Source of the DNA: a virus
Strand: one strand, 5' to 3'
IMG/VR virus record: IMGVR_UViG_3300046474_000239
Coordinates: 1 to 64,000 of that record
Length of the DNA stretch: 64,000 nt
Both the position numbers and the translations under genes were made by a program. Positions 1-64,000 of the stretch are shown here, piece after piece (within the stretch, counting starts at the first letter, position 1; each line of letters starts with the position of its first letter). The notes under the pieces are model-generated. The model saw nothing but the letters and a program-made list of their open reading frames with translations, searched no databases and had not been told where the DNA came from.

Positions 1-482
1 GCGGACGTTCGGCACCTCGCCGTGGCTCCCGCGACGAAGAAGAACCGGAAGCCGATGCCCCTACTCGCGGTGCCCGCCGTGGCCGCCGTGAAGAGCCAGA
101 GGACGAGCCGGAGCCAGCACCTCGCCGTGGCACCCGACGTGCAGTCGAAGAAGAGCCGGAAGAGCCACCAGCACGCGGTCGCCGTCGTGCAGTCGAGGAA
201 GAGCCGGAAGAGCCTGCTCCTCGTCGCGGTCGCCGTGCCGAGCCGGAAGAAGAGCCGGAGCCAGCCCCGCGTCGTGGTCGTCGCGCAGAGCCTGAAGACG
301 AGCCGGAACCGGCACCTCGCCGGGGCACCCGTCGTGCAGTAGAAGAAGAGCCAGAAGAACCACCGGCTCGCGGTCGCGGTCGTGGCCGGGCGGACACCGA
401 TGCGGAGCCGCCGTTTGAACCTGAAGACGAAGCACCCGCAGATCGCGGAGCCCGTCGCCAGGCATTGCGCGGTCGCCGGTAG
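1..482 (+). CDS. 3' end of a gene (5' truncated) with a low-complexity tail of alternating acidic and Arg-rich blocks; possibly an SSB or other replication-protein tail
   Basis: Frame starting at nt 3 is open to TAG 480-482 and reads repeats such as EEEPEEPAPRRGRR; absent from the ORF track because no start is in the window; followed by a terminator. Confidence 0.7.
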   Translation, partial: GRSAPRRGSRDEEEPEADAPTRGARRGRREEPEDEPEPAPRRGTRRAVEEEPEEPPARGRRRAVEEEPEEPAPRRGRRAEPEEEPEPAPRRGRRAEPEDEPEPAPRRGTRRAVEEEPEEPPARGRGRGRADTDAEPPFEPEDEAPADRGARRQALRGRR

Positions 483-501
483 CAGGTGAGTGGTTTAGTT
501 G

Positions 502-526
502 AGGGCGCTTCGGCGCCCTTTTCTTT
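502..526 (+). terminator. Intrinsic terminator
   Basis: AGGGCGC-TTCG-GCGCCCT followed by TTTCTTT. Confidence 0.85.
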
Positions 527-550
527 GCAGTGGAGAAGGAGCGGGCGGAG

Positions 551-2260
551 ATGACGCTACCAGCTAGGCTCAAGGGTTGCATGATGCTGCCGATGAGCGA
601 GATAGATGTACCCCGAGTTAAGAAGCAGGTGACCTACAAGCACAGGCCACTCAGCCTGGCGGATGGTGAGCCGGACCTGGAGGTGGTCGCCTGGTACATC
701 GACGGTGAGTACCTTTGTGTACCCCGGCAGTACGGAATGACGCTGTGCAATCAATTGCACCTGGAATACGTGGACGAGACGAGCACCGGAAAGGTGGCTC
801 ACTTCCCCAAGATCCCGGACCCTCGGGAGTACCAGGTGCCGCAGCTTGAAGAGATCATGGCCGAGTACGACACGGCCTATGACTTCATCTTCAAAGCGCA
901 CACGGGTTGGGGCAAAACGGTTGGTGCATTGATCGTTGCGGCCAGGCTCGGGCGGACCACGGTCATCATCGTTGACCAGGAGAACCTCCGACTACAGTGG
1001 GTCGAAGCGCTGACCACGCTGTTCGGATTTGCAGAGAAAGACATCGGCACCATCAAGGGCGACAAGTGGAGCTGGAAGGGCAAGGCGGTAACCGTGGCCA
1101 TGGTGCAGACCCTGGCGCAGCGCGGAGTCGACGAGGAGCTTGCTGACTACTTCGGCTTCGCCATCGTGGACGAGGTGCACACCTGCGGAGCCCCAACATT
1201 CAGCGCCGTGCTCCTCATGTGGAACGCGACGTACCGCCTGGGTGTCTCGGCTACGCCTAAACGGAAGGACGGCCTACAGCGCGCCCTGGACCACAACCTT
1301 GACAAGATCAGGGTGGAGGCCAGCAAGAAGCACAATCGTTCGGCGGTGTACCTGATCCGCAGCGAGACGGTCTACAGCTTCTACGGCAACGTGAGCAAGA
1401 TGACCGGCCGGATCTTTTCGGAGATCGCTGAAGACGGCCCGCGTAACCTGCTGATCGCCGAGGCAGCGTTGTGGCTTTATGAGTCCGGGCGGGACGTGCT
1501 GGTCCTGTCGGATCGCATCGAACACCTGAAGGAACTGGAATGCCTGCTCTACTATATGGGAGTGGCCGAGGAGGAAATGGGTCTATACACTGGCTACGAC
1601 CCGGTATGGAAGTTCGCAAAGGACGCCAACCCCTCTGGCCGACCTGAAGGTCTTGAACGCTGGAGGAGAGAAGACCGGGCTTGGGAACAGGCGGAGTATT
1701 GCGCTGTCTCAATGCAGATCGTCCAGAAGCGAGTACCCAAGCAACGGTTCGAGCACATCAAGAAGCACAGCAAGATAATCCTGGCTACGTATGGGATGTT
1801 TGCAAAGGGTGTAGACGTTGCAAGACTTTCTGGCGGGGTAGACGCGACCCCTCGCAGCGCGGCGGAGCAAGTCCATGGCCGTATCCTGCGCGAGGTCGAA
1901 GGCAAGCCGGTGCCGATATGGGTCACCTTGATGGACACCAACAGCTACAGGCTGATGTTCACCCTGGCAAACAGGATCAAGGAGTACCTGAAGAGCAGCG
2001 GCGTACTATTCGAGTGGCATCCAGACGGGAGTGTCGAGCAATGCGACGTAAAGAACCTGAAGAGCGAGATCTACGAGAGGGTCGACGACCTGAAATCGCA
2101 GCGGATCGCAACAAACAAAGACGGACTCAATACGCTAGTGACTCAAGCGGACGAGCAGCAAAGCAAGCGGACCAAAGACAACGATATGGTAGCGCGGTTC
2201 AAAAGACGGCCGCCCCGCCTGCCGCCGCCACGCTCCGGCGCGGAACGCGGAGAGAGGTAG
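551..2260 (+). CDS. Superfamily 2 DExH helicase (UvsW/ResIII-like)
   Basis: Motif I AHTGWGKT, motif II DEVH, motif III SAT, motif VI QVHGRILR; ATG 551 after GGAG. Confidence 0.9.
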   Translation: MTLPARLKGCMMLPMSEIDVPRVKKQVTYKHRPLSLADGEPDLEVVAWYIDGEYLCVPRQYGMTLCNQLHLEYVDETSTGKVAHFPKIPDPREYQVPQLEEIMAEYDTAYDFIFKAHTGWGKTVGALIVAARLGRTTVIIVDQENLRLQWVEALTTLFGFAEKDIGTIKGDKWSWKGKAVTVAMVQTLAQRGVDEELADYFGFAIVDEVHTCGAPTFSAVLLMWNATYRLGVSATPKRKDGLQRALDHNLDKIRVEASKKHNRSAVYLIRSETVYSFYGNVSKMTGRIFSEIAEDGPRNLLIAEAALWLYESGRDVLVLSDRIEHLKELECLLYYMGVAEEEMGLYTGYDPVWKFAKDANPSGRPEGLERWRREDRAWEQAEYCAVSMQIVQKRVPKQRFEHIKKHSKIILATYGMFAKGVDVARLSGGVDATPRSAAEQVHGRILREVEGKPVPIWVTLMDTNSYRLMFTLANRIKEYLKSSGVLFEWHPDGSVEQCDVKNLKSEIYERVDDLKSQRIATNKDGLNTLVTQADEQQSKRTKDNDMVARFKRRPPRLPPPRSGAERGER

Positions 2261-2271
2261 AGACCGAGGAC

Positions 2272-2559
2272 ATGGACCACCCGATGACCGTTGAGAGTTA
2301 CACCATCCCGGAGGCAGCCGAGGCGATTGGAAAGTCCCTCAATACCTTCCGACGCTGGATCGACGATCAGATGCTACCGGAGCCGTACCTCCGCGATACC
2401 CAGTCAAACTACAGGGTGTACAGCCGGGGCGAGATGGACATCATCAGTGAGGCTTTACGCAGACACGCGGAGGAGTTCTCCTACTTTAGAGCGGACCACT
2501 CAACCGTGATCCACAACATCAATCAACGCATCCAGGCACATCGCTCGATGCACGTCTGA
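2272..2559 (+). CDS. MerR/excisionase-like winged-HTH DNA-binding protein
   Basis: YTIPEAAEAIGKSLNTFRRW...NYRVYS pattern; ATG 2272 after GAGG. Confidence 0.8.
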   Translation: MDHPMTVESYTIPEAAEAIGKSLNTFRRWIDDQMLPEPYLRDTQSNYRVYSRGEMDIISEALRRHAEEFSYFRADHSTVIHNINQRIQAHRSMHV

Positions 2560-2566
2560 GGTCACC

Positions 2567-2956
2567 ATGGCAGACCCAAAAAGAATAATCCGCACCAAAG
2601 CGGCACAGGCACGAAGCGCGGCGAAGGAAGAAGTAGGGCGCCGCGCCACCTCCACGCAATACTCACACCGCAAGGAGATCATTGAGGACACCACCCAGGC
2701 AGAGACCCTGGGCACGTCCAAGTTCCCTCCCGGTGTCGAGCCAGCATTCGTCCGGGTATCGGTAGGGTCCACCTACAACCTGGGCAACTTCGAGTCCCTT
2801 CGCCTGGACGTGAGCGTGACGCTCCCATGCCTCGTCGAAGAAGTAGAAGACACATACAGCCGGGCTAGTGAATTCTGCGCCGAGAAACTCCAGGAAGAGG
2901 AGGCTCAATGGTTGCCAGGGGCATCGAAGTCGGGCGGCAAGTCAGCCAAGAAGTAA
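2567..2956 (+). CDS. Hypothetical phage protein
   Basis: GAGG RBS, operonic spacing, YNLGNFESLRLDV motif typical of small phage replication-region proteins. Confidence 0.7.
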   Translation: MADPKRIIRTKAAQARSAAKEEVGRRATSTQYSHRKEIIEDTTQAETLGTSKFPPGVEPAFVRVSVGSTYNLGNFESLRLDVSVTLPCLVEEVEDTYSRASEFCAEKLQEEEAQWLPGASKSGGKSAKK

Positions 2957-2968
2957 GGAGCAGGGAAC

Positions 2969-4099
2969 ATGGCAAGAACACGAGTACGCGGAGTAGAAGC
3001 ACCAGCAGCACCCAAGCAGGGTGCCGAACTCCTTTCGATGATCAGGCAGATCAACAAGGCTCACGGGGAGGGTTTGGTCCTTCGTGGTAACCAGATCCAC
3101 CAGCCCATCCGTTTCCCTACCGGGGTGTTCTCCCTGGACCTGGCAACGTGTGGCGGCATCCCTAACCGTTCTGTGACCATGTTCCACGGTCGCCGGTCCT
3201 CCGGTAAGACCACCACCGCCCTGAAGACCATCGCCACCACCCAAAGATTGAACCCTGGCTGCGACGTAGTCTTCGTTGACCAGGAGCATTCATTCGACTC
3301 GGTGTGGGCGGCGAAGCTGGGCTGCGACCTGGACCGCCTCCTCGTTATTCAACCGGAGACCGGTGAGCAGGCAGTAGACTTCATCGACGGCTTCATCCAT
3401 ACCGACAGCGTGCGCCTGATCGTCCTCGACTCGGTCGCTGCCCTGGTCCCGATGCGCGAGCTGAAGGCCGGAGCCGAAGATGCCCACGTAGGCATCCACG
3501 CCAAGCTGGTCACCCACTTGATGCGCAAGGTAACCAATGGCTTCGCCATGGCCCGCCGTGCGGATCGCGACGTGGCCTTCCTCTGCATCAACCAGCAGCG
3601 TTCCAAGATCGGTGGCTTCAGCCCAGACGGTGATCCGATCAACCTGCCGGGCGGCAAGGCGCTCGATCACTACACGATGCTCCAGGTCAAATTCAAGAAC
3701 AAAGAGAAGTTCTCGAAGGACGAGCAAGGCTTCGACATGCTGGACGTGAACGAGCACGCCTTCAGTATCGACAAGAACAAAGTCAACGCAGGTATCCGTG
3801 CAGGCGAGTTCCAGCTCCAACGCCGGGCCTCGGATGTGTACCCACTTGTAGAGGGTGACATCGACGACGCGGGGACCATGCTGGCCTACGGCAAGAAGAT
3901 GGGGATCTACACGGGCGGTGGCCAGTCCTGGACCTTGGAACTGCCAGACAAGGAACTGAAGTTCAAGTCCGGTGACGCCGCGTGCACCCACCTGTACGAG
4001 GAGTACGAGGACTACTGGGCGCTGCGCAACCACCTGATCGCCATGCACTCGGCGAAGCTGGGCATGCCCCAGTCGTTCCTGGACCGCTTCTATGAATAG
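2969..4099 (+). CDS. recA: RecA/UvsX-like recombinase
   Basis: TG..SLD.A..GGIP, Walker A GRRSSGKTT, FVDQEH, Walker B LIVLDSVAAL, INQ.R, PGGKAL. Confidence 0.95.
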   Translation: MARTRVRGVEAPAAPKQGAELLSMIRQINKAHGEGLVLRGNQIHQPIRFPTGVFSLDLATCGGIPNRSVTMFHGRRSSGKTTTALKTIATTQRLNPGCDVVFVDQEHSFDSVWAAKLGCDLDRLLVIQPETGEQAVDFIDGFIHTDSVRLIVLDSVAALVPMRELKAGAEDAHVGIHAKLVTHLMRKVTNGFAMARRADRDVAFLCINQQRSKIGGFSPDGDPINLPGGKALDHYTMLQVKFKNKEKFSKDEQGFDMLDVNEHAFSIDKNKVNAGIRAGEFQLQRRASDVYPLVEGDIDDAGTMLAYGKKMGIYTGGGQSWTLELPDKELKFKSGDAACTHLYEEYEDYWALRNHLIAMHSAKLGMPQSFLDRFYE

Positions 4100-4469
4100 G
4101 ATCCTGCGGGTGCGCCGGACCAAACCTGAGCCCGAGGGCAACCCCGAGCATACCCAGGAATGGCTCAACGACCGCCTGTACTGGTCCGGCCACTACCAGC
4201 GGTCCTACGGCCACTCCTGGGACGTGGCGGTCTCATCTGCCAAGCTCTGGCATCCCTGGGCAACGGAGAGCATGATTGCGACTGCCCTTGAACTCAACGG
4301 AGTGAAGCGACATGCCAAATCCATACTTAGATCGCGCCGCCAGAAAGGCCAACCTGACCCAGTCCCATCGCCGAGCCCCGAAGCAAGAAGCGGAGATAGC
4401 GAAGAGAGTGGGCGGTCGCCTAACCCCCGGCTCAGGGTCCGGCGCAGTCAAAGGCGACGTGCGAGTTAA
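4092..4469 (+). CDS. Hypothetical protein (3' part overlaps the next gene)
   Basis: ATG overlaps the recA stop and the ORF fills the gap to 4312; 158-nt overlap with the next gene lowers confidence. Confidence 0.5.
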   Translation: MNRILRVRRTKPEPEGNPEHTQEWLNDRLYWSGHYQRSYGHSWDVAVSSAKLWHPWATESMIATALELNGVKRHAKSILRSRRQKGQPDPVPSPSPEARSGDSEESGRSPNPRLRVRRSQRRRAS

Positions 4470-4677
4470 GGGCGTCGTACGGATCGAGTGCAAGACCACC
4501 AAGAACAAATCCTTCTCGGTCACTCTGGATATGCTGGAGAAGATCGAGGAGGCAGCGGCATCGGGCGGGGAGATGCCCGTCCTTATAATTGAGTTCATTG
4601 ACGACCGAGGGCGCAAGATCAAGGAGGTGGCGGTCTGCCCCACTTACGTTCTTGACTCGATAGGAGCAACAGCATGA
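4312..4677 (+). CDS. PD-(D/E)XK nuclease, archaeal-type Holliday junction resolvase-like
   Basis: E..IAK..GG...PGSGS..KGDV......IECKTT. Confidence 0.8.
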   Translation: MPNPYLDRAARKANLTQSHRRAPKQEAEIAKRVGGRLTPGSGSGAVKGDVRVKGVVRIECKTTKNKSFSVTLDMLEKIEEAAASGGEMPVLIIEFIDDRGRKIKEVAVCPTYVLDSIGATA

Positions 4678-5660
4678 CCGTCACCCGAAGAACCAGGACT
4701 CGCGTGGTAGCAGAACCAGAACCCACCGTGAGCCGCAGCACAATCGCCCTGCGCCGTCGTCGTGGCCAGACGGACGAGCAAGTACCGAACTCTGGGCGCC
4801 GGGCGGGGGTCTGCGACAAGGACCAGCAGGTCGTATCCGCACCGAACACTGACTACCCCCTGACGGAGATCCTGGACAAGGCCAGTTATGACATGCGACC
4901 AGCCCGGCCAGGCCCGTACCTCCACGTCAGCGACCTACTCCACAAGTGCATCCGCAAGAAGGCCCTGGAAGAGCGCTACGACGCGATGCCTGCCCAGCAG
5001 CGCCTTACCATGTCCGACATGCTTACGTTCTCCATGGGCGATGCTGTGCACGATACGCTCAAGGCCAGGGCCAGGGTCGGGCGGCCGGACATCGTATGGG
5101 GCATATGGTCCTGCAAGTGCAGCTTCCTCAAGCATGAAGAGCCCTGCACCTACGCAGAGATCGACCAGGAGGAAACCTGCCCACATTGCAACTCCGTGGT
5201 AGATCAGTATCATGAAGTCTCAATGCGCGACGATGAATACGGCATAGTGGGCAACCCGGATCTGATCCTTTATTTTGCCCGCAAGGACGCCCTACACGTC
5301 ACCGAACTGAAGTCCATGGCACACAAAGGGTGGGAAGAACTGGTCCGCCCTGTGCCGGAGCACGTTATCCAAGTCGTCTTCTACTGGCACCTCATGCACC
5401 GCAAGGGGTACAGGCTGACCGACAAGGTTTCGATCCTCTACTGCACCAAGCAGTGGCAGTTCGGCAACAAGACCCCGTTCAAAGAATTCTTGATTGATCC
5501 GGTCGCATCGCTAGATCGCCTGGACCAGTACATAGAAGACGCCAAAGCGTACAAAGCTGCGCAGACAGGTGGGGAGCTTCCTCTTCGCACCTTCTGCTCG
5601 CATGAGTCCGCGAAAGGCGCCAAGTCGTGCGGTGTATTGCAGCTCTGCTTCGGAGAATAA
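4674..5660 (+). CDS. Cas4/RecB-like PD-(D/E)XK exonuclease with Cys clusters
   Basis: HVSDL..C.RK, G..VH, GNPD, ELKS, Q...Y motif, CxC/CxxC insert and C-terminal Cys residues. Confidence 0.8.
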   Translation: MTVTRRTRTRVVAEPEPTVSRSTIALRRRRGQTDEQVPNSGRRAGVCDKDQQVVSAPNTDYPLTEILDKASYDMRPARPGPYLHVSDLLHKCIRKKALEERYDAMPAQQRLTMSDMLTFSMGDAVHDTLKARARVGRPDIVWGIWSCKCSFLKHEEPCTYAEIDQEETCPHCNSVVDQYHEVSMRDDEYGIVGNPDLILYFARKDALHVTELKSMAHKGWEELVRPVPEHVIQVVFYWHLMHRKGYRLTDKVSILYCTKQWQFGNKTPFKEFLIDPVASLDRLDQYIEDAKAYKAAQTGGELPLRTFCSHESAKGAKSCGVLQLCFGE

Positions 5661-5662
5661 AC

Positions 5663-6178
5663 ATGTCACGGATCGTACGACGTACCCGCCCAGTCGTGGC
5701 GGAGGAGCAAGAGGGGTACATCCTGGGAATTGACCCTGGGAACTCCGGCGCGCTGGCAATACTCACCGACTCGGGTGCCTTCGTTGACGCGCTGATCATC
5801 CCTATCGTTTCGTCAGGCAAGAGCAACCGGGTAAACGGAGCGGCCGTAGCTGCCTTCCTTGCCCAGTACGACATCGCGCATGCGTACATTGAAAAGGTGG
5901 GCGCTATGCCAGGCAACGGTGGCACCAGCATGTTCACCTTCGGCCACTCCGCAGGAAAGGTAGAGGGAGTAGTAGAGGGCCGGATGATCCCGGTCACTCA
6001 CCTGACACCGCAGTTCTGGAAGAAGGCCGGTAACCTGGTCAACAAACCGAAGGACGCAGCCCGCTCCAGGTGCGTCCAGCTTTACCCGCACGTCCGAATC
6101 TTAGATACCAAGATCCGGGGCGGGGCGGTAGGAGATGCTATACTCATCGCCAGGGCCGGACATGGTTTGTCGATGTGA
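5663..6178 (+). CDS. RuvC-like Holliday junction resolvase
   Basis: ILGIDPG, IEKV, SMF.FG...G, TPQ.WKK, DA.LIA. Confidence 0.85.
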   Translation: MSRIVRRTRPVVAEEQEGYILGIDPGNSGALAILTDSGAFVDALIIPIVSSGKSNRVNGAAVAAFLAQYDIAHAYIEKVGAMPGNGGTSMFTFGHSAGKVEGVVEGRMIPVTHLTPQFWKKAGNLVNKPKDAARSRCVQLYPHVRILDTKIRGGAVGDAILIARAGHGLSM

Positions 6179-6318
6179 GCCCGATGCAATCAATTGCACG
6201 AAGTAAAAAATCGCTTGTGAAGGTTGAAACTTAGTTAGGCCACCCCTACTATCCAACTCGCGAGCTGTTAAACCTCACCACGGCAAATCGCCACCCAATC
6301 ACTCGGAAGGTCACGACC

Positions 6319-7788
6319 ATGGCAAACGCAAAAGCAAAAGCTAAACCCGCCCAGGCAAAGGAAGAGGCGGCACCGGAATTCGCAGAAGGCTCCTGGGTCC
6401 GCTTCCTCGGCTACGAGAAGGGCACCAAGAAAGAGGAGATGATCCTCAACAAAGACGAATCGTACGAAGTCGTCGCGCTGCCTGGCGAAGAAGAAGTTGA
6501 CGGCGACGTGATCCAAACCGGCTACGTGCTGCGTCTGGAAAACCCGGACTTCGATCCGAAGAAGAAAGAAAACCCGGACACCAACCCTAAGTTCCTGGAA
6601 ACCGAAGTGTTCCCGGAAGAGATCGAAGCGGGCGAAGCGCCGGAAGGCGAAGGCGATGCGATCACCTACGAAGAGCTGGCCGCGTACAGCAAAGCAGAGC
6701 TGCTCGAATTCGCCACGGCGAACGAAGTCAAGCTGACTGCCGCTCAAAAGAAAACCCCGGAAACCTTGCTCGCTACCCTGGCCGCAGAATTCGGCCTGGA
6801 GCCAGCAGCCGAAGAAGAAGAGCCTGAAACTCCTCCGGCCAAGCCTGAAACCGCTGCCGCGAAGAAGAAGCGCGAAGCCCAGGAAGCTGCCGACGCTAAA
6901 GCAGCCAAGGCCAAGCCACCGACCGCAGCCGAGAAGAAGGCCGCAGCAGCCGCCGAAAAACTGGCAGCCGCCCCTAAAGGCAAAGCCACTGCCAAAGGCA
7001 AGGCCCCGGCCGCGCCGAAGGACGAGGAAGAAGAAGTCGACCCAGACTTCGTGCCTGAACTCGAAGGCGAAGACGAAGCGGTCCTCTCCCTGGTCGAAGG
7101 CGACGTTGACCTGGTCGCGGTAGCCCAGGACCTGGAATCGGCGGTTGCCGTATCCGAGTACCAGTTGGGCGGCGTGCTGTACCACATCAAGAAAGAAAAG
7201 CTGCACCTGGCTACCGACAAGAAGGGCAAGCTGCTCGATCCTGAATACGGCGAAACCGGTGGCTTCAAGAAGTTCCTGTTGGATAACTTCAACATCGACT
7301 ACCGCAAGGCCACGTACCTGATCGACATCTACATCAACTTCACCCTGGCCGGTATCGAAAATCCGTCCGACGTGGTTGGCCGTATCGGCTGGACCAAGGC
7401 AAGCAAGATCGCCAAGCTGGTCGGTGTCGAAGGCGCAGACGTTGACGGTCTGGTTGACGTAGCCGAGAAGAACACCGTTGCGGATCTGTCCGAGATCATC
7501 AAGGAGCAGTTCTCTCCTGAAGGCGGCAGCGACAAGCCACCATCGGCTACCCGTATCACTCTGCGCTTCCGCTACCTGGAAGAAGAAGCCAACGTCTTCG
7601 AAGACGCGCTGAAAGAGCTGGCTGACCAGTTCGGCCAGAAGCCTGAAGAAGCGTTGCTCCAGTTGGTCATCGACGCACACGCTCGCGAAGTCTCGGGCGC
7701 TGGCGGCCACAACCAGGAAGAAGAAGAGCAACCGGCCAAGGGCGGCAAAGCAGCAACCAAACCCGCTCGGGGTAAGGCTCGCGCCTAA
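6319..7788 (+). CDS. Large acidic and Ala/Lys-rich protein, probably abundant and DNA-binding
   Basis: Strong codon bias, own terminator, HeH/Rho-N-like segment YSKAELLEFA, AK-rich linker, helical C-terminal domain. Confidence 0.75.
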   Translation: MANAKAKAKPAQAKEEAAPEFAEGSWVRFLGYEKGTKKEEMILNKDESYEVVALPGEEEVDGDVIQTGYVLRLENPDFDPKKKENPDTNPKFLETEVFPEEIEAGEAPEGEGDAITYEELAAYSKAELLEFATANEVKLTAAQKKTPETLLATLAAEFGLEPAAEEEEPETPPAKPETAAAKKKREAQEAADAKAAKAKPPTAAEKKAAAAAEKLAAAPKGKATAKGKAPAAPKDEEEEVDPDFVPELEGEDEAVLSLVEGDVDLVAVAQDLESAVAVSEYQLGGVLYHIKKEKLHLATDKKGKLLDPEYGETGGFKKFLLDNFNIDYRKATYLIDIYINFTLAGIENPSDVVGRIGWTKASKIAKLVGVEGADVDGLVDVAEKNTVADLSEIIKEQFSPEGGSDKPPSATRITLRFRYLEEEANVFEDALKELADQFGQKPEEALLQLVIDAHAREVSGAGGHNQEEEEQPAKGGKAATKPARGKARA

Positions 7789-7807
7789 GCCTCAGCGATA
7801 GCAGCGC

Positions 7808-7838
7808 AAAAAGGCACTCCATCGCGGGTGCCTTTTTT
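7808..7838 (+). terminator. Intrinsic (possibly bidirectional) terminator
   Basis: AAAAAGGCACTC-catcgc-GGGTGCCTTTTTT. Confidence 0.85.
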
Positions 7839-7853
7839 CATAGGAGAAGGAAA

Positions 7854-8627
7854 ATGGCAGCTAAGAAAGTTCCGACCCGCGTGCCAACCAGGGTGCCAAC
7901 TCGCGTGCCAACCAAGGCGCCAAGCAAGGCCCGTACGGCGGTAGACACGCGGGCGGCGATACCTCCACCCCTGGACATGTCGAAGATCAAACTCAAGCTG
8001 GAGTATGTCGACATCAACGACATCGTTCCGTACGAGTGGAACGCAAGGGATAACGCCAAGGCAGTCGCGGCGGTCAAGGCCTCGATCAAGACCTTCGGCT
8101 TCATCATCCCTATCGTGATCGACGACGACAATGTCCTGGCCGCTGGACACACCCGTACCGAAGCTGCCAAAGAGCTGGGTATGGCAGAGGTGCCCGCCGT
8201 TCGCGCCAGCCACCTGACCGAAGACCAGATTAAAGCCTTCCGCCTGATCGACAACAAGGTAGCCAGCATCGCCGATTGGGACTTCAACCTCCTGGCCGCA
8301 GAGATGCAGCAGCTCGAAGGTCTGTTCGACATGACGGACTACGGCTGGACTACCCAGGAGATCGACTGCCTCAGCTCGATGGTCGGTGATGACTGCCTGA
8401 CCACCTCCGGCCTGGGCACGGGCGGCCAGCGTGACGCAGAGGATGCAGAGCGTGAGCCAGCCGGTCGACGTGCACCTACCCGTGCCCGCTTCGTGTTGGG
8501 TGAGCTATGCTTCTTCGAAGACGCCAACCTCTACCGCTCCTGGGTACAGGGACTGCGCGAGCTGCACAACTTCGATGAAGAGCTGATCGCTGAAGACCTC
8601 AAGCGCCGCTTGGGCATTTTGGTATAA
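7854..8627 (+). CDS. ParB/sulfiredoxin N-terminal domain protein
   Basis: PYEWNAR.N, SIKTFGF..PIVID, AGHTR..AA (GxxRxxA), FRLIDNK; N-terminal (VPTR)x3. Confidence 0.9.
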   Translation: MAAKKVPTRVPTRVPTRVPTKAPSKARTAVDTRAAIPPPLDMSKIKLKLEYVDINDIVPYEWNARDNAKAVAAVKASIKTFGFIIPIVIDDDNVLAAGHTRTEAAKELGMAEVPAVRASHLTEDQIKAFRLIDNKVASIADWDFNLLAAEMQQLEGLFDMTDYGWTTQEIDCLSSMVGDDCLTTSGLGTGGQRDAEDAEREPAGRRAPTRARFVLGELCFFEDANLYRSWVQGLRELHNFDEELIAEDLKRRLGILV

Positions 8628-8636
8628 GGAGGCCCT

Positions 8637-10193
8637 ATGGCCGTTCAACGAGTGAGACGCCTACGGCACGCCAGGGCGACCGTGGACCTGGAAGCCGACG
8701 TAGTCCAGATGATCGGGGTGGATGACCTGACCCCGGACGGCAAGAACCCACGGAAGGCTGACCAGGCCCGCTCCGCGCTACTACGTCTGTCCCTAGATAA
8801 GCTGGGCTTCCTCATGCCGCTATTCCGTCAAAGGTCTAGCGGCTTGTTGCTGTCTGGGCACCAGCGCCTCACTCAGTCGAAAGGCCTGGGCTTCCCAACC
8901 GTGCCCGTCGTGGACGTGGACGTAGCGGACGACGAGGTGATGAACATCAACTTGCTGTTCAACCGCCTGACCAACGACTTCAATGCCTTCGACACTGGAG
9001 CCACGGCCAAGGGCCGCATGGACATGCAAGGCATCCTGAAGCTGCTGGAGGCCCTGCCGGATCGGGCGGACGATGAGCACCCCGCCAACCACTGCAAGGT
9101 AGAACCTATCCGTCAGTTCGCCAACGGAGTAGCAGACCAGTACGACAAGAAAGCCGCCGTTACCGCTGGCGCGTTCACCCGTATGAATATCCGCATCCCG
9201 CTCGTCGTCAGCGAGTCCGGCCTCGTGGTCAACGGCGTTAACCGGATGTTCTCCGCGCTCGACCGTGGCATTGAGGAATGGCCAGTAGTCAGGATCCCAG
9301 ACAACATCGCAGCGGTTGCGCTCCAGGCGCTCAACTACTTGAGCATGGACTTCCACGTCAGTGAGGATTTCAAGAACCTGTTGCGCTCCTCGGCGTTCCG
9401 TCGCGTGTCGAACAACCGGGGCACAGTGGGCAAGTCCTACCGCTTCTGGGCCAACGGCTGCCGGTCGCTCCTGGACCGCGAGAGTTACACCACTCAATAC
9501 TGGGTGAACTTCCGCGACATCCACGGCACCAACATCCTCGACTTCGGGGGCGGCCTCTGCAAAGTGGCACCGTACCTTCAGACCAAGGGCTTCAACGCCA
9601 TCGACTTCGAGCCGTACCGGGTGGACCCGATCCTCAACGAAGCCGAACCATCCTTGCGCTACAGCCGCGAGCAGGCCAAGAAGTTCCTGGACGCGATCCA
9701 GGACCCCAAGCACCGCTTCGACAGCATCTTCCTTTCGGCGGTTCTGAACTCGGTGCCGTTCCCGGAGGATCGCTTGATGGTCCTGGCAATCGTGCACGCG
9801 CTCTGCTCGAAGGAGACGGTGGTCTACGGGACCTGCCGTGACCTATCCGACTTCGACTACGAGTACGGCGGTGTGCGGAACGGCAACTACTTTGTCTGGG
9901 ATACAGAGCCTGGCGTGCGCCTGGGTGACGTGTCGTCTCGGCCGAAGCTCCAGAAGTTCATGACGCAGGAGGAGGCACGCGGCTACTTCCAGCGTTGGTG
10001 GAAGACCATTGAGTTCTGGCCGGGCGGCAACGTGTTCTACTTCAAGCTGACTAACCCTATGGTCATGAACCAGAAGGCCCTACAGCAGAGCCTGGCTTTC
10101 GAATTTGATTTGCCCTTCGCGGACGGTGGTAGACTCGGTCTGGCCAACGAGGCAATCAAGGCCTTCAGCAAGAGACTGGGCCGCAAACTGTAG
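8637..10193 (+). CDS. Tandem ParB-like domains fused to a class I SAM-dependent methyltransferase-like domain
   Basis: NPRK..LGFLMP..LLSGHQR; second degenerate PLVV..VVNGVNR; ILDFGGG, DFEPY, FDSIFLSAVLNSVP. Confidence 0.8.
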   Translation: MAVQRVRRLRHARATVDLEADVVQMIGVDDLTPDGKNPRKADQARSALLRLSLDKLGFLMPLFRQRSSGLLLSGHQRLTQSKGLGFPTVPVVDVDVADDEVMNINLLFNRLTNDFNAFDTGATAKGRMDMQGILKLLEALPDRADDEHPANHCKVEPIRQFANGVADQYDKKAAVTAGAFTRMNIRIPLVVSESGLVVNGVNRMFSALDRGIEEWPVVRIPDNIAAVALQALNYLSMDFHVSEDFKNLLRSSAFRRVSNNRGTVGKSYRFWANGCRSLLDRESYTTQYWVNFRDIHGTNILDFGGGLCKVAPYLQTKGFNAIDFEPYRVDPILNEAEPSLRYSREQAKKFLDAIQDPKHRFDSIFLSAVLNSVPFPEDRLMVLAIVHALCSKETVVYGTCRDLSDFDYEYGGVRNGNYFVWDTEPGVRLGDVSSRPKLQKFMTQEEARGYFQRWWKTIEFWPGGNVFYFKLTNPMVMNQKALQQSLAFEFDLPFADGGRLGLANEAIKAFSKRLGRKL

Positions 10194-10202
10194 GAGGTCC
10201 CC

Positions 10203-10418
10203 ATGGAAGCGCCACCGACTGTCGAGTACCGAGGAGCCCAAGGGCGGGAGATGCGCGATGACAGCGTAGCCTCAGCCCTGCGGGAAGAAGCCAACAAGCT
10301 GGACCTAATCATCAAGGGACGCACCATCGGTGGCGACGTATGCCTGGACCCTGACGAGGCGCGGGGGTTGTCCAATAAGTTGCGAACATTGGCAGCCCAA
10401 CTCAATTGCAGATCTTGA
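10203..10418 (+). CDS. Small hypothetical protein
   Basis: AGGAGG RBS, fills the gap. Confidence 0.65.
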   Translation: MEAPPTVEYRGAQGREMRDDSVASALREEANKLDLIIKGRTIGGDVCLDPDEARGLSNKLRTLAAQLNCRS

Positions 10419-10444
10419 TGCAATCAATTGCACGGAGAAACGTC

Positions 10445-11176
10445 ATGCTGATCATGGACCACGAAAACGAACGCACCATCCACATACCGAACAACCCGAA
10501 CAAGTTCGTCTTTGATACGGAAGTGGCGGCCATCTTCGACGACATGGCGGAGCGTTCTATCCCCATGTTCCGTGAGGCCCATGCACTGCATGCCCGTTAC
10601 CTGGCTCCATGGATCGCACGAGGCGCGAGCGTCCTGGACATCGGCGCATCACGCGGGGCGTTTCTGGCAGCACTTGATACGGAGTACGGCATCGAGAACT
10701 TGAATGTCCGCGCTACCGATAGCTCCCCCGCCATGGTGGGCTACACGTCCAGTGACTTCCCTTCGGTCGACGTGGAGCAGGTGGACATTACTTCGCGGGG
10801 CTTCATGAACTGCCTGCACACCTACGACGTGATCAACATGACCTACGTCCTCCAGTTCATACCCAAGGCCCAGCAGCGCCTGGTATTGTCCAAGGTATGC
10901 AGCATGATCAAGAAAGGCGGGGCGTTGATCCTCGGACAGAAGAACAAAGACGATTCTCCTATTGGCGCGGCTGTTCATGAGCAGTACATTCAATGGCGTA
11001 TGGCCAACGGATACACTCGTGAGGAGATCGAGGCCAAGACCGCAGCGCTGGCTAACAGCATGTGGCCAATGACCGAGCCGGACCTGGTGGAAGCGCTCAA
11101 GAGCTTCGGCATGACCGAAGTGGCGAGGACCTGCTCCTGGGGACCCTTCAGCAACTTACTCTGCATCAAGAGGTAA
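10445..11176 (+). CDS. CmoA (carboxy-SAM synthase)-like SAM-binding protein, divergent
   Basis: FVFD..VA.IFDDM..RSIP, VLDIGASRG, DSSPAM, VLQF, GGALIL..K, ANGY..EEI..K..L.N.M follow the CmoA pattern recalled from E. coli. Confidence 0.85.
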   Translation: MLIMDHENERTIHIPNNPNKFVFDTEVAAIFDDMAERSIPMFREAHALHARYLAPWIARGASVLDIGASRGAFLAALDTEYGIENLNVRATDSSPAMVGYTSSDFPSVDVEQVDITSRGFMNCLHTYDVINMTYVLQFIPKAQQRLVLSKVCSMIKKGGALILGQKNKDDSPIGAAVHEQYIQWRMANGYTREEIEAKTAALANSMWPMTEPDLVEALKSFGMTEVARTCSWGPFSNLLCIKR

Positions 11177-11181
11177 CACCC

Positions 11182-11952
11182 ATGGCTACCGGCGATAACA
11201 ACGAGCGCCCAGGGCAACGACGCATCGTAGTGCGCCGGACCCGGAACGGGGCACGCTTCACACCACGCGGGCGGATCGACGGAACTCCTCGTGAGATAGA
11301 CGAGGTAGACGACGCTATCGAGCCGGAGCTGCTGGAACGTCACGTCCGCGAGCAGGCCCGTGCTACTCCTGAGGACCGGGATGACACGGGCGGCCCCAAC
11401 CCACGGCAACGGATGCTGGAAGTAGAGCAGGCAGGTAATGCCACCTACGCCAAAGAGTTCCGCCTGGGTCTACTGCAACGCCTCCTCCTGCGTAAGCTCC
11501 CCCTGGACCAGATTGCCCAGCAGCTTGGCGTATCCATCTCGACCATCGAGAAGGACAGGGCGCTGATCAAGAAGCGGATGCGCGAGGCGGCCAAGGAACT
11601 GAACATCGACGAGATGATTGGTGGCCAGACCTTCATGTACGACGAGATCGCTGCGATGGCCATGCGGATCGCCTCGACTACCTCTGGTGAACGTAGCGTG
11701 CCCGTGGCGATGCAGCTCGCAGCCATGCGTACAACACTGGCCAGCCAGGCAGACAAGACCCGCTTCCTACAGTCGGCTGGAGTCTTCGATGTACTGCGCT
11801 TCCGCAAGGCCGACAGCGGCGAAGCAATGTCCGATATTCAGATCCTCATGGAGCGTACTGCGCAGATGTTGTCTGGTCTGGCAGACGATGGCATGGGCGG
11901 CTTCCAGGCTTTCGACCTGAACGAGATCGAACCAGAGAGCGAGGAGCTTTGA
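11182..11952 (+). CDS. Terminase small subunit (HTH)
   Basis: LDQIAQQLGVSISTIEKD HTH; directly upstream of terminase large subunit. Confidence 0.7.
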   Translation: MATGDNNERPGQRRIVVRRTRNGARFTPRGRIDGTPREIDEVDDAIEPELLERHVREQARATPEDRDDTGGPNPRQRMLEVEQAGNATYAKEFRLGLLQRLLLRKLPLDQIAQQLGVSISTIEKDRALIKKRMREAAKELNIDEMIGGQTFMYDEIAAMAMRIASTTSGERSVPVAMQLAAMRTTLASQADKTRFLQSAGVFDVLRFRKADSGEAMSDIQILMERTAQMLSGLADDGMGGFQAFDLNEIEPESEEL

Positions 11953-11953
11953 C

Positions 11954-13879
11954 ATGGCCGCACCACTGAAGATCCCTGCCCGCCGTCAGCAGTATCTGAT
12001 GGAGCAGGTCGACGAGATCGCGAGCGGCCTGGGCAACCAGCAGTTCGGTGAGATGTACAAGGCAGCCGTGGGCAACATGCTTCGGGGTGACGACACCCTG
12101 TTCAAGTTCATGTCTGCCCTGGAGCGTGTGCCGGTCGACATCGAAACCTTCCTGGACGGCGAGGAGTTCCTGGGCGCAACTGACTTGGTGATGTGGCCCG
12201 CCGTACGCCAGGCAGTCATCGACGCCAACAAGAACTGGTGGAGGGGCACCAAGGACCCGGAGAACGGCGCCTACGATACCGTGTGCCTGATGGGCTGCAC
12301 CCGTTCCGGTAAGACGACCCAAGCCATGATCGGCACCGCCTACCACCTGTACATCCTGACCTGCATGAAGAACCCGCAGACCTGGTACGGCCTGCCCTCG
12401 GCTACGTCCATCGTGTTCCCGATCATCGGTGCCAAGCCGCACGTAACGAAGAAGGTGGTCTACGCGCCGCTGCGCAAGCTGATCGAGCGGATGCCGTACT
12501 TCCAGACCACCGGCCTGCCGGACAAGAACATCGACTCGGAAATGTACTTCGTGGAGAAGAACATCCGCGTCGTGCCCGTGGGCGGTAGCGAAGATTCGAT
12601 CCTCGGTGAAGCAACCATCGGCGGCCTGATCGACGAGATCAACTTCATGAACGTGGTGCAGAAGTCGAAGAAGGCTGAAGTGTCCACCGGGCGGAGCGGC
12701 GTGTACGACCAGGCAGCCATGGTGTACGACACATTCACCCGTCGTCGTCGCGGTACGTTCGCCAAGAAGTTCCCGCAGATTGGTTTGATCTATGCCTCGT
12801 CGTCGACCCGGTACAAGGGCGACTTCACTGACAAGCTGAAGGCAGAGACCGAGAAGTACGACCACAAGAACGTCTACATCTTCAACAAGCGCCAGTTCGA
12901 TGTGCAGCCGAAGGAGAACTACTGCGGTGAGACCTTCCGCCTGTTGATCGGTAACGACGTGCAACACGACACCCGCGTGCTGAAGGATGACGAAGAGGTG
13001 GTCGTAGGCGCCTGGGTGGAAGACGTACCTATCGAGTACCTCCAGGACTTCCAGCGTAAGCCATACGACGCGATGCGCGACGTGCTGGGCCTGTCGTCCA
13101 ACGTGATCAGCCCGTTCATCAAGACCCGCTACAAGATCTACGAGTGCGTGGAGTACGGCCAGGAGCTTCAGCTCGAATCGTTCCTGCTGAAGGACCATGT
13201 GATCCTCGGCGTCGACGGCATGCCCCAGGTGCAGTCGAAACACTACTGCATGAACCCATCACGCCCGCGCTACGTTCACATCGACTTGTCGCAAACAGGG
13301 GACCGGTGTGGCATTGCCATGGTGCGTTTCGACGGTATGATTTCAATACGCCGCAACGGGGACATGACAGAGATGCTCCCGCTCGGGGCGGTAGAGATGG
13401 CTTGCTCGATTGAGCCGGACGCAAACAACGAGATCGACATTGCCGAGGTACGAAGTTTCGTACGCAGTCTGATGAAGACCTACGGCTACCCGATCAAGGG
13501 CGTGTCCTACGACGGCTTTGACAGCCGCGAGTCCATCCAGCAGTGGCGCAAGGATCGGATGCCTTCCAAGGTCATCTCGATGGACCGAACCAGCGGACCC
13601 TACAAGCAGTTCCGGGATGCGCTGTACGACCGACGCATTGCGCTCCTTGATGACCCTGACACCGTGAGCGAGATCCTCGACCTGGAGTACGACGAGTCGA
13701 AAGACAAAGTCGACCACACCATGATCGGGCGGAAGGACGTGTCGGATGCCATCTGCGGTGCGTACACCAACATGCTGGAACGTCGCAGCACCTGGGCGAA
13801 CGTGACGGATGATATGACCGATGACAACACTATCGGTCGCCACGATGACGAGCGTAACGACGACGTTCGTCCTACATAG
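11954..13879 (+). CDS. Terminase large subunit
   Basis: Walker A GCTRSGKTT, Walker B GGLIDE, coupling motif ASS, RNase H-like HIDLS...D, SYD, KDVSDA. Confidence 0.9.
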   Translation: MAAPLKIPARRQQYLMEQVDEIASGLGNQQFGEMYKAAVGNMLRGDDTLFKFMSALERVPVDIETFLDGEEFLGATDLVMWPAVRQAVIDANKNWWRGTKDPENGAYDTVCLMGCTRSGKTTQAMIGTAYHLYILTCMKNPQTWYGLPSATSIVFPIIGAKPHVTKKVVYAPLRKLIERMPYFQTTGLPDKNIDSEMYFVEKNIRVVPVGGSEDSILGEATIGGLIDEINFMNVVQKSKKAEVSTGRSGVYDQAAMVYDTFTRRRRGTFAKKFPQIGLIYASSSTRYKGDFTDKLKAETEKYDHKNVYIFNKRQFDVQPKENYCGETFRLLIGNDVQHDTRVLKDDEEVVVGAWVEDVPIEYLQDFQRKPYDAMRDVLGLSSNVISPFIKTRYKIYECVEYGQELQLESFLLKDHVILGVDGMPQVQSKHYCMNPSRPRYVHIDLSQTGDRCGIAMVRFDGMISIRRNGDMTEMLPLGAVEMACSIEPDANNEIDIAEVRSFVRSLMKTYGYPIKGVSYDGFDSRESIQQWRKDRMPSKVISMDRTSGPYKQFRDALYDRRIALLDDPDTVSEILDLEYDESKDKVDHTMIGRKDVSDAICGAYTNMLERRSTWANVTDDMTDDNTIGRHDDERNDDVRPT

Positions 13880-13891
13880 GGGTACAGGGAC

Positions 13892-14188
13892 ATGATGATT
13901 TTCGAGGTGCTGGGCACACTCTGGCTGGTCTTGGTAGGTCTTCGAGCACCTACGCTCACCTGGGAGAGCCGCGTGATGTACAGGCTCTTCAGGACCCGTT
14001 ATACGAAGAAGCAGGCGGCGTATGTAACCGTCCGCTACGTCTGGCTCCCCGGACTGCTCATGGCCCCAGGGATCTTTCTCATTGAAGGCTTCGACACCTT
14101 CAAGCCAGCGCAACTCGAAGACATCAAATCCGCAGCGATCCACCTGGACCGCCTGCTTCAACAACGTGCTCAGCCCGAGGAGCAGTGA
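13892..14188 (+). CDS. Small membrane protein
   Basis: Two hydrophobic segments, operonic position. Confidence 0.55.
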   Translation: MMIFEVLGTLWLVLVGLRAPTLTWESRVMYRLFRTRYTKKQAAYVTVRYVWLPGLLMAPGIFLIEGFDTFKPAQLEDIKSAAIHLDRLLQQRAQPEEQ

Positions 14189-14189
14189 C

Positions 14190-15038
14190 ATGCAACAGTA
14201 CCGCGAGATGGTTTCCTACATCCTTCAAGACGGCGAGGCCCGCCAGTGGCGTAACGGCCACACAGGTATCAGCGTCTTCGATTACCGGATGGAGTTCGAC
14301 TTGCGCAAAGGCTTCCCGTTGCTGGGGCTCAAGTTCGTACCCTTCATGGGTCAATGCCTCGGCGAGTTGCTTGGCTTCCTGCGTGGCTACACCAGCGCTG
14401 CGGACTTCCGCAAACTGGGCTGCACCATCTGGGACCTGAACGCCAACAACGAACCGGCCTGGCTCGACAACCCTGCCCGCCGTGGGCACGATGACCTCGG
14501 GCGGATCTACGGTGCACAGTGGCGGGACATCCGCGTCGAGGACGGCGGCAGCTACGCGGTCAAGGACCAGATGTGGGAACTCCTCAACGGTCTGCGCAAC
14601 GACCCACACGGGCGGCGTCACGTAGTCAGCGCATGGAACCCCGGCGAGCTGCATCTCATGGCCCTGCCTCCTTGCCACATGTTCTTCCAATGCTACGTGA
14701 GCAACGACGGACACCTGGACCTGAAGATGTACCAGCGCAGCGCCGACACCTTCCTGGGCGTGCCCTTCAACATCGCCAGCTATGCAGCCCTGATGATCGT
14801 CATCGGCAAGCTGACCGGCCTCACGCCCCGTCGCCTGATCATGGACTTCGGCGATGCTCACCTGTACTCCGACCACCTGGAGAAGGCGACCATCATGATG
14901 TCCCGTCCTTCGCTGCGCTTGCCGGAGCTGGAAGCGGACATCGGCCCGAGCCAGTCTCTGGAGTCGATTGAACCGGACCAGTTCAACTTGGTAGGGTATG
15001 AGTCACACCCAGCCATCAAAGCGAGCATGGCCGTATGA
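14190..15038 (+). CDS. thyA: Thymidylate synthase
   Basis: GRIYGAQWR, GRRH..SAWNP, LPPCH, YQRSAD.FLGVPFNIASY, DAHLY. Confidence 0.96.
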   Translation: MQQYREMVSYILQDGEARQWRNGHTGISVFDYRMEFDLRKGFPLLGLKFVPFMGQCLGELLGFLRGYTSAADFRKLGCTIWDLNANNEPAWLDNPARRGHDDLGRIYGAQWRDIRVEDGGSYAVKDQMWELLNGLRNDPHGRRHVVSAWNPGELHLMALPPCHMFFQCYVSNDGHLDLKMYQRSADTFLGVPFNIASYAALMIVIGKLTGLTPRRLIMDFGDAHLYSDHLEKATIMMSRPSLRLPELEADIGPSQSLESIEPDQFNLVGYESHPAIKASMAV

Positions 15039-16465
15039 CTACCAAACGAATCCCCCGGACCCGCAGCGGCATGGTCCACGGTAGGGCCGTAGGGCACGGC
15101 CCGAATCCCGGCCTGCGCCTGGCAGACCCGAGCACCAGCGGAGCAATCGCCCTGGCACTCGAAGAGATCAAGAACCAGCCTGGCAAGCTGGCGAAGGTTG
15201 AGATGCTCAAGGCACTGCGCGACAGCTACCCGTTCGCCCTGGACGTGATGAAGGCCGTCTTCGATGTCAACGTGACCTACGGAATCAAGAAGGTGCCCGA
15301 GGCCCGGATCATCCCGAACCGCACGGTGCGCAAGGAGTTCGACTCAGACACCTTGGGCATCCTGGAAGACCTTGCAAACCGCACGCTGACAGGTAACCGC
15401 GCCCAGGAAGTGCTCGCTGTGGAGCTGGGCCAACTCACCATCGAGTCTCGTGGCCTGCTCACCGCGATCCTGCAACAGAACCTGCGGGCGGGGTTCAGCG
15501 TCGACGTGGTCAACCAGGTATGGGGCAAGGTCCTCAAGGTCGTGAAGATCCAACTGGCAAACACCTACTTCATGAAGCTGAAGGCAGGGGAGAGCGGACC
15601 ACGCAAGGTCAACCCGAAGGCCCGCTTCCCTGCATGGCATGACATCAAGTACGACGGCGTGCGCGGTTGTTACCTGAGCGACGACCCTGGCTTCTTCAGC
15701 CGTAAGGGCCTGCCGCTGGAAGTACCGCCAAGCCTGGACAAACTGATCCAGTCCTTCCTGTCCGACCTGGCTGCCCAGCGCAACCACGAGACCGGGCTCG
15801 ATGAAGCGTTATTCCTGGACTGTGAGATCGTGCCGCTCAATGGCGGGTTCGCGGACATCATGAGCCAGGTGCGTGCCTCGAAGCGGGGAGCGAGCGAGGG
15901 AACTACCGGTATTCGTATCATCGACATCCTGTCCCGTACCGAGTATGAAGCAGGCAAGTCGGACGACGACCAGAAGACCCGCCGTGCGTACCTGGAGGAG
16001 ATGATCAAGACGCCGTGGTTCCAGCCTTACACCGGGTACATCAAGCTGACCGAAGGGCAGCACGTAGAAGATGATGCACAGGCTCAGAGGTTTTACGCCA
16101 AGGTGCTGCTCAACGGTGGCGAAGGCACGATGCACAAGCACTACGAGGACTTCTGGGAAGCCAAGCGTTCTGATTCCTGGCTGAAGCTGAAGCCTGCGGA
16201 GGAGATCGAGGGTGAGATCGTCGGGTACAAGGAGGGCGCCAAGCACAGCAAGTGGGAGGGCTTCCTCGGGGCGGTCCTGGTCAAGATCCCTAGCGGGGTA
16301 ATCGTCTCGGTCGACGGCATGACGGACAAGGTGCGGGAGTACATCCACCACCACCGCGAAGAACTCATGTTCGAGACGGCTGAGCTGCTCTACCACGAGA
16401 AGACCCCAGACGGCAGCCTGCGCCATCCACGGTTCAAGCCTGGCTTCGTTCGCGACGATAAATAA
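15035..16465 (+). CDS. ATP-dependent DNA ligase
   Basis: Motif I IKYDGVR, LDCE, EG.M.K, WLKLK, OB-fold ending SLRHPRF. Confidence 0.93.
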   Translation: MTTKRIPRTRSGMVHGRAVGHGPNPGLRLADPSTSGAIALALEEIKNQPGKLAKVEMLKALRDSYPFALDVMKAVFDVNVTYGIKKVPEARIIPNRTVRKEFDSDTLGILEDLANRTLTGNRAQEVLAVELGQLTIESRGLLTAILQQNLRAGFSVDVVNQVWGKVLKVVKIQLANTYFMKLKAGESGPRKVNPKARFPAWHDIKYDGVRGCYLSDDPGFFSRKGLPLEVPPSLDKLIQSFLSDLAAQRNHETGLDEALFLDCEIVPLNGGFADIMSQVRASKRGASEGTTGIRIIDILSRTEYEAGKSDDDQKTRRAYLEEMIKTPWFQPYTGYIKLTEGQHVEDDAQAQRFYAKVLLNGGEGTMHKHYEDFWEAKRSDSWLKLKPAEEIEGEIVGYKEGAKHSKWEGFLGAVLVKIPSGVIVSVDGMTDKVREYIHHHREELMFETAELLYHEKTPDGSLRHPRFKPGFVRDDK

Positions 16466-16497
16466 TTTACGTGCAATCAATTGCACCGGAGAAAAAC

Positions 16498-17028
16498 ATG
16501 CTGCTTTCCTACCTTGAACTCTGTGAGTTAATCGAACAAGGCGTTATCAAAGGCGTCGAGGAACACGAGGTCCAGGCCGCCAGTATCGACCTGAAGCTGG
16601 GCACAGGGTTCAAGGTGGAGGCGAGCAACGTCTCTTCCCATATCGTAGACCTCAGTGAACGTCAATCTATCGCTTTCTATGAGGTCCAGGAGAGGGTCAT
16701 TCTGGCTCCCCAGGAGTTCGTACTGGCACACACCGAAGCGACGTTTGATTTGCCACTAGACATCTCAGCAGCCTTCTGCCTAAAGTCTTCCATGGCTCGC
16801 AACGGCCTGGAGCATTTGAATGCTTGCTGGGCCGATGCCGGGTGGAACGGATCAACCCTGACCATGGAGTTAAAAAACATGACGCGGTTCCACACGCTCA
16901 TGCTTCAGGCAGGCATGTACATCGGTCAGATGAAGTTTTTCCGGCACACAGCGGTGCCCGAGGAGTTCAGCTACCGTGTGAGAGGACGGTACAACGGTGA
17001 TGCGTCCGTTAGTGCTATCAAGCCGTAA
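16498..17028 (+). CDS. dcd: dCTP deaminase
   Basis: ASIDLKLG, FVLAHT, KSSMAR.G, DAGW.G.LT.E, IGQM.F, Y.GRY. Confidence 0.9.
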   Translation: MLLSYLELCELIEQGVIKGVEEHEVQAASIDLKLGTGFKVEASNVSSHIVDLSERQSIAFYEVQERVILAPQEFVLAHTEATFDLPLDISAAFCLKSSMARNGLEHLNACWADAGWNGSTLTMELKNMTRFHTLMLQAGMYIGQMKFFRHTAVPEEFSYRVRGRYNGDASVSAIKP

Positions 17029-17049
17029 TAAGCGCAAGGAGTGTCGAAG

Positions 17050-17904
17050 ATGTCTCATTCAAGACAGAGTCAACGCCGCACGGGTTCCAACAAGGGCCAG
17101 GGTCAACGCGAAGAACGCCGGGGCAACCGGGCGGAACGCCGAGGCAACAAGGCCCCGAACGTGGTAGACATCAACGACGCAGTGGCCCGTAAGGAAGGCC
17201 CTGCCAAGAAGCAATGGCATGAACACGACCTCCGCCACATCCAAGGCATGACCGATAACCAGGACACCGCTATCGAAGCCTACCTGGCTACCGACGACGG
17301 CCACCTGGGTCTCTTGGGTTCGGCGGGCTCCGGCAAGACCCTCCTGGCCTTGTATCTCGCATTCATCTCCTACACTCGCGGCGAGGCCGAGGGCGTGACG
17401 GTAGTGCGGTCCTCTGTACCTAAGCGGGACCCAGGCGCGCTGCCCGGCACCCTGGAGCAGAAGCAAGCCCCGTACGAAGCCCCATACCGCAGCCTCCTGC
17501 ACTTCCTGTTCGGTCGCGCATCGACGTACGACGATATGAAAGAAGCAGGCGTGATCGAGTACAAGTCGACCAGCTACCTGCGCGGCACCACCATCGACAA
17601 CCGGATCATCCTCGTAGAGGAAGCCCAGAACCTGGACTTCGATGAGATCGACTCGGTGCTCACTCGGGCGGGTACAGGCTCCCGCGTCATCCTTACCGGT
17701 GACACGCTGCGCCAGTGCGACCTCAAGCACTTCGAGGTGTCCGGCATCCAGATCCTTCAGCAGGTCAAAGACAAGTTGGAAGGTATGACCATCGTCGAGT
17801 TCGGCCCGCAGGATTGCGTGCGGTCGGGTTTCGCGAAGTCCTGGTTGCTGGCTACCGAGGAGTTCTTCACCGAGCAGCGTGCCCGCGAACGTAACGAGCG
17901 TTAA
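17050..17904 (+). CDS. phoH: PhoH-family ATPase
   Basis: GSAGSGKT, G.LPG...K..PY, YLRG.T, EEAQN, LTR.G, GD..Q.D, VRS. Confidence 0.92.
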   Translation: MSHSRQSQRRTGSNKGQGQREERRGNRAERRGNKAPNVVDINDAVARKEGPAKKQWHEHDLRHIQGMTDNQDTAIEAYLATDDGHLGLLGSAGSGKTLLALYLAFISYTRGEAEGVTVVRSSVPKRDPGALPGTLEQKQAPYEAPYRSLLHFLFGRASTYDDMKEAGVIEYKSTSYLRGTTIDNRIILVEEAQNLDFDEIDSVLTRAGTGSRVILTGDTLRQCDLKHFEVSGIQILQQVKDKLEGMTIVEFGPQDCVRSGFAKSWLLATEEFFTEQRARERNER

Positions 17905-17922
17905 CAGGTGATGCAGCGGCGG

Positions 17923-17950
17923 TTGACAAAGCGTCAGCCGTCGCTAGTAT
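17923..17950 (+). promoter_or_regulatory. Sigma70-type promoter
   Basis: TTGACA (17923) N16 TAGTAT (17945) in an intergenic gap. Confidence 0.6.
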
Positions 17951-17961
17951 CAAGGTGCCAG

Positions 17962-18054
17962 CGCGCTTTCGTGTGTGACCTGCTTTGAGGCAAACGACCA
18001 TGGATGGTTGAGGGGCAGGGATGATAAGTAGGCCACACACGAAAGTACGAAGGA
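17962..18054 (+). ncRNA. Structured leader or sRNA with CsrA/RsmA-type sites
   Basis: CTTTCGTGTGTG 17966-77 pairs perfectly with 18034-45; CATGGATG in a hairpin and CAGGGATG inside. Confidence 0.55.
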
Positions 18055-18072
18055 CAGTTGGAGGAGACGGCC

Positions 18073-18375
18073 ATGCAACTTGTACCCCAGATTGAAAAGC
18101 CGAAAGGCAACGTGATCGACGACATAGCATTCCGTCGCCCTTCTGTCCCCGACCAACTGCGGATCATGGCAGCCCGCCTGGATGCAGGTGAGTGGCCAGA
18201 GCCCGAGGTCATCGTAGTGGTACTGGCCTACACCGATCCTAAGCAGCAGATGGTTTGCGTGCCGGGCGGGACCGAGGACGTACACCCCTACTTCATGGCA
18301 GGCATGCTTCAGAACGCGGCGTTGACCTGCCTCGACGAAGCCTCGGCCGAACAGTTCATAGACGAAGAGCTTTAA
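18073..18375 (+). CDS. Hypothetical protein
   Basis: GGAGGAG RBS. Confidence 0.7.
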   Translation: MQLVPQIEKPKGNVIDDIAFRRPSVPDQLRIMAARLDAGEWPEPEVIVVVLAYTDPKQQMVCVPGGTEDVHPYFMAGMLQNAALTCLDEASAEQFIDEEL

Positions 18376-18434
18376 CCAACCGCAGGCGCAAGACTGATAG
18401 ACAACACCTGCACTCGAAACCCGAGGAGTGCAAC

Positions 18435-18680
18435 ATGAACGAGTACGAGAAAGTCCGCTGCAAGATGGTTTGTCACAACGTCTGGCCCCAGGTCAGCACG
18501 GAGCCTGAAGGGATGCAGAGGGTTCGCTTCGGGGCGGTGTGGTCTGCCAACCCTTGTGAGGAGAATGCGATCTTCGGAGCGCTAACCCCCTACGGCGAGA
18601 TCCAGTTGAGCGTCACCAAGGAGGTTGCGTCCAAGTTCGAGCAGTACGGCGAATACTACATCGACATCACCAAAGCTTAA
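18435..18680 (+). CDS. Conserved-looking small phage protein
   Basis: GAGGAG RBS; VRCKM...EEN.IF...TP.G.I.L.V......F..YGEYYID. Confidence 0.75.
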   Translation: MNEYEKVRCKMVCHNVWPQVSTEPEGMQRVRFGAVWSANPCEENAIFGALTPYGEIQLSVTKEVASKFEQYGEYYIDITKA

Positions 18681-18685
18681 TAAAC

Positions 18686-18710
18686 GGACCCGCCAAGTGC
18701 GGGTCTTTTT
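18686..18710 (+). terminator. Intrinsic terminator
   Basis: GGACCCGC-caagt-GCGGGTCT then TTTT, abutting a 16-mer copy. Confidence 0.75.
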
Positions 18711-18738
18711 ATGCAATCAATTGCACGGAGGCTGTGAC

Positions 18739-18918
18739 ATGACGCCCAGTGAACCTGGGGACCGCGAGTTGATAGACCGTATACTTGCGAGGACCCGCAT
18801 GTTTGTACCCAAGGAGCCCGAGCCTGAGAAGCCCGTCGAAGACGAACCCAAGCCCGAACCACCCACACCGAAAGAAAGCCGTCAGGCGAACCTACGCAGG
18901 AGATTGAGATCATGTTGA
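18739..18918 (+). CDS. Small Pro/Glu-rich hypothetical protein
   Basis: GGAGG RBS immediately after a 16-mer copy. Confidence 0.55.
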   Translation: MTPSEPGDRELIDRILARTRMFVPKEPEPEKPVEDEPKPEPPTPKESRQANLRRRLRSC

Positions 18919-21167
18919 GTCGGGACGTGTCCAACAAAAAAGCCCAAACCATTGAGTCGGGGCTTGGCAAGCAGATGATGGCGCAGGCCAAGTTCTACAT
19001 GGGCTACTCACGATGGGACGAGGAGACCGGGCGGTATGAAACCTGGGACGAAGCGGTAGCCCGAGTGATGAACATGCACCGCGCCAAGTACGCGCACTGC
19101 ATGACCGAGGAGCTGGAGGCGGCGATTGACTTCGCTGAAGAGATGTACCGCACCAAGCGAGTTCTGGGGGCACAGCGGGCGTTGCAGTTCGGCGGTGACC
19201 AGATCTTCAAACACGAAGCTAAACTGTACAACTGCTCCAGCTCCTACGCAGATCGCCCGGAGTTCTTCCAGGAAGCCATGTACCTACTGCTCTGCGGGTG
19301 CGGCGTGGGCTTCAGCGTACAGACACAGCATGTTGCTCAACTACCCGACATCGCACCGCGCAGCAGTGAATCCACGCTGTATGTTATCCCTGACTCGATA
19401 GAAGGATGGGCGGACGCCTTCGGGGTGCTCCTGTCTTCGTACTTCGTTGGCGGCGGAAGCTACCCGGAGTACCAGGGTAACCACATAGCGTTTGACTTTA
19501 GCCAGATACGCCCAAAGGGTGCGCTAATTTCCGGGGGCTTCAAGGCACCTGGGCCGGACGGTATTCGATTAGCCTTGCAGAAGTGCGAGAAGCTGATGGA
19601 GGACCTAGTGAGCAAGGGGTCGCGGATGTCGACTATTGGCGTCTACGACTTCGTGATGCACATGTCGGACGCGGTACTGTCGGGCGGTGTGCGCCGGTCT
19701 GCGACCATCTGCCTGTTCAGCAAAGACGACCAGGACATGCTGAAGGCCAAGACAGGCAATTGGTTTGTGGACAACCCGCAGCGCGGGCGGAGCAACAACT
19801 CAGCGATGCTGCTACGCGATGAACTGACCCGCGAAGAGTGGGCGGGCATCATGAAATCTGTCAAAGCCTTTGGCGAGCCAGGGTTTGTATTCACCCACAG
19901 CCTGGACGCCGCGTACAACCCCTGCGTAGAGATAGGCATGAAGCCTAAGCACTGGCTCACAGGCAAGACCGGCTTCCAGATGTGCAACCTCACCGAGATC
20001 AACGGTGGCATGTGCCGCACCCTGGCCGACCTGCTCAAGGCATGCCGGGCGGCAGCCATCCTGGGCACGCTCCAGGCAGGCTACACAAACTTCAGATACC
20101 TCACCCAGACCACCAAGGAGATTGTAGACCGCGAGGCGCTCCTGGGCGTGTCTATCACCGGCTGGATGAACAACCCGGAGGTTCTATTCGACAAGGGCAA
20201 CATGGTCGAAGGAGCTACCCTGGTTAAAGCGGTCAACCGCCAGATTGCCGCGATCATCAGCATCAACCCGGCACCGCGCACCACTTGCGCCAAGCCGTCC
20301 GGCAACGCCTCCGTCAAGCTGGGCACCGCCAGTGGCATCCATGGCGAGCACTCGCTGCGCTACTTCCGCAACGTACAGATGAGCGACACTGACGGCGTGT
20401 TGCACCTGATCCAGAAGGTCAACCCGGAGATGGTGGAAGCGTCAGTCTGGTCGCAGAACGGCACCGACAAGGTGGTCAGCTTTCCTGTCACTTCAGACCC
20501 GCAGTCGGTCTTCAAAGCTGACCTGATGGGGACAAAGCAACTTGAGTACGTCAAGCTGGCCCAGCAGTACTGGGTCGAAGGCGGGACCGACGAAACCCTG
20601 GCGGTAGACCCGCAGCTACGCCACAACATCTCCAACACCATATCGGTGGATAACTGGGATGAAATGGAGCAGTACCTGTTCGACAACCGTCAGTGGTTCG
20701 CCGGGGTCAGCCTGCTGTCTTCCAGCGGCGACAAGGACTTTGCCCAGGCACCGTTCACAGAAGTGGCCACGCTTGAGCAGATCACTGAACGCTATGGCAG
20801 CGCCAGCCTCCTGGCGAGCGGCCTGGTCGTCGACGGGCTGTACGCTTTCCACGATGACCTATGGAAGGCTTGCGCTACAGTCCTGGGCATAGGTGATACG
20901 CTGCACCCTACACACCGGGGAGACCTGATGAAGCGAGACTGGGTACGCCGGGCGGAGAAGTTTGCGCAGAACTTTTTCAGTGGAGACCTGCAACAGGCGA
21001 CTTACTGCCTCAAGGACGTATACAATTTCCATAAATGGGAGTCGCTCCTGCGCCACGTAAGCCCGATCAACTTCACCGAAGAGCTGTCCGAGCAGACCTA
21101 TACCGATGTGAACACCATGGGGGCTCAAGCGTGCTCCGGGGGTGTGTGCGACACGCAGACTTTCTAG
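18912..21167 (+). CDS. Ribonucleotide reductase catalytic subunit (monomeric class II-like sequence; class uncertain)
   Basis: YNC, GCGVGF, GGVRRSA, SNNS, GEPG, NPC.EI, CNLTEIN, KPSG, C-terminal CSGGVC. Confidence 0.92.
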   Translation: MLSRDVSNKKAQTIESGLGKQMMAQAKFYMGYSRWDEETGRYETWDEAVARVMNMHRAKYAHCMTEELEAAIDFAEEMYRTKRVLGAQRALQFGGDQIFKHEAKLYNCSSSYADRPEFFQEAMYLLLCGCGVGFSVQTQHVAQLPDIAPRSSESTLYVIPDSIEGWADAFGVLLSSYFVGGGSYPEYQGNHIAFDFSQIRPKGALISGGFKAPGPDGIRLALQKCEKLMEDLVSKGSRMSTIGVYDFVMHMSDAVLSGGVRRSATICLFSKDDQDMLKAKTGNWFVDNPQRGRSNNSAMLLRDELTREEWAGIMKSVKAFGEPGFVFTHSLDAAYNPCVEIGMKPKHWLTGKTGFQMCNLTEINGGMCRTLADLLKACRAAAILGTLQAGYTNFRYLTQTTKEIVDREALLGVSITGWMNNPEVLFDKGNMVEGATLVKAVNRQIAAIISINPAPRTTCAKPSGNASVKLGTASGIHGEHSLRYFRNVQMSDTDGVLHLIQKVNPEMVEASVWSQNGTDKVVSFPVTSDPQSVFKADLMGTKQLEYVKLAQQYWVEGGTDETLAVDPQLRHNISNTISVDNWDEMEQYLFDNRQWFAGVSLLSSSGDKDFAQAPFTEVATLEQITERYGSASLLASGLVVDGLYAFHDDLWKACATVLGIGDTLHPTHRGDLMKRDWVRRAEKFAQNFFSGDLQQATYCLKDVYNFHKWESLLRHVSPINFTEELSEQTYTDVNTMGAQACSGGVCDTQTF

Positions 21168-21190
21168 TCAGTAGGTAAGGAGTAACGATC

Positions 21191-21469
21191 ATGACCATGT
21201 TCAGAGTGTGCAGCGTCGACGAGGTAATCCAGGCTTGCCCGTACGCCGACACGTTTTACACCGTAGACCCGCAGATGGATGCGAAGCTGCGCTCTCTCAA
21301 CCTGGGCGTGCCCGATAGCCCGTATGTCTACCTACAAGAGCTGAACGTCTACGGCTTCATCGACATCGACGGTCAGTTCAACACCATCGACAAAGCACTG
21401 CTCGACCAGGTATGGCCGGGCTACTCCCACAACGGCGGCTACAGCCCCTTCGACCTGAGTACCCTCTGA
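21191..21469 (+). CDS. Hypothetical protein
   Basis: AAGGAG RBS; resembles the next gene. Confidence 0.7.
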   Translation: MTMFRVCSVDEVIQACPYADTFYTVDPQMDAKLRSLNLGVPDSPYVYLQELNVYGFIDIDGQFNTIDKALLDQVWPGYSHNGGYSPFDLSTL

Positions 21470-21780
21470 TGCGATACACACAACGAGAAGTAGCAGGCGA
21501 GATGACGATGCAGCTAGGCTCCTGCTACACCTTCATCGTCACACCCGAGGTGGAGCGGGAGATCCGCGCAGCACGCCCGGACGCGGCGGAGTCTCCTATC
21601 CTTTGCTGCCCCTACAAGCGCTTCTTCTACTACCTGAACCTGGACGGCGTCATCCGCACCGTGGAGTACGACGAGGTGACCAGCAAGCCGTATTACCACC
21701 ACGACGATCCCCGCAGCTTCGCAGACGACCCGGCCTACTTCATGAAGTTCCCATTGACCGCAGCACTCGACGAGCAATAG
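21469..21780 (+). CDS. Hypothetical protein
   Basis: TGATG coupling to the previous gene. Confidence 0.65.
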   Translation: MRYTQREVAGEMTMQLGSCYTFIVTPEVEREIRAARPDAAESPILCCPYKRFFYYLNLDGVIRTVEYDEVTSKPYYHHDDPRSFADDPAYFMKFPLTAALDEQ

Positions 21781-21782
21781 CC

Positions 21783-22229
21783 ATGGCCATTGTTGAACTG
21801 TTCACGGACGGTGCCCGCAAGGGCGACAAGGTAGGCGGGTGGGGTTGCCTCATCCGCTATGGCAAACACATCAAGGAGATCTTCGGCGGGGAGCTGGACA
21901 CCACCAACAACCGGATGGAGATGATGGGAGTGATCGAGGGCCTGCGTGCCCTGACCCGCAACGGCCTGAAGGTACACATCGTCACCGACAGCCAGTACGT
22001 CATCAAGGGCATCACGGAATGGATGGACGGGTGGGTCCGCAGGAAGTGGAAGACCCTGGAGGGAGAGGACGTAAAGAACAAGGACCTATGGCTGGACCTG
22101 GTGGATGAGATCGAAGCCCACGAGGAGGTCACCTGGCAATGGGTCAAGGGACACAAGGGGCACCCGGAGAACGAGAGAGCTGACGCCCTGGCCAACCTGG
22201 GAGTAATCAAAGCCCGCAAAGAACAGTAG
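21783..22229 (+). CDS. rnhA: Ribonuclease HI
   Basis: FTDGA, GGWG, TTNNRME, TDSQYV, VKNKDLW, WVKGH.G..ENERAD. Confidence 0.96.
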   Translation: MAIVELFTDGARKGDKVGGWGCLIRYGKHIKEIFGGELDTTNNRMEMMGVIEGLRALTRNGLKVHIVTDSQYVIKGITEWMDGWVRRKWKTLEGEDVKNKDLWLDLVDEIEAHEEVTWQWVKGHKGHPENERADALANLGVIKARKEQ

Positions 22230-22275
22230 TTGCCCGACCCCCGGTTGGTGGCTATCATCGGTTGGACGATTAATC

Positions 22276-22307
22276 AAGCCTCGGCAGTCTGTCGGGGCTT
22301 TTTATTG
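22276..22307 (+). terminator. Probable terminator hairpin
   Basis: AAGCCTCGGCA-gtc-TGTCGGGGCTT then TTTATT. Confidence 0.6.
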
Positions 22308-22317
22308 GAGGCTCGAT

Positions 22318-22635
22318 ATGTCGTGCTCAACAGCGATCAAAGTTAAGCGGGGCGGCTCGTTAAGCCTCCTACATAAAATCACCCTAGACGGGGTGGTAAC
22401 CGACCTGACTGGCTGGACCATCACGGCTCTCGTAAAGTACGGGGACCAGGAGCTGGGCTACTTCACTGTCACGTACCTGAATGCTGCGCAAGGCCTGACC
22501 CAGTTGGTGTTCGATGACACCTCGGACTGGCCTATCGGCATGATGGCCTTCGATGTGAAGTACCTGCTGCCCAGTGGTCACGTCTACTACTCGCCAACCA
22601 TGACGATTAGCTGCGCCGAGAGGATCACGCCATGA
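22318..22635 (+). CDS. Small beta-rich virion/fibre adaptor-like protein (BppU-N-like)
   Basis: KRG......DLTGWTI.A......T..WP......DV pattern; precedes the fibre gene. Confidence 0.6.
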   Translation: MSCSTAIKVKRGGSLSLLHKITLDGVVTDLTGWTITALVKYGDQELGYFTVTYLNAAQGLTQLVFDDTSDWPIGMMAFDVKYLLPSGHVYYSPTMTISCAERITP

Positions 22636-24473
22636 GCATCGAATTGAGCTTTGCACCTTCGTTCATCTACCAGGGTGAGATCCACACTCAGGAGGTCATG
22701 GTCTTCAAGTTGGACGTGGCCGTGGGCATCCCAGGCGTCACGGTAATCCAGGGCGACGATGGCAGGGAGGTTGAACTTCAGGCTACATCGACGTACATCC
22801 AATGGCGCTACGTAGGCGACGTAGCCTGGACGAACCTGAAGGCCTTGTCAGAGCTGGAAGGCGAACCGGGTGACGACGGGCGCGAGGTCGAAATACAGAC
22901 CACCGCCACCCACATCCAATGGCGTTTGGTAGGTGATCCGACCTGGATCAACATCGTAGCCCTCAGCACCTTGAAAGGTGATCCAGGTGACCCAGGTGAC
23001 CCAGGCACACCAGGCGACCCAGGTGCACCCGGTGACCCCGGTGACCCAGGCGATGACGGGCGGGAGGTACAACTCCAGGTCACCTCTACGTACATCCAGT
23101 GGAAGTACAACACCGACGTTACGTGGACCAACCTGATTGCCTTGGCGGCCCTCGCGGGCGACCCTGGCGATCCTGGCGATCCTGGTGACCCTGGTGACCC
23201 AGGCCCGGCCATCGAACTCCGGGTCACCCCTACCCATGTGCAGTGGCGCGTCGTGGGCGCTGTGTCCTGGGTGAACTTGATTGCACTGACCGAACTCAAG
23301 GGTGACCCAGGTGACGACTCGCCTCCCGTGGTCCCCGTAGCAGGCGCTGGCATTGACATTGACGACACTGACCCGCTTGCTCCGATCATCAGCGCAGCGT
23401 TCTCTGGTTCGTACACGGACCTGACGGACAAGCCGTCTATCCCGGACTCGCCTGATGATATTGGGGCGGCCACAGCAGCACAGGGTACGACAGCCGACAC
23501 CGCCGTGCAGCCAGGAGACTTGGCCGCTGTTGCAACCACGGGGCAGTACAGTGACTTGCTGGGTAAGCCCTCGATCCCGGACGACCCTGCGGACATCGGT
23601 GCTGCAACGGCGGCCCAGGGTGCCAAAGCGGACACCGCACTCCAGCCTGGGGCCGTAGGTGTATCGGTTGCCAGCCTGGTAGCTGGTTTGGTGCCTTCCT
23701 CGCAACTGCCCTCGTACGTGGATGATGTACTGGAAGCGGCTAACTTCGCGGCGCTCCCAGGGACAGGTGAGACAGGTAAGATCTACGTCCTGGCCACCCC
23801 TTACACCTCGGGAGGGGTCACCAGTTCACAGTTCCGCTGGACGGGTTCTGCCTACGCCCCGATCATTGCCTCGCCTGGAAGCACGGATGCGGTGACAGAG
23901 GGGTCGACCAACCTGTACTTCACGACGGCTCGCGTGCTGGCTGCGGCGCTGGCTGGGTTGAGCACGGCGACCTCTGCGGTAATCAGCGGGGCGGACACCG
24001 TACTGGCCGCGTTTGGCAAGCTGCAAGCGCAGATCACCACCCTGGCCAACTCCGTATCCAACGTGAACAACACGTCTGACGCAAGCAAGCCGGTTAGCAC
24101 CGCACAGCAGACGGCACTGGATCTGAAGGCGAACGCAGCCAACCCGGCGTTCACTGGGACTGCGACAGGTTTGACCAAAGCCATGGTCGGACTTGGCAGC
24201 GTGGACAATACGGCAGATACAAGCAAACCCGTCAGCACGGCGCAGCAGACTGCCCTGGACCTCAAAGTCACCAACCCCATGACGGCTTCCGGGGACCTGA
24301 TCTACGGGGGCACAGCGGGGGCACCAACACGCCGAATCAAAGGCACCGATGGACAGATCTTCGTAATGGCATCAGGGTTGCCAGTGTGGGTCGATTCCCC
24401 GTACGTGCTGACCACCACCTACACCACCGACATGGGCGACATCGCCGCAGCGCTTGCAGCTATCCTGGGGTAA
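22632..24473 (+). CDS. Collagen-like tail or head fibre protein
   Basis: (GDP)n triplets, four E(L/I)QxTxT(Y/H)IQW-type modules, two G.Y.DL..KP and two KPVSTAQQTALDLK blocks. Confidence 0.85.
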   Translation: MSIELSFAPSFIYQGEIHTQEVMVFKLDVAVGIPGVTVIQGDDGREVELQATSTYIQWRYVGDVAWTNLKALSELEGEPGDDGREVEIQTTATHIQWRLVGDPTWINIVALSTLKGDPGDPGDPGTPGDPGAPGDPGDPGDDGREVQLQVTSTYIQWKYNTDVTWTNLIALAALAGDPGDPGDPGDPGDPGPAIELRVTPTHVQWRVVGAVSWVNLIALTELKGDPGDDSPPVVPVAGAGIDIDDTDPLAPIISAAFSGSYTDLTDKPSIPDSPDDIGAATAAQGTTADTAVQPGDLAAVATTGQYSDLLGKPSIPDDPADIGAATAAQGAKADTALQPGAVGVSVASLVAGLVPSSQLPSYVDDVLEAANFAALPGTGETGKIYVLATPYTSGGVTSSQFRWTGSAYAPIIASPGSTDAVTEGSTNLYFTTARVLAAALAGLSTATSAVISGADTVLAAFGKLQAQITTLANSVSNVNNTSDASKPVSTAQQTALDLKANAANPAFTGTATGLTKAMVGLGSVDNTADTSKPVSTAQQTALDLKVTNPMTASGDLIYGGTAGAPTRRIKGTDGQIFVMASGLPVWVDSPYVLTTTYTTDMGDIAAALAAILG

Positions 24474-24479
24474 CGGATC

Positions 24480-26744
24480 ATGACTATCGCAACGCAATTG
24501 ACTGCACTGAATAACATCAAGCTGGCGATCAAGGCAGCTATCGAGGCCAAAGGGGTGACGGTTGGCAGTGCTGCCTACAACACCTACGCGACCAAGATCG
24601 CAGCCATCCCAAGCGCGGTAGCACGTCCTTCTCAACCGTCTAACTACACGGAGGCGACCTGGACACGCCCGGCAGACTGGCTGGCACTGCCTACCATCAC
24701 GGCTGGTACGACCCGCTTGGTAGGTTTGTTCGCAGTGTTCAACACCGGCACCAACTCCGTGGCGATAAAGTGCACAGGGGCCTACTCGGTAGACTGGGGC
24801 GACGGTTCGGCGGTACAGGACTTCGCCACCAACGTGACGGCGCAGCACACCTTCACCTTCGCCTCACTCAGCTCCGGTACGCTGACCAGCGAAGGCTTCC
24901 GGCAGGCCATCATTCAGGTTTACCCGCAGAGCGGCCAGACCCTGACCGACATCACCTTGAACGTGCGGACGACGGAGCAGGGAGCAGGCGCACAACACAC
25001 CTCGCAGTGGCAGGATGTGTCCATCGCCTCGCCTACTCTGACTTCGCTCAAGCTGGCTTCCAACGTCTATCCGGGCAGCTCCGGCTCCGATACCCGTCAT
25101 TGGGCGCTGCGTAAGATCAAGCTGGACTGCTCGGCGGTAACCAACCTGGGCTACATGTGCTACTCGTTGTACGGGTTGAGGATTGCGGAGATCACCCCGG
25201 CTACCGGCACCACCACCATGACGCACATGTTCGATGGCTGCACCTCGCTGACCAGCGTGACCATCAGCGGAACACTCGCGTCCCTCACCAACACGTCCTA
25301 CCTGTTCAACGACTGCAACTCCCTGACCACGGTCCCCCTGTTTGACACCAGCGCGGTCACGAACATGACCTACATGTTCAGCGCCAACTATTCCCTGCAA
25401 ACGGTGCCTCTGTTCAACACGGCGAACGTCACCACTATGTCGCACATGTTCGACAACGCACGGGCGCTGGTTTCGGTTCCGGCTTTCAACGTCGTCAAAG
25501 TGACTGACATGTCGTACATGTTCTACTCCTGTTCCAACCTGATCACTGTAACGATGACACCTTGCACGGTGTTGGCCGACACCACGTACATGTTCTACTC
25601 CTGCTACGCTTTGCAAAAGCTTGAATTGCTTGGCACCACGTCAGCCCTACTCTCCCTCAGCAGGATGGCGGACTCTTGCAAAGTGTTGACGGAAGTGAAC
25701 ATCACCACCACCTCTGGGGTGACCAACTGCAACTACGCTTTCATCAACTGTTCAGCCTTGCAGTGGGGGCCAACCCTGAATATGGCGAACTGCACACAAA
25801 TGATCAGCATGTTCGATGGCTGCACGAGTCTGCTCGGGATTCCCGCGTATGACACGTCCAAGGTCACGCGCATGGATAGCATGTTCAGTACCTGTTCTGC
25901 GCTGATCACTATCCCGACCTTGGACACCCACTTGGTCACGCAGATGAACAGCATGTTCTTTGGCTGCTTCTCCTTGGCGTCGGTTCCGGTGTGGTCTGCG
26001 CCGCTGTGTACTACCATGGATTCGATGTTCTACAACTGCATGAACCTGCAAACCTTCGAGATGACCAGCTCACCGGTCTGCACGACGACCTACCAAATGT
26101 TCAGCAGTTGCCATGGGTTGAAGTCGGCCAAGATGGGCACGCTCACTGCGGTCACTACCCTCCAGAGCATGTTCAACACATGCAGGTCCTTGCAGTACGT
26201 TGAGATCGTCACAGGCACGGCGGTGACCCTCGCCCTCAGCATGTTCACCGGCTGCTACTCGCTACCTTCAGTGCCCTTGTTCAACCTGCAAAACTGCACG
26301 CGCACGGACAGTATGTTCAGCGACTGCTTCTCCCTCGAAACCGTGCCGCTGTTTGTCACGACCAACGTGACAAACATGGATACCATGTTCCAAAACTGCC
26401 GCTCCCTGCGCACCTTGCCAGCTTTTGACACCGCCAAGGTCACTACCATGAACACCATGCTCAACGGCTGCATGTCGCTGACGGCGATTCCGGCCTGGAA
26501 CGTGATACTGGTCACGGGCTTCAGCACCTTCGTGACAGCGGGCTACAGCATCAGCCGTATACTGATGACCAACATCAAGGTGACCATCAGCTTCAGCACA
26601 CAGATGATGTCAGCGGCGGAGTTGAACGAGCTGTACACCAACCTGCCAACAGTCACAGCCAAGACGCTGACGGTATCAGGGAACTGGGGTTACGCGGCGA
26701 GCACTGTATCCATCGCTACAGCCAAGGGGTGGACGGTCAACTAA
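24480..26744 (+). CDS. BspA/DUF285-type leucine-rich-repeat fibre or adhesin
   Basis: Roughly 20 tandem MF..C..L..vp.f.t..vt.m units; PKD-like VDWGDG; N-terminal AIKAAIEAKGV fibre-joining helix. Confidence 0.8.
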   Translation: MTIATQLTALNNIKLAIKAAIEAKGVTVGSAAYNTYATKIAAIPSAVARPSQPSNYTEATWTRPADWLALPTITAGTTRLVGLFAVFNTGTNSVAIKCTGAYSVDWGDGSAVQDFATNVTAQHTFTFASLSSGTLTSEGFRQAIIQVYPQSGQTLTDITLNVRTTEQGAGAQHTSQWQDVSIASPTLTSLKLASNVYPGSSGSDTRHWALRKIKLDCSAVTNLGYMCYSLYGLRIAEITPATGTTTMTHMFDGCTSLTSVTISGTLASLTNTSYLFNDCNSLTTVPLFDTSAVTNMTYMFSANYSLQTVPLFNTANVTTMSHMFDNARALVSVPAFNVVKVTDMSYMFYSCSNLITVTMTPCTVLADTTYMFYSCYALQKLELLGTTSALLSLSRMADSCKVLTEVNITTTSGVTNCNYAFINCSALQWGPTLNMANCTQMISMFDGCTSLLGIPAYDTSKVTRMDSMFSTCSALITIPTLDTHLVTQMNSMFFGCFSLASVPVWSAPLCTTMDSMFYNCMNLQTFEMTSSPVCTTTYQMFSSCHGLKSAKMGTLTAVTTLQSMFNTCRSLQYVEIVTGTAVTLALSMFTGCYSLPSVPLFNLQNCTRTDSMFSDCFSLETVPLFVTTNVTNMDTMFQNCRSLRTLPAFDTAKVTTMNTMLNGCMSLTAIPAWNVILVTGFSTFVTAGYSISRILMTNIKVTISFSTQMMSAAELNELYTNLPTVTAKTLTVSGNWGYAASTVSIATAKGWTVN

Positions 26745-26796
26745 TGGTGCAATTGATTGCACGGGCAGTAACACTCGACCTACAAGGACCTGCTAA

Positions 26797-27498
26797 ATGG
26801 AACGCATAGATCTTCACTTGTTGAACCTCACCACACCGAAGCCGTCCGAAGATGGCGGCAGCCTGAGCACCACCTACCCACCAGGGCAGTTTGTTGAAGA
26901 CGAGTTTTACCGGCAGGGTGAAACGGGTGAGCTGATCTTGTGGGCGCCGGTAGTCGGAGCATCGACCAAGTCGACCACGCGCACCCGCACCGAACTGCGT
27001 GAGACCCTAGCCAACGGCACCACCTTCAACTGGCGGATGGATAGCGCCGACCACCATTGGCTGCAAACCTCGGTCGTCGTGCGCGAGGTGCCGGAGCCCT
27101 CGGGTGAGACTGTCGTATCGCAGATCCACGTCAAGGACTCGTCCAGGCCTATGCTCAAGGTCTCGTACGATGACGGGCGGATCGTCGTAGGCTTCCGGGC
27201 GGAGTTCGACCAGGTCGATCCAGTAGACACAACCATCCTGTCCAACGTGCCGCTGAATACCCGCCTGGCCCTATCCGTACACCTGACGGCAACCGGTCAG
27301 TTATCCGTCTCAGCCAGTTACACCCTCAACGGGGTGCGTGTAGACGGGAAAGCCCAATTAACGGCCTACCTCTCCTGGAACCCGAAGCTGTTGTACTTCA
27401 AGTTCGGCGTCTACAACCAGCAGTCGCCGAGCCCGACAACCCCGGCAGATACGGGCAGCCTGGCCACGTACTGGAAGGCCAGCATCCGCCACGAGTAG
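26797..27498 (+). CDS. Polysaccharide lyase family 7 (alginate lyase)
   Basis: All three PL7 motifs present: RTELRE, QIH, YFKFGVYNQ. Confidence 0.9.
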   Translation: MERIDLHLLNLTTPKPSEDGGSLSTTYPPGQFVEDEFYRQGETGELILWAPVVGASTKSTTRTRTELRETLANGTTFNWRMDSADHHWLQTSVVVREVPEPSGETVVSQIHVKDSSRPMLKVSYDDGRIVVGFRAEFDQVDPVDTTILSNVPLNTRLALSVHLTATGQLSVSASYTLNGVRVDGKAQLTAYLSWNPKLLYFKFGVYNQQSPSPTTPADTGSLATYWKASIRHE

Positions 27499-27562
27499 CC
27501 ATCCTGTGTAGCTTGCGGGCGGAGGGAGCCTGGACTACATTGAACTCACTAGGGGCGGTAGA

Positions 27563-27812
27563 CCTGGGTTGCAGCAGCAGTTGGAAGTAGCAAGGTGATG
27601 TGCGTCGGGCAGGGCCTGACCTCCTGTCAACGCTTCGGCGGAGACCGGCAACCGTACCACCGGGGCAACCTGGGCTGGGAACAGAAGGTACGGAATTCTT
27701 TGGGATGCACGCGGCGCGGCATGGAAGTCACGGACCCGCGAGGGGCAGATGCCGATGGCGGACAACTCGTCGCGTTCATCCCAAAGGATTCAACCACAGG
27801 CCATCCCAGGCC
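27563..27812 (+). ncRNA. Candidate ~250-nt structured non-coding RNA
   Basis: Several nested helices with UUCG and GNRA tetraloops, downstream of promoter-like CTTGCG-N18-TACATT (27512-27541). Confidence 0.65.
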
Positions 27813-27824
27813 AGGAGAGAAGCG

Positions 27825-28079
27825 ATGTCAGTAACGGCAAAGTTCAAAGGCGGCCCGCTCGACGGGCGGAAGAACACCCTCAAGGGTCGCGACAAACCAC
27901 CGGCCCAGTACAAGTGCGATGACGAGGCCAAGGCCCGTAACATGCGCGGCCACTACCGCCTGGTAACCAATACCGACAACGTGCTCACCGAGCCCGTCCA
28001 GTACGTCTGGGAAGGCCACCGGGTTGACGCAAACCATTGCACCCCGGAGACAGGCAAGTTCTGGCCTGCTACCGCCTAG
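27825..28079 (+). CDS. Small hypothetical protein (F.GGPLDG motif)
   Basis: AGGAG RBS. Confidence 0.7.
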   Translation: MSVTAKFKGGPLDGRKNTLKGRDKPPAQYKCDDEAKARNMRGHYRLVTNTDNVLTEPVQYVWEGHRVDANHCTPETGKFWPATA

Positions 28080-28080
28080 A

Positions 28081-28355
28081 CCTGTGTGGGCATGCGCGTT
28101 CCCCTATCTACTCCTGTGTGGGCACGCGCTTTCCCCTACTAGATTTACTCCAGTGTGGGCATGTGGTTTCCCCAACTACGAATCCGCTGGTGTCCAGCGC
28201 CAGGCCCGTGGCCCCGGTGTCCATGCCGGTGCTCCTGCCACTGATGATCGGGCTAGTGTCAGCGCTGCTGGTGTCCCGACCGGTGGTCATCCCGCTGGTG
28301 TCTATTAGTGCCAACACCTCTGAAGAGCCCGGTGTAGAGCCTCCGGTGTCACCCC
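28081..28355. repeat. Three tandem ~33-bp GTGTGGGCA-core repeats followed by GCTGGTGTC/CCGGTGT repeats
   Basis: Copies at 28081, 28111 and 28148; short repeats 28186-28351. Confidence 0.8.
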
Positions 28356-28361
28356 ACTGAT

Positions 28362-28390
28362 TTGACCCGTCTCTGTCAGATTGTTATAAT
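28362..28390 (+). promoter_or_regulatory. Near-consensus sigma70 promoter
   Basis: TTGACC-N17-TATAAT with extended -10 TGn. Confidence 0.8.
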
Positions 28391-28792
28391 TGCCCACACA
28401 CCCGCACCCACACACGCATCCAGAAGGAGCGAACCCGTGGACCCTAAGACTCAGTGGCGTCACAAAAGCAAGTTAAAAGAACTCGCCAAGATAGAACGCG
28501 GGATCCTGAAGTCTGTGCGTCGAGCGCAGCGCCAGGCTGATTTGATAGTACCCAAGGCGCTAGCCTGGATACCGATACCGTATGAAAAGCCGGAACCCAT
28601 AACGGCGGTTATCCTGGCGCGCCGGGCCTGGTATGAGGCGGGGGAAGTGCGGACCATTCCCGTTACTACCCTTTGCCGGGCGATTGCCCTTAATGAGGCG
28701 CAGAGACTGTTAAAGCGCGAAGGCTTCACGCACTGCACCGTGCTAGATGTTTATGAGGGACACCCCGCGTGCAATCAATTGCACCAGGATCT

Positions 28793-31700
28793 GTGTCGAT
28801 GGCGGGCGGTCAACCCCCGGCCTATAGTTGAATCACATTCAAGTCACCCACAAGGGGATAGCAAACATGAACACCGAAGCCCGTGACACCCTGTTAGACC
28901 TTTATGCCGATTGGTTCACCAACTACCTGACCGTCGAGCATTACGCCTCGGTGAACGGCCTTACGGTAGCGCAAGCAAAGGTCCTCATTGACCTGGCCCG
29001 CGAAGTCACTAACAGTCCGCACCCTGAATCCTGATCACTGGCCCTGGCGCTTTGCCGGGGCTGGGCTATGCTCTTAATACACACCAAACGTCACCCACAA
29101 GGGGATTGCACCATGAAAACCATCGCCGACCTGAAACGCCGCGTAGTCGTTGGGACCTGGCTCAAGCTGGATGCCTACACCATCTCTGGCGTGCCCGCTT
29201 CGCACAAGTACATGAACATCCCCCGCCAGGTTTGCGCGGCTCAGACCAATAGCTTTGCCAGCAAGCCCGTGGACGATCCGCGCTTCCCGAAAGCCGAGGC
29301 CAGTTGGTGTGATTGGCCCAAGAAGGCCGAGTTTGTGCCGGACGATGACGGTGAAGGTTTCGCCGTGAACCATGGCCATATCCACCTGCACTACCGGATT
29401 GCATCCGCGTAGCCACTGGACCTGGCGCCTTTCGGGGCGCCTGCTATTCTCATGTTACACAAACCAATCACCCAGAAGGGGATCCGTGATGTCGACCAAA
29501 CACAAGCCGTACACGAAAGACCAGACCAAGGCGATAGAGGCCGCGTGGTTCGCCCTCATGCGGGCGGTGGAATCCAACGCCATGCAGGAGCTGCGGCTCC
29601 GTGAAGCGTACAAGGCAGACCACAAGGACTTCGGCCCGGTGGCAACCCGCGCTCACATAATCGGTTACGTGCGCCAGGGTATGCGTATACCTGGACCGGC
29701 TACCATTCAGAACCTGGCGGCACAGCGTAACGAGATCGTCCACTGCTACATGGTTGGCCAGTGCCTCTTCTACAACCTGGACTACCCGCACAAGCTTACC
29801 GAGATCCTGGACGTGGCCGGTGATGCAGAGACCGAGGCGCAGGAAGCTTTCCTGAAAACCCTTTAACCGGTGGACCTGGCGAGTTCGTCAGGCCCTGCTA
29901 TGCTTCCAATACACCCAAATCACCCTAAAGGGGATTACGCAATGACCACTAAAAAACCAGCCACCACCGACCTGGCCAAAGTCCTGGCCACCCTGCACGC
30001 CGCTAACGCGGACGGGGACGTAACCGCGTGTATCCTGGCAGCCAATGACGCGGAACACGCCGACAGCACCCAACGGCTGGCCTACTATCACCACCTGGGG
30101 CTCTTTCGTATCCGCGCCGAGCCAGATACCGATTACTCGTTTGCCGACCTGTGCGGGGACACGTACAACCCTGAAGCATGCCCGGATATTCCACCCGCAC
30201 AGCTCGCCAGAGAGAAGGCCACGTTTCGATCCCGTGTCAGCCGCCAGGGGGTGTGGGGTTTTGTCCTGGAAGTGCGCAAGTCGTCGGCGGATGCATGGGG
30301 CGTGCCCGGTGAACACCTCGACTCACTGTGGGGCAACGTCGGGGCTGACTTCGTCGGGTCCGGCTATGACCACGATTTTCTGGTAAACGCCCTGGACTGG
30401 CTCGAAGAAAACAAGGTTGTGGAGACTGACCCGCAAGCCAACCTCATTGCCGCCGCGAAGAAAGCCCTGTGTGGTATGCGGGCGCTGATCGCCCTGTACC
30501 CTGAGATGGCCGGTGACATCCAACCCTACTGCAAAAAACTCTTTGATGCTTTGGACCCGTACGACATGCCAGGCAGCATGGGCGTCAGTGTGCCCGGCAC
30601 GCTACCCGCGCCCGTCGAACCTTTGCTAGGCTTTGATGGGTTCGGGTTCAACCTGATAGCGGACCAGTACCGGGCTCGTGTTCTTACCCTGGATAAGGAG
30701 TTCAAACCCGGACACCCCCGCGAGTCAGAAGGCGCGGCGGTCCTGGCGGCCTTGTTTGCGTCAGGGGTAGCGACTAAAAACTACTAACCCACCCACCCAC
30801 AGGGGCGCCTAACAACGCCCCACAAGCTTTGCAGGGGGTTTTATGTCGTGTCCTATGTATGTAGTCGAAGCACGCACGCCAGGCGGCGCGCTGGATCCTG
30901 GCGCGGAGCAACCGCCGTTTAACGTGGCGAGCGAGCGCCAGCTATTCGAGTATTACGGCGAACAAAGTGGGCGCATGGCCTACCAGGGTGACCAGGAGCA
31001 TTACCAGTTAGTGGTCGATTGGTATAAGAGCAAGGGCTGGGCAGTACGCCCGAAAACGTGGTAGGGAGAGACGCCATGTCAGTGGAAATCGTTCACGTCG
31101 TCCGGGGGCAATGCAAGATAACCGGGAAGAAATACAAGCTAGTGCGCGGACAGGTACGGCAACCCCACGAAGCCCGTGGAGAAGACGTGTTCCCCTCCAT
31201 CTTTTTCGCTATCCATTCAGCTAGCCGGGCGGCTAAGACCTGGCGTAAAATGTCGGACACTATCATTTTCACAGTCGTGCCCGTGAAGAGCATTGACGGT
31301 GAGTTAGTCGAAGAGGAGGAGGGTGATGAGTGCTCTTGAAGCCTTTGCGGCGTTCTATCGCGGCCTAAAGGCCGTTGCTTTGATTGTCCTGTTCTATTGC
31401 GTATGGAACCTGGATAACCATTTGAAGGAAAAATACCATGTACCTGGACAAGCCTCTGTTCAAGTTAAAGCCGGACGAACCGCGCCAGTATGCGAACGTA
31501 ACCAATGCCCTGGAGGTCACTGAAAAGGGCTCCGCCTGGGTTCGCCACATCCAGGTCAGTACATCTCTGTTTCACCTGATGCGCCACCTCAAGGTTCCAG
31601 TGTCGGCGGCGGTGACTTTGTACCTGGACATTGAAGGACCCGTGGCGGTCTTCGGCCTGATGGTCGATGATCAAGACATGCACGACCTATGGGAGTACAG

Positions 31701-34700
31701 CAGCAAGCTACTACCACCATTCTTGGACTGACCGGTGGGCCTGGCGCGGAAGCCTGGGCCTGCTATAGTTGAGCTACTACCAATCACCCACAAGGGGATA
31801 GCCAGATGAAAACCAAATACACCAAGCCCGTGTTGAGCGCAGACGGCCTGAGTGAGCTGGTACAGGCGAACGCCTGGAAACGCTACTACAACGGCGAGAC
31901 CTGTGCGCAATTCATCACTCGGGTCCTGGACCTGTGCAAAGCCCACACTCTGTCTTTCCAGTCCCACATCTCCGTGTCGGAAGAGCCTGGCGCCTGGGAA
32001 TACGACTACCTCACCCGTGGCTTCAGCGCTCCGCGCTTCACATTCGAGGAGTACCAGGCGAGGCGCTTGCCCTACGTCGGTGCCACTATCATCGCCCTGA
32101 ACTTCGACGACCTGTCTTGTGCATTCCACATGTACACCCGTGATGCCTCTGTTATCGAGGCGTTCCACCAAGCATTCGCCGACAACCCTGGCGCCGACGC
32201 AATCGCCGGTTACCGGGCAAACCTCAGTGCAGAGTTCGACCGTGACCGCAAACGCTTCGAGAAGCGCAAGGAGACCTCCAGTGGCTATTAACCCACAACC
32301 TGTGCGTGTGTTCACCCGCGAGGATCCGTGTACGAAGGTGCACCTGTTTAATTGCTTTACAGCACCGTCAGGCTTTCGCCCCCGCGCAGTCGTCGAGGCC
32401 CGTGGCGAGATCGGTATCAACGCGATCAAGTACCTGCTCCGTGAAGGGTACGCCGAGGCCTTCGAAGGTGCCGGGGCGGATTGGTGGAAGCTGACCGAGG
32501 AGGGCGAGCAATGGCTCCTTGTGGGACTACAGCGGCACCTCGAATTACACCCCGAGGAGCGCTCTCTGGTAGCGGGCAACGCCCCGGCTAAGCGCAAGTC
32601 AGGACACCAGGGCGACAGGGTTATACGGCGCACACGTCGGTGATTGTCGTCATTATGGTATGAAAGCCCCCATAATCTGCGAAAGCTTGCAAGAAATCGG
32701 CTTTTGCACAGCGCGTGCAATCAATTGCACCAGGAGTCAGTGAGATGAAACGTAAAGAAAACGGCGTCACCACTTTACAGGCCCGTAACGGTCAAAACGT
32801 CGTCGCTTTCGACGCCATCGCCAAGCTCTCTGGAGTATCGGGCGGGGGCGTTGTCAAGGTCCTGGCAGCAATGCGCGCCATTGCAGATTATGAGGGCGAC
32901 CAGGCACTAGCGAGCGGCCTGGGGGCGTTCGAGAATGTTCCGACAGGGTTAGCGGATGAATACCGCGCACGCGCTACAGCGGCCTACGCGCATGACCTGG
33001 CCGAAGCATTGGAAGGCCACGAGCTGGCGCCGATCTTGCGCCTGGACCGATTGGTGTAGCTTGCGGGCGGTCGTAGGCCTGCTATTCTCTTAATACACAC
33101 CAAACGTCACCCATAAGGGGATGCACCATGGTCACCAAAAAGTTTACCTGCAAGGTCAGTGAGGAGCACGGCTTCCTCGGTTGGGTCATGAATACCATGC
33201 CCCACTTCGACCCGGCCACCGGCATGGGTGTAGCCCATGATTGCCTGGAACACTTGACCCGTCGCGTAGGCTTTGAAGGCGAAATGGAGGCCTTCGGTGT
33301 CGCGCTGTTCATCCGCTACGGCGGCGGGTACTGGACAGAACGTGGCGCCTACGACTCCTCGTGGAGCGGCAACACTTGCACCGAAGTCGCGGAGTTCCTG
33401 GCCCGTGATACAGACATGACCGTGGCTAAGGCCCCGCGCACCCCTTTGCTGGAGGACGGTGAAGAGGAAGAGATCGCCAAGATGCAGACCAGGGCACTGG
33501 AGGACTTCTATTCTGAGTGGGCGGATAGCTACGGCCTAGAGGACACGCCCCGTGAAGTCGTAAGCCTGGCGCTCGAACGGGCGGCTGTCTGGATCCGTCG
33601 CGGATTCCGTAACGCAGAACGCAAGTACACCGCACCCGTGTACGACCTGGCGTACATGTTTGCGCAGATAGAGAAAGAAGTAGACGCGCTAAACCCGGAA
33701 GAGGGCGACACCCTCACTGTCAAATTCAGTCGCGATGAATGCGACTATTCTGTAACACACAAACGTCAATACGACTGGTAAAGGAGTAACACCATGCAAA
33801 AAGTTGGAATCTTGAGCCGTATGGGTCTCGGTGCTCTCTTGGGCTCCGCCCTGGCGCACAGCCTGATGCAAGGCGTGCAATCAATTGCATCGACAGGCCC
33901 GCGACAGCATCGCGTAGCACCTAACATCACCCGCCAGCGTTGGTACAGTGGTCGACATGACCATAAGTCAGGCAAGAAACCTGGCCAGACTGATGCACAA
34001 GCGTCACAAGCCCTGGCAACTGCGCAAGCTAAGCGGGCGCGCAAGGCCGCAGCCCTCACCCGTTGGGCGGAGCGTAGCGCCGAAGGTGCGCAAGCCTGGC
34101 GCCAGGCTTTGACGGGCGGAGCCACCTACTAACCCCAAACCACCTACAGAGGCCCGAAAGGGCCTTTGTCAGTGTAACTAGCGCCGTTTAATGGGCGTGC
34201 TAATATTCAATTGTACCCCGGCAAACGTCATCCCCAAGGAGACAAGCACCATGCGCGCTACCTGTGCAACCATCGCATCGCTGATGCAGATCAAAGACGT
34301 GACTGAAGACGACGCCCGTCTGATCCGCAAAATCTGGCCTATGTCTATTTCCCAAATGCGCACCTACCTGGCACGCCCGGCTGTGAACCTCGAAGGCCGC
34401 TTCGATTACGTCCTGGAAACCTGCAAAGGATCCACCAACCTGGTGGAAGGGGCGGTCGACCGCATCATTGGCACCCATGGCGTGGAATACCTGGGCCAGC
34501 GCAAGCGCAACCGGAACCACGTCTACTACTGCAATGCCGGTGACACCTACAGCACCACTATCATTTTCGACGGCGACCGCCTCACCGTGGGCTGTATCGG
34601 TGACCTGGTTGAAAAGAACCTCATCTCTGAACGCGGGAGCTTCTAACATGGCAAAGTCAAAAGCGGATTACATTGAGCAAGGCCGGGCGGATGCAGCAGC

Positions 34701-35844
34701 CGGTGGCGCACGCAAGATTGGCTTTACCCGTAACTCGTGGCAGGAAAACGCCTATGACCTGGGCTTTAACGCGGAGTACAAACGTCAGGTATCTTGCCCA
34801 GCCTGTGCGGCCGGTGTGCCTCTCGCTGCTCCGGTGCTCGCCAAGGTTGTCGGTGGCCCGGACGACGGGAAGGTCGTACAGCTCACTGCAAAGGCTGTGC
34901 AAGCGATTACACGCACGGCGGGCGAAACGCTGGACGCTGGACGCCAGGCACACGCCGCACAGGTCACACGCATGGCGACGGAACATCGCCGGGCGGATCG
35001 TATCGACAGAATGACCCGTGGCTACATCGCAGCAGCACTGGGGAGCAGTGGCGGGACCACACCAGAAGGCGAGGAGCTGGAAAGTCTGGAGGGCTACGAG
35101 TTCAGTGATGAGTCGAAGTCGAAAGCCTGGGGCATTTGCGCGGCCTTCTATGACCGCTACACGACAGACGTTAATGCCTACGCTGGCACGTACAAGCCTG
35201 GCAATGGTGCGGATCCTTACGAGCACGCCGGTCACGACCTGTGGCTCACCTCCGGCGGTCACGGTGTAGGCTTCTGGGATCGCGGCCTGGGCAACCTCGG
35301 TGATCGACTGAGCAAGGCGTGCGGCTTCCGCACAGACTTCCCGGAGAAGTGGGTAGACATTGGTGATGATCACTACGTCCACCTGGACTGATGCAATCAA
35401 TTGCACGGCGCTCGAAACCGGGCGCCTTTGAGGAGTTAACGCCATGTCTAACGACAGCACACAAAAAGCCATTGTAAACGCCCGCCAGGCCCTGGCAGAC
35501 CTTTACGCAGATGCCTGCATAGCCCTGGAAGCTACGGTATCAAAGGAGCGGGTACAGGCTGTTATAGAGAAGCGCACAGACCAGGCTGGCGCGGCTGAAG
35601 CCGGGGCGGAGCTGGCCTTTGCTTGCCTCATTGCAGCGCAGAAGCGTAGCAAGCCTTCGGGGGTTGAACTCACAACCGAAACCGAAAGCAACGCGGGCGG
35701 GTACTACAGTCGAAAGGCAGTAGGGCAAATGATTCGCCGGATCCGCGACAATATGCCCTAGCCTGGGTCGGTGTACATGGCGCTCCTTAGATGGGGCGTC
35801 TATGCTTCCAATACACCCAAATCACCCACAAGGGGATAGACATG
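28793..35844 (+). promoter_or_regulatory. Eight repeated promoter-leader units (CTGGCG-like N17-18 TATNCT-like ... TCACCCNNAAGGGGAT)
   Basis: -35/-10 starts at 28799/28823, 29044/29067, 29422/29445, 29876/29899, 31741/31764, 33060/33083, 34178/34201, 35777/35801. Confidence 0.8.
34150..34168 (+). terminator. Terminator hairpin
   Basis: AGGCCC-GAAA-GGGCCT then TTG. Confidence 0.65.
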
Positions 35845-37039
35845 CAAACCATTCTTTCAACGTCGCAAATTGAGACACGCCTCGGTGACATTTACAGCAC
35901 CGCGTACATCACCAAGCCCACCAGTGCCGAGTTGCACGAGCGCCTGAATAACTTCCTGGCGGAGTTGTGCGAACGCACGCCGGGCGGTCGTCGTCGTTAC
36001 AGCGTGGAAACAATCGGATACGCCCGTGGTTATGCCCGTGCCCTGGACAACCAAATCATGCGCGAGCAAGTGGAGTTTGTTTACCGCTCTTTGCACAGCG
36101 GGTATATCTATTCGACTCACAAGCAAAGCACCCACAAGTCCACTGAAGAGTTCTACGAGAAGGGCGAGGGTGCATTGTTGGGCGAGATGGAAGCCGCGCA
36201 CGTATGGAAAGGCACCGACAAACCGTTTACCCCGTGGAGCGTACCAAACCAGGACATGCGCGACCGCCAGGCTGTGGCATTGGCTAAGTCGGATTCCCGT
36301 TATAGCGTCCAGAGTTACGGCCTGGCGTTTAATGGCAAGGGCTGGGCCTTCCTGTGGCTCGATAAGGTTATGGGAAGCGCGGACACCGAAGCGGCGGCCT
36401 GGCTTCTGGCGGCAAAGCATAAGGCAGAACGTGACGCCAGTTTGAGCGACCCGGTAGCGCAAGGCTGGAAACCCACCAACGCCGAAACCCTGGCGGAGGT
36501 TCAACGTGTCGTCGCTGCTATCGGGCGGGACACCCTGGTCGCTGATGTTTATGATGAGCGCTCACAGGTATCAGATGCCCTGGCCCGTGTACCAGGCTTT
36601 GAATACCCGGACTGGTCACACCTGACAATGGGCGAGGCGGAGACCCGTGCTCGCAAGATCCTGGGGGGCGATAATGGCAAAGGCTAAGAAGCGGGTAAAC
36701 ATTGATCGTGTGGAGCCGGGCGGTAATGTCGTCCGGTACATGACTGGAGTAGAAGAGGAGAACGCACACCGAATCATCCGTGACGTGAATCAAAGGGAAG
36801 GGGAGTTGGTCATATCCTCTGTACCGTACAAGCGCTAGACTAGGATCCACACAAACCAGCAAAGGAGTTACCAGGATGAAAGCGATAACACTCGTGGCAC
36901 GTAAACTGATGCTAGCCATTTACGGGCGGCCAGTTGAACCAACGGCAGAAGAGAAGGAGAAGGAGCAGAAGGAATACGAGCGAGTGTTGTCTATCCTCTA
37001 GACCTCGTGCAATCAATTGCACCGACTCACCCATTAATC

Positions 37040-37071
37040 GCCCTGGCTTAATCGCCGGGGCTTTCTCGTTT
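37040..37071 (+). terminator. Probable terminator closing the early array
   Basis: GCCCTGGC-ttaatc-GCCGGGGC then TTTCTCGTTT. Confidence 0.6.
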
Positions 37072-37975
37072 CGGGCGGAGCAGATACCAGGATCCTCTAT
37101 AGGGAACAATCCACTATCACCAGGTACACACGCCAGGATAAAACGGGCGGACACTCTACACACACCTATAGACAATCCCACTAGGGAACATAGAACACAC
37201 CAGGACCATAGCAAAGGTTTAGACGGGCGGATCCTGTAGAGTTTCGGGCGGACCAATATGCAATACCCTATAGACAATAACCATAGAGAGAATCATATAG
37301 AGATAAACAGTGTAGAGAACCGATCTAGTGTTTCATTCTCTATCAGTGTTTTCCCAGTGAACTATTTCCCGCAAAAATTCTCTGGTGATTCAAGTTCAAT
37401 TCATCGGTGTCTATCCGTGTCTAGTGCTGCTGGTGCTTGGGTTAGTGTCTACGTCACGCTAACTGGTGCTGCTGTACGCTGCTGTCATGCTAATGCAGGC
37501 CCGTTTGTGTTATCAGCAGTAGTGGTGGAGTTAATGTTCTCTCTATAGGGGATAAATGACATCGACCGCCCGTAAACCCTGGGTACATGTTTATTCTCTC
37601 TATAGGGAGCAAGTGACATCCCGCCCGTGTTTATTGGTTCTGTGTGGGCATGCCGCATTCATAACTGGTCACTGCTGGTGTTTCCTCTCTATAGGGCGTA
37701 ACTGGTATCCGCCCGTGCAATTGATTGCACTGGTGTGGGCATGTGACGCTTACTACTGTCGTCACTGCTGGTGTGGGCACCTGGTTTATACAACTGGTGA
37801 GTGGTGGTGGTCATGCGCGTTTCATGACTGCTGCTGGTGACGCAACTGGTGCTGGTGTCATAACTGGTGCAACTGGTGTCACTGCTGCTGGTGTCATGAG
37901 TGGTGGTGGAATTCTCTCTATAGGGCTGTGGTGGTATTCCGCCTGTGAAACCTGTGCCTGTGTGGGCATGTGCTA
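37072..37975. repeat. Non-coding locus of inverted bipartite repeats around an AT-rich core (candidate origin or packaging site)
   Basis: Four TCTCTATAGGG-N12-15-CCGCCYGT units (37537, 37594, 37683, 37912) and three reverse units (37072, 37143, 37245). Confidence 0.7.
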
Positions 37976-38158
37976 TTTACTACTGAAGTCACTGCTGCTG
38001 TAGTTGTCCTGGCGCCGTGCAATTGATTGCACCGACCTGGATCCGTGTTACACCGCTCCGAAGCACGTCAAATGCGTGCCAGAATCGAGCTGAAGCACGG
38101 CAAATACGTGCCAGATACACCCCGGATCCGCGCCTATATAGAAGGGCTTCGAAACCGC

Positions 38159-38215
38159 ACCGTTTGTCGGCTCCGACCAAATCAGGTTTGCAGGTTCGCC
38201 AGCACCGTCTAAAGT
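38159..38215 (+). promoter_or_regulatory. Operator-like inverted repeat plus promoter, copy 1
   Basis: ACCGTTTGTCGGCTCCGACCAAA, then TTTGCA-N17-TAAAGT. Confidence 0.6.
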
Positions 38216-39536
38216 TACCAATACCGAAACACAAACCACACACAAGGAATACCGACATGACCACCATTCAGATGTTCACCGGCATTGCAGTAATGGCTAT
38301 GATCGTTTTCGCAATGGCCTACGCAGCTTGGAACAACTAACAGTTAACCGCAGCCCACGTCACCCATAAGGGGATCGAATCATGAACGCAGTAGCTCACT
38401 ACCTCGTATACTCGAAAAACACCGGCTTCATTGTTGCGAAGTTCACAACCGAGGCGGGAGCTATAGAGTACTGCGCAAACAACGCCGGAACCCGTTGGAC
38501 CTATCACCGCACCGATAAAGCCGTGCCATACGGCTGCTAATCCAATCAATCGCCACACGTTACCCATAAGGGGACAGATCATGACCACAGTAAACACTCC
38601 CGAAGGCATATCGTATTTTCGTTTCGCCTCACTCAAAGGCCAACTCAAACTTGAGTCGGTAGGCCTGAAAAGTTCTAGCGGCGCACTCCGCCCACAACTT
38701 GCGAAAGAGTTCGGCCTTAAACCCCGCGCACCACACGCCGACTACATCGCCTATTGCATTGCGCGCATGAATGAATTGATCCCGCGCCAAGTTGTATAAT
38801 GCAATTGATTGCACGGGGCGGAAACGCCCCACACCCAAACTAGTAGAGTGACCATCATGTCTAATGCACCTTATGACAAAGTTGACGCGGCCTATATCTT
38901 TATCGGGTTGCACGCTTCTTATACTAACGCGGCCAATGAGGAGGAGAGCGACAACGGACCTATTGCGCAGTTGATTGAACACCACAGCGGAGAATGCCAT
39001 TTAATGGCTTTCATGTTCGAGACTTCCATTGCCGCAAGTAAGGCGATTAGTTCAATAGTTGACTTTGACCGGGCGGACCTCGGGATGTTCGCCTATGACC
39101 ATCTCGACAACGCAGAGCCGGGAAGCCTGATCTATGCCCTATGGTCGGCGTGCGTACTTGAGCAGAAGGACCCCGCAGGCGTAGTTAAAGCGTGGGTTGA
39201 TGCAATGGGCTGGCCTACGATAGTCAAAGGGCGGGAAGTAGTTCAAGTAGTAGACTCCCCGGTAGTTAGTATTCAGATTCAAACCGTCCAGATTCAACCA
39301 CGCGACCAAACCGGCGACGATGCGCAGGTAGTAGCTAGCACTAGCCCCAATGCAACCCATTGGTCTGTATATACGCGCAGTACCGAAGGGCGGGCGCAAT
39401 GGGTTGCGGATTTTGCCGTATTGCCCGGCGATACCGGACAGGCCCGCACCGCCGCGCAGATGCTTGCGGACAAGCTTGCAGCACAGTACGGGGTATTTAT
39501 CGAAGCCATTAAGTAGAACGCCCCGCACGCACGTTT

Positions 39537-39557
39537 AAGGCCCTTCGGGGCCTTTTT
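39537..39557 (+). terminator. Intrinsic terminator
   Basis: AAGGCCC-TTCG-GGGCCTT then TTT. Confidence 0.85.
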
Positions 39558-39565
39558 CGTTTATG

Positions 39566-39632
39566 ACCGTTTGTCGGCTCCGATCAAAATAGTTAGATTC
39601 TGGTTTGCAGGATTTGTGATAGCAACTATTCT
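39566..39632 (+). promoter_or_regulatory. Operator-like inverted repeat plus promoter, copy 2
   Basis: ACCGTTTGTCGGCTCCGATCAAA, then TTTGCA-N17-TATTCT. Confidence 0.6.
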
Positions 39633-39685
39633 CTAAATACCGGGTAAGGCAACCGCCGCCCACATCACCCATAAGGGGATACATC

Positions 39686-40186
39686 ATGGCTACCACCACC
39701 CACGCACAAGCTACCAAACCAGCTAAAAAAGCAGCCGCCAAGAAAGCAGCCGCGCCTAAAACCGCAGCCGCTAAAACCGCGCCAGCCAAGAAGGCCGCCA
39801 AGAAAGCAGCCGCGCCAAAAGCGATTGTCCGCCCTACCATCGCCTACACGATCACCAATCGCCCGTCGAGCGGGGTTGTATTGTTCGCCTATACAGAGGC
39901 CGCCCTTGAGCTGCTAGGGATGCAGGAAGGCGTTGCAGTACCGGCCAGCACCATTAAAAAAGTAATGGGCGCTACAGCATTGCGCTACCACCTCGACAAA
40001 CAAACCTTTGCCCAAGATGATAGCGGCAAAGTTACTTTGACCAATGCAGGCAAAGCGTTTTTTGCAGAACGCAAAGTCAAAGCGCAAGCGGACCATGTCG
40101 AGCTGTTTAAAAACATGATGATTACCGGGACCATCGCCGGGGACCTGTACAAGAATGACGACCAAGTCGTAGCCATTAAGGCCTAA
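39686..40186 (+). CDS. Histone H1/AlgP-like basic-tail DNA-binding protein
   Basis: PAKKAAAKKAAAPK repeats plus a winged-helix-like end (VTLTNAGKAFF). Confidence 0.7.
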   Translation: MATTTHAQATKPAKKAAAKKAAAPKTAAAKTAPAKKAAKKAAAPKAIVRPTIAYTITNRPSSGVVLFAYTEAALELLGMQEGVAVPASTIKKVMGATALRYHLDKQTFAQDDSGKVTLTNAGKAFFAERKVKAQADHVELFKNMMITGTIAGDLYKNDDQVVAIKA

Positions 40187-41631
40187 CAGTAAGGACCGGG
40201 GCGGGGCGGATAACGCCCCCTCTCACACGCCAGTAAGGAGTTACATCCCATGTCATGCCTACATGTACCCGGCCTGCTCCACACCGCACAAGCGGTCCCA
40301 TTCACCTATAACGAAGCATGCGCGGCAGAGCGTAGCATCATGGGGCGTTACACACGCACCCACCTACGCGCCACCCTGCTAGCACGCAAGGCCATACGTC
40401 GCGCCCTACGCGCTGCTATAGAGGGCGGGCACTACCTGCAAGCTGTAGAGCAGGCGCACCTGCATCACATCCTAGGCGTACAGTCGGTCATGCTGATCCG
40501 TCGCCACGCACGCACAGCCAAGTAAGGGGACTGCCATGCAAACCACCACACGCGACACCATAGCGCTAGCCATGGCAGCCTTTGAACAATCGGGCGGCTC
40601 TATTACCCAATGCCCTACAGGGGAACACAGCCCTACCTATGACGCTGCATTCAAGCGCGCACTAGACCGCGCACAGTATGGATGCGCATGCGGTTGTAAG
40701 GGGGATTGGACAGAACACAGCATGCGCCTAGGCGAGCAGGGTATACGCTAACCGCGTGCAATCAATTGCACCAACTAACGGGCGGGATATGCCGCCCTTC
40801 TTATATAGGGGCTACATCATGACTATTCATATCGTTAAGCGCAGGGCTACATGCGGGAAGAGTACTAAGCGCGTACGGGGTAGAGAGTTCGCTAGCATGC
40901 GCACACACGCAAACACACAAGTAAGGCGAGTACTCATTGCATACTCCCCTTATGACAAGATGCGGGTATGTCGGGGCGGGGACTACCAGACAAGGTACGC
41001 CATATACAGAATGTCGAATAACCAACTAATGCAGTACTAAGGGGTAGACCATGACCTATGTATTCAGAAGGCTAGACGGGCGGTTAGATTACATATACCG
41101 CAAAGGCCTACCATTCAGAGAGCGCACAGCACCATCAGTAGTCCGTCGCCTTACACGCATCACCCGCCGTATGCCTATCCACTACAGAAGCATACGCGAA
41201 GCAAAGGCACGCATTGATCAGGCGTGCAATTGATTGCACGGACTCACACGCGAAACGGGCGGATAGAATACCCTATCCACCCATAGGCAATACCCATGCC
41301 AGTACACAGAAAAATCCACCATAGAAAGTTTGGTGAAACGACAATACCGTGCGCCGGACATTTTTTATGGGTACGAGTTTTGATTCCATGCTACCTAGAT
41401 TCTTCGTCTACATTGTTTATCGTGCATCCAGCAATCACTCAGGTCATGACAAGAACATGTCAGGTATTTGAGAGAGTCACGAGAGAGACAAATACAAACT
41501 CACACCTGGCGTGCAATTGATTGCATCAGCGATGTCAAATGTCGGTGGTTAAAAATCTTCGGGGTGACCAGGGTATAATGAGCGTGCAAGGGCATAACAA
41601 TGAATGCCCAAAAATCGAAGGGGTGATCGCT

Positions 41632-44600
41632 ATGTTCCAACTAACCTACTGGGCGAACGACACTATCGTCTGCAACAAAGATCGCCAGTCAGTATTGCCC
41701 GTAGTAGGCGACACCGTTTTCCTGGACGTGCCCTCTCCTGCACACTATGTCGTGACGGCGCGCTGCATTGTCTACGCCGGGCTCGTTACACGAGTGGACC
41801 TCTTCGTAACCGTCACTCAAAAATCTAGAGGTTGAACGCTATGAGCAACTTGAACAACGCGGGGCCGACGCTCTCCTACAAACAGAAACGTGAAGTCGAA
41901 CAGCTCGTGCGTGCCAAGGCTGCCGACTACTTGCGCACTATGGAAGTGCCACCTGTCTACCTGGTCGAGGCTACGAAAGCTCAGCAGGCCCTTGCACACG
42001 AGTACGCAATCGAAGTGCGCAACGACATGGCCAACGTCCTGCACATCGAAGCCACGCACCTGTAACCGTCACTCAAAAATCCAGCGGTTGAATGGAGAAT
42101 CAAATGGACACAGACAACCCAAGCGTTCGCTACCTGCACTTCATCCTCCTTGCGCGGAGCCACGGTTTGGAGAAGGACTGGCCTACTCTCATGCTGCGCA
42201 ATCACGACAAGAGCCCGAAAGACGAGTTCGCTCGGGAGGTGTTCGAGTCGTTGGTTCTCCTGGGGCACATGACGCGAGAGGAGTTCGGAGTGTCGTTCCA
42301 TGCAGGAGTTCGCTACTCCGTCACTGAGTCTGGCAAGGAGTTCTTCCTGGCCCTCGATAGCCAAAAACCTTTAGGAGGCTGACATGCACTACCCAGCGAT
42401 TGGCCCGTTCTTCGGCTACCTCTTTATGTTGTCAGCGTTGCTGTACATCGCAAAGACATCCTGGGTGATGTACAAAGGCGACTCCGGGCGGACTGGGCAC
42501 CTTGCACTGACCTGCATCAGTCTAGGTCTCCTCCTGTTCATGACTGTCGTACCTACAGTCAGCGTCATGTCTATGCCTTCAACGTATGTTCCCTATCGCG
42601 AGTTCAACCCAACTCCAGGAGTATTTTAAATGAGCCAAAACCTTTAGGAGGTTGAAATGACTACAGAGCAACGGCTGCGTGATTGCGCGACCCAAGGAGC
42701 CTGGCCTACCTGGCACGTCACGTCTCGCGAGCTGATGGAAAGTGATGCACTGCGCCTTGAGATGTTGGACCTTCAACGGCTCGGCTACATCACCTGGCAC
42801 CAGACCTCTACCATCAACCCCTTGCTCATTGTGGATGTCACACAGGCGGGTAAGGCCCACTACTTCTCACTCGTACACGGAACACAGCCATGAACCAACA
42901 AAACCACTTCGTTACCGTCATGCACAACGGCGAGATGATCTATGACATCAGCGACGTTGAGCAGGTCCCGTCCATCGGTCACCAACTCGACTTGCGCAAC
43001 AGCGATTTGCTCAACGCCATGTACACAGTAGTCGGTGTCACTTGGGATCTTGCGGCGAGGAGCGTAGAACTTGACGTAGAACTCACCGAGATGTGTACCG
43101 ACACACCTCCACTACCGTCAACAAACTTCAAGGGGTAAATCATGCCTACCCGCATCGTCACACTCTCCCAGTTGGCACTCCTACCCAAGGGCACCTTGGT
43201 TTGCCACGTCAACGCAGACAGCGACGGAGTGGCAGAGTTCGACATCCAGGGGACACTCCAGGTCGGGCCTCCTCACCACCTGACTGGGGTAGACGAGTCG
43301 TGGGTAGAACTGACGCCTGCCTTGCCTGACGTGAAGGTCGTGGACGGGCGGGTAGAGACAGGTTTCCCTCCTACAGACTACTGCCGTAACAGCAACTACC
43401 CTCATCGCTTCGTCGCGTACTCAGACATGGACCTCAGAAGGAGTAAGTCATGATCGACTACATGCTGTTCTGGTTGGCCTTGTTCATTATCCTGGCTAGC
43501 CTGATCGCCTTCGGCTTCATCTGCCTGCTAGCGTTGGGTGCCCTCGTAACGTTCAAGGATTGGCTGGCAGATGTCCGTTGCAGGCGCGCAAGGAGAAAGG
43601 CATGAGCATGTTCCACCGCTTGACCAAACTGGCCCGCCTTGTACACTGCGCGGCCAGCGGGCACCCCGGCTACGTGAAACACCCCGGCTACGACAGGCGC
43701 GTCACTGACACCGTGACGTACGAATGCACCATCTGTGGCGAGTGCACGACGATGTACGCAGTGGGAGGGGCTCATGACCGTTTCCTTGAAAAGCACAGGT
43801 CAAAAATCGAGGGGATGAGATGATAAGCCTGTTCCACATAACTGCCCGAGTTGTACGGCGCGCTGTCATGCGCATCGGTTGCGTGTTTCGCGGGCACCAC
43901 TACTACCCGTCGTTCCACCACCGGTACAAGCAGGAAGCCTGGTACTTGGCCCGTAAGGAAGAGACCTTCACCTATGAGTGTTGCGACTGCGACACACCTT
44001 TCGTAGTAAAAGGTAAGGCAGCTCACAAAGAGTTCCTTGCAGCGAAGTGCCCGAGCTGGGGCGGCCGAGGGTCAGACAGCCAGGGCTACAAATCTGACAC
44101 CGAAAATTCCGCAGGAGAATGAAGATGTATTGCACACCTCATAGCGTCATCCATATGCAGGAGCGGGAGAACGGTATCGACTCCGCCGTCCACGATCTGA
44201 TCATCCTGCACATCCGCAGCTCCCAGGTGATCGAGGGTGGCCCTCTCTACGTCGCCACGGACCTCGACGGGCTGAACAGCGTGATGGTCTGCCTGGCTTC
44301 TCACCATCGCCCAGGTAAGAACACCCTGTTCAATCGTTGCAGGCCCACACCGTCTGCGGCAGCCATTGAATGGTGCAAGTTCCAGAACGTAGAAGCCGAC
44401 TTCATCTACCACACGGGCGGATACGTCGACGGCGACAGACCGATCCCTGAGATCATCCCAAGCGGCGAACGTCGTTCCTGGGTTCCTCAATGGGAGGAGG
44501 GTCTCCCAGAGACGCGGAAGGACGTTCTCCTGGAGCTGCTGACCAAGGGCGAGGCGGTCATCACCCCCAAGTGCACTTGCGGCGAGCGCGACCACTTCGA

Positions 44601-47600
44601 GCCTCACGGCCCTAACTGCCCCACGCGCAGGTAGGCATCGGTGTCGGGTGCAAACGCGATACAACTTGTAGGACAATGCAAACACCACCTAAGCCAAACA
44701 ACCAAAAGGATCAAGATGATGAAACGCACCCGACTGAACTACCTGGACGAATGGGGCAATGTGGTCGCAGAGCTGTCCCGCGTTCGCAACGTCCCAGCCA
44801 AAGGTGACGACGTGATCATCCACACCCTGGAAGAGGAGATCCCTTGCTCCGCCTCCTACGAGGTCATGCGCCGCACCTGGAACGCTGACGGTAGCGAAGT
44901 CGACGTGGTCGTCTCCCGCCAATCCCCTCTCGTTCCTACCTCCACCGCAGTATCCGAAGGCGAGGAGTAAGCCATGGCGCGGCTCACCCGGCAGAAAAAG
45001 CACCAAATCCGTGGGGTCCTGAACAAGGCGATGGCTGCGAGGATCCGCACCACCAACGCCGCTGAAGCGCTCACCAGCAGCCCGGATATGCCCGAGGCTA
45101 CCGAGGACGAGCTGGCGTACGCCCAGAACTGGGTCAACGTCACCGCAGCAATGGTCGGCCGCGAGGCCACTGCCGAACCAGAAGGGTCCTGAATATGACT
45201 GATACCAAATACACCATCGAGCTGAAAGAGATAATCGACCTGGGCATTTACTCCCGCGCAGAACGCACCATTCACCAGCTACTCAAAGGCCGCATCCTGC
45301 TGGTCGTCCGCACCTCCGACGAGTTTGATCACGGGCGGCGGGCGGCTCCAACATACCAAGCTTTGAGCGCTGAGGTGCTCGGGCAGCCAGGCTTCCTCAG
45401 CGATGCTTGGTTCGACACCCGAGACCAGGCTATCGACAACTGGGTACGCAGCATTCATGGCGTGGGGATGGCCTGGGTGCAGACCAAGACGGTCCAGGAC
45501 GTACTCAGCCCGGATGCAATCATTCACAGCAAGGCCCTGTTCGTCTACGCCCTCCTGCTGGACACCGACCCGGACATGGTGACCAGGCTCCTGGACAACA
45601 ACGGCTACCGAACGGGTTCACTGTAGCTAGTCAAAGGGATTCGACTTTAGATACATTCAACTATGAAACTCTAAAGGAACCCTCCCATGTCCACCAACAC
45701 GTTCGCCCTGGCACTAGAGGCCTTCGCCCTCCTCTCGATGACACTGTGTTTCCTGCGGTACACGCAAGTGCCGGGAAGCTCGCATTGGACCGTCTGGGAC
45801 TTCGTCGGCGCGGTCTCTCTTGGCATGGCGATTCTCTGCCTGGCTTTGCTGGCGCTCACCGTTCTGGCGATGTTCGGGTTCATGTAAGGAGTCCCCATGG
45901 AAGAGTTTTTCAATGCCCGGCCGGGCCTCGCCATTGCCTCAGTATTGTTCTGGGGCATGGCCATTTTCGTGGTCCTGGGGATGCTCGACGGGCCTGTCCG
46001 CAGATGGCGAAGAAGTATGATGTCAAGGTTCTGGGCCTGGAACGACCGCAAGTACGGACCTAAGGGCGGCTTGACTGTTGATCCGCCACCTCCGGCCAAT
46101 ACAGTCCCGTTGATTAGGCAGCGTCCCAATATGCGGGGTCCGGGCGGCCAGGCAACCCTCCACCTACAGGATCGCCGAGTCCAAAGGGTGCCCAGGTTCT
46201 TGGGCGTCGACATCCCGCGAGGGGTCGTGATGGAGACAAACCCCGGCATGCCTAACAGATACGGGCTCAGGTTCCCCAGGGGCTTCTATTTGCCGCGAGA
46301 AGACCAGCGCCGTCTACAGACCCGAGCTGGTAACGCCTTCCACTTCGAGGTCTTCACCGACCAGCGCACCCAGAGCACCTTTATCAACGTCACCGAGCAA
46401 CTGTCTCTGGAGTTCATGGCCGACTCCCAGGAAGGGCGCGAATACCTGTCTGAAATCGTTGCCGAGGTGTGCAGCCTGTATGCGGACTGGGCCATCGGCA
46501 AGGCAAACGCCCAGGTGGCCGACAAGGTTGAGAAGGCTGAGAAGCCCGTGGTAGAGCCTTCGCGGAGTGTTCGCATGCGCCAGCGGCGGGCGGCCAGTGT
46601 AGAGAGACAGAGTAGTAACAAAAGCGATACAGTTGACCCATCAAAACAGGAGAAACCTGATGAACAATGACAGCAAACCCTTGTACCTCAGTGACGTGCA
46701 ATCAATTGCATTGGACGTTTTGCAAGCCCAAGTCGGCGCCTGGTTGCTACAGATGTGGGGTCCGCTTTCGGCGGGCGATGTGCCTGAGCGTGTTCAGCGC
46801 TTCCAGGAAGAAGCCAATGAGCTGTGCCAGGCCATGGGCCTCACCCGCAAAGAGGCGCACATGCTGGTCGAATACACCTGGGACCGCCCGGTAGGTGAGC
46901 CGCACCAGGAAGTGGGCGGAGCGATGACCACCCTTGCCGCCCTTTGCTTCGCGTCAGGCCTGGACCTGCAAGCCGCCACGGCAGCAGAGTTCAACCGCTG
47001 CAACGGCCCGGCCGTGATGCAACGCATCCGCGAGAAGCAAGCACTCAAGCCGAAAAGCAGCCCGCTCCCAGGGCCTACCGAGATCGACTGGGCGGCAGAG
47101 CGAGAGCTGTTCCACCAGCGCCACCCGATGCCTGAAGGCGTAATCCTATACAACAGCCCCAGCCTGCGTAATGCCGCGTACGGCTACGAGCACGTACGCT
47201 GTATTTCCGCAGCGATCAGCCACGACAAGCTGTGGTTCGGGTGGCGGTCCTGCGTGGAAGCTCACCAGTAATGCGCTACGTGATCTACAACAAACTCAAG
47301 CCTTGGTATTCCTGCGCCGAGGTTTGGACCCGCGACGGAACAATCACCGCCGCAACCCGCGCTTATGAGTGGGCAGTAGGAAAGGACGTTGGTTACCTGG
47401 TTGGGTGGGCCAGCGATAACGGAAGAGTCTGGATTTGCGAAGGCGCGGAGACTGCGCCGGGGGTGAACCATGAAAGACACAGCACTGCAATCACTGATGG
47501 ATCAACTAAAGGGAATTTGGGAAGGCAACGAATCGCCTACAACGCTGCATGGAAAGGAGTTGCAGCCAGGCGGGTTCCGGGCGGGGGACTTCATCCTGAT

Positions 47601-50396
47601 GGTGAGTACGCCCCAGCCAAGCGAGAGGAGCAAGACCCTCCCGCCCGCGATCATGATGCACGTAGTTAAGGGGCGCCTGGGCGGTAACGGCCAGTACCTC
47701 GTCAGGCCAGACAGACTGATCGACGCCCTGGACAGCATCGCCGGTAACCTGCCAAAAGGCTTTACGCGCATCTTCAAGGAGGGCGAGCAATGATGATCTA
47801 CCTAACTGCCTTCTGGTTAGCCGCCCTGTCGGCTTTCTTCAAGGGCTTCCAGCACAAGAACGTGCTGCACAGCATGTATTGGTGGGTCGCCGCGACCAGC
47901 GCAGCCATCGGGGTAGGTGACGCCTTCATGGTCAAGATGGTGTACGACAACCATTGGAGCCTGGGGCTCTGCACAGGGCTAGGAGCGGCCCTGGGGATGG
48001 TGGCAGCTATCTACGTCCACGGCAGATTTGTTATGCCGCGTAAGGAAGTCGTAGGCTAAGTCAAGTCTGTGTCTTAGGACAGGATCTAGCCAGGGTTATA
48101 AAATGGCCCTGTACAACGGAAAGTCAGAAGAGGTGCAACGATGCCGTATCTTCCTGCAATACTTGGATTGATTCTTTTATCCCTTCTTGCAACATGTTCG
48201 ACGGCCACACTCAACCTACCCTCTATCCAGATCACCACCCGCCAGTGGGACCATGTTTTCAACGTAGCGCTGGTCTTGGGGCTCCTTGCCCTGGCCGGAC
48301 TTGCCACTATGTTCTACCTGGACTGCATCGCGACCCCTCGCGTGTACCGATACCTCTAAGGAGACTCATGATGTACGCACTAGCCCTACTCCTGCTCAGC
48401 GCGGGCGCCGGACTCTTACCGGCCCTGATCTACGTCATCGCTCAGATGAACCGGATCCGCGCACTGTACGGCGCTCCGCGCCAGGACAACGCCCCGTACT
48501 ACAAGGCGTCGGAAAAGGCACTTCGCCGCTTCTACGTTATCTGGGTAGTCGCGACGATCCTGCTACTCCTCTGCCTGCCCAGCTCGGGCGCCTTCCCTGA
48601 TACCCGCTACTAAGGAGAGCCATCATGGAACTTTTTCAAATCTACGGAACCTGGTACTTGGGCATCGTGTTGATTGCTATGTCACTCAGCGCGAGAATCG
48701 GCAACGCCGCAGGCACACTGACCAGGCGTGGCAAGGTGCAGATCGCGGTAGGGTCATTGATCTGGCCGATCATGACCGTGGTCATAGTGGGCACGTTCGT
48801 AGTCCACCTCCTGGCATCGGTATTCGCGGGGCGGAGTGCGCCAAAGCCCAAGAAGATGGCACCGGCAGCAACGAGTGACCTAGACCCCACGAACCTCCTG
48901 ATTATGCTTGGGGTGACGAACACCAAGGATGGGGAGACCGAACTCCTGAGCCTGTACAGCGAACTGGAGAAGTCCCTCAGCACACTGCGAACTTACGCCC
49001 AGGGGGTGGCCGAGATCCGCCATGGACAGCTTGCCCTTTCGACGATTGAGGCGATCAACCGGGCGCGGCTTCAGAAGATGGAACAGAGGAAGGAGGCAGC
49101 ACGTTGAAGGTACTGGTTGAGCTTATAGACCTTTCGTTGCGGGTGGCTGGGATGCTGGCGCTGTGCGCCCTGGCCATACCCGAGAAGAACCAGACGGCAC
49201 AGACAGTTCACGCACTGGCCGTCACCCTCCTGACCTGATGCAATCAATTGCACGGAGCGAAACATGGCTAAGTTAGGGACCAAATACTTCACGCGGGGCA
49301 AGGTGATGATAGGTATCGCTGCCGAAGGCATTAACCGCCCGCTGATCCCCTTCGATCCACGGGTGGACAAGATTGACTACTGCGAACTGACCAAGAAGTG
49401 CGAGGGCATCACAGCCGTACAAGCTGAGGGCCTGTTTGCCGACCTGGAGAAACACTTCATGGGGCAGGTGGCTACCGAGTGGCTCAAGCTGCCGGGCTTC
49501 GTGGACCTGGCCGACACCCGCAAGATCCGTGTATTGAACGAGGAAGTGGCATGAGACAGTTCCAGCTCCACTACGACGTGGCGATCCTGATTTACACGCT
49601 GATCGCCGGGTACTTCATCTTCGCGGATCCGATGATCGACCGAGCCATAGCCAAGGGGTTCTTCTTCCTGGCCTTCCCGCTCATCCTGTCGATCTACGTC
49701 CGCCCCAAAAAGGAAACCGTGTGATGCAACTCCCCATCCCCAGAGAGATCAGCGTGAGCCTGGACAGCGAGGGCTTCGGTGTTCGCTTCGAGAGCTTAGA
49801 TGAAATGGCAGTCATCGCCCTTGCCAGCAACTACTCCCGCCGCAGCGGTCTGCGCCATGTGGGCTCTTGCCGCACCACCACCTGCAACATCACCCCGGAG
49901 CCAAGCAACGTCGAGGCAGACCTCGGTGTACCTTCCGCCCACTTCATGTTTTTGGTATCACATGTAAACCTGGAGTTCGCAGGCAACCGGGAGCCGGAGA
50001 CCACCACGGTCTACCGCACCCTCACGTTCAAGGCAGGAACCGAGGAGCCTCAGTGGCTCTATCACTTCACCGTAGAGTTCAAGTAAGGAGAACGACATGA
50101 CCTGGTACAAATGGATATGGTGGCGTTTCGCGTGGGGCCTGAACTGGGGCGGCGAATGCAAGGACTGTCATGGCCGCTGGAAGGCGTTCGGCTATCTGAA
50201 CATTCTGGTAGAAAGGCGTGTGTCGTACCCAGTGGGCGAGCCGAACCTCTACAAACAGGTCTACCATGAACTCCGCAATCGTGGTTTCAGCCACGATGAA
50301 TGCGTGGACATCGCCGCCGACGCCCTTGAGGCATACGGCAGTCACCGGGCGCTGTCTCACAACCAACTCAACGACATAATCGAAGAGGTTTCCTGA
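41632..50396 (+). other. Dense run of about 30 small accessory CDS, several membrane-associated (e.g. 41632-41835, 41841-42065, 42092-42382, 42384-42629, 42657-42893, 42890-43138, 43142-43453, 43820-44122, 44119-44634, 44716-44970, 44974-45192, 45195-45626, 45687-45887, 45897-46670, 47470-47793, 47790-48059, 48141-48359, 48368-48613, 48625-49107, 49264-49554, 49721-50086, 50097-50396)
   Basis: Tightly packed, translationally coupled + strand ORFs with RBSs. Confidence 0.7.
46660..47271 (+). CDS. MazG-like nucleotide pyrophosphohydrolase domain protein
   Basis: ERVQRFQEEANELCQA...GEPHQEVGG. Confidence 0.6.
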   Translation: MNNDSKPLYLSDVQSIALDVLQAQVGAWLLQMWGPLSAGDVPERVQRFQEEANELCQAMGLTRKEAHMLVEYTWDRPVGEPHQEVGGAMTTLAALCFASGLDLQAATAAEFNRCNGPAVMQRIREKQALKPKSSPLPGPTEIDWAAERELFHQRHPMPEGVILYNSPSLRNAAYGYEHVRCISAAISHDKLWFGWRSCVEAHQ

Positions 50397-50398
50397 CC

Positions 50399-51595
50399 AT
50401 GAAGATCGAGAACGGCTTGTACATGCTCCTGGGGGCTGCCTCGGTGCGCCTGCATACGGGGGTGTTGGAGAACGGGGACGGCCCGCTCCTGACCTCCTGG
50501 CTGGGCACCTGCCGTAAGGATGCGTTCGACGTGGTAGGCAACGAAGAGTGGCCTAACCAGACGCAACCCGCGATCCAGCTAGGCCTTCACGGAGAGCACG
50601 GCATCGTGACCCTCCTGCACTCCCTGGGGTTGCTCGACTCCGCCAAGTCTACCGGCCACATCTACTACGACAAGGGCCAGTGGGTCGGCTACGACGAAGC
50701 AGGGCTGGAGTACTGCCGCGACACCAACTACCTGAAAGTACGGGCGGAGATCCACGCCTACTGCGAAGTCCTGGATGTGCCGCTCGATGGTCGTATCCCA
50801 GCCTCGGGCGAGACCTGGAAGCACTCCAACGGTAACGAGTATGTGATTGACAAGCTGGCCAACCAGTACAGCGACCGTGCAGAGTACCCGCCCACCGTGG
50901 TCTACCAGGGTGCCAACGGCAAAGTCTGGAGCAAGACGCTCCTGAATTTCCTGCGGAAGATGACCTACGTCAGTAGCCCCGAGCCAGTGGCGTGTGGCCA
51001 GTTGTCGATCCCCGGCCTGGACATAGTCGGCGTGCGTAAAGGCAACACTTGGCCAGCCAACGAGGCGGAAGACAGCACCCCGCAGGCGGACATCGACCTG
51101 GAATACTCGAAAGGGAGCAAGCTCTGCGCCTCCAGCGACCGCATGTGGTACGGGGCGGTCTTGGTCAATGGCCAGACGATGGAGCACGCGGAAGAGCTGC
51201 GGGACATGGTAGTGGAAGGTCTGAAGGTCGTGACCGGCAACACCTGCGAGGAAGAAGGCTGCCCGCACTACGGCACCCCTCACGCGCACTCGAAGCCGTT
51301 GCAGCCGGTAGACCAGGATGGCGAACCATTTGCCCAGGATCAATGGTGGGTCACGGAGCTGGAGAACGTCCTTTACAGCCAGCCGGTCACCAAGGACCAG
51401 GCGCGGGCGTGCCGCGTGGCCCTGAACCTGGTGAAGTCGGTACTGCCTATCACCGTGGTCATGCCTCAGATGGATGACGAGGCTAAGCAGAAGTTCATCG
51501 AAGCATGGAGCGCAGTTGATCACAGCAGAACCAAACTGATTGGCCTGGATCCGCAGGATCACATGTACGACCGCTTCACCAAACAACCAGACTGA
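50399..51595 (+). CDS. Mosaic multidomain protein with a DUF1653-like domain
   Basis: WKHSNGNEY.I...AN......YP.TVVY....G..WS....F. Confidence 0.65.
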   Translation: MKIENGLYMLLGAASVRLHTGVLENGDGPLLTSWLGTCRKDAFDVVGNEEWPNQTQPAIQLGLHGEHGIVTLLHSLGLLDSAKSTGHIYYDKGQWVGYDEAGLEYCRDTNYLKVRAEIHAYCEVLDVPLDGRIPASGETWKHSNGNEYVIDKLANQYSDRAEYPPTVVYQGANGKVWSKTLLNFLRKMTYVSSPEPVACGQLSIPGLDIVGVRKGNTWPANEAEDSTPQADIDLEYSKGSKLCASSDRMWYGAVLVNGQTMEHAEELRDMVVEGLKVVTGNTCEEEGCPHYGTPHAHSKPLQPVDQDGEPFAQDQWWVTELENVLYSQPVTKDQARACRVALNLVKSVLPITVVMPQMDDEAKQKFIEAWSAVDHSRTKLIGLDPQDHMYDRFTKQPD

Positions 51596-51608
51596 AAAGG
51601 AATCGGCC

Positions 51609-52103
51609 ATGTCAGCCAAAATTAGTCAATGCGGAAGATACCGTTGGGTGCTGACTCGCCGTGTAACCGGGCGCATCACCTCTCACAAGATCAAGCCAGG
51701 CGTTCTGCTCTGGGTGATGCTCAACCCGTCGACCGCAGATGCGGAAGTGGACGATGCAACCATCCGCAAGATCACAGGGTTCGCCCGCTCCTGGGGCTAC
51801 CGTGAGTTCGTCGTGGTCAACCTGTATGCGTACCGTGCTACCGACCCTTCGGAGCTTCGCGATGTGCGGGATCCTGTAGGTGCGGAGAACGACGCCTGGA
51901 TCTACGCAGCCAGCGTCCGCGCCTCAATGGTCATACTCGGGTGGGGAAACGAGGCAGACCCCGCCCGTGCGAAGGCAGTGGTCGATATTCTCACCACCGA
52001 CAACCCTGTCTTGTACTGCCTGGGTGTCAACAAGAACGGCTCGCCTAAACATCCGCTGTACCTGAAGGGAACCAGCGTTCCTGAGATCTGGGAGGCAGCA
52101 TGA
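51609..52103 (+). CDS. DUF1643-family protein
   Basis: CGRYRW.L.R, MLNPSTAD...DD.TIR, VNLYAYRATDP, GWG, PKHPLY. Confidence 0.85.
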   Translation: MSAKISQCGRYRWVLTRRVTGRITSHKIKPGVLLWVMLNPSTADAEVDDATIRKITGFARSWGYREFVVVNLYAYRATDPSELRDVRDPVGAENDAWIYAASVRASMVILGWGNEADPARAKAVVDILTTDNPVLYCLGVNKNGSPKHPLYLKGTSVPEIWEAA

Positions 52104-52355
52104 ACCTCGTGCTGCTCGACACGCTGTTCGCGCTGGTCAAGATGCTGTACTTCCTCAGCGCCTGGGAGGTGGCCACGTCGTCCGTGGCCATGATCAGCAA
52201 GCGCCAGTACATCCTGCCTATCCTCGCTCTCTGCGTACTGCTCGTCCTAGACCGGTACGTCCCATAGCCGTGCAATTGATTGCACGAGCATCGGTGGTTC
52301 TGACTTCCTAAAAGCACAGCGGTATACTCCAGGCACCAACCCAGGAGTAACCGCC

Positions 52356-55300
52356 ATGAACCCAGGAAACGGCTTTGTCCAGATTCGTTACGGCCTCGTA
52401 GAGCCGGGCGATAAGATCTACATCCCCACCATCGGCTCCCACGTAGAAGTGGAACAGGACTCGATTTTCCAGGGTTCCTCGGTTGCCGCCCACAAAGCGG
52501 TTTGGCGTGCGTCCCACAGGGTCAACGTCTCCCCCTCCTTTGCCAGCTCCACGGAGCGCTGCGACCACGTCAGCGAGCTGGACCATTGCGTTCTGCGCCA
52601 GGACGGCTACTACGACCTGCACCGCGTCGTGGTTGGCAAGGACAACGAGTTCGTCTACCTCCGCCCGGTGGCGCAGGCAGGGGCCTCGGGCCGGACCAGC
52701 ACCACCACCAACAAGGTCTGCCGCCGCACTGGCAAGGCCTGGAAGTGGGACGAGACGGGCTGGACCGGCATGCCGGGCACCGAGCTGCGGGCGGAGGGAG
52801 AGATAGGTTTCCGCGTGAGCGCCCCTACCGCAGACCCAGTACGCAGCTCCGCGTTTTACGGTGATTAAGATGACAGAACTTGAGTTTCGTAGGGTCTACG
52901 ACTTCAGGCTGGCTTACGACCTCCTGATGGGCTTTACAGCCCCGCGTATTTCAGGGTTTGGAGACCAAGACACCGCGCCAGACACTGACTCGGTGTTCTA
53001 CACCCAAGCGAGGGATCGCCTTGTATGGCTCTTACTATCGCCTTACGGCCTTACGGTAAGAACAAGCCACCTAGCATTGAGAGAGCTTTACGACTTGTAC
53101 GACGAAGCGTTACTGGCTGAGCTGCTCGTGCTGCGGGACATAGCACGGGAGGCTGCAAGACTGCGCCGCCAGGAGCGTGAAGAAATCACACCTGGTCGAC
53201 CCTTCGCCCCGCCCCAGTCGAGCCCGGACTTCCGCAGGGTGGACCAGCAGCGCCGGGAGGAAAACAGGCAGCTCCGGGCGGAGGTAGCCCGCACCCGCCG
53301 AGCCGCAGACCCACCCCAGATCCGCAGAGGTAACGAGCTGCCTACACGCGGTCAACCCGTACCACCTGTACCCGTCGAGGCGGTAGACGCTGACTACGTC
53401 AGCCCGCGCACCAGGGCCGGGCGGATAGCTCGCATTAACAGGCAGATCAACTCCCTGGAGCAGGAGCACGAGGAGGACTACTTGCTACCTCCAGCAGAGC
53501 GCGCTCGCCGGGCGGGCGAGATGGTGGACCGATTGACCGAGTTTGCTCAGCAGCTCGAAGACCTGGGACACGACAGCAGCAAGATGAGGAAGAAACAGTC
53601 CAAGACCAAGAAGGTGACCGAGAGGACCAAACCTGAACCGAAACCAAAGGTCATCAAACGTCGACTCACTGTCGGCAAGAAACGTCCATCAGTGCCGCCG
53701 CACCAAGAGTGACCGTGCGGTAAGCTGAACCCATAACCACGAGGAGCAACACCATGCCAGTAATGAACAACATCTCCGACGTGCTGACCTTCGTAGGCAG
53801 CCAGGACGCCCGCGCCGTGCCGATCAAGTTGCCTATCGGTTTCAACGAATGGAGCGAGGCCAGGAAGCAGCTCGAAGAAGACAACGCGGAGTTTTTCACC
53901 ACCGCCGACCCGGTCCCGGTTGACGCCCAGATTTGCGCGCTGTGGACCGAGAACGGCAAGCGCGGCTTCATGCTGGTCCAGGAAAACCCAAAGCGCTACA
54001 TCTGCACCAACTGGCTGAAGAACCTGGTACAGCGCCCGGTAGAAGCCCCGATCCCTAACCTGATGCGTCACCAGATGCGCCAGGCCTTCAAAGGGAGCAA
54101 GTGATGGATAAGCCAGACAATGCGGTCTTCGAGACCTTGGGTCAGGCCTTCTCCACGGTGGCCACCTGGTTCATCGACTTCCGCCACCAGCACGTACACG
54201 CGGGGCTCAGCCTGGTAAACCAGGGCGATGCCTCGGAAGGACAGCTCGTGCACTGGGTCTGCGTCGAGCACTCGGACAAGATCCTGTACACCATCGCCCG
54301 CATTACGCCGATCAGCATGCCGCCGCTCGACGGGAGGGAGCGCTGGAACTGGCGAGTGGAGTTCCGTCAGCCCGGCGAGATCATCTCTCTGGTATTCGAT
54401 AACTACGCCCGCGCCTGCGGCCGGGAGCGGTACACCCGCAACGAGGCTATCCAGGCCTTCGAGGACCACAACCAGGAGTTCCACCCAGGTGCAACGCTTA
54501 GTTTCACCGCCTCTGCACCGGGGCGCACAGTGGTACGGCGGAAAGCTGACGAAGGGGCATGGCAGGTGGTTTGCGGGGTGATCCTCGACGAAGCCGTCAT
54601 CCAAGGCCTCAAGATAACCAAGCACCCCCAGCGCGGGATCTTCGAGAAGGCCTTTGGCATCGACATCATAGGGTGAACCATGCAAGCGATTAAGCGAGCG
54701 TTGCAGCGTCTCAGGCTGGCCCTGGCGCCGGTCAAGCCTGTGAACAAGGTGGGCAAGCTGGGCCTGTGGGAGCGGGGCGAGGTGATGGACTACGGGGACT
54801 GCTTCGTAGCCCACATCACGGTCAATGGCACCCCAGGGGCGGTTATGGTGCGAGCCCCCACCAAGGCCTCAGCCGCAGCCCGCCGCGACCTGATAGTCCA
54901 GACGATGATGCAGGAATCCCGCGAAGAGGCGGCGGTGCAATTGATTGCACGAACCTCCGGCGACGAGACCGTAAACCTGGTGAAGTCAAGTCAGTGAACA
55001 TGGGCGCGCGGGCGTCTATTAGGTAAACTTCTTGGTATGTTCACCACAACAATTCAGAGGAAAGACCATGGACCCCAAGGCCCGTCTTGAGAAGAACTTC
55101 GCATCTGCCATCGTGGGGATGATGGACCGCAGCTACTTTCCATCCACCCTGCTTTGGGTAGAAACCAACAACCCTCGCGTGCGCGGCGTCGACCGGGACT
55201 GGCAAGTCTTCCTGCATGGCGTGGAGAACGGGGCCAAGGCCTCCCTTGAGCGGATACAGCCCACGATTGAGCGTGGCGAAGACGCCGTTGTAAAGTGCTT

Positions 55301-56549
55301 CACGCACCTGGAAAACGCCCTGGCCAAGAGCGATGACCTGAGCGTTGGCGCCTTGGAGGACTTACTGGCTGCCCGCAACGTGATGACCGAGTACACCCAG
55401 TTCGTCTGGAAGGGCTTCTACAACGCGCTGAAGGACTGGGCATCGGGTGTACTGGGCCTACAGGTTGATCGCCTGGGAGCGAGCGCTGAGACGGAGACTG
55501 CCGCCCTGGCTGCGATTCTCATGGGCATACTTCAGCAAGACGCCTACCACCCGTTCTTCGGATGGGCGCTGGCCACTTACAAGGATCGCCGCGACATCCA
55601 CATCTCGGATCTGCGGGAGGTGACGGTCCAGTACTTGCGCACGCCTCCTACCGATAAGGAGATGTTGGACCTGCTCAACGCCATGAACGTACAGTCGGCG
55701 GTAGGCCAGTACCTGAAGTGGGCTCGCCTGGAGTACAAGGAGGTGAAACAGAAAGTTATGGAGAAAAGCCATGGCATGACTCTGCCGAGGGCGGAGCTGT
55801 CTGAGTGGATCGCGACGGCGCTGTTCAACGAGGGCGAGGATGATGACGACGAGTAAACGCGATAACCCTTGCAACGACCTTGACGACACAGTCAAGGAGA
55901 TCCCCGAGTTCATTGACTTGGCGCGGGAGGTGTTGAAGGGGTGGGAGGCAGGTAAGACCTTCTTGCTACCCACCGTTGCAAAGGGCCTGCGTGACGCCTA
56001 CGAGATGGGCCGCAAGGGCAAGCGACCGAAGGTCAAAGCTCGGGAGGAAGAACCCGAGGAAGAAGAGCAACCGACCCCGGCAGTGCGTCGAGTACGGCGA
56101 ACCCGGTAACCCATTGACAGGAGACACCCATGAGCAATGAGCAAGAGTATTCCCAGGTCCTGGCAGCGTTCGCGCCAGCAGACCGCCATGTACACGGATC
56201 GGGCGCCCTCCTGGATGCAGTATGCCGCTACATGGATACCGGCCTCCCCGACGTGGCCTACGCCCTGGCCAAGTCCGGCTCGTCCATCATGCAGCACGAC
56301 GACGCCTTCGACTTCGAGAACAAGGACTGGACGGACATCTACCTGGAAGCCTTCCGCCGCGCCTTCTTCGACAAGGAGACCGCCCCGGACTTCGGTTGCG
56401 AGCACATCGCCAACAACCCGTCGATGCTGAAGATGGTCTCGGTCGAGCTGATCACCGAAGCGCTGTCGATCAAGGCTGTCGACGTGATGGACCCGAACGA
56501 CCTTCCGGCAAACGTCTGCCTCTTCCCCGCCGTACGCACCAGACAGTGA
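52356..56549 (+). other. Hypothetical CDS cluster (52356-52868, 52870-53712, 53754-54104, 54101-54676, 54680-54997, 55068-55856, 55840-56109, 56130-56549)
   Basis: Contiguous ORFs with RBSs; no recognised motifs. Confidence 0.7.
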
Positions 56550-56556
56550 GGTCACC

Positions 56557-57606
56557 ATGGGCGTCCTGAATCCAACCCGCACGAGACTTTCGCCGCACTT
56601 CCTCCTGTCGGACATGATGGGCTGCAACTCGGTCTACGCCGAGGGATACCCCAACGTGTTCAACAAGCAAGCCGGGTTCGACGAGCGCCTGGCAAACGGT
56701 AAAGCGCTGTGCGAGAACGCCCTGGAGCCTATCCTGGCGCTGATCGGACCCATCTCAATTTCCTACGGGTTCATCTCGCCCTCGCTGTCCGACAAGATCG
56801 TCAAGTACCAGGACCCGCGCAAGCCAAGCCATCATCGGTGGGACTTGGGTGCAGCCGTAGACATCTGCCCGCATGCCTGGGTGCAGCTTCTGACCCCGGA
56901 CGCCAACGTGGGCGGAGACTCACCAATCAGCTTCGCGCTGAACCACCTCCAGGACCTACAACTGAGCCGACTGATTACCTACAGCGAATCGCCCTACATC
57001 TGCATCGCCGTGAGCGACGAAGAAGTGCGCACCGGCAAGCCGCGTATGGCCTGGTACGAAAACCGGTACACCGGCAAGTCTGGGGTGAAGCCCGACTACC
57101 GCAAGTACCCGAACCAGGGAGCCCGCGACCGTGCGCTTGCCAGGCTCCTGGAAGACGGTATGGACTTCGACTGGGTAGGCAAGGGCTTCCCCACGTACCA
57201 CGGCGGCGGGCGGAAGCAGATGCACCACATTCGCACCTCGAAGTACACCATGATGACCGACTGGCTGTACGACGAAGAGTGGGTCACCGAAGGAGTGAAG
57301 AACGTCCCCAGCGTGCTTGACCCTGCGGTATTGGAGGCCTTCAGCCTGGCCGGTGAGGTCTATGACAAGCTGATCGAGATCACAGGTTTGCCGCGCTTCA
57401 GCATCGTCTCCGGTTACACTTCTCCGCGTAGCGCCGGATGGATCCCCAACCACGACTGGCGCGGCGACACCATTGAGTTCGAGCTGGTCCCACCCGAGTA
57501 CAAGAAGCCGGAGGAGATTATCCTGTCGGTACTGTTCGGGGGCTGGCCGAAAGACACCTACATCAAGGCGGTAGATGACCGCCTACTGATCACCATCGAG
57601 CGATAG
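56557..57606 (+). CDS. Peptidase M15-like (LAS fold) protein with a degenerate second domain
   Basis: RLSPHF.L.D, LEP., ISYGF, SHH..D.GAAVDI; second IVSGY segment. Confidence 0.6.
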   Translation: MGVLNPTRTRLSPHFLLSDMMGCNSVYAEGYPNVFNKQAGFDERLANGKALCENALEPILALIGPISISYGFISPSLSDKIVKYQDPRKPSHHRWDLGAAVDICPHAWVQLLTPDANVGGDSPISFALNHLQDLQLSRLITYSESPYICIAVSDEEVRTGKPRMAWYENRYTGKSGVKPDYRKYPNQGARDRALARLLEDGMDFDWVGKGFPTYHGGGRKQMHHIRTSKYTMMTDWLYDEEWVTEGVKNVPSVLDPAVLEAFSLAGEVYDKLIEITGLPRFSIVSGYTSPRSAGWIPNHDWRGDTIEFELVPPEYKKPEEIILSVLFGGWPKDTYIKAVDDRLLITIER

Positions 57607-57608
57607 CC

Positions 57609-58484
57609 ATGGTCAATTTACGTGAAGCACGCAGGCTCCTGGCAGGCACCAAGAAGCCAGAGAAACCTGTAGAAGAAACCAAGGCCGAGATCAAGACAGC
57701 GGTCGCGGTGGCCGGTGCAGGAGTCTCCGTACTGAACTCCATGGTGCAGGCACGGATGAGTGAGCAGCTCATGGCCAACATAGACGACTGGGTACTCAAC
57801 GGCGGCCAGAACGACACACCGCGCAACGTGAACCTACAGGACTGGAACCAGCTCTTGAGTGAGCCCTCGCTGATAGCGCAACTGCAACAGATTGAGGTCA
57901 CATCACTCTCCAACCCGCCGATCATTCAGCAGCTAGCGAACCGTGTGATGGGGTTCGACCCCGCGCAGCCGGGCAGCGAGCGGACGGTAGTACGGGTACA
58001 CACCACCAACACGCTGGCGCGGGCGATGGAGTCGGCTAGGTCGACCCTGACGGAGACCGCCGTAGAGGTGCAGGTCAGGCACATAGGCAGGATCAACGGG
58101 TTGCTGGACCAGTTCAATACCAAGTCCGAGCAGGCGCTACGCAGGGAAGGGATCACCAACGGCGGGGCGGGCGTACGCCCAAGGGACATGGTGCCCGGTA
58201 ACAACGACCTGAGCAGCTTCTTCAGGCGCGAGGGTGGCCCGGACCACGTCGAGTCGATCCAGGCCGTTGTCTACTGGGGCTACGGAGACAGGCGTATCTG
58301 CATCATGGAGTGCACGATGGACGTGTATAACCCCCATCGAGGGACTGATACGAACCAGGCGCTACTGGCCTTCAAGGTTCGCGATACTCAGAACTTCGGC
58401 ATACAGCCCTTTCGCGGGTCGGCCAACTACAACGAGACGGTAGGATTCTTCATCTACCAGGCCCAGCAGGGAGGGCGCCTATGA
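57609..58484 (+). CDS. Hypothetical protein
   Basis: 291-aa ORF, operonic. Confidence 0.7.
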   Translation: MVNLREARRLLAGTKKPEKPVEETKAEIKTAVAVAGAGVSVLNSMVQARMSEQLMANIDDWVLNGGQNDTPRNVNLQDWNQLLSEPSLIAQLQQIEVTSLSNPPIIQQLANRVMGFDPAQPGSERTVVRVHTTNTLARAMESARSTLTETAVEVQVRHIGRINGLLDQFNTKSEQALRREGITNGGAGVRPRDMVPGNNDLSSFFRREGGPDHVESIQAVVYWGYGDRRICIMECTMDVYNPHRGTDTNQALLAFKVRDTQNFGIQPFRGSANYNETVGFFIYQAQQGGRL

Positions 58485-58846
58485 TCAACCAGGAGCGCAA
58501 GAAGTTCGCACTCGCCCAGGCACGGAAGCCAAGCGATACCGGTGCAGCAAGGACTTTGGCCAGAACGGTTTTAGTTCATGCACCGAACGAGACTGGGTAC
58601 TGCTATATTGCATTCAGCGAGGAGTTCCTCGCGTTCGTAGCGAGGGAGCTACCTCGGGGCCTGGCCCCATTTGATCCGGCGTTTATCCGGGTGAGTCACC
58701 TCGGCGACCTCTGGCAAGTCGAGGCGGTGTATGTACAAGACGGCACCAGCGAGATCCTTTGGCGCACGCCAGAGATCCCGAAGTGGGTGGGAAAACTGAG
58801 GAAGGAGAAGGTCGATGGCAGTGATACGGAGGCAACGAACGACTGA
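58481..58846 (+). CDS. Hypothetical protein
   Basis: ATGA coupling, GGAGG RBS. Confidence 0.65.
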   Translation: MINQERKKFALAQARKPSDTGAARTLARTVLVHAPNETGYCYIAFSEEFLAFVARELPRGLAPFDPAFIRVSHLGDLWQVEAVYVQDGTSEILWRTPEIPKWVGKLRKEKVDGSDTEATND

Positions 58847-59252
58847 CTGGGACAAGACCCCAGCGGAACCGGTCAGGATCGTGGAGCCCGAGCGCCGGGC
58901 GGCGGTAGAGGATGAAGATGACGAGGAGGGAGGCGACCGCAGCTCCCGCGCCGCGTCAGGCCGAGTCGACTATCAGGCAGTATGCGAACGCTTCACAGCC
59001 GGTGTGACGAACCGGAAGACAGCCATCCGTGCAATGTGCGTCACCTGCATGGGCGGCATGGTCTACGAGGTCGCCAAGTGCACCTCGAACACTTGCCCTC
59101 TGTTCGAGTACCGGATGGGTGAGAACCCGAACGACGCTCGCACCATTGCGGCGAAACTGAAACGCGAGGCCGAGGCAGCCGCCAAAGCCACACCAAAGGC
59201 AGCGTCCAAACCGCCAGCGGCGGGACGGACAACACGACGTACAAGAGGATAA
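58815..59252 (+). CDS. Putative Zn-binding protein
   Basis: AIRAMCVTCMGG...C....CPLFEYR.G. Confidence 0.7.
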   Translation: MAVIRRQRTTDWDKTPAEPVRIVEPERRAAVEDEDDEEGGDRSSRAASGRVDYQAVCERFTAGVTNRKTAIRAMCVTCMGGMVYEVAKCTSNTCPLFEYRMGENPNDARTIAAKLKREAEAAAKATPKAASKPPAAGRTTRRTRG

Positions 59253-59256
59253 GGAA

Positions 59257-59922
59257 ATGGCACAAATTGTGGCGCTCCACTCACTGCCGAGAGCAGGAAA
59301 GGACACCTTGGCTGGGCTGCTGGTCGAGAAGTACGACTACACCCGCGTGGCGTTCGCGACGGCCCTTTACCGGGAGGTGAGTGAAGCCTTTGACGCGAGC
59401 GTTGAGCTACTTCAGTCGCATGATTGGAAGACCCGCCCCCAGAAGTCACTTGCGTTGCTGAATTGCTCAGACCGCGACTTCGTCCGGGTGGCTCTAAGCC
59501 ACGGCGTAGCCATCGGGGAGCCTCTCACCTCCCGCCAGGTACTTCAGTTCTGGGGCACGGAGTATCGCCGCCGCCAGGACAAGGAATACTGGATAGACCA
59601 GTTCGACGAGGAGCTGACTCGGCTGTACGAAGAAGGCAGACGCCTTTTCGTCGTGTCGGACACTCGCGCCTACAACGACGAGAGTGGGCAGCCGCTGTAC
59701 AACGAAGCCGAGTACATCCTCCAGCGCTGCATCGAGCTGGGTGTCGGCTACGCCATGGTGGAGATCCTTCGGGAGGGGGTGGTACACACCGGCCACACCA
59801 GCGACGACCGCTTCCCGGACGACTTCATCACCAACACCGTACACAACAACGGCGACCCTGTGGACATGCTGCCGCAGATCGCTCCCTTCATCGCAGGCAC
59901 ACCTGAGTACAACCCGGAGTAA
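59257..59922 (+). CDS. Deoxynucleoside monophosphate kinase
   Basis: P-loop RAGKDT, AFA..L, RQVLQFWGTE..R, VSDTR...NE. Confidence 0.85.
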   Translation: MAQIVALHSLPRAGKDTLAGLLVEKYDYTRVAFATALYREVSEAFDASVELLQSHDWKTRPQKSLALLNCSDRDFVRVALSHGVAIGEPLTSRQVLQFWGTEYRRRQDKEYWIDQFDEELTRLYEEGRRLFVVSDTRAYNDESGQPLYNEAEYILQRCIELGVGYAMVEILREGVVHTGHTSDDRFPDDFITNTVHNNGDPVDMLPQIAPFIAGTPEYNPE

Positions 59923-59928
59923 GAGCAC

Positions 59929-60804
59929 ATGAATATCCACTCGAAGACCTTCTTCACTGGCGACACCCTGGAGCGCCTCGCGGGTGTATCGCGGATGATG
60001 GTGGAATTGCAGAATAAGCAAAACGTGATCGTGAACCCGCAGTGGCACACCGCAGGGTATCCGTTCATGCGGGCGGCCTGGACCGAAGCCAGCGAGGCAA
60101 TGGGTCACACCACCTGGGAATGGTGGAAGAACCTGGACAACAACTACCACGATGCGTTCCGTGAGGAGAAGGACATCGCAGAGTTCCACATGGAGCTGGT
60201 CGACGCCCTGCACTTCCTGATCAGTGACCACCTGCAAAGCTACATGCACAGTGACCCGGTTCACCCCTTTGCCTTGAACAACGCCGCGCAAAGCCTGATG
60301 ACCATGCTGGACAGAGGCTACGAGAAGCACGTCGATGATTCCTGGGTCGAGCGCTTCGCCCCGATGGACGAAACGCCATCCAAACTGGGCACCCCGGAGC
60401 AGACTCTGCGCCGCACTGAGGCACTCATCTCGGCTTGCCTGGATACCGACACCCGGAGTGCCTTCGAGCTGCTGGTCGAGGTGGCAGAACACACCGAGCT
60501 GGGTCTGGTTGGCTTGATCGGGCGGTACTTCGCCAAGGCCACCTTGAACCAGCACCGCTGGGCCAACGGCTACAAGGAAAAGACCTATATCAAGAACTGG
60601 GGTGACGGTAAGGAAGACAATACTTACCTGAACGAAATCGTCATCAACCAGCTCGAAGGCTTGTCGCTGGAGGACCTGCTCGAAGCGTTGAACCTCGGCG
60701 TTTGGCAAGCAGAGCTGGCGGAAGAATTAAACGACCTGTATGACAACGTGAAACGGACTGGCCACGCCCACCACCGGGCGGTTATGGTGCGATCCCCGTC
60801 CTAG
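59929..60804 (+). CDS. Dimeric (all-alpha) dUTPase
   Basis: E..E......W.WWK, ELVD.LHF, Y..K..LN..R...GY. Confidence 0.85.
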   Translation: MNIHSKTFFTGDTLERLAGVSRMMVELQNKQNVIVNPQWHTAGYPFMRAAWTEASEAMGHTTWEWWKNLDNNYHDAFREEKDIAEFHMELVDALHFLISDHLQSYMHSDPVHPFALNNAAQSLMTMLDRGYEKHVDDSWVERFAPMDETPSKLGTPEQTLRRTEALISACLDTDTRSAFELLVEVAEHTELGLVGLIGRYFAKATLNQHRWANGYKEKTYIKNWGDGKEDNTYLNEIVINQLEGLSLEDLLEALNLGVWQAELAEELNDLYDNVKRTGHAHHRAVMVRSPS

Positions 60805-60823
60805 CCGTGCAATTGATTGCACC

Positions 60824-60855
60824 AGACCCCGCCTAACCAGCGGGGTTTTTCTTTG
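60824..60855 (+). terminator. Intrinsic terminator
   Basis: AGACCCCGC-ctaacca-GCGGGGTTT then TTCTTT, directly after a 16-mer copy. Confidence 0.8.
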
Positions 60856-60910
60856 CCTGAAGATAAGTTTGTGTTGTAAGCTCGCGCCAGTTCGGTATGG
60901 GAGATGCAAG

Positions 60911-61270
60911 ATGAACGAGAACGAAGAAAGGACGCTCAAAGCAGAGGTCGTCCAGGTGTTCTCGGCAGATGATTTGATCGTTTTGGTGGACCTCGGCGTA
61001 GAGAACCTTTTCAAGAAACAGCGGGTTCGATTGCACGGAGTAGATGCCCCAAACGCGGTCAGGTCTGGACCCGAGACCACCGCTGGAAAATTACGCTCTT
61101 ATGTCAAGTCGCTGTGCAAGGGCAAGACGCTGAGGTTGGAGATCAAAAGTCGCGGGGTCAGTAGCTGGGTGGTAGTTGCCTGGGTGATCAACGATGACGG
61201 TCTTGAAAAGAATCTGAACGAGGACCTGATGGCTCAGGGCTTCGCCTACAAACGGGAGAACAGCGCATGA
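60911..61270 (+). CDS. Thermonuclease (SNase)-like protein, degenerate active site
   Basis: VDLG, RVRLHGVDAP, NLN..L...G.A. Confidence 0.7.
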   Translation: MNENEERTLKAEVVQVFSADDLIVLVDLGVENLFKKQRVRLHGVDAPNAVRSGPETTAGKLRSYVKSLCKGKTLRLEIKSRGVSSWVVVAWVINDDGLEKNLNEDLMAQGFAYKRENSA

Positions 61271-62877
61271 GCACCCTCAGTTCCACTCGACGCATCACCC
61301 GGTCCCGTTTGCGCGGCAGCCCGGAGGTAGAGGCCAGGTCCACTATCATCCAGGTTCAGCGGGCGGAGTCCGACACCTCCCAACAACTTGAGTACATCGA
61401 CGAGTTCGCTCTGGCCTATGGCTCGGGTGACTTCATCCTCCCACCTCCCTATGCCATCCACCGCCTGTTCGAGGTAATCGAGAACTCGAACGCATTGCGT
61501 CCGTGCATTGACGCCTACGTGACCAACGTGGTCCGCCCAGGCTGGGAGATCGCACCGATCCGCCGCGATGCAAAGATCAACGAAGGTGAGAAGGCCGAGA
61601 CCCAGTCCTTTCTGGAGAACGCCAACGCCGAAGAAGATCTGCCGACCGTTATGGCCAAGGTGATCCGCGACCGCGAGTCGGTAGGCTTCGGCTTCCTGGA
61701 AGTGATCCGCGACGTGTCCAGCGAGCTGTCCCTCCTGCGCCACGCACCAGCGATCATCACCCGGCTGTGCCCGAAGCATAAGACTGAGGTCCTGGTCGAA
61801 TACACCATCCCTCGTGGTCGCCGTGTCAGCACCGTGAAAGAGTTACGCAAGTTCCGCCGCTTCCAGCAGCGCGTTATGGGTGCGGTCGTGTACTTCAAAG
61901 AGTTCGGTGACCCTCGCGACATGAACCGGAAGACTGGCCTGTTCCCGGAAGACGCGGGCTATGAGCCAGGCAACAGTGCCACCGAGATCATCCACTTCAA
62001 GCTGCCGTCGAATGAACCCTACGGCGTGCCTCGGTGGATCAACCAGTTGCCTTCGATCATTGGCAGCCGGGAGTCGGAAGAAGTGAACATGCGCTACTTC
62101 CAGGACAACACCGTGCCACCGATGATGCTGACGGTCGCGGGCGGCAAGCTGACGAACCAGTCCTACAAAGAGCTGACCAACATGCTCTCCAAAGGCGACG
62201 TAGGTAAGAACCGCCAGAACCGCATCATGTTGGTGGAAGCAGTAGGCGTCAGCGACAGCATGGACGGCAACGGCACCCCGGTGCAGCTCAAAGTCGAGAA
62301 GCTGACCGACTCCCGCCAAAGCGATGCACTGTTCAAAGAGTACGACCAAGCCAACATGGCCAAAGTTCGGTCGGCCTGGCGTCTTGGTTCCGTCCTGGTC
62401 GGCATGGGCGCCGACGCTAACTATGCGAACTCCCAAGTGGCTGTAGCACTCGCGGAGTCCCAAGTATTCGGCCCTGACCGGTCGGAGCTGGACGAGATCC
62501 TGAACAAGAAGGTCTTCATCGGTGCCAACGGCATGAAGATGAAGTCTGTCCGCATCGTCAGCCGCGTACCCGCGATCACCTCGCCGGAGACCACCATCAA
62601 GGCGTTGACCGCGCTGAACGTGATGGGCGCCGTGACCCCACGCACCGCAGTAGAGTCGGCGAACACCTTCCTGCAAGCCGAGCTGCCTGAGTACCCACAA
62701 CCGGGCGAAGCAGGCTACCAAGAGTGGATGGACCAACCTCTCCAGTTGACTACCGGGGCGGCCAAGACCCACGACGAACAGGCTGCCAAGGACCAGGAAG
62801 CGAAGGACCTCGAAGCCAGTGGCGACACGAGCCTCAAGCAGCCTGAACATGGCAAGGAAGGGGAGATTCTCAAATGA
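61267..62877 (+). CDS. Portal protein (PBSX/XkdE-like)
   Basis: I.PPY....L, D.E..G.GFLEV.R, EIIHFK, YGVPRW, N..YF.....P, D..F..Y. Confidence 0.85.
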   Translation: MSTLSSTRRITRSRLRGSPEVEARSTIIQVQRAESDTSQQLEYIDEFALAYGSGDFILPPPYAIHRLFEVIENSNALRPCIDAYVTNVVRPGWEIAPIRRDAKINEGEKAETQSFLENANAEEDLPTVMAKVIRDRESVGFGFLEVIRDVSSELSLLRHAPAIITRLCPKHKTEVLVEYTIPRGRRVSTVKELRKFRRFQQRVMGAVVYFKEFGDPRDMNRKTGLFPEDAGYEPGNSATEIIHFKLPSNEPYGVPRWINQLPSIIGSRESEEVNMRYFQDNTVPPMMLTVAGGKLTNQSYKELTNMLSKGDVGKNRQNRIMLVEAVGVSDSMDGNGTPVQLKVEKLTDSRQSDALFKEYDQANMAKVRSAWRLGSVLVGMGADANYANSQVAVALAESQVFGPDRSELDEILNKKVFIGANGMKMKSVRIVSRVPAITSPETTIKALTALNVMGAVTPRTAVESANTFLQAELPEYPQPGEAGYQEWMDQPLQLTTGAAKTHDEQAAKDQEAKDLEASGDTSLKQPEHGKEGEILK

Positions 62878-63479
62878 CCGCCCAAGTCCGCATCGTCCAG
62901 CGAGATGATCGGCAGTTCGAGCAGGTAGTATTGGCCGAGCTGCTGGTCCCCTACGTGCCGAACTCCTACGGTGATGTCTACACCCCGGAGGCCATCAAGG
63001 AGTTCTGCTACACCTTCAGCCAGAAAGGCTTTGGCCTGGACGTTGACCACGACGGGGTGGACGTTGACGGTAAGCAGTACATCTTGGTCGAGAGCTTCAT
63101 CGCCCGCTCCGGGGACCCAGACTTCATCGAAGGGTCCTGGGTTGTGGGAGCGAAGATCCTGGACGCAGCCCTGTGGCAGCGCATCCTGGACGGCGAGATC
63201 AACGGGTTCTCCTTCGAGGCCAGCGTGTTCATGATCCCGGTTAACCTGGAGTACGACACCGATACATGGATCGTCTCCGGGCTGACCGAACCTGATCCTT
63301 TTGATGGACATACACACACATATACGGTAGTTCTAGGACCCTTGAACGGAGTAATCTCTGGTGGTACAGGGGTAACGGACGGGCACTCGCACTCGATCAC
63401 GGGCGCCACGGTGACCGGAGAAGCTGCCGGACACACTCACCGCTACCAAGTAATTGAGGACGAGGACGATGAGATCTAA
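62874..63479 (+). CDS. XkdF-like prohead protease domain with a His-rich C-terminal module
   Basis: YGD......I, DVDHD, VESFIA, GSWV, W..I..GEINGFS; DGHTH/DGHSH/AGHTH. Confidence 0.75.
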   Translation: MTAQVRIVQRDDRQFEQVVLAELLVPYVPNSYGDVYTPEAIKEFCYTFSQKGFGLDVDHDGVDVDGKQYILVESFIARSGDPDFIEGSWVVGAKILDAALWQRILDGEINGFSFEASVFMIPVNLEYDTDTWIVSGLTEPDPFDGHTHTYTVVLGPLNGVISGGTGVTDGHSHSITGATVTGEAAGHTHRYQVIEDEDDEI

Positions 63480-64000
63480 ACGAATCAAGCGGAGCGCCAC
63501 GGTGGAAGGAAACCTCGTCACCGTCGATGACCCAGCGTTCATTACCCTGGTGAAGAAACCAGCCAACCAAAGAGCTTTCGGGATTCTCCGATCCGCCCAA
63601 GAGGACGACAACGTGAGCAAACCAGCATCCAAGCGCGTACCGCGCACCCGGCGTAGCGAAGGCGCCGACAACCTCGTCCGCATCAGCCTCCCCGGTTCCC
63701 TGGATGAAGCTGGCGTGGCTGAGACTCTGGCCTCCTACGGCCTGGCCAACTTCACCGTTACCCGCAGCGAGGATGACACCTCCTGGGTAGCCCAGAACCC
63801 AGGTGCAATCAATTGCACCGACGTGACCACGGTCAACCTGGCTGACGGCATCGTGGCGCAGATCAAGCGCACCGAAGAGACCGAACCAACCGAAGGTAAG
63901 ACCAAGCTGACCGTCGTGACTCTGGAATTCGATGCAGGTTCCTTCCCTGACGCAGCCTCCTGCGCAGAATGGTGCCAGCGGAATTCTGTTGACTTCGATG
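63469..64000 (+). CDS. 5' part of a scaffold/protease-associated head gene (3' truncated)
   Basis: MRSKRIKRS...FITLVKKPANQRAF, reads open to the window end; overlaps the previous stop. Confidence 0.7.
   Translation, partial: MRSKRIKRSATVEGNLVTVDDPAFITLVKKPANQRAFGILRSAQEDDNVSKPASKRVPRTRRSEGADNLVRISLPGSLDEAGVAETLASYGLANFTVTRSEDDTSWVAQNPGAINCTDVTTVNLADGIVAQIKRTEETEPTEGKTKLTVVTLEFDAGSFPDAASCAEWCQRNSVDFD

Follow-up and report, generated by a model that had tools for sequence, protein, structure and literature searches.

The 64,000-nt stretch of phage DNA analysed here (the window, to which all positions refer) raises the question of why one short, nearly palindromic word, TGCAATCAATTGCA, recurs along its whole length, and what would read it. 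An exact search found 23 copies in the window, compared with 0.00 in 100 dinucleotide-preserving shuffles. The copies occur in both orientations, 15 with a CA centre on the plus strand and 8 with TG, and are invariant and placed as reported in a first-pass annotation of the sequence. The copy with two mismatches that the annotation had located at 24492 does exist, at position 24493, and the orientation flip proposed at 37 kb was not significant. The exact-match count, which had been suggested for the whole genome, gave 31 copies in the 104,448 bp of the phage (G000), 18 and 13 in the two orientations. Beside these 31 there are just two copies with one mismatch and two copies with two mismatches. 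The flank-extended motif of this genome is cG-TGCAAT-CA-ATTGCA-Cs. The 14-mer has a G+C content of 36% against 59% for the genome, in agreement with the earlier description of an A+T-rich motif inside a G+C-rich genome. As in systems of the ParB/parS type, a palindromic site of 14–16 bp is found in several copies on this one replicon. The copies are listed in Table 1.

Table 1. Copies of the 14-mer in the window, and the gene for the best candidate reader.
Feature	Start	End	Strand	Context
Site copy, CA centre	746	759	+	inside SF2 helicase gene 530-2260, frame CNQLH
MerR-type winged-HTH protein, 95 aa	2272	2559	+	between helicase and p129/UvsX; best candidate reader
Site copy	6185	6198	+	intergenic; 6 nt past resolvase-gene stop, 120 nt ahead of gene 6319-7788
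Site copy	10419	10432	+	intergenic; 0 nt from stop, 12 nt ahead of methyltransferase-gene ATG
Site copy	16472	16485	+	intergenic; 6 nt past ligase stop, 12 nt to dCTP deaminase ATG
Site copy	18712	18725	+	intergenic; terminator-like hairpin with T run directly before; ATG 13 nt on
Site copy, TG centre	26748	26761	-	intergenic; stop 3 nt before, next start 35 nt on
Site copy	28770	28783	+	within ORF 28437-28886, frame CNQLH
Site copy	32716	32729	+	intergenic; ATG at 32745, 15 nt on
Site copy	33876	33889	+	within ORF 33794-34132, frame VQSIA
Site copy	35392	35405	+	intergenic; 0 nt from stop, then G+C-rich hairpin
Site copy	37008	37021	+	repeat-rich, probably non-coding stretch 36.9-38.0 kb
Site copy	37716	37729	-	repeat-rich, probably non-coding stretch 36.9-38.0 kb
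Site copy	38018	38031	-	intergenic, early small-gene region
Site copy	38800	38813	-	0 nt from stop, then G+C-rich hairpin
Site copy	40757	40770	+	stop 5 nt before; then terminator-like hairpin 40780-40797
Site copy	41225	41238	-	own TGA is stop codon of ORF 41051-41233
Site copy	41512	41525	-	own TGA is stop codon of ORF 41296-41520
Site copy	46697	46710	+	within ORF 46660-47271, frame VQSIA
Site copy	49239	49252	+	0 nt from stop; ATG at 49264, 11 nt on
Site copy	52271	52284	-	intergenic; stop 3 nt before
Site copy	54936	54949	-	within one of two overlapping ORFs, 54680-54997 or 54766-55026
Site copy	60808	60821	-	stop 3 nt before; then terminator-like hairpin with T run
Site copy	63804	63817	+	inside 63469-64902 (gene after prohead protease), frame AINCT

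Regarding placement, gene junctions hold 176 of 412 sites (about 43%), with non-coding DNA making up about 9%, and over half of the sites, relatives included, are inside genes. The proposed association with junctions was recovered in the window, where the copies at 10419, 35392, 38800 and 49239 begin 0 nt past a stop codon, and those at 10419, 16472, 18712, 32716 and 49239, which had been described as directly preceding a ribosome-binding site (RBS), end immediately 5′ of it, 11–15 nt ahead of an ATG. In long gaps, the site lies close to the upstream stop and away from the downstream start. Terminators are found on both sides of sites, varying by site, and in places the site is the sole sequence between a terminator and an RBS (18712 in G000, 6375 in Stenotrophomonas phage DLP5 and 69760 in G004). 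In-gene copies occur in all three frames (CNQLH, VQSIA and AINCT), as had been claimed, although the frame of the copy at 54936 hinges on the choice of ORF; the frame xTG CAA TCA ATT GCA is favoured. Little reliance can be placed on the ORFs around 37008 and 37716, since that stretch is repeat-rich and probably non-coding. Sites recur about every 3 kb along the entire chromosome, and the coefficient of variation of the gaps is 0.38–0.64; placing the sites at random or in a junction-aware manner gives about 0.97 (12 genomes, p ≤ 0.004 in each). No conserved bases were found beyond the motif within 45 nt on either side, indicating that the sites have no fixed promoter architecture. TTGACA is present within 30 nt downstream of 29 of 535 sites on the sense strand, mostly 4–12 nt past the site, where about 3 occurrences are expected and each other arrangement gave 3. 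The asymmetric centre is co-directional with the genes at a ratio of 205:96 overall and 91:39 at junctions, reaching 29:1 in G004 and 21:1 in G008, whereas several genomes are close to 1:1. Most genomes avoid centres that are perfect palindromes (31 of 31 centres are hybrid in G000), and this could reflect DNA shape, the avoidance of restriction or some polar function.

The word is one dialect of a clade-wide family, TG(C/A)AAY-NN-RTT(G/T)CA, carried by a very large group of 80–120 kb phages. Cultured carriers include Stenotrophomonas phage DLP5 (26 exact copies), Pseudomonas phage PA_L9 (a dialect with centre RCGY), Rhizobium phage L338C (52 copies with a free centre), Aeromonas phage HJ05, Vibrio phages SIO-2 and PG28, and Rhodobacter phage RcZahn (10 sites). 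In G003, a relative with 65–78% identity, each of the 13 sites that can be aligned has a counterpart at the orthologous place, including four within genes, and the flanks of these sites are only 67–76% identical. The counterpart of the 746 site is TGCAATCAGTTGCA, and exact copies stand at the places orthologous to 32716 and 63804. At three orthologous sites, including the counterpart of 6185, which has TG, the CA/TG centre is flipped. The orthologue of the 16472 site has one mismatch and precedes the same downstream gene, upstream of which PA_L9 likewise keeps a site; the junction equivalent to 10419, ahead of the orthologous gene, bears the PA_L9 dialect in that phage. Where genes have been inserted upstream, the site stays with the downstream gene. 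Dialects differ in a symmetric manner: G024 has 31 copies of TGAAAT-CA/TG-ATTTCA, in which both arms are altered together (C3/G12 to A3/T12). The first flanking pair alternates among G..C, C..G and T..A between genomes, the outer pair being broken (T..C) in most copies of G031, and the centre is TCAA, TCGA, TTAA, RCGY or CWWG according to lineage. Phages with no more than about 30% identity between their core proteins use one and the same word. The kept orthologous sites, the symmetric arm change and the even spacing bear out the earlier claim that selection acts on the DNA word itself, and, judged from these sequence comparisons, the word is under purifying selection. In the literature searched, no paper was found that mentions the word or describes its reader.

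Conservation, the symmetric arm change, even spacing and sampled host chromosomes without the word fit a dimeric phage protein that reads the genome as a whole. From the sequence evidence, we infer, with about even confidence for and against, that the 14-mer would be a docking site on double-stranded DNA for a symmetric protein encoded by the phage. Each half of the dimer would read one arm, TG(C/A)AAY, and the two central base pairs would be read weakly or through DNA shape only; a centre that is variable or free fits such weak central contacts. With sites about every 3 kb, the protein would reach the entire chromosome. The sites would be located in the few non-coding bases of a junction where possible and otherwise inside a gene in the least costly frame. 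Each would act as a specific anchor, from which the protein may coat, bridge or silence the adjoining DNA, probably in the manner of the global site arrays KorB/OB of plasmid RK2 or RacA/ram of Bacillus. In relatives, a subset of sites lies 4–12 bp upstream of sigma-70-type promoters, and the protein could gate transcription as well. The co-directional bias of the centre exceeds what a purely symmetric reader predicts, and this counts against a dimer docking site.

Four candidate readers had been named, of which the MerR-like HTH protein at 2272–2559 gains most, through synteny and fold. Its assignment as the reader, which rests partly on a structural model, is tentative and still some way short of probable. 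The protein gives weak matches to Pfam MerR_1 and HTH_17, its long-form homologues exceed the MerR_1 cut-off, and it matches phrog_19880, a transcriptional regulator. A family HMM detected the gene in 14 of 17 genomes of the clade, and in four of five more distant cultured phages. It is part of the replication/recombination module and is the only HTH gene found to keep one position clade-wide, with the SF2 helicase on one side and UvsX on the other. The best fold matches of the AlphaFold model (pLDDT 77) were all to MerR regulators (on DNA), the RacA DNA-binding domain (5i44, 5i41) and BldC, with weak E-values of about 0.01. However, co-occurrence is imperfect, as the gene was not detected in the complete motif-bearing genomes G021 (23 sites) and RcZahn, and the recognition helix is variable among phages with an identical word. 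The ParB candidates were weakened because ParB_N (PF02195), which is present in 12 of 16 relatives, was not detected at E ≤ 0.001 in the complete genomes G021, G031 and G032, each with at least 20 sites, a search in which very divergent domains may be missed. The canonical ParB motif is GERR (GERRxRA, the CTP-binding arginine patch), in place of which the ParB-like protein of the window (7854–8627) has GHTR. ParB as the reader is less supported than docking of a phage dimer in general. The TerS HTH lost ground because it is not conserved clade-wide; 10 of 13 relatives keep the 6319–7788 protein, which contains no recognisable DNA-binding domain.

Among known systems, the IncP plasmid RK2 has a palindromic word of about 16 bp, OB, dispersed over the whole replicon, where the KorB dimer acts globally; some copies are 4–10 bp upstream of promoters and others are distant from any (PMC11790492). 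The subset of phage sites 4–12 bp upstream of a −35 box in relatives resembles this arrangement. OB operators on RK2 number about a dozen, whereas the phage sites number about 30–50, are evenly spaced and lie more than half inside genes, and KorB belongs to the ParB family, whose ParB_N domain went undetected in the three genomes mentioned above. In Bacillus subtilis, RacA recognises, through its MerR-like winged HTH, a palindrome of 14 bp with TG/CA ends; it binds 25 chromosomal regions and compacts DNA too (PMC4914108). The phage word is likewise a 14-bp palindrome with TG/CA ends, and its candidate reader has a predicted MerR-type winged-HTH fold. In contrast, ram sites are G+C-rich and clustered around the origin, whereas the phage sites are A+T-rich and spread evenly genome-wide, and RacA extends C-terminally into a long coiled coil to which DivIVA binds, in contrast to a phage protein of only 95–165 residues, whose resemblance to RacA is one of predicted fold. 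L5 and Cluster A phages have dozens of stoperators, copies of a 13-bp word that are found chiefly in short gaps between genes and with an orientation bias; they are asymmetric and are read by the monomeric repressor (gp71) of a temperate phage. Many copies of a word throughout a phage genome, with orientation biased relative to transcription, are common to both, but the arms of the present word are two-fold symmetric, its copies in G000 divide 18:13 by orientation, which is reversed at some orthologous sites, and over half of its copies are in genes. Noc/NBS, MatP/matS and the phage P1 C1 operators also combine dispersed 13–17-bp words with one reader and a replicon-wide task; none of them is reported to recur at even distances of about 3 kb along a phage genome, or to be common, in dialects, to phages of Alpha-, Beta- and Gammaproteobacteria.

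Dispersed arrays with a single reader are known from plasmids, bacterial chromosomes and one mycobacteriophage group; here, a word family is kept every 3 kb or so, at a cost in protein sequence, in a very large phage group. A further proposal, which we consider unlikely, is that the word is a mark of “self”: the protein would load at each site and cover or bridge the DNA, so that phage and satellite DNA is told from that of the host. If true, the mark would serve protection, modification, recombination-dependent replication or packaging, and would be a phage-wide counterpart of centromere and nucleoid-occlusion site systems, common in dialects to 80–120 kb siphoviruses of Alpha-, Beta- and Gammaproteobacteria. 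Phages considered for therapy against Stenotrophomonas and Pseudomonas belong to the carrier group, as do the cultured Rhizobium, Vibrio and Aeromonas phages, and cultured members together with a named candidate reader make the question accessible at the bench. The answer would reveal how the entire chromosome of a large phage is managed, and perhaps also in what way satellite islands take advantage of this, and the word provides a simple metagenome marker for the clade and its satellites.

An improbable alternative, although the best placed of the rivals, is that the word is the site of an enzyme working along the DNA. It would be recognised by a site-specific nickase or by a recombinase, would brake a phage helicase-nuclease as Chi does, or would be the loading site of a DNA-modifying enzyme. 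Even spacing would then ensure full coverage and the asymmetric centre would provide polarity, and the motif is indeed all-or-none, evenly spaced and biased to the sense strand. Among the products of nearby genes are a helicase, a Cas4-like exonuclease and UvsX, as well as two resolvases, a ligase and ParB-methyltransferase fusions, and islands resembling satellites bear the same word. The DNA of phage DLP3 is resistant to 15 restriction enzymes (PMC7326821), showing that DNA in the clade is modified. Against this alternative, the centre flips at orthologous sites of close relatives, has orientations near 1:1 in several genomes and is free in L338C; moreover, no nickase or serine recombinase was found among the annotated proteins, and ParB_N is not universal.

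More doubtful again is a self-contained transcription signal. The word would serve a phage-redirected RNA polymerase as a compact promoter, or would act as a polar terminator or roadblock similar to the L5 stoperators, and would mark the borders of transcription units. The sense-strand bias of the centre, sites just past stops and 10–25 nt ahead of start codons, the intrinsic terminators adjoining several sites, the retention of sites with the downstream gene despite upstream insertions and the sense-oriented word upstream of operons in bacterial islands would all be accommodated. However, over half of the sites are in genes and about a third are antisense, distances to starts are broad without conserved bases at a fixed distance, terminators stand on either side, and in long gaps the site is near the upstream stop and not the downstream start. 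Symmetric arms are unexpected for a promoter, and no phage RNA polymerase or sigma factor is present among the annotated proteins.

An RNA hairpin with a stem of 5–7 bp and a 4-nt loop, bound or cut by a protein, would be intercistronic and would process or stabilise messages or tune translation; we regard it as very unlikely. Strand bias and the position past stops and just 5′ of the RBS suit it, as do the arm change of G024, which preserves pairing, and the complementary changes of the flanking pair between genomes. However, the predicted stem is weak (−2.5 kcal/mol for the 14-mer, −7.6 with flanks), the flanking pairs show no covariation within genomes beyond column composition, and the outer pair is broken in G031. 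The sequence itself is invariant beyond the needs of pairing, the loops obey the two-fold symmetry of DNA (YYRR, RCGY, CWWG), no Rfam family was matched, and a third of the copies are antisense and over half in genes. The hairpin, the compact promoter and a LacI-type box of the host are all less supported than the docking site for a phage dimer.

That last option, an operator of a host LacI/GalR-type regulator (e.g., PurR or CytR) that is borrowed or titrated by decoy copies, is the least likely of all: the PA_L9 dialect TGCAARCGYTTGCA fits the LacI/GalR operator consensus, TGNAANCGNTTNCA, at 10 of 10 fixed positions (the G000 word at 9 of 10), TGCAAC-NN-GTTGCA resembles CytR half-sites, and a shared host reader would suit an identical word in divergent phages, but dialects track phage lineage with no obvious host split, a decoy needs neither even spacing nor junction placement, the LacI-type HTH PF00356 is absent from all six frames of G000, and 16 of 400 sampled gammaproteobacterial genomes, a sample that may not include the true hosts, have a single copy, with no regulon-like or multi-copy sets. 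A scan of the genome collection likewise gave mostly single matches. The exceptions in the sampled bacterial chromosomes are two integrase-linked islands with clusters of the exact word, and in an 11-Mb Paraburkholderia genome the word is almost confined to a single island, which also speaks against a host operator. No homologue of the MerR-like candidate was found in the two integrase-linked islands, so that their word clusters would have to be read in trans. The word-bearing islands are satellite-like in appearance.

The palindrome array is a genuine feature under strong selection, and its distribution is very wide. In the window, an exact search returns TGCAATCAATTGCA 23 times, the same count as in the first-pass annotation, versus 0 in 100 dinucleotide-preserving shuffles. 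The exact count over the whole record, G000, is 31 copies, the plus-strand centre being CA in 18 and TG in 13; nearly all G000 genes are carried on this strand. The window covers the first 64 kb of the 104,448 bp of G000, and a terminal overlap of 127 bp suggests that the record is a circular assembly. Including its flanks, the word forms an 18-bp near-palindrome, cG-TGCAAT-CA-ATTGCA-Cs. As the near copies in G000 comprise two with one mismatch, two with two mismatches and nothing more, the word is close to all-or-none. The placement of copies at gene junctions, the intragenic copies in three reading frames and the two-mismatch copy near 24492, all described in the first-pass annotation, hold on checking. 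At two copies in the TG orientation, the TGA within the palindrome is itself the stop codon of an ORF (see the table).

Comparison of G000 with its relative G003, whose proteins are 65-78% identical, revealed that all 13 alignable sites are kept at the orthologous place, four of them inside genes, within flanks of only 67-76% identity; three of the 13 differ between the two genomes in having CA or TG at the centre. In a set of 14 genomes, in which non-coding DNA amounts to only ~9%, 176 of 412 sites are at gene junctions, touching a gene border or lying between two genes; 100 of these junction sites begin in the interval from 20 nt before to 10 nt after the last base of the preceding stop codon. 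Intragenic copies favour the frame xTG CAA TCA ATT GCA. The spacing is far more even than random in 12 of 12 genomes, with a gap CV of 0.38-0.64 versus ~0.97 for random and junction-respecting nulls (p<=0.004 in each genome).

The word or its dialects, that is, lineage-specific forms, recur in cultured and IMG/VR relatives. The exact 14-mer is found 20-50 times in many IMG/VR contigs of 93-101 kb; DLP5, a cultured Stenotrophomonas phage, has it 26 times. These exact-14-mer phages share only ~30-45% identity with G000 in their core proteins and range in G+C content from 47% to 62%. The nearest cultured relatives of G000 are the Samunavirus Pseudomonas phages SM1, PaMx31 and PA_L9 (TerL identity 72%); PA_L9, although closer, has 0 exact copies and carries TGCAA-RCGY-TTGCA ~28 times instead. 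The dialects and the distant cultured carriers, listed in the table, lead to the family word TG(C/A)AAY-NN-RTT(G/T)CA. No description of the word or its dialects was found in the searchable literature, the DLP3/DLP5 and Samunavirus papers being silent; an Acinetobacter phage also called DLP3 (PMC13326640) is irrelevant to the word.

Gene groups, side features, islands and word forms in G000 and in other genomes.
Feature	Location	Content or form	Copies of the word
Replication and recombination	G000, window	SF2 helicase, small HTH protein, UvsX/RecA, RusA-like and RuvC-like resolvases, Cas4-like exonuclease	
ParB/terminase group	G000, window	ParB-like protein, ParB-methyltransferase proteins, TerS, TerL	
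Nucleotide and DNA metabolism	G000, window	ThyA, ATP-dependent ligase, dCTP deaminase, PhoH, ribonucleotide reductase, RNase H	
Remainder of record	G000, outside window	DnaB, PolA, DnaG-like primase, AAA+ ATPase	
Methyltransferase region	G000, 7854-11176	ParB-like protein, ParB-methyltransferase fusion, second SAM methyltransferase	
Insertion	G000, 13976-16465 (compared with PA_L9 77492-77517)	small ORF, ThyA, ATP-dependent ligase	
Stop codon within word	G000, 41225-41238	ORF 41051-41233	1
Stop codon within word	G000, 41512-41525	ORF 41296-41520	1
Repeat-rich stretch	G000, 37072-37975	four direct units with TTCTCTCTATAGGG	3 in or adjoining
CTATAGGGAG	G000, 37532, 37589, 37678, 37907		
Akin to direct units	G000, 37165, 37267	opposite orientation	
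Tandem repeats	G000, 37827-37909	18-nt units	
30-nt repeat	G000, 38346-38375, 38546-38575, 39651-39680	ends CACCCATAAGGGGA(T)	
Block related to 30-nt repeat	G000, 38569, 39674, 40807	AGGGG-N6-ATG	
P. elongata 5N island (L268/L269)	G020:C163:47.3-64.7 kb, duplicated on C293		10 exact in 18 kb
C. testosteroni SWCO2 island (L270)	G019:C10:161-166 kb		4 exact plus variants in 5 kb
Dialect	G030	centres TCGA, TCAA, TCAG	
Dialect	G022	centres TCAA, TTAA, CTAA	
Dialect	G027	centres CAAG/CTTG	
Dialect	G024	TGAAAT-CA/TG-ATTTCA	31
Dialect	G031	(T/G)GCAAT..ATTGC(C/A)	
Dialect	G021	TGAAAT and TGCAAT arms mixed	
Distant cultured phage	L338C (Rhizobium)	TGCAAC-NN-GTTGCA, centre free	52
Distant cultured phage	HJ05 (Aeromonas)		24
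Distant cultured phage	SIO-2 (Vibrio)		14
Distant cultured phage	PG28 (Vibrio)		12
Distant cultured phage	RcZahn (Rhodobacter)		10

The arms show two-fold symmetry, and where lineages differ (e.g., in the G024 dialect) both arms have changed in step; the centre is tolerant. Such a design would be expected from a putative dimer reading double-stranded DNA. Simple symmetry does not explain two further features: hybrid centres are strongly favoured over perfect palindromes (31/31 in G000 and 27/29 in G027), and they run with rather than against the genes at ratios of 205:96 overall, 91:39 at junctions, 29:1 in G004 and 21:1 in G008. A site for an enzyme, serving as a nick, recombination, Chi-like or modification-loading site, would account for the even spacing, the polarity and the all-or-none nature of the word, and is a less probable alternative; the orientation flips and free centres speak against a strict polar reader. 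For a dimeric reader, polarity is treated as secondary because orientation flips at the orthologous G000/G003 sites and several genomes show a ratio near 1:1. A switch of orientation at the 37-kb repeat locus was considered and rejected: the best two-arc circular split of G000 fits 24 of 32 sites, and permuted labels do equally well in 24% of trials (p=0.24). Regional clustering of orientation was not significant in any other genome tested.

In its mode of action, the word array would come closest to the site arrays of KorB/OB and RacA/ram; it does not qualify as a ParB/parS, stoperator or LacI-operator system, and no LacI-type HTH was found in G000. The reader protein is a candidate, and the biological task is likewise proposed by analogy. 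Among the readers suggested in the first-pass annotation, a ParB-domain protein is disfavoured because ParB_N, present in G000 and 12 of 16 relatives, went undetected in three complete genomes (G021, G031 and G032); the TerS HTH is disfavoured because TerS is not conserved clade-wide. The MerR-like HTH protein (2272-2559 in G000; DLP5 gp059; phrog_19880) is the sole HTH protein at a fixed place clade-wide, between the SF2 helicase and p129/UvsX. With a family HMM it is detected in 14 of 17 clade genomes, and with a profile in four of the five distant cultured phages. Divergence within the family is greatest in G024 and G027, the genomes whose dialects diverge most as well. Long forms exceed the Pfam MerR_1 cut-off, and an AlphaFold model (pLDDT 77) predicts a strand-helix-helix-wing-long-helix arrangement, as in MerR proteins, whose best fold matches, with weak E-values, are all MerR regulators on DNA, RacA or BldC. 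The site read by RacA is a 14-bp palindrome that has TG/CA ends (PMC4914108). Thus, the fixed place and the MerR/RacA-type predicted fold favour this candidate, whereas its recognition helix is variable among phages with an identical word, and neither the complete genomes of G021 and RcZahn nor the bacterial islands yielded the protein.

Regarding gene organization, the methyltransferase region of G000 lies directly upstream of TerS/TerL. DNA of the cultured relative DLP3 is resistant to 15 restriction enzymes (PMC7326821), which points to DNA modification in this clade. Compared with PA_L9, G000 carries its insertion between TerL and the palindrome preceding dCTP deaminase; the palindrome remains with its downstream gene.

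A one-genome-per-species bacterial scan returned almost only single matches, in unrelated taxa, and 16 of 400 gammaproteobacterial genomes have one or two copies, with clusters in 0 of 400. A host regulator box is not supported in the genomes sampled, outside which the true hosts may lie. The exceptions among bacterial genomes are two clusters, in Paraburkholderia elongata and Comamonas testosteroni, both adjoined by a P4-type tyrosine integrase. The Paraburkholderia cassettes, between which the word copies lie, encode an ADP-ribosylglycohydrolase, a 1441-residue NOV_C protein, a Sel1-repeat protein and paralogous small genes, and appear defence- or immunity-like; tblastn found no protein common to this island and the phages. 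The Comamonas island also adjoins TilS and aspartokinase, and the N-terminal 50 residues of one of its ORFs match the phage gene following the prohead protease (XkdF-like start). Both clusters are interpreted as integrative islands, perhaps satellites of the phage clade, whose sites would be read in trans; the Comamonas island in particular is probably either a satellite of the clade or what remains of one of its prophages.

Intrinsic-type terminator-like hairpins often abut the sites, on both sides for both orientations, and a fixed coupling of site orientation to the adjacent terminator was rejected. That the word is a self-contained promoter or terminator is unlikely, as no bases beyond the word +/-2 nt are conserved within 45 nt on either side, many copies are intragenic and orientation flips at orthologous sites. 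An RNA hairpin is also unlikely, considering the weak stem, flanking-pair covariation within genomes not above the column-composition expectation, no Rfam family match, and the use of both strands and coding positions.

In relatives with TTGACAA-type promoters, TTGACA occurs on the sense strand in the 30 nt downstream of 29 of 535 sites versus ~3 expected, and only 3 times in each of the three other arrangements. Most of these boxes lie 4-12 nt past the site, in both centre orientations; the same geometry is reported for promoter-proximal KorB operators (PMC11790492). The sigma-70-type promoter TTGACAA-N14-TGTGnTAnnnT is dispersed at 16-30 per genome in five relatives (G001, G002, G030, G031 and G032; loci L351-L407) and almost lacking in G000, G003, PA_L9 and DLP5, implying that promoter usage differs within the clade. 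A sigma-70 promoter scan of G000 at 32-50 kb gave no more matches than in shuffles.

The repeat-rich stretch near 37 kb of G000 contains no convincing gene and may represent an origin or an array of early promoters; CTATAGGGAG fits the core of a T7-type promoter. Three small early genes have the 30-nt repeat just 5' of their start codons; it resembles either a sequence associated with starts or an early promoter plus its RBS.

Follow-up and report, generated by a model that had tools for sequence, protein, structure and literature searches.

A candidate carboxy-SAM-dependent DNA-modification module encoded upstream of phage terminase genes

Analysis of a 64,000-nucleotide stretch of viral DNA (hereafter the window), which belongs to a complete phage genome of 104,448 bp with direct terminal repeats, identified a gene trio encoding a ParB protein, a ParB-ParB-methyltransferase fusion (PPM) and a CmoA-like enzyme. 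We propose, with moderate confidence, that these genes form a three-gene phage DNA-modification module using carboxy-S-adenosylmethionine (carboxy-SAM, Cx-SAM), and what the trio most likely does is write a carboxymethyl mark on phage DNA. Judging by homology, the CmoA-like enzyme would convert SAM and host prephenate to Cx-SAM, from which the class I transferase domain of PPM would transfer the carboxymethyl group, and the two fused ParB-N domains together with the stand-alone ParB would recruit the enzyme to double-stranded DNA or keep it there.

The module and terminase genes all lie on the plus strand (Table 1), and the intergenic gaps from 7854 to 13879 are, in order, 9, 9, 26, 5 and 1 bp. 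The genes, their order and the gaps of under 30 bp given in a preliminary description of this DNA were confirmed, as were the start of the CmoA-like gene and the motifs LDFGGG and SAVLNSVP in the 518-aa protein, both of which were found exactly as written.

Table 1. Features of the module and the adjoining terminase region in the window
Feature	Position	Strand	Remarks
ParB protein	7854-8627	+	257 aa; PHROG 620 at 2e-49
PPM (ParB-ParB-methyltransferase fusion)	8637-10193	+	518 aa; PHROG 5475 at 5e-138
Small ORF	10203-10418	+	71 aa; GGAGG ribosome-binding site; no family match
14-mer TGCAATCAATTGCA, one copy	10419-10432	+	between the stop of the small ORF and the ribosome-binding site of the CmoA-like gene
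CmoA-like gene	10445-11176	+	243 aa; ATG at 10445 behind GGAGA; TIGR00740 at 1.2e-29
Putative small terminase subunit (TerS)	11182-11952	+	256 aa; HTH-type matches only; position and synteny
Putative large terminase subunit (TerL)	11954-13879	+	641 aa; PHROG 9 at 2.3e-7; position

The order ParB, PPM, CmoA-like was kept in about 85 related viral loci with enough flanking sequence, bearing out the neighbourhood conservation that the preliminary description had named as a check. Of 75 loci with flanking sequence, 74 have the CmoA-like ORF downstream of the fusion gene in the same orientation (in the 75th it is found 7.5 kb further on), and it was present in all of about 10 additional distinct loci, 12 having been returned, of which two were overlapping contigs already sampled. 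The cultured phages that carry the trio include Pseudomonas phage SM1, Aeromonas phage HJ05 and Gordonia phage Evaa, in the last of which the gene pairing persists at 22-30% identity. This arrangement is far beyond chance, and the sequence comparisons support an obligate pairing of the CmoA homologue with the ParB-fused transferase: wherever a locus was informative, both were present. No C5-methyltransferase of the CmoX type (PF00145) was detected in six complete trio genomes (the window genome, SM1, HJ05, Evaa and two more); in the window genome, which was the sole genome searched for CmoB, PF08003 was absent throughout, as the preliminary description had noted for the window, and neither an N6/N4 methyltransferase (PF01555) nor a D12 methyltransferase (PF02086) was found. 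Given that the two genes are obligately linked and that no other partner was found in these searches, PPM is the probable Cx-SAM user. The partnership that had been suggested between the CmoA-like enzyme and the ParB-fused transferase is supported by linkage as a gene pairing, whereas transfer onto DNA, and its coupling to packaging, is what we infer.

PPM gave a full-length match to PHROG 5475, annotated as 'unknown function', and Pfam located ParB_N (aa 23-109) and Methyltransf_23 (aa 297-401; 6.8e-7). Its layout comprises a first ParB-N domain (about aa 21-115), a second (about aa 151-235) and a class I SAM-type transferase domain (about aa 242-476), followed by a conserved C-terminal tail that ends in RLG plus three residues (…SKRLGRKL). 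The double ParB proposed earlier was borne out by HHalign, which aligned aa ~151-235 with aa ~21-107 of the protein's own family (probability 98.3%, E 1.3e-14), and in the structure prediction that had been called for, an AF2 model (pLDDT 92.6, pTM 0.90), aa 22-115 superpose on KorB-CTP (Z 9.8, rmsd 1.9) and aa 242-476 on class I methyltransferases (Z 10-13.6). The ParB part carries GHQR where the GERR box is expected. From its residues the transferase domain looks competent: G304 and G306 of motif I are invariant across the family, with D302 and E325 near-invariant; N371 ('SAVLN371') aligns with Tyr200 of CmoB ('MGVLY200'), a ligand of the Cx-SAM carboxylate (PMC4482062); and R250, R255, R256, R379, K437 and K440 are conserved basic residues. 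PPM has no canonical (D/N/S)PP(Y/F) motif and no recognised target-recognition domain, and in the searches made its transferase domain was never found without ParB domains. The VLN stretch had been taken to suggest an amino-group target, but the argument is weak: the stretch corresponds to the 'VLxH' motif that ordinarily follows beta4 in Methyltransf_11/23 enzymes. At the family level there is no cysteine that is invariant or near-invariant (threshold of at least 80%), so that the covalent C5-pyrimidine chemistry of CmoX is impossible, and a nitrogen or oxygen nucleophile would be the more likely target. With a CmoY-type amide ligase absent from five of the six complete genomes, the mark would probably stay at the carboxymethyl stage.

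It is conceivable, but unlikely, that PPM is an ordinary SAM-dependent methyltransferase acting on phage DNA and that the CmoA-like enzyme does something else, for example draining or converting host SAM against SAM-dependent defences or serving some other acceptor. The possibility that phage CmoA depletes SAM has been raised before (PMC12783734), and the transferase domain matches generic SAM-methyltransferase families only. In addition, CmoB-like ligands of Cx-SAM are not verifiable in PPM: it resembles CmoB weakly (HHalign probability 62%), and Lys91 and Arg315 of CmoB could not be placed. However, essentially absolute linkage in very divergent phages is unexpected for two independent functions, and it would be odd for a complete genome to encode a Cx-SAM maker and nothing that uses its product.

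The proposal that phage DNA is the acceptor would follow from domain architecture and precedent. The module has three ParB-N domains, of which the first in PPM superposes on KorB-CTP. The stand-alone ParB protein scored 25.5 bits against Pfam ParB_N, just below the 26.3 cut-off, and has a conserved C-terminal domain whose last residues are KRRLG. In the alignment of its family G98 is invariant, with H99 and R101 near-invariant (a 'GHTR' motif), and D133 and N134 are invariant. In essentially all related loci its gene precedes that of the fusion, and in one locus (P0210) the two are fused in one protein. The stand-alone ParB probably serves the transferase as a DNA-loading factor or activator, a role that would resemble that of the ParB-like activators of phage thymine dioxygenases.

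Less likely again is the alternative that Cx-SAM is used on an acceptor other than DNA, be it RNA (tRNA, as with CmoB), a packaging or virion protein, a nucleotide or a small metabolite, with the ParB/Srx-fold domains acting as nucleotide-binding or regulatory modules. This fold is found in non-DNA enzymes too, and the nearest structures of the PPM transferase domain are mostly small-molecule and peptide N-methyltransferases, along with the tRNA enzyme METTL6, DNA methyltransferases not being among them. On the other side are the three ParB-N domains, the conserved stand-alone ParB partner and the conserved terminase adjacency; the 104,448-bp window genome contains no tRNA genes, and the presumed Gram-negative host is expected to have its own CmoA and CmoB. 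Apart from CmoX, every known Cx-SAM user has tRNA, peptides or a peptidyl-nucleotide as its substrate (PMC10491745), whereas ParB-like proteins have been documented in partnership with DNA-modifying enzymes of phages (PMC13229309, PMC12783734).

The position of the trio before TerS and TerL would point to late expression or to action on DNA about to be packaged, which is the weakest step of the proposed mechanism. In the window, the putative TerS had no PHROG match and weak HTH-type matches, and is assigned by its position before the large subunit and by synteny; the putative TerL had no Pfam match and no PDB sequence match, and its weak assignment comes from its position and from the PHROG 9 match, which covers aa 436-568 in the nuclease part. 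In distant relatives the TerS position is occupied by a bona fide PHROG 57 TerS and the TerL position by clear TerL genes of PHROG 15 and PHROG 38; at the TerL position, locus L064 has a weak match to PHROG 2 (7.7e-6). The trio directly precedes terminases of four PHROG families, i.e., the PHROG 9 type (the window and HJ05), PHROG 15 with PHROG 57 (L054, L075 and L080), PHROG 2 (L064) and PHROG 38 (Evaa). Its retention before unrelated terminase families agrees with some connection to packaging or to late timing, but the adjacency could mirror genome organisation alone.

The CmoA-like protein is a probable Cx-SAM synthase. It matched TIGR00740 over its full length (103.7 bits, the trusted cut-off being 193.3; next family at 1.6e-9), and its strong PDB sequence matches were CmoA and YecO only (8e-19 to 8e-17; 4gek at 8e-19), with one marginal match to phosphoethanolamine N-methyltransferase (0.003). 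The top fold match of its AF2 model (pLDDT 93.6) was 4gek, E. coli CmoA (Foldseek 3.6e-19; VIA Z 26.7, rmsd 2.2, 218 aligned); CmoA is thus the best match by sequence and by predicted fold, in line with the identity proposed earlier. The family shows no variation at F20, F28, P37, D62, G64, G68, M94, F137, K165, K198 and L202, which are common to E. coli CmoA and SpCmoA, a biochemically proven phage synthase, except at P37 (R) and M94 (F) of SpCmoA. The lid motif at the N-terminus is kept, as are the residues that bind the cofactor (as in PMC3663124), and the CmoA-specific N-terminal motif F20, F28, P37, Y/F39 is invariant across the family. In bacterial CmoA, Arg199 forms a salt bridge to the carboxylate, and it was stressed together with Glu164; the window protein has Thr and Gln, respectively. 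The loss of Arg199 is not disqualifying, because the validated SpCmoA also lacks it (Glu there), while Glu164 is kept in all four reference CmoAs. By sequence the window protein is about as CmoA-like as SpCmoA (TIGR00740 scores of 115.6 bits for SpCmoA, 120.8 for the HJ05 homologue and 105.4 for the Evaa homologue). That it is instead a conventional methyltransferase like BelI/CysG or MM_2633, making the module two methyltransferases in series or on different targets, is the most improbable of the alternatives, for although its TIGR00740 score is below the trusted cut-off, Arg199 and Glu164 are not conserved and MM_2633 (Z 25.1) and BelI (Z 25.0) nearly tie with 4gek as fold matches, SpCmoA is likewise sub-threshold and without Arg199, the N-terminal motif, K165 and K198 are invariant, and the strong PDB sequence matches are confined to CmoA and YecO.

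The concept of a phage CmoA working with a DNA transferase is already known, and is less novel than the preliminary description assumed: in Synechococcus phage S-B43, which has a CmoA-CmoX(-CmoY) system, CmoA and the C5-methyltransferase homologue CmoX make 5-carboxymethylcytosine (PMC12783734, Nat Commun, December 2025). In both systems a phage CmoA homologue adjoins a SAM-type transferase, often with ParB-domain proteins close by (ParBc proteins are common beside CmoA and CmoX; PMC12783734), and SpCmoA and the window protein are about equally far from E. coli CmoA, both without Arg199. CmoX, however, is a PF00145 protein with Arg350 and an SPPC motif bearing the catalytic Cys, whereas the partner here is a ParB-ParB-class I methyltransferase fusion without a conserved Cys, in genomes that lack PF00145 and, in all but one, the CmoY-type ligase. 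By the authors' account, CmoA was not accompanied by any candidate carboxymethyltransferase of N6 or N4 type (PMC12783734). The bacterial CmoA-CmoB pair for tRNA cmo5U34 (PMC4482062, PMC3663124) likewise has a Cx-SAM synthase encoded beside a class I Cx-SAM transferase, and shares the alignment of N371 with Tyr200, but CmoB acts on tRNA and has no ParB domains, and PPM does not match PF08003. ParB-like proteins activate post-replicative phage DNA dioxygenases on dsDNA, and terminases are frequent neighbours of the thymine dioxygenase loci (19% of contigs; PMC13229309, PNAS 2026). The 5mYOX176/ParB176 pair resembles our module in that a post-replicative phage base-modifying enzyme works with a ParB-like protein in which no DNA-binding domain is obvious. 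It differs in that its enzyme is an Fe(II)/2-oxoglutarate dioxygenase and its ParB is separate, whereas our module has a SAM-type transferase carrying two fused ParB-N domains and a third ParB-N domain in a protein of its own. ParB-N-fused N6/N4 DNA methyltransferases (PHROG 498; CDD 'ParB_N_like_MT') also have an N-terminal ParB-N, often lie beside a terminase, and match the ParB part of PPM (2.7e-16). These SAM-using enzymes have a PF01555-type DNA amino-methyltransferase domain that bears DPPY-type motifs, in contrast to PPM with its Methyltransf_23-like catalytic domain, duplicated ParB and ever-following CmoA gene. The proposed acceptor enzyme, PPM, belongs to a different, undescribed family that is unrelated to CmoX, the only known natural DNA carboxymethyltransferase.

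The small ORF within the block is not a conserved part of the system, having homologues only in the five closest relatives and none in SM1. The 14-mer TGCAATCAATTGCA that follows it is spread genome-wide and occurs 23 times in the window, against 0.02 copies expected, and exact copies are present in 22 related loci.

The gene for the stand-alone small ParB protein, the gene for the fusion of two ParB domains with a methyltransferase-type domain (hereafter PPM) and the CmoA-like gene stand together upstream of putative terminase genes, and this trio may best be explained as a phage DNA-modification module that uses carboxy-S-adenosylmethionine (Cx-SAM), with PPM as the carboxymethyl transferase. 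What the sequences show is the gene content, the domain architecture, the linkage and the family assignments; that Cx-SAM is made, that PPM uses it, that DNA is the acceptor, which atom is modified and when are inferred. The virus record is complete, comprising 104,448 bp with 127-bp direct terminal repeats, and the window covers its first 64 kb. The + strand carries every large ORF of the window's first 20 kb and the main ORFs over the remainder, and the genes of the block from the small ParB to the putative large terminase subunit (TerL) are separated by gaps of 1-26 bp. Genes for UvsX/RecA-like, Cas4-like exonuclease and RuvC-like proteins were found 5′ of the block, and those for ThyA, DNA ligase, dCTP deaminase, PhoH and ribonucleotide reductase 3′ of it and hence of the terminase genes. 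A scan of positions 5500-15200 for promoters and terminators gave counts that were not above those of shuffled sequences.

Features of the ParB/CmoA-like gene block and its surroundings (window positions)
Feature	Position	Strand	Family matches and remarks
489-aa protein	6319-7788		PHROG 17202
ParB-N protein (small ParB)	7854-8627	+	PHROG 620 at 2e-49
PPM, 518 aa	8637-10193	+	full-length PHROG 5475 ‘unknown function’, 5e-138; Pfam ParB_N aa 23-109, Methyltransf_23 aa 297-401
71-aa ORF	10203-10418	+	ribosome-binding site present; without family match
CmoA-like gene	10445-11176	+	TIGR00740, 1.2e-29
HTH protein, putative TerS	11182-11952	+	weak HTH matches, nothing else
Putative TerL, 641 aa	11954-13879	+	PHROG 9 at 2.3e-7, nuclease part
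ThyA-type thymidylate synthase	14082-15038		ThyA equivalog
dCTP deaminase	16471-17028		
Ribonucleotide reductase	18912-21167		

The gene neighbourhood set out in the preliminary description proved to be conserved in other phages. The PPM family comprises 162 clusters at 50% identity (E <1e-30), with 441 matching stretches in IMG/VR, and a CmoA-like ORF follows the PPM gene on the same strand in 74 of the 75 loci with enough downstream sequence; in the 75th the ORF is some 7.5 kb further away. About ten more distinct loci (12 were returned, two of which overlap contigs already sampled) showed the same arrangement, and a stand-alone ParB gene is present 5′ of the PPM gene almost everywhere. The trio was also found in the Pseudomonas phages SM1, PaMx31, UF_RH6 and PA_L9 (the two proteins being 65 and 48% identical), in Aeromonas phage HJ05 (36 and 31%) and in Gordonia phage Evaa (30 and 22%), where gp1, gp2 and gp5 form the trio and gp6 is a terminase. 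In distant relatives clear terminases of other families come right after the CmoA-like gene, namely PHROG 57 with PHROG 15, a PHROG 38 terminase in Evaa, and a weak PHROG 2 match (7.7e-6) in one further viral locus (L064); thus, the terminase differs between relatives and the position ahead of it is preserved. The 641-aa protein of the window had no match in Pfam or the PDB, and its PHROG 9 match covers the nuclease part only; its putative assignment as TerL is backed by synteny with the clear TerL genes of these distant relatives. Two rare variants support the trio as a functional unit: in the relative P0210 the small ParB is fused to PPM, and in P0263 the invariant LFNR|TND motif in the first ParB domain is interrupted by an intein.

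Other departures from the common arrangement were seen. In P0257 the first ~358 residues of PPM are joined to the C-terminal half of a CmoA-like protein, which may reflect a recombinant or an assembly artefact. An apparent stand-alone transferase (P0299, 274 aa, 105 members) was rejected as a gene-calling artefact, the ORF being a full ParB-ParB-methyltransferase protein in 12 loci. In locus L043 (7500-11200) 3.7 kb of small genes, including a PHROG 85 thymidylate synthase gene, separate the PPM and CmoA-like genes, and inserts of 1-1.3 kb are present in L009, L012, L023, L030 and L033. Several of the deposited Pseudomonas phages (OL473897, OL622073, OQ383211, OL343755, PP869205) carry the PPM gene labelled ‘tail fiber protein’ and the CmoA-like gene labelled ‘tail assembly protein’ or ‘DNA replication protein’, labels that are clear mis-annotations. 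The P. aeruginosa phage PA_L9 features in a phage-therapy case report.

The CmoA-like protein is probably a Cx-SAM synthase. TIGR00740 was its best family by 20 orders of magnitude (residues 13-239 of 239 aligned), and although its score of 103.7 bits is below the equivalog cut-off of 193.3, so is that of SpCmoA from Synechococcus phage S-B43 (115.6 bits), whose production of Cx-SAM has been proven biochemically (PMC12783734); this threshold is therefore no guide to which phage CmoAs are active. A sequence search of the PDB gave strong matches to E. coli CmoA and H. influenzae YecO only (8e-19 to 8e-17), and one marginal match to a phosphoethanolamine N-methyltransferase (0.003). The AlphaFold2 model (pLDDT 93.6) had E. 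coli CmoA (4gek), in whose fold a lid encloses the cofactor, as its best match (Foldseek 3.6e-19, TM 0.81/0.85; VIA Z 26.7, rmsd 2.2 over 218 aligned residues), and MM_2633 and BelI were close behind at Z 25. At the positions of the cofactor contacts of E. coli CmoA, Tyr39, Asp62, Gly64, Ser66, Asp89, Asp117 and Phe137 (PMC3663124), the window protein carries F, D, G, S, D, D and F, respectively, and D62, G64 and F137 are invariant across 61 CmoA-like family members. Throughout the family of the window protein and the compared CmoAs, F20, F28, D62, G64, G68, F137, K165, K198 and L202 are invariant. Arg199 of E. coli CmoA forms a salt bridge to the carboxylate (PMC3663124), and in place of Arg199 and Glu/Asp164 the phage protein has Thr199 and Gln164. 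Family members carry T, E, S or A at position 199 and Q, D, E or H at position 164. Since SpCmoA has Glu at position 199, and a Staphylococcus phage CmoA adjoining a C5-methyltransferase has Ser, Arg199 is not needed in phage enzymes. Gln164 is a real deviation, Glu164 being present in all four reference CmoAs.

The ParB parts of the module were recognized from profiles and structures. Scores against ParB_N (PF02195) were 25.5 bits for the small ParB and 17.6 bits for PPM against a cut-off of 26.3, and a PDB sequence search returned a ParB at 1.6e-5. The predicted ParB domains show the ParB-N fold, with a GxxR box followed by an N...D box. Domain 1 of PPM (aa ~21-115) matched KorB-CTP (Z 9.8, rmsd 1.9) and ParB-CTPγS (4.5e-5, Foldseek), and the family alignment has invariant G74, R77 (of the GHQR box) and N109 and near-invariant D114. 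The double ParB architecture that had been claimed for this protein was borne out, HHalign recovering a second, diverged ParB-N domain at aa ~151-235 (probability 98.3%, E 1.3e-14). Apart from a shared terminal RLG motif, HHalign found no homology between the C-terminal half of the small ParB and the C-terminal part of PPM (probability 0.7%). These tails read ...KRRLGILV in the small ParB (8600-8627) and ...SKRLGRKL in PPM (10170-10193), and a + strand scan of the 104-kb genome showed that just these two ORFs end in [KR]LG plus at most four residues. The RLG-type tail is kept in both family alignments and may be a docking or dimerisation peptide.

The remainder of PPM is a class I SAM-type transferase domain (aa ~242-476; class I methyltransferases at Z 10-13.6), as modelled by AlphaFold2 (pLDDT 92.6, pTM 0.90) from an alignment of 91 diverse relatives. 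The motifs LDFGGG and SAVLNSVP that had been quoted for it are present. In the first, the class I motif I, G304 and G306 are invariant and D302 near-invariant; E325 (98% conserved) and the invariant P326 follow after beta2, and the loop N371-S-V-P374-F375-x-x-D378-R379 is almost invariant. The closest structures are generic, namely the heterocyclic-toxin methyltransferase Rv0560c (Z 13.6) and METTL6 (Z 13.0), with ToxA-type, glycine/sarcosine, TylM1, CcbJ and CypM N-methyltransferases also near. No DNA-methyltransferase family matched the transferase domain, and genes of PF00145, PF01555 and PF02086 are absent from the whole genome. The preliminary description had read the VLN stretch as a sign of an amino-group target, an argument that fails as a motif argument: the canonical (D/N/S)PP(Y/F/W) motif of N6-adenine and N4-cytosine amino-methyltransferases is absent from PPM, and the loop N371-S-V-P374-F375 after beta4 exceeds NPPF by one residue and is in the register of a generic ‘VLxHVxD’ motif. 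At a threshold of 80% conservation in the family alignment, the transferase domain has no conserved Cys, which argues against a covalent C5-pyrimidine mechanism. N-directed transfer is the more likely chemistry, because there is no invariant or near-invariant Cys and because N-methyltransferases are among the structural neighbours.

Two small pointers suggest that PPM may use Cx-SAM. In a weak HHalign match to E. coli CmoB (probability 62%, E 7e-5) N371 falls on Tyr200, which in CmoB is a ligand of the Cx-SAM carboxylate (PMC4482062), and conservation extends to several basic residues near the predicted active site, R250, R255, R256 and R379. Equivalents in PPM of CmoB Lys91 and Arg315 were not assignable from the alignment alone. 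CmoB is a PF08003 protein with the carboxylate ligands Lys91, Tyr200 and Arg315, and a search with PF08003 gave no match.

Natural DNA carboxymethylation was first shown in late 2025, at C5 of cytosine only and by a C5-methyltransferase homologue: phage CmoA with CmoX gives 5-carboxymethylcytosine, to which the ligase CmoY then attaches glycine (PMC12783734). ParBc proteins are frequent neighbours of the CmoA-CmoX genes, and no candidate N6- or N4-type carboxymethyltransferases were found with CmoA in that work, which described no DNA carboxymethyltransferase of any other kind (PMC12783734). In a second theme, ParB-like proteins serve as activators of phage thymine dioxygenases on dsDNA, and terminases often lie nearby (PMC13229309, 2026). 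In the trio, the CmoA/CmoX and ParB-activation themes come together with a transferase family that is different and undescribed. CmoX has the PF00145 fold, an SPPC catalytic motif and Arg350, whereas PPM is Methyltransf_23-like and lacks a Cys at 80% conservation. Across six complete trio genomes (that of the window and five others) PF00145 gave no match, and so no CmoX was found; an Asn-synthase-type ligase is absent from five of the six. The sixth, HJ05, has a weak Asn-synthase/PP-loop match (26.4 bits, 1.8e-7; OQ594355.1 10737-11015, L102) in a 438-aa ORF ~7 kb 3′ of the CmoA-like gene, possibly encoding the sole candidate CmoY-like ligase among these genomes. Our literature search, whose coverage was incomplete and which therefore does not prove absence, found nothing on the PPM family or on CmoA with non-C5 DNA transferases.

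In the boldest reading, a clamp of three ParB domains would load PPM on dsDNA, possibly at specific sites, and PPM would act just before or during packaging, its candidate products being, for instance, N6-carboxymethyladenine, N4-carboxymethylcytosine or another N- or O-carboxymethyl adduct. The carriers would be phages of ~100 kb from soil and rhizosphere and of Pseudomonas, and some actinophages. That PPM is a natural Cys-independent DNA carboxymethyltransferase, writing a base unseen in nature near packaging within a widespread system, is in this full form a tentative proposal that we consider rather doubtful. The proposed Cx-SAM module itself would be a second, mechanistically different phage use of Cx-SAM, and ParB-fold proteins would be seen for a second time to have been drawn into DNA base modification. 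Its transferase family is currently labelled ‘unknown function’ or mis-annotated as ‘tail fiber’, and confirmation would provide a new enzyme for putting a carboxyl handle on DNA. The cultured carriers SM1, PaMx31, UF_RH6, PA_L9, HJ05 and Evaa make the module testable at once.

Nothing points to pre-replicative base replacement. The ThyA, dCTP deaminase and ribonucleotide reductase genes indicate that the phage supplies its own dTTP. The idea that the thymidylate synthase-like gene encodes a hydroxymethylase feeding the modification pathway was dropped, since this gene scores 241.8 against the ThyA equivalog cut-off of 108.35. The 489-aa protein had no match in Pfam, NCBIfam or PDB searches and received no fold or family from them, an Atlas search returned viral hypotheticals only, and an Amidoligase_2 identity was rejected, the row in question (TM 0.17) being noise. 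Its gene lies directly 5′ of the small ParB gene in 44 related loci and is absent from the distant group with 33-36% identity.

A 14-mer, TGCAATCAATTGCA, lies at 10419-10432, exactly between the stop codon of the 71-aa ORF and the ribosome-binding site of the CmoA-like gene. It occurs 23 times in the window against 0.02 expected (other copies include those at 6185, 16472 and 18712). Neither the SM1 region nor the group with 33-36% identity has a copy, and exact copies are present in 22 related viral loci, where PPM is at least 55% identical. The 14-mer could serve the ParB-domain proteins as a site, or it could be regulatory.

Follow-up and report, generated by a model that had tools for sequence, protein, structure and literature searches.

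Gene content of the locus

The window, i.e., the whole stretch of 64,000 nucleotides analysed here, makes up the initial 64 kb of a virus record that is 104,448 bp long and bears direct terminal repeats, and nearly all of its genes are carried on the + strand. Among cultured phages, its closest relatives are SM1, PaMx31, and PA_L9, Samunavirus phages of Pseudomonas aeruginosa with genomes of ~93 kb. The gene under study encodes a CmoA-like SAM-binding enzyme. It is preceded by genes for a stand-alone ParB-N-domain protein and a ParB-ParB-methyltransferase fusion (here referred to as ParBMT), and followed by the genes for the putative small (TerS) and the large (TerL) terminase subunits (Table 1). 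Its reading frame runs from the ATG at 10445 to a stop codon at 11174-11176, and the start methionine is common to 91% of the subfamily homologues. The small ORF between ParBMT and the CmoA-like gene is present in the closest relatives only (L004-L007) and gave no family match.

Table 1. Features of the CmoA-like locus and the codons of selected residues (positions are those of the window).
Feature	Position	Strand	Details
ParB-N-domain protein, stand-alone	7854..8627	+	257 aa; position kept in related loci
ParBMT (ParB-ParB-methyltransferase fusion)	8637..10193	+	518 aa; PHROG 5475 (no function assigned)
Small ORF between ParBMT and CmoA-like gene	10203..10418	+	71 aa
GGAG ribosome-binding site	10434..10437	+	7 nt 5' of ATG 10445
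CmoA-like SAM-binding enzyme	10445..11176	+	243 aa; non-Arg199 phage subfamily, PHROG 4752
His13 of CmoA-like protein	10481-10483	+	
Phe42 of CmoA-like protein	10568-10570	+	CmoA column Tyr39
His46 of CmoA-like protein	10580-10582	+	
Thr133 of CmoA-like protein	10841-10843	+	CmoA column Asn132
Val135 of CmoA-like protein	10847-10849	+	CmoA column Thr134
Gln144 of CmoA-like protein	10874-10876	+	CmoA column Arg143
Gln165 of CmoA-like protein	10937-10939	+	CmoA column Glu164
Thr199 of CmoA-like protein	11039-11041	+	CmoA column 199
Ala203 of CmoA-like protein	11051-11053	+	
Putative small terminase subunit (TerS)	11182..11952	+	weak HTH matches; conserved directly 3' of CmoA-like gene
Large terminase subunit (TerL)	11954..13879	+	641 aa

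Several other features of the window were recorded. A 489-aa protein at 6319-7788, which belongs to PHROG 17202 (no function assigned) and has no Pfam match, keeps its place directly 5' of ParB across nearly all related loci, and may be part of the same module as ParB, ParBMT, and the CmoA-like gene. The stretches 14082-15038 and 16471-17028 hold a thymidylate-synthase homologue (PF00303, E 1e-82) just 3' of the terminase, with a 37-residue N-terminal extension, and then a DNA ligase and a dCTP deaminase; the homologue may be either a genuine dTMP synthase or a pyrimidine hydroxymethylase. Between 36000 and 44000, the G+C content is ~0.53, compared with ~0.59 elsewhere, and short ORFs are numerous.

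Family assignment and predicted fold

With Pfam, the CmoA-like protein matches generic class I methyltransferase domains only, while the best NCBIfam model is the CmoA equivalog TIGR00740 (E 1e-29). The protein scores below the cut-offs of both CmoA equivalogs, TIGR00740 and PRK15451 (104 vs. 193.3 bits and 64.6 vs. 285, respectively), and it likewise stayed below the CmoA cut-off in a whole-genome NCBIfam scan. PHROG 4752, which carries the label 'tRNA methyltransferase', is matched with an E-value of 1.5e-48. Among PDB sequences, the top phmmer match is E. coli CmoA (4gek, E 7.7e-19; also 4iwn), followed by H. influenzae YecO (1im8).

An AlphaFold2 model derived from 40 subfamily sequences reached a mean pLDDT of 95.8 and a pTM of 0.92. 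Its best Foldseek match is again 4gek (TM 0.80-0.85), and VIA-align superposed 221 residues of the model on E. coli CmoA with an rmsd of 2.4 A (Z 26.9). The protein is predicted to adopt the CmoA fold with lid helices over the cofactor, a lid that has been described by Byrne et al. 2013 (PMC3663124). The SAM contacts Asp62, Gly64, Ser66, Asp89, Asp117, and Phe137 of CmoA are kept as Asp65, Gly67, Ser69, Asp92, Asp114, and Phe138. Sequence and structure thus both point to CmoA as the closest family; the window protein falls outside the CmoA equivalog by score and by clamp (see below), yet in function it would be most like CmoA.

A preliminary description of this DNA, made from the sequence alone, had proposed altered chemistry rather than decay. 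That the gene is intact and not decaying is now well supported by Nei-Gojobori dN/dS values of 0.05, 0.12, 0.17, and 0.17 for four relatives, by the confident prediction of a CmoA-like fold, and by the fixation of the key substitution throughout a large, diverged subfamily with a signature of its own.

Residues at the carboxylate clamp

In E. coli CmoA, Arg199 binds the carboxylate of carboxy-SAM, as the preliminary description had stated, through a 2.7 A salt bridge, and the methionine part is held by hydrogen bonds from Tyr39 and Asn132 (Byrne et al. 2013, PMC3663124). The pocket and prephenate-contact residues considered here were sourced from the same paper plus a review, and the E. coli K-12 cmoA product used for the MAFFT alignments was taken from NC_000913.3. 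The phmmer alignments to PDB sequences pair SIPMF with SVPGY, MTYVLQF with LNFTLQF, and AKT with QKR in a region without gaps. The HMMER and MAFFT alignments agree, with no gap around column 199, that Tyr39 is replaced by Phe, Asn132 by Thr, and Arg199 by Thr, exactly as had been read by eye. Further changes relative to CmoA are Glu203 to Ala, Thr134 to Val, Arg143 to Gln, and Glu164 to Gln.

A multiple alignment with CmoA and phage homologues, which the preliminary description had named among its checks, places Ala at columns 200 and 203 in the window protein and its nearest kin, and the protein therefore has no relocated arginine of the kind found in some phage relatives. In the AlphaFold2 model, Thr199 is placed within helix 192-202, on which Lys198, a residue that does not vary throughout the family, is the sole basic residue near the clamp column. 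His46, His13, and Lys198 are candidates for a structural compensation of the lost clamp. The clamp region of the window protein is thus Thr199, Ala200, and Ala203, with no guanidinium group at column 199 or 203, and Val135, Gln144, and Gln165 stand where CmoA has Thr134, Arg143, and Glu164.

A diverged phage-only subfamily without Arg199

When 1.84 billion 50%-identity representatives were searched with phmmer, 1588 relatives were obtained at E <= 1e-3, and residues at column 199 were counted in the best 146 alignable of these cluster representatives. Column 199 is non-basic in 107 of the 146 (79 Thr, 14 Ser, 7 Asn, 5 Ala, 1 Gln, and 1 His) and Arg or Lys in 38. The two sets differ at several other positions. 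His13 occurs in 99/107 members of the non-basic set vs. 0/38 of the Arg/Lys set, His46 in 87/107 vs. 4/38, and Trp207 in 75/107 vs. 0/38. Conversely, Thr134 is kept in 23/107 vs. 29/38, Arg143 in 56/107 vs. 37/38, Glu164 in 23/107 vs. 37/38, and Glu203 in 8/107 vs. 30/38. A Lys or Arg at column 200 or 203 is present in 75 of 93 non-basic rows, and which of the two positions holds it varies. Ten residues, namely, Arg34, Ser35, Pro37, Gln136, Phe137, Lys165, Tyr181, Gly189, Tyr190, and Lys198, are 97-100% conserved in both sets; these CmoA-specific lid and pocket residues are thus retained despite an overall identity of ~25%.

In an IQ-TREE phylogeny of 160 rows, a branch with SH-aLRT support of 98-99 splits 85 rows from 75 mostly Arg/Lys rows, and none of the 85 rows on the window's side has Arg or Lys at column 199. 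These 85 rows consist of a 74-row clade (support 99) that includes the window protein and an 11-row clade that includes the homologue of Aeromonas phage HJ05. With rows labelled by the presence of Thr/Ser, column 199 changes state 11 times on the 160-row tree, compared with a mean of 53.7 after shuffling; since none of 500 label shuffles gave a value as low, the pattern at column 199 is not due to chance. The loss of Arg199 is therefore a trait of a large, deeply diverged, phage-only branch with its own co-varying signature. The window protein carries this signature (His13, His46, Thr/Ser199, Met206, and Trp207), together with the adjacency to ParBMT 5' of the terminase.

The ParBMT partner and conservation of the cassette

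ParBMT combines two ParB-N-type domains with a divergent class I SAM-methyltransferase domain (motifs DFGGG, FEPY, NSVPF, and PKxQK). In a fold search with this protein, all matches were generic class I enzymes or ParB/Noc domains, and no relative among the DNA methyltransferases was found; its methyltransferase domain resembles small-molecule methyltransferases and not the known DNA methyltransferases. Literature searches for ParBMT and for DNA modification in Samunavirus phages found nothing.

The subfamily profile retrieved 56 viral loci. Every non-Arg locus among them whose flanks are long enough encodes ParB, ParBMT, the CmoA-like protein, TerS, and TerL, in this order, and the order is kept even where the CmoA-like proteins share only 27-33% identity. 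Four Arg199 loci of this sample (L054-L056 and L059) also encode a ParBMT homologue (~30% identity), and a further search brought the Arg/Lys-type ParBMT loci to 31 in total, in which all CmoA-like ORFs found have Arg or Lys at column 199. The remaining Arg199 phage loci all contain a CmoX-like C5-methyltransferase, and some also a CmoY-like ligase, so that the partners of Arg199-type phage genes split cleanly between ParBMT and CmoX. A CmoA homologue with a CmoX-like C5-methyltransferase is likewise found in the cultured phages PaBG, S-B05, Y3, and an SPbeta-like phage, and ParBMT never occurs without a CmoA homologue in the cultured-phage collection (14/14 records). Taken together, the non-Arg loci, the Arg/Lys-type ParBMT loci, and the CmoX loci indicate that phage CmoA-family genes are always accompanied by a transferase of the methyltransferase fold. 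The CmoA-CmoX pairing is a proven architecture (PMC12783734).

The ParBMT partners of Arg-type and Thr-type CmoA homologues form two separate lineages that share all invariant basic residues. The differences between the groups cluster at residues 400-430, where basic residues have been both gained and lost. This segment corresponds to the loop after the fifth strand of the methyltransferase domain, with, e.g., Cys400/Arg401 in the partners of Thr-type proteins vs. Lys/Asp in those of Arg-type proteins.

The Arg199-type cassettes were also seen to contain additional small genes between ParBMT and CmoA (L054:1566-2693, L056:1858-2985, and L059:7191-7955), i.e., either ORFs of 118 aa, 162 aa, and 90 aa, the last Cys-rich and possibly ferredoxin-like, or a single ORF of 254 aa. 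In Gordonia phage Evaa (L096:1-5649), the genome starts with ParB, ParBMT, a phosphatase on the opposite strand, the CmoA homologue, and the terminase; as a cultured actinophage, Evaa would be a convenient experimental comparator.

Phage relatives with a relocated arginine

SpCmoA of Synechococcus phage S-B43 has been shown experimentally to be a carboxy-SAM synthase, with a kcat of 2.33 per s, which is 10-fold that of the E. coli enzyme (PMC12783734). The CmoA homologue of Synechococcus phage S-B05 (L090:4022-4717) is 100% identical to the S-B43 protein (MN018232.1 147082-147774). In the alignment, columns 132, 199, and 203 of SpCmoA are occupied by Leu, Glu, and Arg, respectively, and Tyr39, Thr134, Arg143, and Glu164 are kept. 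Its Glu199/Arg203 is a swap of the canonical Arg199/Glu203 pair, a point of which the sections of PMC12783734 consulted make no mention. The homologue of a Staphylococcus SPbeta-like phage has Ser199 and Arg203, and that of Gordonia phage Evaa has Ala199, Arg200, and Arg203. Carboxy-SAM synthesis can do without Asn132 and without an Arg at precisely column 199; the latter is dispensable because the arginine can sit one helix turn further on, as Arg203 does in SpCmoA.

These relatives put the earlier claims in perspective. The statement that the window protein lacks the residues defining carboxy-SAM synthesis is only partly borne out. The protein does lack Arg199 as well as a relocated Arg200/203, and also Thr134, Arg143, and Glu164, which are conserved in Arg-type enzymes. 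The statement goes too far for Asn132 and the column-199 Arg, which are absent from the proven synthase SpCmoA, and for Tyr39, since Tyr is kept at this column in 82% of the subfamily and Phe42 is only a local variant. As to altered chemistry, SpCmoA dispenses with Asn132 and Arg199, yet the window protein has no relocated arginine at all, so that a change in chemistry is plausible from the residues observed; at the same time, carboxy-SAM synthesis remains a candidate, with the family lid and pocket residues 97-100% kept.

Pathway partners sought in the phage genome

Searches of the phage genome gave no TIGR00452 match for CmoB, and the 104-kb genome contains no tRNA genes; the phage therefore has neither a tRNA substrate nor a CmoB of its own. 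On these grounds, a role in phage tRNA modification, and with it membership in the CmoA-CmoB tRNA cmo5U pathway, was rejected. For CmoX and CmoY, no PF00145 or PF00733 match was found in the window's genome, nor was there a tblastn match with the CmoX and CmoY proteins of S-B05 or PaBG. With no adjacent CmoX and no AsnB-type ligase, the locus was not assigned to the CmoA-CmoX(-CmoY) DNA carboxymethylation systems. A search for a phage-encoded chorismate mutase in the same genome found none. Assignment to the CysG/BelI-type metal-dependent O-methyltransferases was rejected as well because their His-His-Asp motif is absent.

Proposed function and alternative explanations

The CmoA-like protein is most likely a functional, SAM-binding enzyme from a branch that is confined to phages and is sister to the carboxy-SAM synthase CmoA. 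It retains the predicted CmoA fold, the closed lid, and the family pocket, while the spot that holds the carboxymethyl group is remodelled (Arg199 to Thr, its usual partner Glu203 to Ala, Thr134 to Val, and the new conserved His13 and His46). Because the retained lid and pocket are combined with a ParBMT pairing that copies the CmoA-CmoX logic, it is read here, on balance and with some reserve, as the enzyme that makes the cofactor for ParBMT, in a pair that would act on phage DNA near packaging. Inside its closed pocket, the enzyme would turn SAM into a modified SAM; ParBMT would load on DNA via its ParB domains and move the SAM-derived group onto phage DNA around the time of packaging. Given the pairing with ParBMT, the CmoA-like protein is probably the source of a modified SAM with which phage DNA is marked, and the use of this product by ParBMT and DNA as its target are likewise probable. 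The retention of lid and pocket argues, by analogy with CmoA, for a small-molecule reaction on bound SAM.

As to the product, carboxy-SAM held without an Arg clamp is a tentative candidate, favoured by the conserved pocket, by the movable clamp of SpCmoA, and by the ParBMT invariant residues, which are the same in both cassette types. A different, probably uncharged, SAM adduct is a more doubtful candidate, suggested by the joint loss of Arg199, Glu203, Thr134, Arg143, and Glu164 and the gain of two conserved histidines. In a more speculative version, which is rather unlikely, the non-Arg199 branch would make an undescribed uncharged SAM adduct by CmoA-type sulfonium-ylide chemistry, and ParBMT would put it on the DNA of Pseudomonas- and Aeromonas-type phages.

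Several observations run against the reading as a cofactor-making partner. The protein scores below the NCBIfam cut-offs, and Arg199, Thr134, Arg143, and Glu164, which are kept in 29-38 of the 38 Arg-type representatives, are lost or relaxed. The ParBMT domain is unlike known DNA methyltransferases, and its shared basic residues, which give no sign of a changed cofactor, would also fit the use of plain SAM. In addition, the predicted structure is almost as close to CysG and BelI (Z ~25) as to CmoA. Both have the same lid and are genuine carboxyl O-methyltransferases of small molecules, and they lend weight to the view that the window protein is a SAM-dependent methyltransferase of the ordinary kind, whose substrate would be a small molecule in a closed pocket (e.g., a metabolite or nucleotide), with a CmoA ancestry that is historical only. 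The missing carboxylate clamp, the absence of several residues conserved in Arg-type proteins, and the purely generic Pfam matches would agree with this, and His13 and His46 could be general bases. It is nevertheless judged unlikely: conservation of 97-100% in the lid and pocket at ~25% identity would be unexpected had the second substrate changed, and argues against an ordinary unrelated methyltransferase; the CysG/BelI metal motif is missing; and the strict pairing with ParBMT, which is common to Arg-type CmoA homologues, would be left unexplained.

The protein might instead bind or consume SAM without feeding ParBMT, either by depleting or sequestering SAM or prephenate against host defences or by regulating ParBMT. 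SAM depletion was raised as a possibility for phage CmoA by the authors of PMC12783734; the loss of a product clamp could fit a futile or lyase-like turnover, and there is no downstream amide ligase (CmoY). This explanation is improbable, however, as anti-defence removal of SAM would be expected early in infection and not from a packaging operon, lyase chemistry is speculative, and the obligate adjacency to a transferase with SAM motifs in three diverged lineages suggests a shared pathway. Decay or inactivity of the gene, as a relic of a captured cmoA, would accord with a score under the family cut-off and with the loss of a residue seen as key in E. coli CmoA, but is highly improbable in view of the low dN/dS values (0.05-0.17), the intact frame with a good ribosome-binding site, the high pLDDT, and the non-basic column 199 of 107/146 representatives, which is accompanied by a conserved alternative signature.

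Significance

Natural variants of SAM are very few, and carboxy-SAM is among them; its role as the donor for a phage DNA modification was established in 2025. The subfamily described here is a phage-only synthase branch that has discarded the clamp Arg and co-varying pocket residues, yet is under strong selection and paired with ParBMT. If the Arg proves dispensable for carboxy-SAM synthesis, the annotation of family members would change, and SpCmoA with Glu199/Arg203 is already a case of a shifted arginine. The other outcome, if true, would be a new SAM-derived cofactor and a new DNA mark. Since cultured phages carry the module, namely, Pseudomonas phages SM1, PaMx31, and PA_L9, Aeromonas phage HJ05, and, as an Arg-bearing comparator, Gordonia phage Evaa, the question is directly testable. 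It is also relevant to how therapy-relevant Pseudomonas phages may evade restriction.

Comparison with known systems

The carboxyl O-methyltransferases CysG and BelI (9FCL, 9FCE) resemble the window protein almost as closely as CmoA does in predicted fold and closed small-molecule pocket (Z ~25, rmsd 2.2-2.5), whereas the identity is 16-17% and their His-His-Asp metal site and Arg22 are absent from the window protein. CmoA (4GEK/4IWN; YecO 1IM8) has in common with it the Rossmann core, the alpha2/alpha6/alpha7 lid, the SAM contacts, and the family-specific residues, and differs in that the window protein has an added N-terminal hairpin with conserved His13 and Pro15, as well as His46, Met206, and Trp207.

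The cassettes that combine an Arg/Lys199 CmoA with ParBMT (uncultured phages L054-L088 and Gordonia phage Evaa) show the same pair in the same pre-terminase position as the window, and their ParBMT proteins have active-site motifs in common with the window's ParBMT at ~30% identity. However, the CmoA homologues of L054-L088 have Arg/Lys199 (Evaa with the displaced arginines given above), while the window protein has Thr199, and on the tree the homologues from these cassettes cluster with the CmoX-linked phage CmoAs, outside the window's clade.

In the SpCmoA-CmoX-CmoY system of S-B43, a phage CmoA homologue is likewise found beside a methyltransferase-fold transferase and a ParB-domain protein, and SpCmoA, like the window protein, has no Arg at column 199 and no Asn at column 132. 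According to PMC12783734, the DNA marks made by this system are 5-carboxymethylcytosine and its glycine amide. The two proteins differ in that SpCmoA keeps Thr134, Arg143, and Glu164 and has Arg203, whereas the window protein has Ala200 and Ala203, and in that the partner of SpCmoA is the C5-cytosine methyltransferase CmoX, whereas that of the window protein is ParBMT, without an amide ligase.

Follow-up and report, generated by a model that had tools for sequence, protein, structure and literature searches.

The gap between the PL7 alginate lyase gene (26797-27498) and the early region of the phage studied here raises a simple question: is it a spacer, a short gene or an RNA, and if it is an RNA, what might it do? 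The source record from IMG/VR is complete (104,448 bp, with terminal repeats), and its first 64 kb, called the window below, were analysed; coordinates without a further label refer to this window. With a GC content of 59%, the phage encodes its genes on the + strand. Upstream of the gap are found the genes of a collagen-repeat fibre protein, a DUF285/LRR protein and the alginate lyase, downstream of it small ORFs without assigned function, each preceded by a copy of a non-canonical promoter. The gap itself is placed at the edge of a repeat-flanked 9.5-kb block. A preliminary description, made from the sequence alone, had proposed that a structured RNA is encoded here. This observation is confirmed and the interpretation given with it is supported with three corrections. 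A non-coding stretch of roughly 280 bases very probably folds here into a conserved, structured RNA that is read from the + strand.

Homologues of the element in related phages

Relatives of the phage were identified in IMG/VR by means of the large terminase, and homologues of the element were then sought by syntenic DNA matches, by a motif search and with a covariance model (R1). An uncultured phage, G002 (94.9-kb IMG/VR record, terminase identity 75%), could be matched at the syntenic position by short stretches of collinear DNA, and its RNA element spans L040:4113-4395. The motif search revealed another copy in the P. aeruginosa phage SM1 (Pseudomonas phage SM1, NC_041877, genus Samunavirus; G003 in our set), whose RNA region is 98-100% identical in PaMx31, FBPa45, PA_L9 and UF_RH6. 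These SM1-like variants contribute hardly any further differences within the RNA, which none of the five GenBank records annotates. With R1 the three copies scored 102.8, 92.5 and 80 bits. The proteins on both sides of the RNA are non-homologous between this phage and G002, and the genes right after it differ as well: an 84-aa protein without family in this phage and, in the others, a YpsA/SLOG protein and a 275-aa protein without family. Consequently, the non-coding element is the conserved feature at this position.

When R1 was applied to the genomes of the relatives and to loci from motif scans of IMG/VR, JGI metagenomes and GTDB genomes, nothing else exceeded 17 bits (E ~0.3 or worse). The metagenome motif-scan matches, inspected by eye, resembled coding or ribosomal-RNA sequence. 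A blastn search of GenBank phages with the region of this phage and that of G002 gave nothing useful, and IMG/VR searches anchored on the 84-aa ORF and on the alginate lyase found no relatives. Neither R1 nor a hand-written junction descriptor matched in four further phages with a terminase identity of 58% or lower (G004, G005, G007 and G008), and the syntenic gaps of such distant relatives look like small ORFs. A PhoH-anchored search yielded five contigs of 95-105 kb from Logan and ENA (P0002, P0009-P0011 and P0014) that encode close PhoH relatives, and the IMG/VR contigs of close relatives stop before the RNA locus. The BHU phage records, in which the region is apparently absent, were left out since their CDSs lie exactly 100 nt apart, which is likely an assembly artefact. 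As far as can be seen from these sequences, the RNA appears to be rare and restricted to a small clade of ~93-104-kb Pseudomonas-type siphophages that comprises this phage, G002 and the SM1-like members of Samunavirus.

A different arrangement of RNA genes was seen at 41630-41990 of G007. There, tRNA-Met, tRNA-Glu and tRNA-Leu are encoded about as far 3' of the terminase gene, and a hairpin whose stem exceeds 20 bp separates them from the first gene, without the 90-nt core described below.

Helices, covariation and strand

All eight helices listed in the preliminary description were found again, 27563-71/27802-10 with one mismatch. The existence of a structured RNA domain therefore stands, but not its picture as one domain closed by long-range helices between the 5' and the 3' end. 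The pairings 27563-71/27802-10 and 27613-18/27797-802 are present here and have no counterpart in the homologues; moreover, the latter competes with the conserved local hairpin H1, since 27613-18 lies mostly within the 3' strand of H1. The conserved unit is instead a 90-nt core of five helices (27604-27693), followed by a long hairpin (27693-27791).

The core begins with H1 (27604-27620, + strand), a 7-bp hairpin with the loop AGG and the invariant GGGCAG.GCC, in which two pairs covary and 95% of the cells of the alignment are paired. H2 (27623-27648) consists of a CC/GG clamp, an invariant GUC/GAC base and a variable tip, as judged from the alignment and from single-sequence folds; the tip CGC-UUCG-GCG of this phage is swapped for AGU-UUAG-ACU in G002 and for CC-UUCG-GG in SM1. 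According to the alignment, H2 is followed by a GGCAA linker, the CAA of which occupies 27649-27651. A three-way junction comes next (27652-27693), formed by H3 (27652-58/27687-93), H4 (27660-27673, with a GCAA loop) and H5 (27675-27684, CUG-GGAA-CAG, then AA). The long hairpin is irregular, with a stem of 15 + 8 bp, then 6 bp, and an apical CCC-GCGA-GGG. If compared with shuffled sequences, the folding energy of the whole 291 nt gave z = -1.98 on the + strand and -1.03 on the - strand. For the core alone z was -2.19, with a minimum-energy structure that makes up 75% of the ensemble, and for the long hairpin it was -4.82, with 0 of 200 shuffles folding as well.

This hairpin is the top inverted repeat located in non-coding DNA of the 64-kb window, which contains only two strong non-coding long hairpins (17966-18045 and 27693-27791). 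The other one lies in a non-coding gap as well (17905-18100; arms 17966-85/18026-45; fold z = -5.35), directly 3' of the PhoH gene, with a promoter-like site ahead of it.

The cores of the three phages share a mean column identity of 72% and, each folded alone, adopt the same five-helix architecture. Across the copies H1 has 6-7 bp, H3 has 7 bp and H4 is variable, while H5 always reads CUG-GNRA-CAG, then AA; H5 plus AAGG is near-invariant (loop GGAA or GAAA). On the proposed structure 89% of the cells are paired, compared to 31-45% after shifting the partners by 1-3 columns. Both sides are changed in nine pairs, against 3.9 in shuffled alignments (1 of 500 shuffles reached 9), and five of these nine fall into H3, where 5 of 7 pairs show compensatory changes and pairing is 100% (CCGUACC/GGUACGG, CCUCUCC/GGGGAGG and GGCCACC/GGUGGCC in the three phages). 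RNAalifold recovered H1, H2, H3 and H5 unaided from the alignment and placed H4 one column off in register. In every copy a long hairpin of unrelated sequence is found directly after H3 (23 bp with a 1x1 loop here, 13 bp in G002 and ~24 bp in SM1). Two other phage lineages thus keep the internal helices by way of compensatory changes. Nevertheless, the covariation evidence, though real, is thin, because only three divergent sequences are available. These amount to two independent contrasts, too few for significance of the R-scape type, and H5 as well as much of H1 and H2 (the inner pairs) is invariant, so covariation says nothing about them.

The structure might also act at the level of DNA, as a cruciform or single-stranded origin, an injection stop or a packaging signal. 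Its position at the boundary of the repeat-flanked 9.5-kb block and the long inverted repeat would fit such a role. However, the stems 27693-707/27777-91 and 27709-16/27768-75 each contain one G-T pair, which pairs as G-U on the + strand only and becomes C-A on the minus strand, and the loops are of the UUCG and GNRA type. In agreement with the strand proposed in the preliminary description, the consensus fold is also better on the + strand (-30.2 kcal/mol, of which covariation -3.7) than on the - strand (-23.2 and -1.2, respectively). Together with the conserved promoter directly upstream, these points make a DNA-level element very improbable.

Promoter, transcript and coding potential

An early-class promoter precedes the RNA on the + strand (27506-27541), with the -35 element TTGCGG (27513-27518), a 17-nt spacer and the -10 element TACATT (27536-27541). 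It belongs to a repeated class, as had been noticed before: the 17-mer GTGTAGCTTGCGGGCGG at 27506-27522 is found again in the promoter that precedes 33082, and the -10 region CTACATT aligns with CTATGCT, CTATTCT and CTATAGT of the early cassettes. In a scan for the sigma-70 consensus this promoter was too weak and remained under the threshold. The alignment with G002 revealed that the upstream block CCTGTGTA..TTGC..ACTCAC is kept there, with an intrinsic terminator immediately upstream of it, and no promoter of this phage's type is found directly upstream of the SM1 copy. Judged from the promoter model, the transcript probably starts near 27548 and reads on into the ORF at 27825. It would begin with an apparently unstructured 5' leader (27548-27603, + strand; fold z = +1.25) that has the blocks GGTAGA and TTGCAG in common with G002. 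Behind the hairpin, a 3' tail (27792-27824) contains the conserved CCACA (27794-27798) and the Shine-Dalgarno sequence AGGAGAG (27813-27819); CCACA comes after the long hairpin in all three phages and is followed by a Shine-Dalgarno sequence and a start codon.

A terminator scan detected none between the RNA and the ORF at 27825. The first strong terminator-like site downstream is found at 37040 (37040-37061), with weaker ones listed earlier; it resembles an intrinsic terminator, ends the 9.5-kb block and adjoins a repeat-rich locus at 37.3 kb. Consequently, the RNA heads a unit of ~9.5 kb.

Two ORFs, 27595-27834 and 27600-28079, are open across the RNA and had been named in the preliminary description as possible rival products. 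That the stretch is protein-coding, or else a chance fold of GC-rich DNA, could be argued from these two open frames and from the z-score of the whole region, which is only about -2. However, GC by codon position is 0.69/0.68/0.56 in the frame of the longer ORF over 27600-27824 and 0.66/0.54/0.68 in ORF 27595-27834, whereas most genes of this phage that were checked show values of ~0.57/0.42-0.46/0.78-0.83. At the protein level the long ORF is homologous only to G002, and only from residue 76 onwards, which is ATG 27825 behind AGGAGAG. Furthermore, the homologous regions contain no + strand ORF of at least 70 aa in G002 or of at least 50 aa in SM1, and the core alignment has indels of 4 and 14 nt inside conserved blocks. 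A chance fold is excluded by conservation and covariation. We thus consider either version scarcely credible. On codon composition and homology, the RNA stretch is judged to be non-coding and the real gene to start at ATG 27825.

This first downstream gene (27825-28079, + strand, 84 aa) has a GC by codon position of 0.60/0.46/0.79, like real genes, and its homology to G002 starts exactly at the ATG; a Pfam search with the protein found no family. The homologue in G002 (62321-62464, 48% over 48 aa) is encoded ~4 kb upstream of the G002 RNA and not 3' of it. Therefore, the first gene behind the RNA is interchangeable.

The RNA represents a new family that was not previously described. None of the 4227 models of Rfam 15 (among them SRP, 6S, RNase P, tmRNA, riboswitches, ribozymes and phage motifs) matched the whole window at the gathering threshold, and at E<=10 the region 27300-28200 gave only generic long-hairpin miRNA models with 14-17 bits. 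This bears out the earlier statement that no family can be assigned. The loose likeness to SRP helix 8 suggested at the same time is not supported: no SRP model matched, and the apical sequence concerned (27728-27748) is not conserved in G002 or SM1. A sponge for RsmA/CsrA was considered as well and rejected, as a rough hand count gave 9 GGA motifs in ~290 nt compared to ~7 expected and thus no enrichment.

Relation to known RNAs and possible function

The SM1 copy occurs in a 1.4-kb gap (53,440-54,856 of NC_041877) for which the RefSeq record annotates no feature. We found there, in this order, a tRNA-Arg(TCT), a permuted two-piece tmRNA (RF04321, 118.6 bits; beta_tmRNA, 111.2 bits; tag ANDTSFDVRLAA), a module of junction and hairpin, and then the true homologue of the RNA. 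The module (L043:1259-1396) directly follows the tmRNA tag region. It forms a three-way junction with H3 CCUCCCC/GGGGAGG, carries GGAACAGAAAGG, which is near-identical to GGAACAGAAGGGGAGG of G002, and ends in a perfect 26-bp hairpin (fold z = -6.96). R1 gave it only 7.5 bits in a misaligned match, and the junction-only model R2 did not list it at E<=10. Because R2 did not detect the module, its homology to the RNA rests only on the shared block of 16-17 nt and on the architecture. Kinship of the two, with the G002 junction especially close, is likely from these sequence likenesses, but unproven. The unannotated permuted tmRNA of Samunavirus thus adjoins the RNA and ties it to a phage RNA-gene cluster.

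Some details of this cluster were noted in passing. The tRNA-Arg(TCT) and the permuted tmRNA (L043:814-1316, about 53,959-54,461 of NC_041877) also occur in the relatives of SM1, of which FBPa45 annotates the tRNA alone; the UF_RH6 paper likewise mentions only the tRNA. UF_RH6 has an 11-nt deletion that lies only in the apical loop of the hairpin of the post-tmRNA module.

The RNA could be viewed as what remains of a phage two-piece tmRNA (RF04321 / RF01850), or as an accessory domain derived from one: junction and long hairpin would have arisen by duplication of the 3' part of its coding piece and would have outlasted the tmRNA itself. The immediate neighbourhood in SM1, the similar module of junction and hairpin and the shared block GGAACAGAA(A)GGGGAGG are consistent with such a descent. 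However, besides the failure of both models to connect the module with the RNA, no tRNA-like domain with an acceptor stem ending in CCA, a T-arm and G3-U70 was found: ARAGORN reported none in the window or in the whole genome, and no T-arm or acceptor motif was present. The leaders of the three homologues contain no conserved short frame for a tmRNA tag (hydrophobic, ..AA stop), with the SM1 tmRNA giving ANDTSFDVRLAA as positive control, and the RNA matched no tmRNA model. In addition, ARAGORN, tmRNA models and a motif search found no tRNA, tmRNA, T-arm or acceptor piece anywhere in this phage or G002. Consequently, the RNA is not part of a tmRNA, and its origin as a relic of one appears quite improbable.

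Other phage RNAs allow further comparison. The RNase III hairpins of the T7 early region (R0.3, R0.5, R1 and others) are long and irregular and lie in non-coding gaps of the transcript made by the host polymerase. They are not terminators, the next gene comes after them, and their cleavage creates and protects 3' ends and stabilises the upstream RNA. The hairpin described here is alike in that it lacks a U-tract, lies in a non-coding gap and would be passed by continuing transcription. In contrast, the conserved 90-nt core of five helices before it is absent in T7. With regard to the roughly two turns of dsRNA of an RNase III substrate, the stems of this phage (23 bp) and SM1 are long enough, whereas the 13 bp of G002 are not. 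The put RNAs of phage HK022 and other promoter-proximal antitermination RNAs are structured, lie just 3' of an early promoter and are indifferent to the gene that follows. The RNA of this phage likewise lies just downstream of an early promoter and is followed by varying genes; however, the put RNAs are built of two stem-loops in ~70 nt and do not resemble it. There is also little evident need for antitermination, because the first strong terminator-like site is located as far downstream as 37040, though weaker ones precede it. Finally, the pRNA of phi29 is phage-encoded, has ~170 nt and a three-way junction and is made from an early promoter. It shares with the RNA described here the junction behind an early promoter, yet no match in sequence or structure and no Rfam match in the region was found, and this phage encodes an ordinary large terminase.

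What the RNA might do has to be derived from its context. Among the changing protein genes around it, it is the one element that persists where the early region begins, and this suggests a role in the infection programme and not in connection with a single gene. We favour, as a tentative reading that we would not quite call probable, an early stable RNA of ~245 nt that is processed or protected at the long hairpin. Host RNA polymerase would start at the early-class promoter near 27548 and would transcribe in turn the open leader of ~55 nt, the core with H1, H2, GGCAA and a three-way junction containing the near-invariant purine-rich CUGGRAACAGAAGG, and the long GC-rich hairpin. It would then read on without termination into whichever gene is first. 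The core might serve as a folded platform that is bound by a conserved protein or RNA partner; a specific partner is suggested because unpaired and junction bases are near-invariant. The long hairpin may make or shield the 3' end, either by double-strand-specific cleavage or as a block to exonucleases, and as a result a stable RNA could build up early during readthrough. Stability is suggested because the SM1 copy sits among tRNA and tmRNA genes. Several observations speak against this model: the 13-bp stem of G002 is short for RNase III, the SM1 copy has no promoter of this phage's type directly before it, and a ribosome-binding site lies within 10-35 nt 3' of every copy, which equally fits a cis-acting leader.

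Such a leader is the main rival. It would act purely in cis, gating translation or stability of the first early ORF, for example by a second pairing scheme in which the ribosome-binding site is masked and which may respond to a ligand or host factor. Besides the Shine-Dalgarno sequence and start codon directly after every copy, the H1-H2 segment is complementary to the Shine-Dalgarno region in the same alignment columns in two of the three phages (CUCCUG at 27621-26 with CAGGAG at 27812-17 in this phage; CUCUGUCU with AGACAGAG in SM1). However, G002 lacks this complementarity at that position, the downstream genes are unrelated, neither a terminator nor a terminator/antiterminator pair was found, and no riboswitch model of Rfam matched. 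A cis-acting leader is thus possible, though we regard it as rather unlikely.

Going beyond the early stable RNA favoured above, one might speculate that the element represents a new class of trans-acting phage RNA, evolutionarily tied to the 3' domain of two-piece tmRNA. During takeover such an RNA would contact the translation machinery or an RNA-binding factor of the host by means of its purine-rich, near-invariant junction (AAC-AGA-AGG, an ARN-type repeat). In another form of this idea, the element would be a new sensor RNA that controls entry into the early programme. We consider this proposal unlikely in either form. Since the RNA is present in cultured lytic phages of P. aeruginosa, it is directly accessible to experiment; one of these phages, PA_L9, is reportedly named in a phage-therapy case report.

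Further features of the early region were observed next to the RNA. Three tandem copies of CCTGTGTGGGCATG..CCCCTA occur after the first ORF 3' of the RNA, both in the window (28076-28175) and in G002 (L040:4885-4985), and in the window they are followed by a strong sigma-70 promoter (TTGACC-17-TATAAT with TG, 28362-28390). In addition, the palindrome TGCAAT(C/T)(A/G)ATTGCA is found at 23 sites in the window (for example at 26748, 28770 and 37008) and at 31 in the whole genome; the corresponding numbers are 22 in G002, 21 in G004, 23 in G005, 7 in G007 and 0 in both SM1 and G008.

Follow-up and report, generated by a model that had tools for sequence, protein, structure and literature searches.

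The packaging sites of the phages P1, SPP1 and lambda, i.e., the P1 pac with its 4 + 3 hexamers, the SPP1 pac with its pacL and pacR boxes and the lambda cos with the order cosQ-cosN-cosB, are unique sites, non-coding or embedded, at which clusters of short repeats lie on both sides of a region of cleavage and bending, and cutting at such a site sets the end that is packaged first. Repeated protein-binding units placed by the most meltable DNA are also found at iteron-plus-DUE (DNA-unwinding element) origins such as the lambda ori in gene O and the inverted-site viral origins. Short polar words such as Chi can be distributed over a whole phage genome; as a general observation, Chi words need not be over-represented in the genomes of the hosts. 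The phages LLS and MD8 carry the Chi word of the host in one orientation and clustered at the RecBCD-open end, and Chi is active on the strand that has its 3' end at the entry end (PMC12315714). In the E. coli phage LLS, 20 of 23 Chi copies stand in the active orientation, and in the P. aeruginosa phage MD8 the word GCTGGCGC is distributed 32:0 over the two strands (PMC12315714). Here, we describe an intergenic locus in an uncultured phage in which bipartite units are set as mirror images on either side of the genome's least stable duplex, and in which the outer half of each unit is a heptamer, CGGGCGG, that is strongly biased to one strand genome-wide. With a probability of roughly 40%, we read this gap as a packaging or terminus control locus, either a concatemer junction or a pac-type site, with end-proximal Chi-like motifs.

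The phage is represented by a 104,448-bp IMG/VR virus record (IMGVR_UViG_3300046474_000239), bases 1–64000 of which form the window, i.e., the whole 64-kb stretch of DNA under analysis; coordinates are those of the window unless they are given as genome positions or belong to a relative. All credible genes of the phage lie on the plus strand. Its nearest cultured relatives are the Samunavirus siphophages of Pseudomonas aeruginosa, i.e., SM1, PaMx31, UF_RH6, PA_L9 and FBPa45, which have the gene order in common with it and of which the DNA polymerase counterpart is 64% identical. A further relative, the 88%-identical IMG/VR fragment G001, spans genome positions 89.8 kb to 21.5 kb and does not include the gap. 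The record is listed with a 127-bp direct terminal repeat (DTR), which sits within an open frame of 446 codons and must thus be regarded as an assembly overlap that is uninformative on the physical genome ends; an overlap of 127 bp is typical of circular contigs assembled with SPAdes. Among the proteins encoded by the phage are an O-like protein, a DnaB-type helicase, a primase and PolA, and in addition a RecA of bacterial type (PF00154, E 1e-50) and an SF2 helicase. A putative TerL, assigned by a weak PHROG match only, is located at 11954–13879, about 25 kb from the gap locus; a sequence comparison of this protein with the PDB revealed no relative, and no small terminase subunit (TerS) was identified in the phage. 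For the upstream 298-aa protein, an Atlas search gave nothing informative. Serine and tyrosine recombinases (PF00239, PF00589) are absent from the genome, with positive controls for both searches, and a site-specific recombination site, such as attP, an invertible segment or a lox/dif-like site, was rejected as a reading of the locus since the phage lacks a cognate serine or tyrosine recombinase.

The gap covers positions 37002–38258 (~1.25 kb), from the upstream credible ORF, which stops at 37001, to the first downstream ORF with a ribosome-binding site, which begins at 38259. The first-pass annotation of this DNA had described about 1.2 kb devoid of a credible gene, and this was borne out. 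ORFs within the gap were rejected as genes, as they have no protein-level counterpart in the homologous locus of SM1, where the matches cross stop codons. The scan of the gap for tRNAs detected none, and the ORFs flanking it could be assigned to no family. From left to right, the locus and its borders contain the following features:

36717–37251, plus strand: densest plus-strand cluster of CGGGCGG, 6 copies in 540 bp (scan statistic p = 0.03)
37007–37022, no strand: 16-bp palindrome GTGCAATCAATTGCAC, left boundary
37040–37070, plus strand: terminator-like GC hairpin with T-run just before the left arm, closing the upstream transcription unit; the order palindrome, then terminator, is also found in SM1
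37072–37276, minus strand: left arm, A/C-rich on the plus strand, with the TATAG box on the core-near side and every CGGGCGG on the plus strand
37072–37102, 37144–37171 and 37245–37273, minus strand: three left units matching the bipartite pattern
37224, plus strand: an extra, fourth CGGGCGG of the left arm, absent from the first-pass annotation
37255–37405, no strand: AT-rich core, least stable duplex of the genome
37281, 37295 and 37310, minus strand, and 37337, plus strand: TCTCTATAG-like boxes in the core
37346–37379, no strand: core block with CCCGCAAAAATT, homologous to SM1 71850–71883
37537–37946, plus strand: right arm, G/T-rich, with four units TCTCTATAGGG-N13-17-CCGCC(C/T)G
37540, 37597, 37686 and 37915, plus strand: boxes of the right arm
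37543–37572, 37600–37627, 37689–37715 and 37918–37945, plus strand: four right units matching the bipartite pattern
37566, 37621 and 37709, minus strand: CGGGCGG copies of the right arm, three within 160 bp (p = 0.00045), with a one-mismatch copy at 37939
37641–37997, plus strand: four blocks TGTGGGCA(TG)-N11-ACTG-N4-6-CTGCTG, starting at 37643, 37734, 37772 and 37961
37715–37730, no strand: 16-bp palindrome in the TG form, abutting unit R3
37827–37909, plus strand: 18-nt tandem CTGGTG/CTGCTG repeats, an array of a kind also present in SM1
38017–38032, no strand: 16-bp palindrome in the TG form, right boundary, with the flank cgacctgg in common with the copy at genome position 89432
38060–38258, plus strand: leader of the first downstream gene
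38060–38083 and 38092–38115: twin 24-nt hairpin repeats in the leader
38133: box-like CCTATATAG in the leader, one degenerate box copy
Within the leader: motif ACCGTTTGTCGGCTCCGACCAAA, which recurs at ~39560 and ~89478

The pattern CTATAG-N14-20-CCGCCYG has seven matches in the 64-kb window, all of them in the gap, compared to 0.04 ± 0.2 in shuffled sequences, and the mirror-set arrangement claimed at first pass, with three reverse units on the left and four forward units on the right, is thereby confirmed. CTATAGGG is confined to the gap in the whole 104-kb genome, and as would be asked of a site of the pac, cos or DTR type, both this string and the bipartite pattern are found in the gap only; boxes lie within 37.07–37.95 kb, apart from the degenerate copy in the leader. 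Each of the units has its box on the core-facing side and its heptamer 20.5–24.5 bp (about 21) outward, measured centre to centre, with a spacing of 15–19 nt between CGGGCGG and TATAGA. Within the core the GC content drops to 41.5% and the AT skew changes from +0.38 to values between −0.23 and −0.36, and duplex stability reaches its genome-wide minimum at 37255–37405 in windows of 60, 100, 150 and 300 bp, lying about 5.5 SD below the mean in the 100-bp window. The earlier description of an AT-rich stretch with a switch in strand composition therefore holds. The axis of the mirror is located near 37328, where box-like elements and CACCAG words change strand. As to the 16-mers noted before at 37007, 37715 and 38017, their presence was verified but their specificity to the locus was not, as they belong to a genome-wide family of ~33 copies. 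For GCTGGTG, six of the nine plus-strand copies of the genome are found in the right arm.

A blastn search with the gap against 50,697 phage records gave no match, SM1 having been missed because the homologous blocks are too short for that search. Gap-carrying relatives were also sought via three flanking proteins in IMG/VR and one in metagenomes, which returned nothing usable, with the unit pattern, which gave five chance hits, and with the conserved block pattern, for which SM1 was the sole match. The homologous locus of SM1, located through duplex stability, lies at 71,560–72,310; it is unannotated and non-coding, has the same layout and contains the least stable duplex of SM1 itself. Its features are:

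Left boundary: palindrome TGCAAGCGCTTGCA, followed by a terminator
Left arm: CGGGGGCCC with inverted TATA(T/C)AG boxes
AT core: contains GCAGCAAAAATT, the counterpart of CCCGCAAAAATT in the present phage
G/T-rich arm: CTGGTG repeats and TGTGTGGGCATGTGATATGTACTACTG, 85% identical over 40 nt to the copy of the present phage (E 1e-8)
G/T-rich arm: motif pair TGTGTGGGCATGTG...TACTACTG
Boxes: three of the form CTCCTATATAGGG, plus-oriented

The TGTGGGCA block is the part that is best conserved between the two phages. In SM1, CTATATAGG is confined to this locus; 50 nt separate the last box from gp091, and another box is placed directly 5' of gp092. Among the five Samunavirus records the locus is 97.6–100% identical, and its conservation between these phages and the present one argues that it is functional.

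The heptamer CGGGCGG that forms the outer part of the units is a polar word of the genome as a whole, a property not noted at first pass, with 115 copies on the plus strand and 8 on the minus strand (1 per 0.9 kb). Within genes 104–107 copies are observed, while synonymous-codon shuffles yield 16.6–16.8 and codon-order shuffles 13.4 ± 3.7, and this excess, with z = 21–25 against codon shuffles, is the highest of all 7-mers. All three reading frames are used (46, 33 and 28 copies), the copies show no regular spacing, with Poisson-like gaps between them, and no extended context was observed apart from a weak preference for a following A (47 of 115). The bias is also present in G001, in which 37 copies are forward and 2 reverse, and in a 35-kb alignment with this fragment conservation extends to 29 of 40 and 29 of 34 copies, compared to 51% of all 7-mers (p = 0.007 and 5e-5). 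This conservation above the 7-mer background (72–85% versus 51%) points to selection on the DNA itself. In SM1 there is neither an excess of CGGGCGG (14:12) nor a comparable polar word, and as this phage keeps the locus nevertheless, the heptamer appears to be an added layer outside the core mechanism. At the locus itself, the right-arm units hold three of the eight minus-strand copies of the genome together with the one-mismatch copy, the left side of the core is adjoined by the densest plus-strand cluster, and on both sides the heptamer is directed toward the core, an orientation like that of Chi at DNA ends. No over-representation of CGGGCGG was detected among 301 evenly sampled Pseudomonadota genomes, the maximal ratio being ~1.6 versus the reversed-word control. 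The Chi word of Pseudomonas is GCTGGCGC, and CGGGCGG is neither the E. coli nor the P. syringae Chi (PMC5959072); both known Chi words are not enriched in the phage genome (E. coli GCTGGTGG 0:8, Pseudomonas GCTGGCGC 6:8). A host Chi or KOPS as source of CGGGCGG found no support in the 301 Pseudomonadota genomes, in SM1 or in the known Chi words. The literature was searched for CGGGCGG in phages, and nothing was found.

The sole experimental hint on the role of the locus comes from the relative FBPa45, whose record ON857939.1 (~98% identical to SM1 here) opens precisely where box R2, CTCCTATATAGGGCG, begins, and closes with the bases CTACTGATGCT, i.e., the sequence immediately upstream of box R2. 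The chance that a start falls within the 0.8-kb locus of a 93-kb genome is <1%, the exact box edge not being counted. Genome ends can be classified with PhageTerm, the class 'New' of which we take to comprise significant peaks that fit no standard class. In the study reporting FBPa45, PhageTerm was used to set the genome starts, and Table S3 gives 2576x coverage and the class 'New', an ambiguous class (PMC10889362); the genomes that the program writes out are rearranged according to their termini (PMC5557969). What speaks against an end there is that the FBPa45 library was made by tagmentation and that the authors of UF_RH6 predicted a circularly permuted genome. Literature searches found nothing on this locus and, on the termini of PaMx31-type phages, nothing beyond these two PhageTerm statements. 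The FBPa45 start hints at the terminus or pac branch, and a DNA end at the locus of the present phage would be placed by analogy with this relative. At first pass the locus had been proposed as either an origin or a pac/terminus site: that it is a real and conserved locus has been substantiated, and between its two branches the indirect evidence now favours pac/terminus over origin, as FBPa45 starts at a box and as the O-like gene has a low-stability island of its own, which weakens the origin.

We suggest the following mechanism. The terminator would end the upstream operon, beyond which two arms of opposite polarity would flank an AT-rich core that is easily melted or bent. Each arm would present three to four units, with the TATAG(GG) box near the core and CGGGCGG about 21 bp outward with its 3' side toward the core. 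Terminase, or another site-specific nuclease, may read the boxes as well as the TGTGGGCATG block, which is conserved, and cleave a box at its edge nearest the core, and the right-hand product, in which small early-type genes lead, would be the end that is packaged and injected. At each new end, CGGGCGG would lie no more than ~30 bp from the break, on the strand that has its 3' terminus there, with the minus-strand copies of the right arm serving the left end and the plus-strand copies serving any right end, and the heptamer could act there as a Chi-like attenuating or recombination signal for a helicase-nuclease. The orientation of CGGGCGG is the one in which Chi stops RecBCD-type nucleases, which makes a Chi-like action the most likely of its conceivable roles, and Chi-like ends would explain why heptamer and box are coupled in a fixed way, why the arms are mirror-symmetric, why the set in the right arm is inverted and why the word has a single orientation genome-wide. 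The wider proposal, namely that CGGGCGG is a new polar DNA signal, of the Chi type or a translocase guide, for a helicase-nuclease of host or phage and is set ~21 bp from each cleavage box on both sides so that every DNA end is born protected, we consider possible, if doubtful. If it is true, the locus would reveal where the genome of an uncultured phage ends and also which sequence the end-processing enzyme of its host recognises.

The sites of P1, SPP1 and lambda share with this locus the layout of a unique site whose region for cleavage and bending is flanked on either side by short-repeat clusters, whereas the present locus is larger (~900 bp) and far from the terminase genes, its bipartite units are inverted between the arms, and cleavage is read from the record start of a relative. 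LLS and MD8 likewise have a short word enriched on one strand genome-wide, near the RecBCD-open end and oriented relative to the packaging site, and the strong one-strand orientation and the excess over expectation given above are those of the Chi-enriched class. In contrast to these two phages, however, the word of the present phage is not a known Chi and has a higher density (1 per 0.9 kb), a small inverted set would guard the other end, and the word is coupled to boxes at ~21 bp; moreover, Chi-rich lambdoid phages have no recombination module of the phage, while this phage has its own RecA.

Counting against the terminus reading, symmetric repeats around the least stable duplex have the classical look of a bidirectional origin. 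In such an origin the units would be initiator iterons flanking a DNA-unwinding element, and the CTG-rich G/T strands would be primase start zones from which primers extend through the core. The core being the least stable duplex here, with the homologous core likewise in SM1, the mirror symmetry of the seven flanking units, the sign of the local skew, which suits diverging leading strands, the conservation of the locus across the group, and the O-like protein, DnaB-type helicase, primase and PolA encoded by the phage are all in line with this reading, which we nevertheless judge unlikely. The replication genes lie ~40 kb off, no cognate initiator is encoded at or next to the gap, and the O-like gene (94.9–96.3 kb) has a low-stability island at the same internal position in both phages, which in SM1 contains two perfect 17-nt direct repeats and AT-rich hairpins in a lambda-type arrangement; although no clear iterons were seen within the O-like gene of the present phage, the gene holds a separate candidate origin in both. 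Cumulative GC and AT skews showed no replichore structure and were uninformative on the initiation of replication. The locus resembles iteron-plus-DUE origins in having repeated units by the most meltable DNA, yet it differs from them in that the initiator gene is distant with a candidate origin of its own and in that the units carry a genome-wide polar word, as iterons do not. An origin would also leave unexplained why the PhageTerm-set start of FBPa45 falls exactly at a box and why CGGGCGG is aimed at the core from both sides. The genome start of FBPa45 would likewise be left unexplained by an early promoter array, in which the TATAG(GG) boxes would serve as promoters, or as −10-like elements assisted by a bound factor, firing to the right into early genes and to the left from the left arm, or would be convergent promoters that open the core. 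This we regard as quite unlikely, even if the four right-arm boxes face the downstream small genes, if the SM1 boxes are placed just 5' of gp091 (50 nt) and gp092, and if the 15–19 nt between CGGGCGG and TATAGA resemble a −35/−10 spacing. With the T7 phi10 promoter, TTCTCTCTATAGGGAG agrees at 13 of 16 positions from −11 to +5, which provides a lead, and TATAGGGAGACCA of SM1 is identical to this promoter over 13 nt. The string shared with promoters of T7-group single-subunit RNA polymerases is CTATAGGGAG(A), but in contrast to these promoters the upstream part from −17 to −12 is not conserved, the boxes are found at one locus and are absent before other operons, and no cognate polymerase was found: PF00940 for T7-type RNA polymerase was unmatched in six frames (with an uninformative control), and none of the large ORFs fell into an RNA polymerase family. 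The genome is nearly devoid of canonical sigma-70 promoters, with only four matches of at least 10 of 12 positions genome-wide, which speaks for the array, but the scan of the gap for sigma-70-like promoters found nothing, and promoters in the left-arm units would fire antisense into late genes.

The inversion of the right arm could also be understood if CGGGCGG steered a translocase in the manner of KOPS and FtsK, or arrested forks in the manner of Ter, such that the core would be a replication terminus or a site of concatemer processing. The plus-strand copies run clockwise and the right arm is the sole deliberate inversion, so that the polarity converges on 37251–37566, and on the circular map the O-like gene is found at roughly the opposite side from the locus. 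The asymmetric centre of the 16-bp palindromes switches as well: of the 13 copies on the arc from 92.8 kb through the record ends to 37.0 kb, 12 have the CA form, and of the 18 copies between 37.7 and 89.4 kb, 11 have the TG form (Fisher p = 0.003; the breakpoints were picked post hoc). We nevertheless hold such a convergence to be improbable: no dif-like sequence was seen on reading the core by eye, the genome is without a serine or tyrosine recombinase, the cumulative skews are without replichore structure, and SM1 has the locus without any polar word. To our knowledge, there is no example of such a translocase-guide or fork-arrest system in phages. A non-coding RNA gene, e.g., an Rsm/Csr sponge transcribed from the GGA-rich left arm, had been put forward at first pass as the weaker alternative and finds an echo in several (A/C)CAGGA motifs of that arm. 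It was rejected as extremely unlikely, since the gap has no Rfam match at E <= 1 and no tRNA, since the arms fold no better than their shuffles (z = 0.06, −1.3 and −0.7, of which 0.06 is for the left arm), and since the conservation with SM1 resides in short DNA blocks rather than in helices.

For Samunavirus-type phages, which include therapy candidates against P. aeruginosa, the analysis provides a defined and previously unannotated cis-acting locus, which is directly testable in the cultured phages SM1, PaMx31, PA_L9, UF_RH6 and FBPa45. If the terminus reading is true, it fixes the genome ends and the packaging direction of the group and explains the disagreeing PhageTerm calls. The heptamer, which together with its coupling to the boxes is the most unusual element here, is among the strongest strand-specific word excesses in a phage that are known to us, and its fixed spacing and orientation at the locus offer a route from sequence alone to a new Chi-like signal and to the nuclease biology of the host; if it is not Chi-like, it represents an unexplained genome-wide code still without a reader. 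SM1 has a further gap of 1.4 kb at 53.4–54.9 kb, which holds putative tRNA-type T-arm motifs and was rejected as a counterpart of the present locus.

The 16-bp palindrome family GTGCAAT-CA/TG-ATTGCAC is represented by about 33 copies across the genome of this phage when up to one mismatch is allowed, with a ribosome-binding site 5–12 nt downstream of many of them. Throughout the genome of the cultured Pseudomonas phage SM1 (stretches L017 and L018), a counterpart palindrome with a different sequence, TGCAARCGYTTGCA, occurs in about 31 copies. With such an array in both phages but in differing sequence, the array itself is therefore a trait conserved in the group, and its sequence has co-varied, presumably with the protein that binds it.

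Example copies of the 16-bp palindrome
Window 745, 16471, 26747, 32715, 40756, 52270 and 60807

As the centre of the palindrome is asymmetric, each copy has an orientation, and comparison of window 745–37007 with 37715–63803, continued along the genome to 101184, splits the copies into two domains. Going round the circular map from 92.8 kb to 37.0 kb, 12 of the 13 copies have the CA form; between 37.7 and 89.4 kb, 11 of 18 have the TG form (breakpoints picked post hoc; Fisher p = 0.003). One switch point is the gene-free locus, and the second lies near 89.4–92.8 kb.

Inside the O-like initiator gene, about 40 kb from the locus, this phage and SM1 share a low-stability island, located at a matching point within the gene. 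It is a candidate for a lambda-type origin, resembling the arrangement in lambda, in which the origin lies within the initiator gene.

Low-stability islands in the O-like gene
This phage, L010:11000–11600 (genome 95.0–95.6 kb): G-run, TACAT repeats and a hairpin, AGAGGTAT-TACA-TACCTCT
SM1, L017:29300–29560: a perfect 17-nt direct repeat (TCCAAAATTTGGCACAC) in two copies set 22 nt apart, then AT-rich hairpins

With regard to the contig ends, a 446-codon open frame, the product of which combines a globular N-terminal part with long acidic/basic PEEEPE/RRG repeats, runs across the assembly junction (genome 103.6 kb to 0.48 kb), and the 127-bp direct terminal repeat of the IMG/VR record is therefore an assembly overlap.

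Across the 104-kb genome, the plus strand has only four sigma-70-like sites that agree with the consensus at 10 or more of its 12 positions, and the early genes have no such site upstream. A leader motif, (ACCGTTTGT)CGGCTCCGAYCAAA, precedes three transcription units; its copy at 89.4 kb is itself preceded by a terminator, a promoter-like TTGATT-16-TATTAT site and a palindrome in an operator-like position.

Copies of the leader motif
Window 38160–38185
Window 39555–39580
Genome 89470–89495 (L002)

A 24-nt repeat (GAAGCACG-N-CGTGCCAGA) occurs as a tandem pair at window 38060–38115, past the right boundary palindrome of the locus and ahead of the first downstream gene, and each member of the pair forms a 5–6 bp hairpin. 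The E. coli Chi octamer GCTGGTGG occurs twice on the plus strand of the SM1 genome, each time within the G/T-rich arm of the homologous locus; one copy lies 5 nt past box R1, a TATAG-type box.

E. coli Chi octamer in the homologous SM1 locus
L018:22042–22075 and 22138–22150, plus strand

In this phage, plus-strand copies of GCTGGTG beyond the locus number only three, all falling inside a 110-bp stretch at window 28186–28294.
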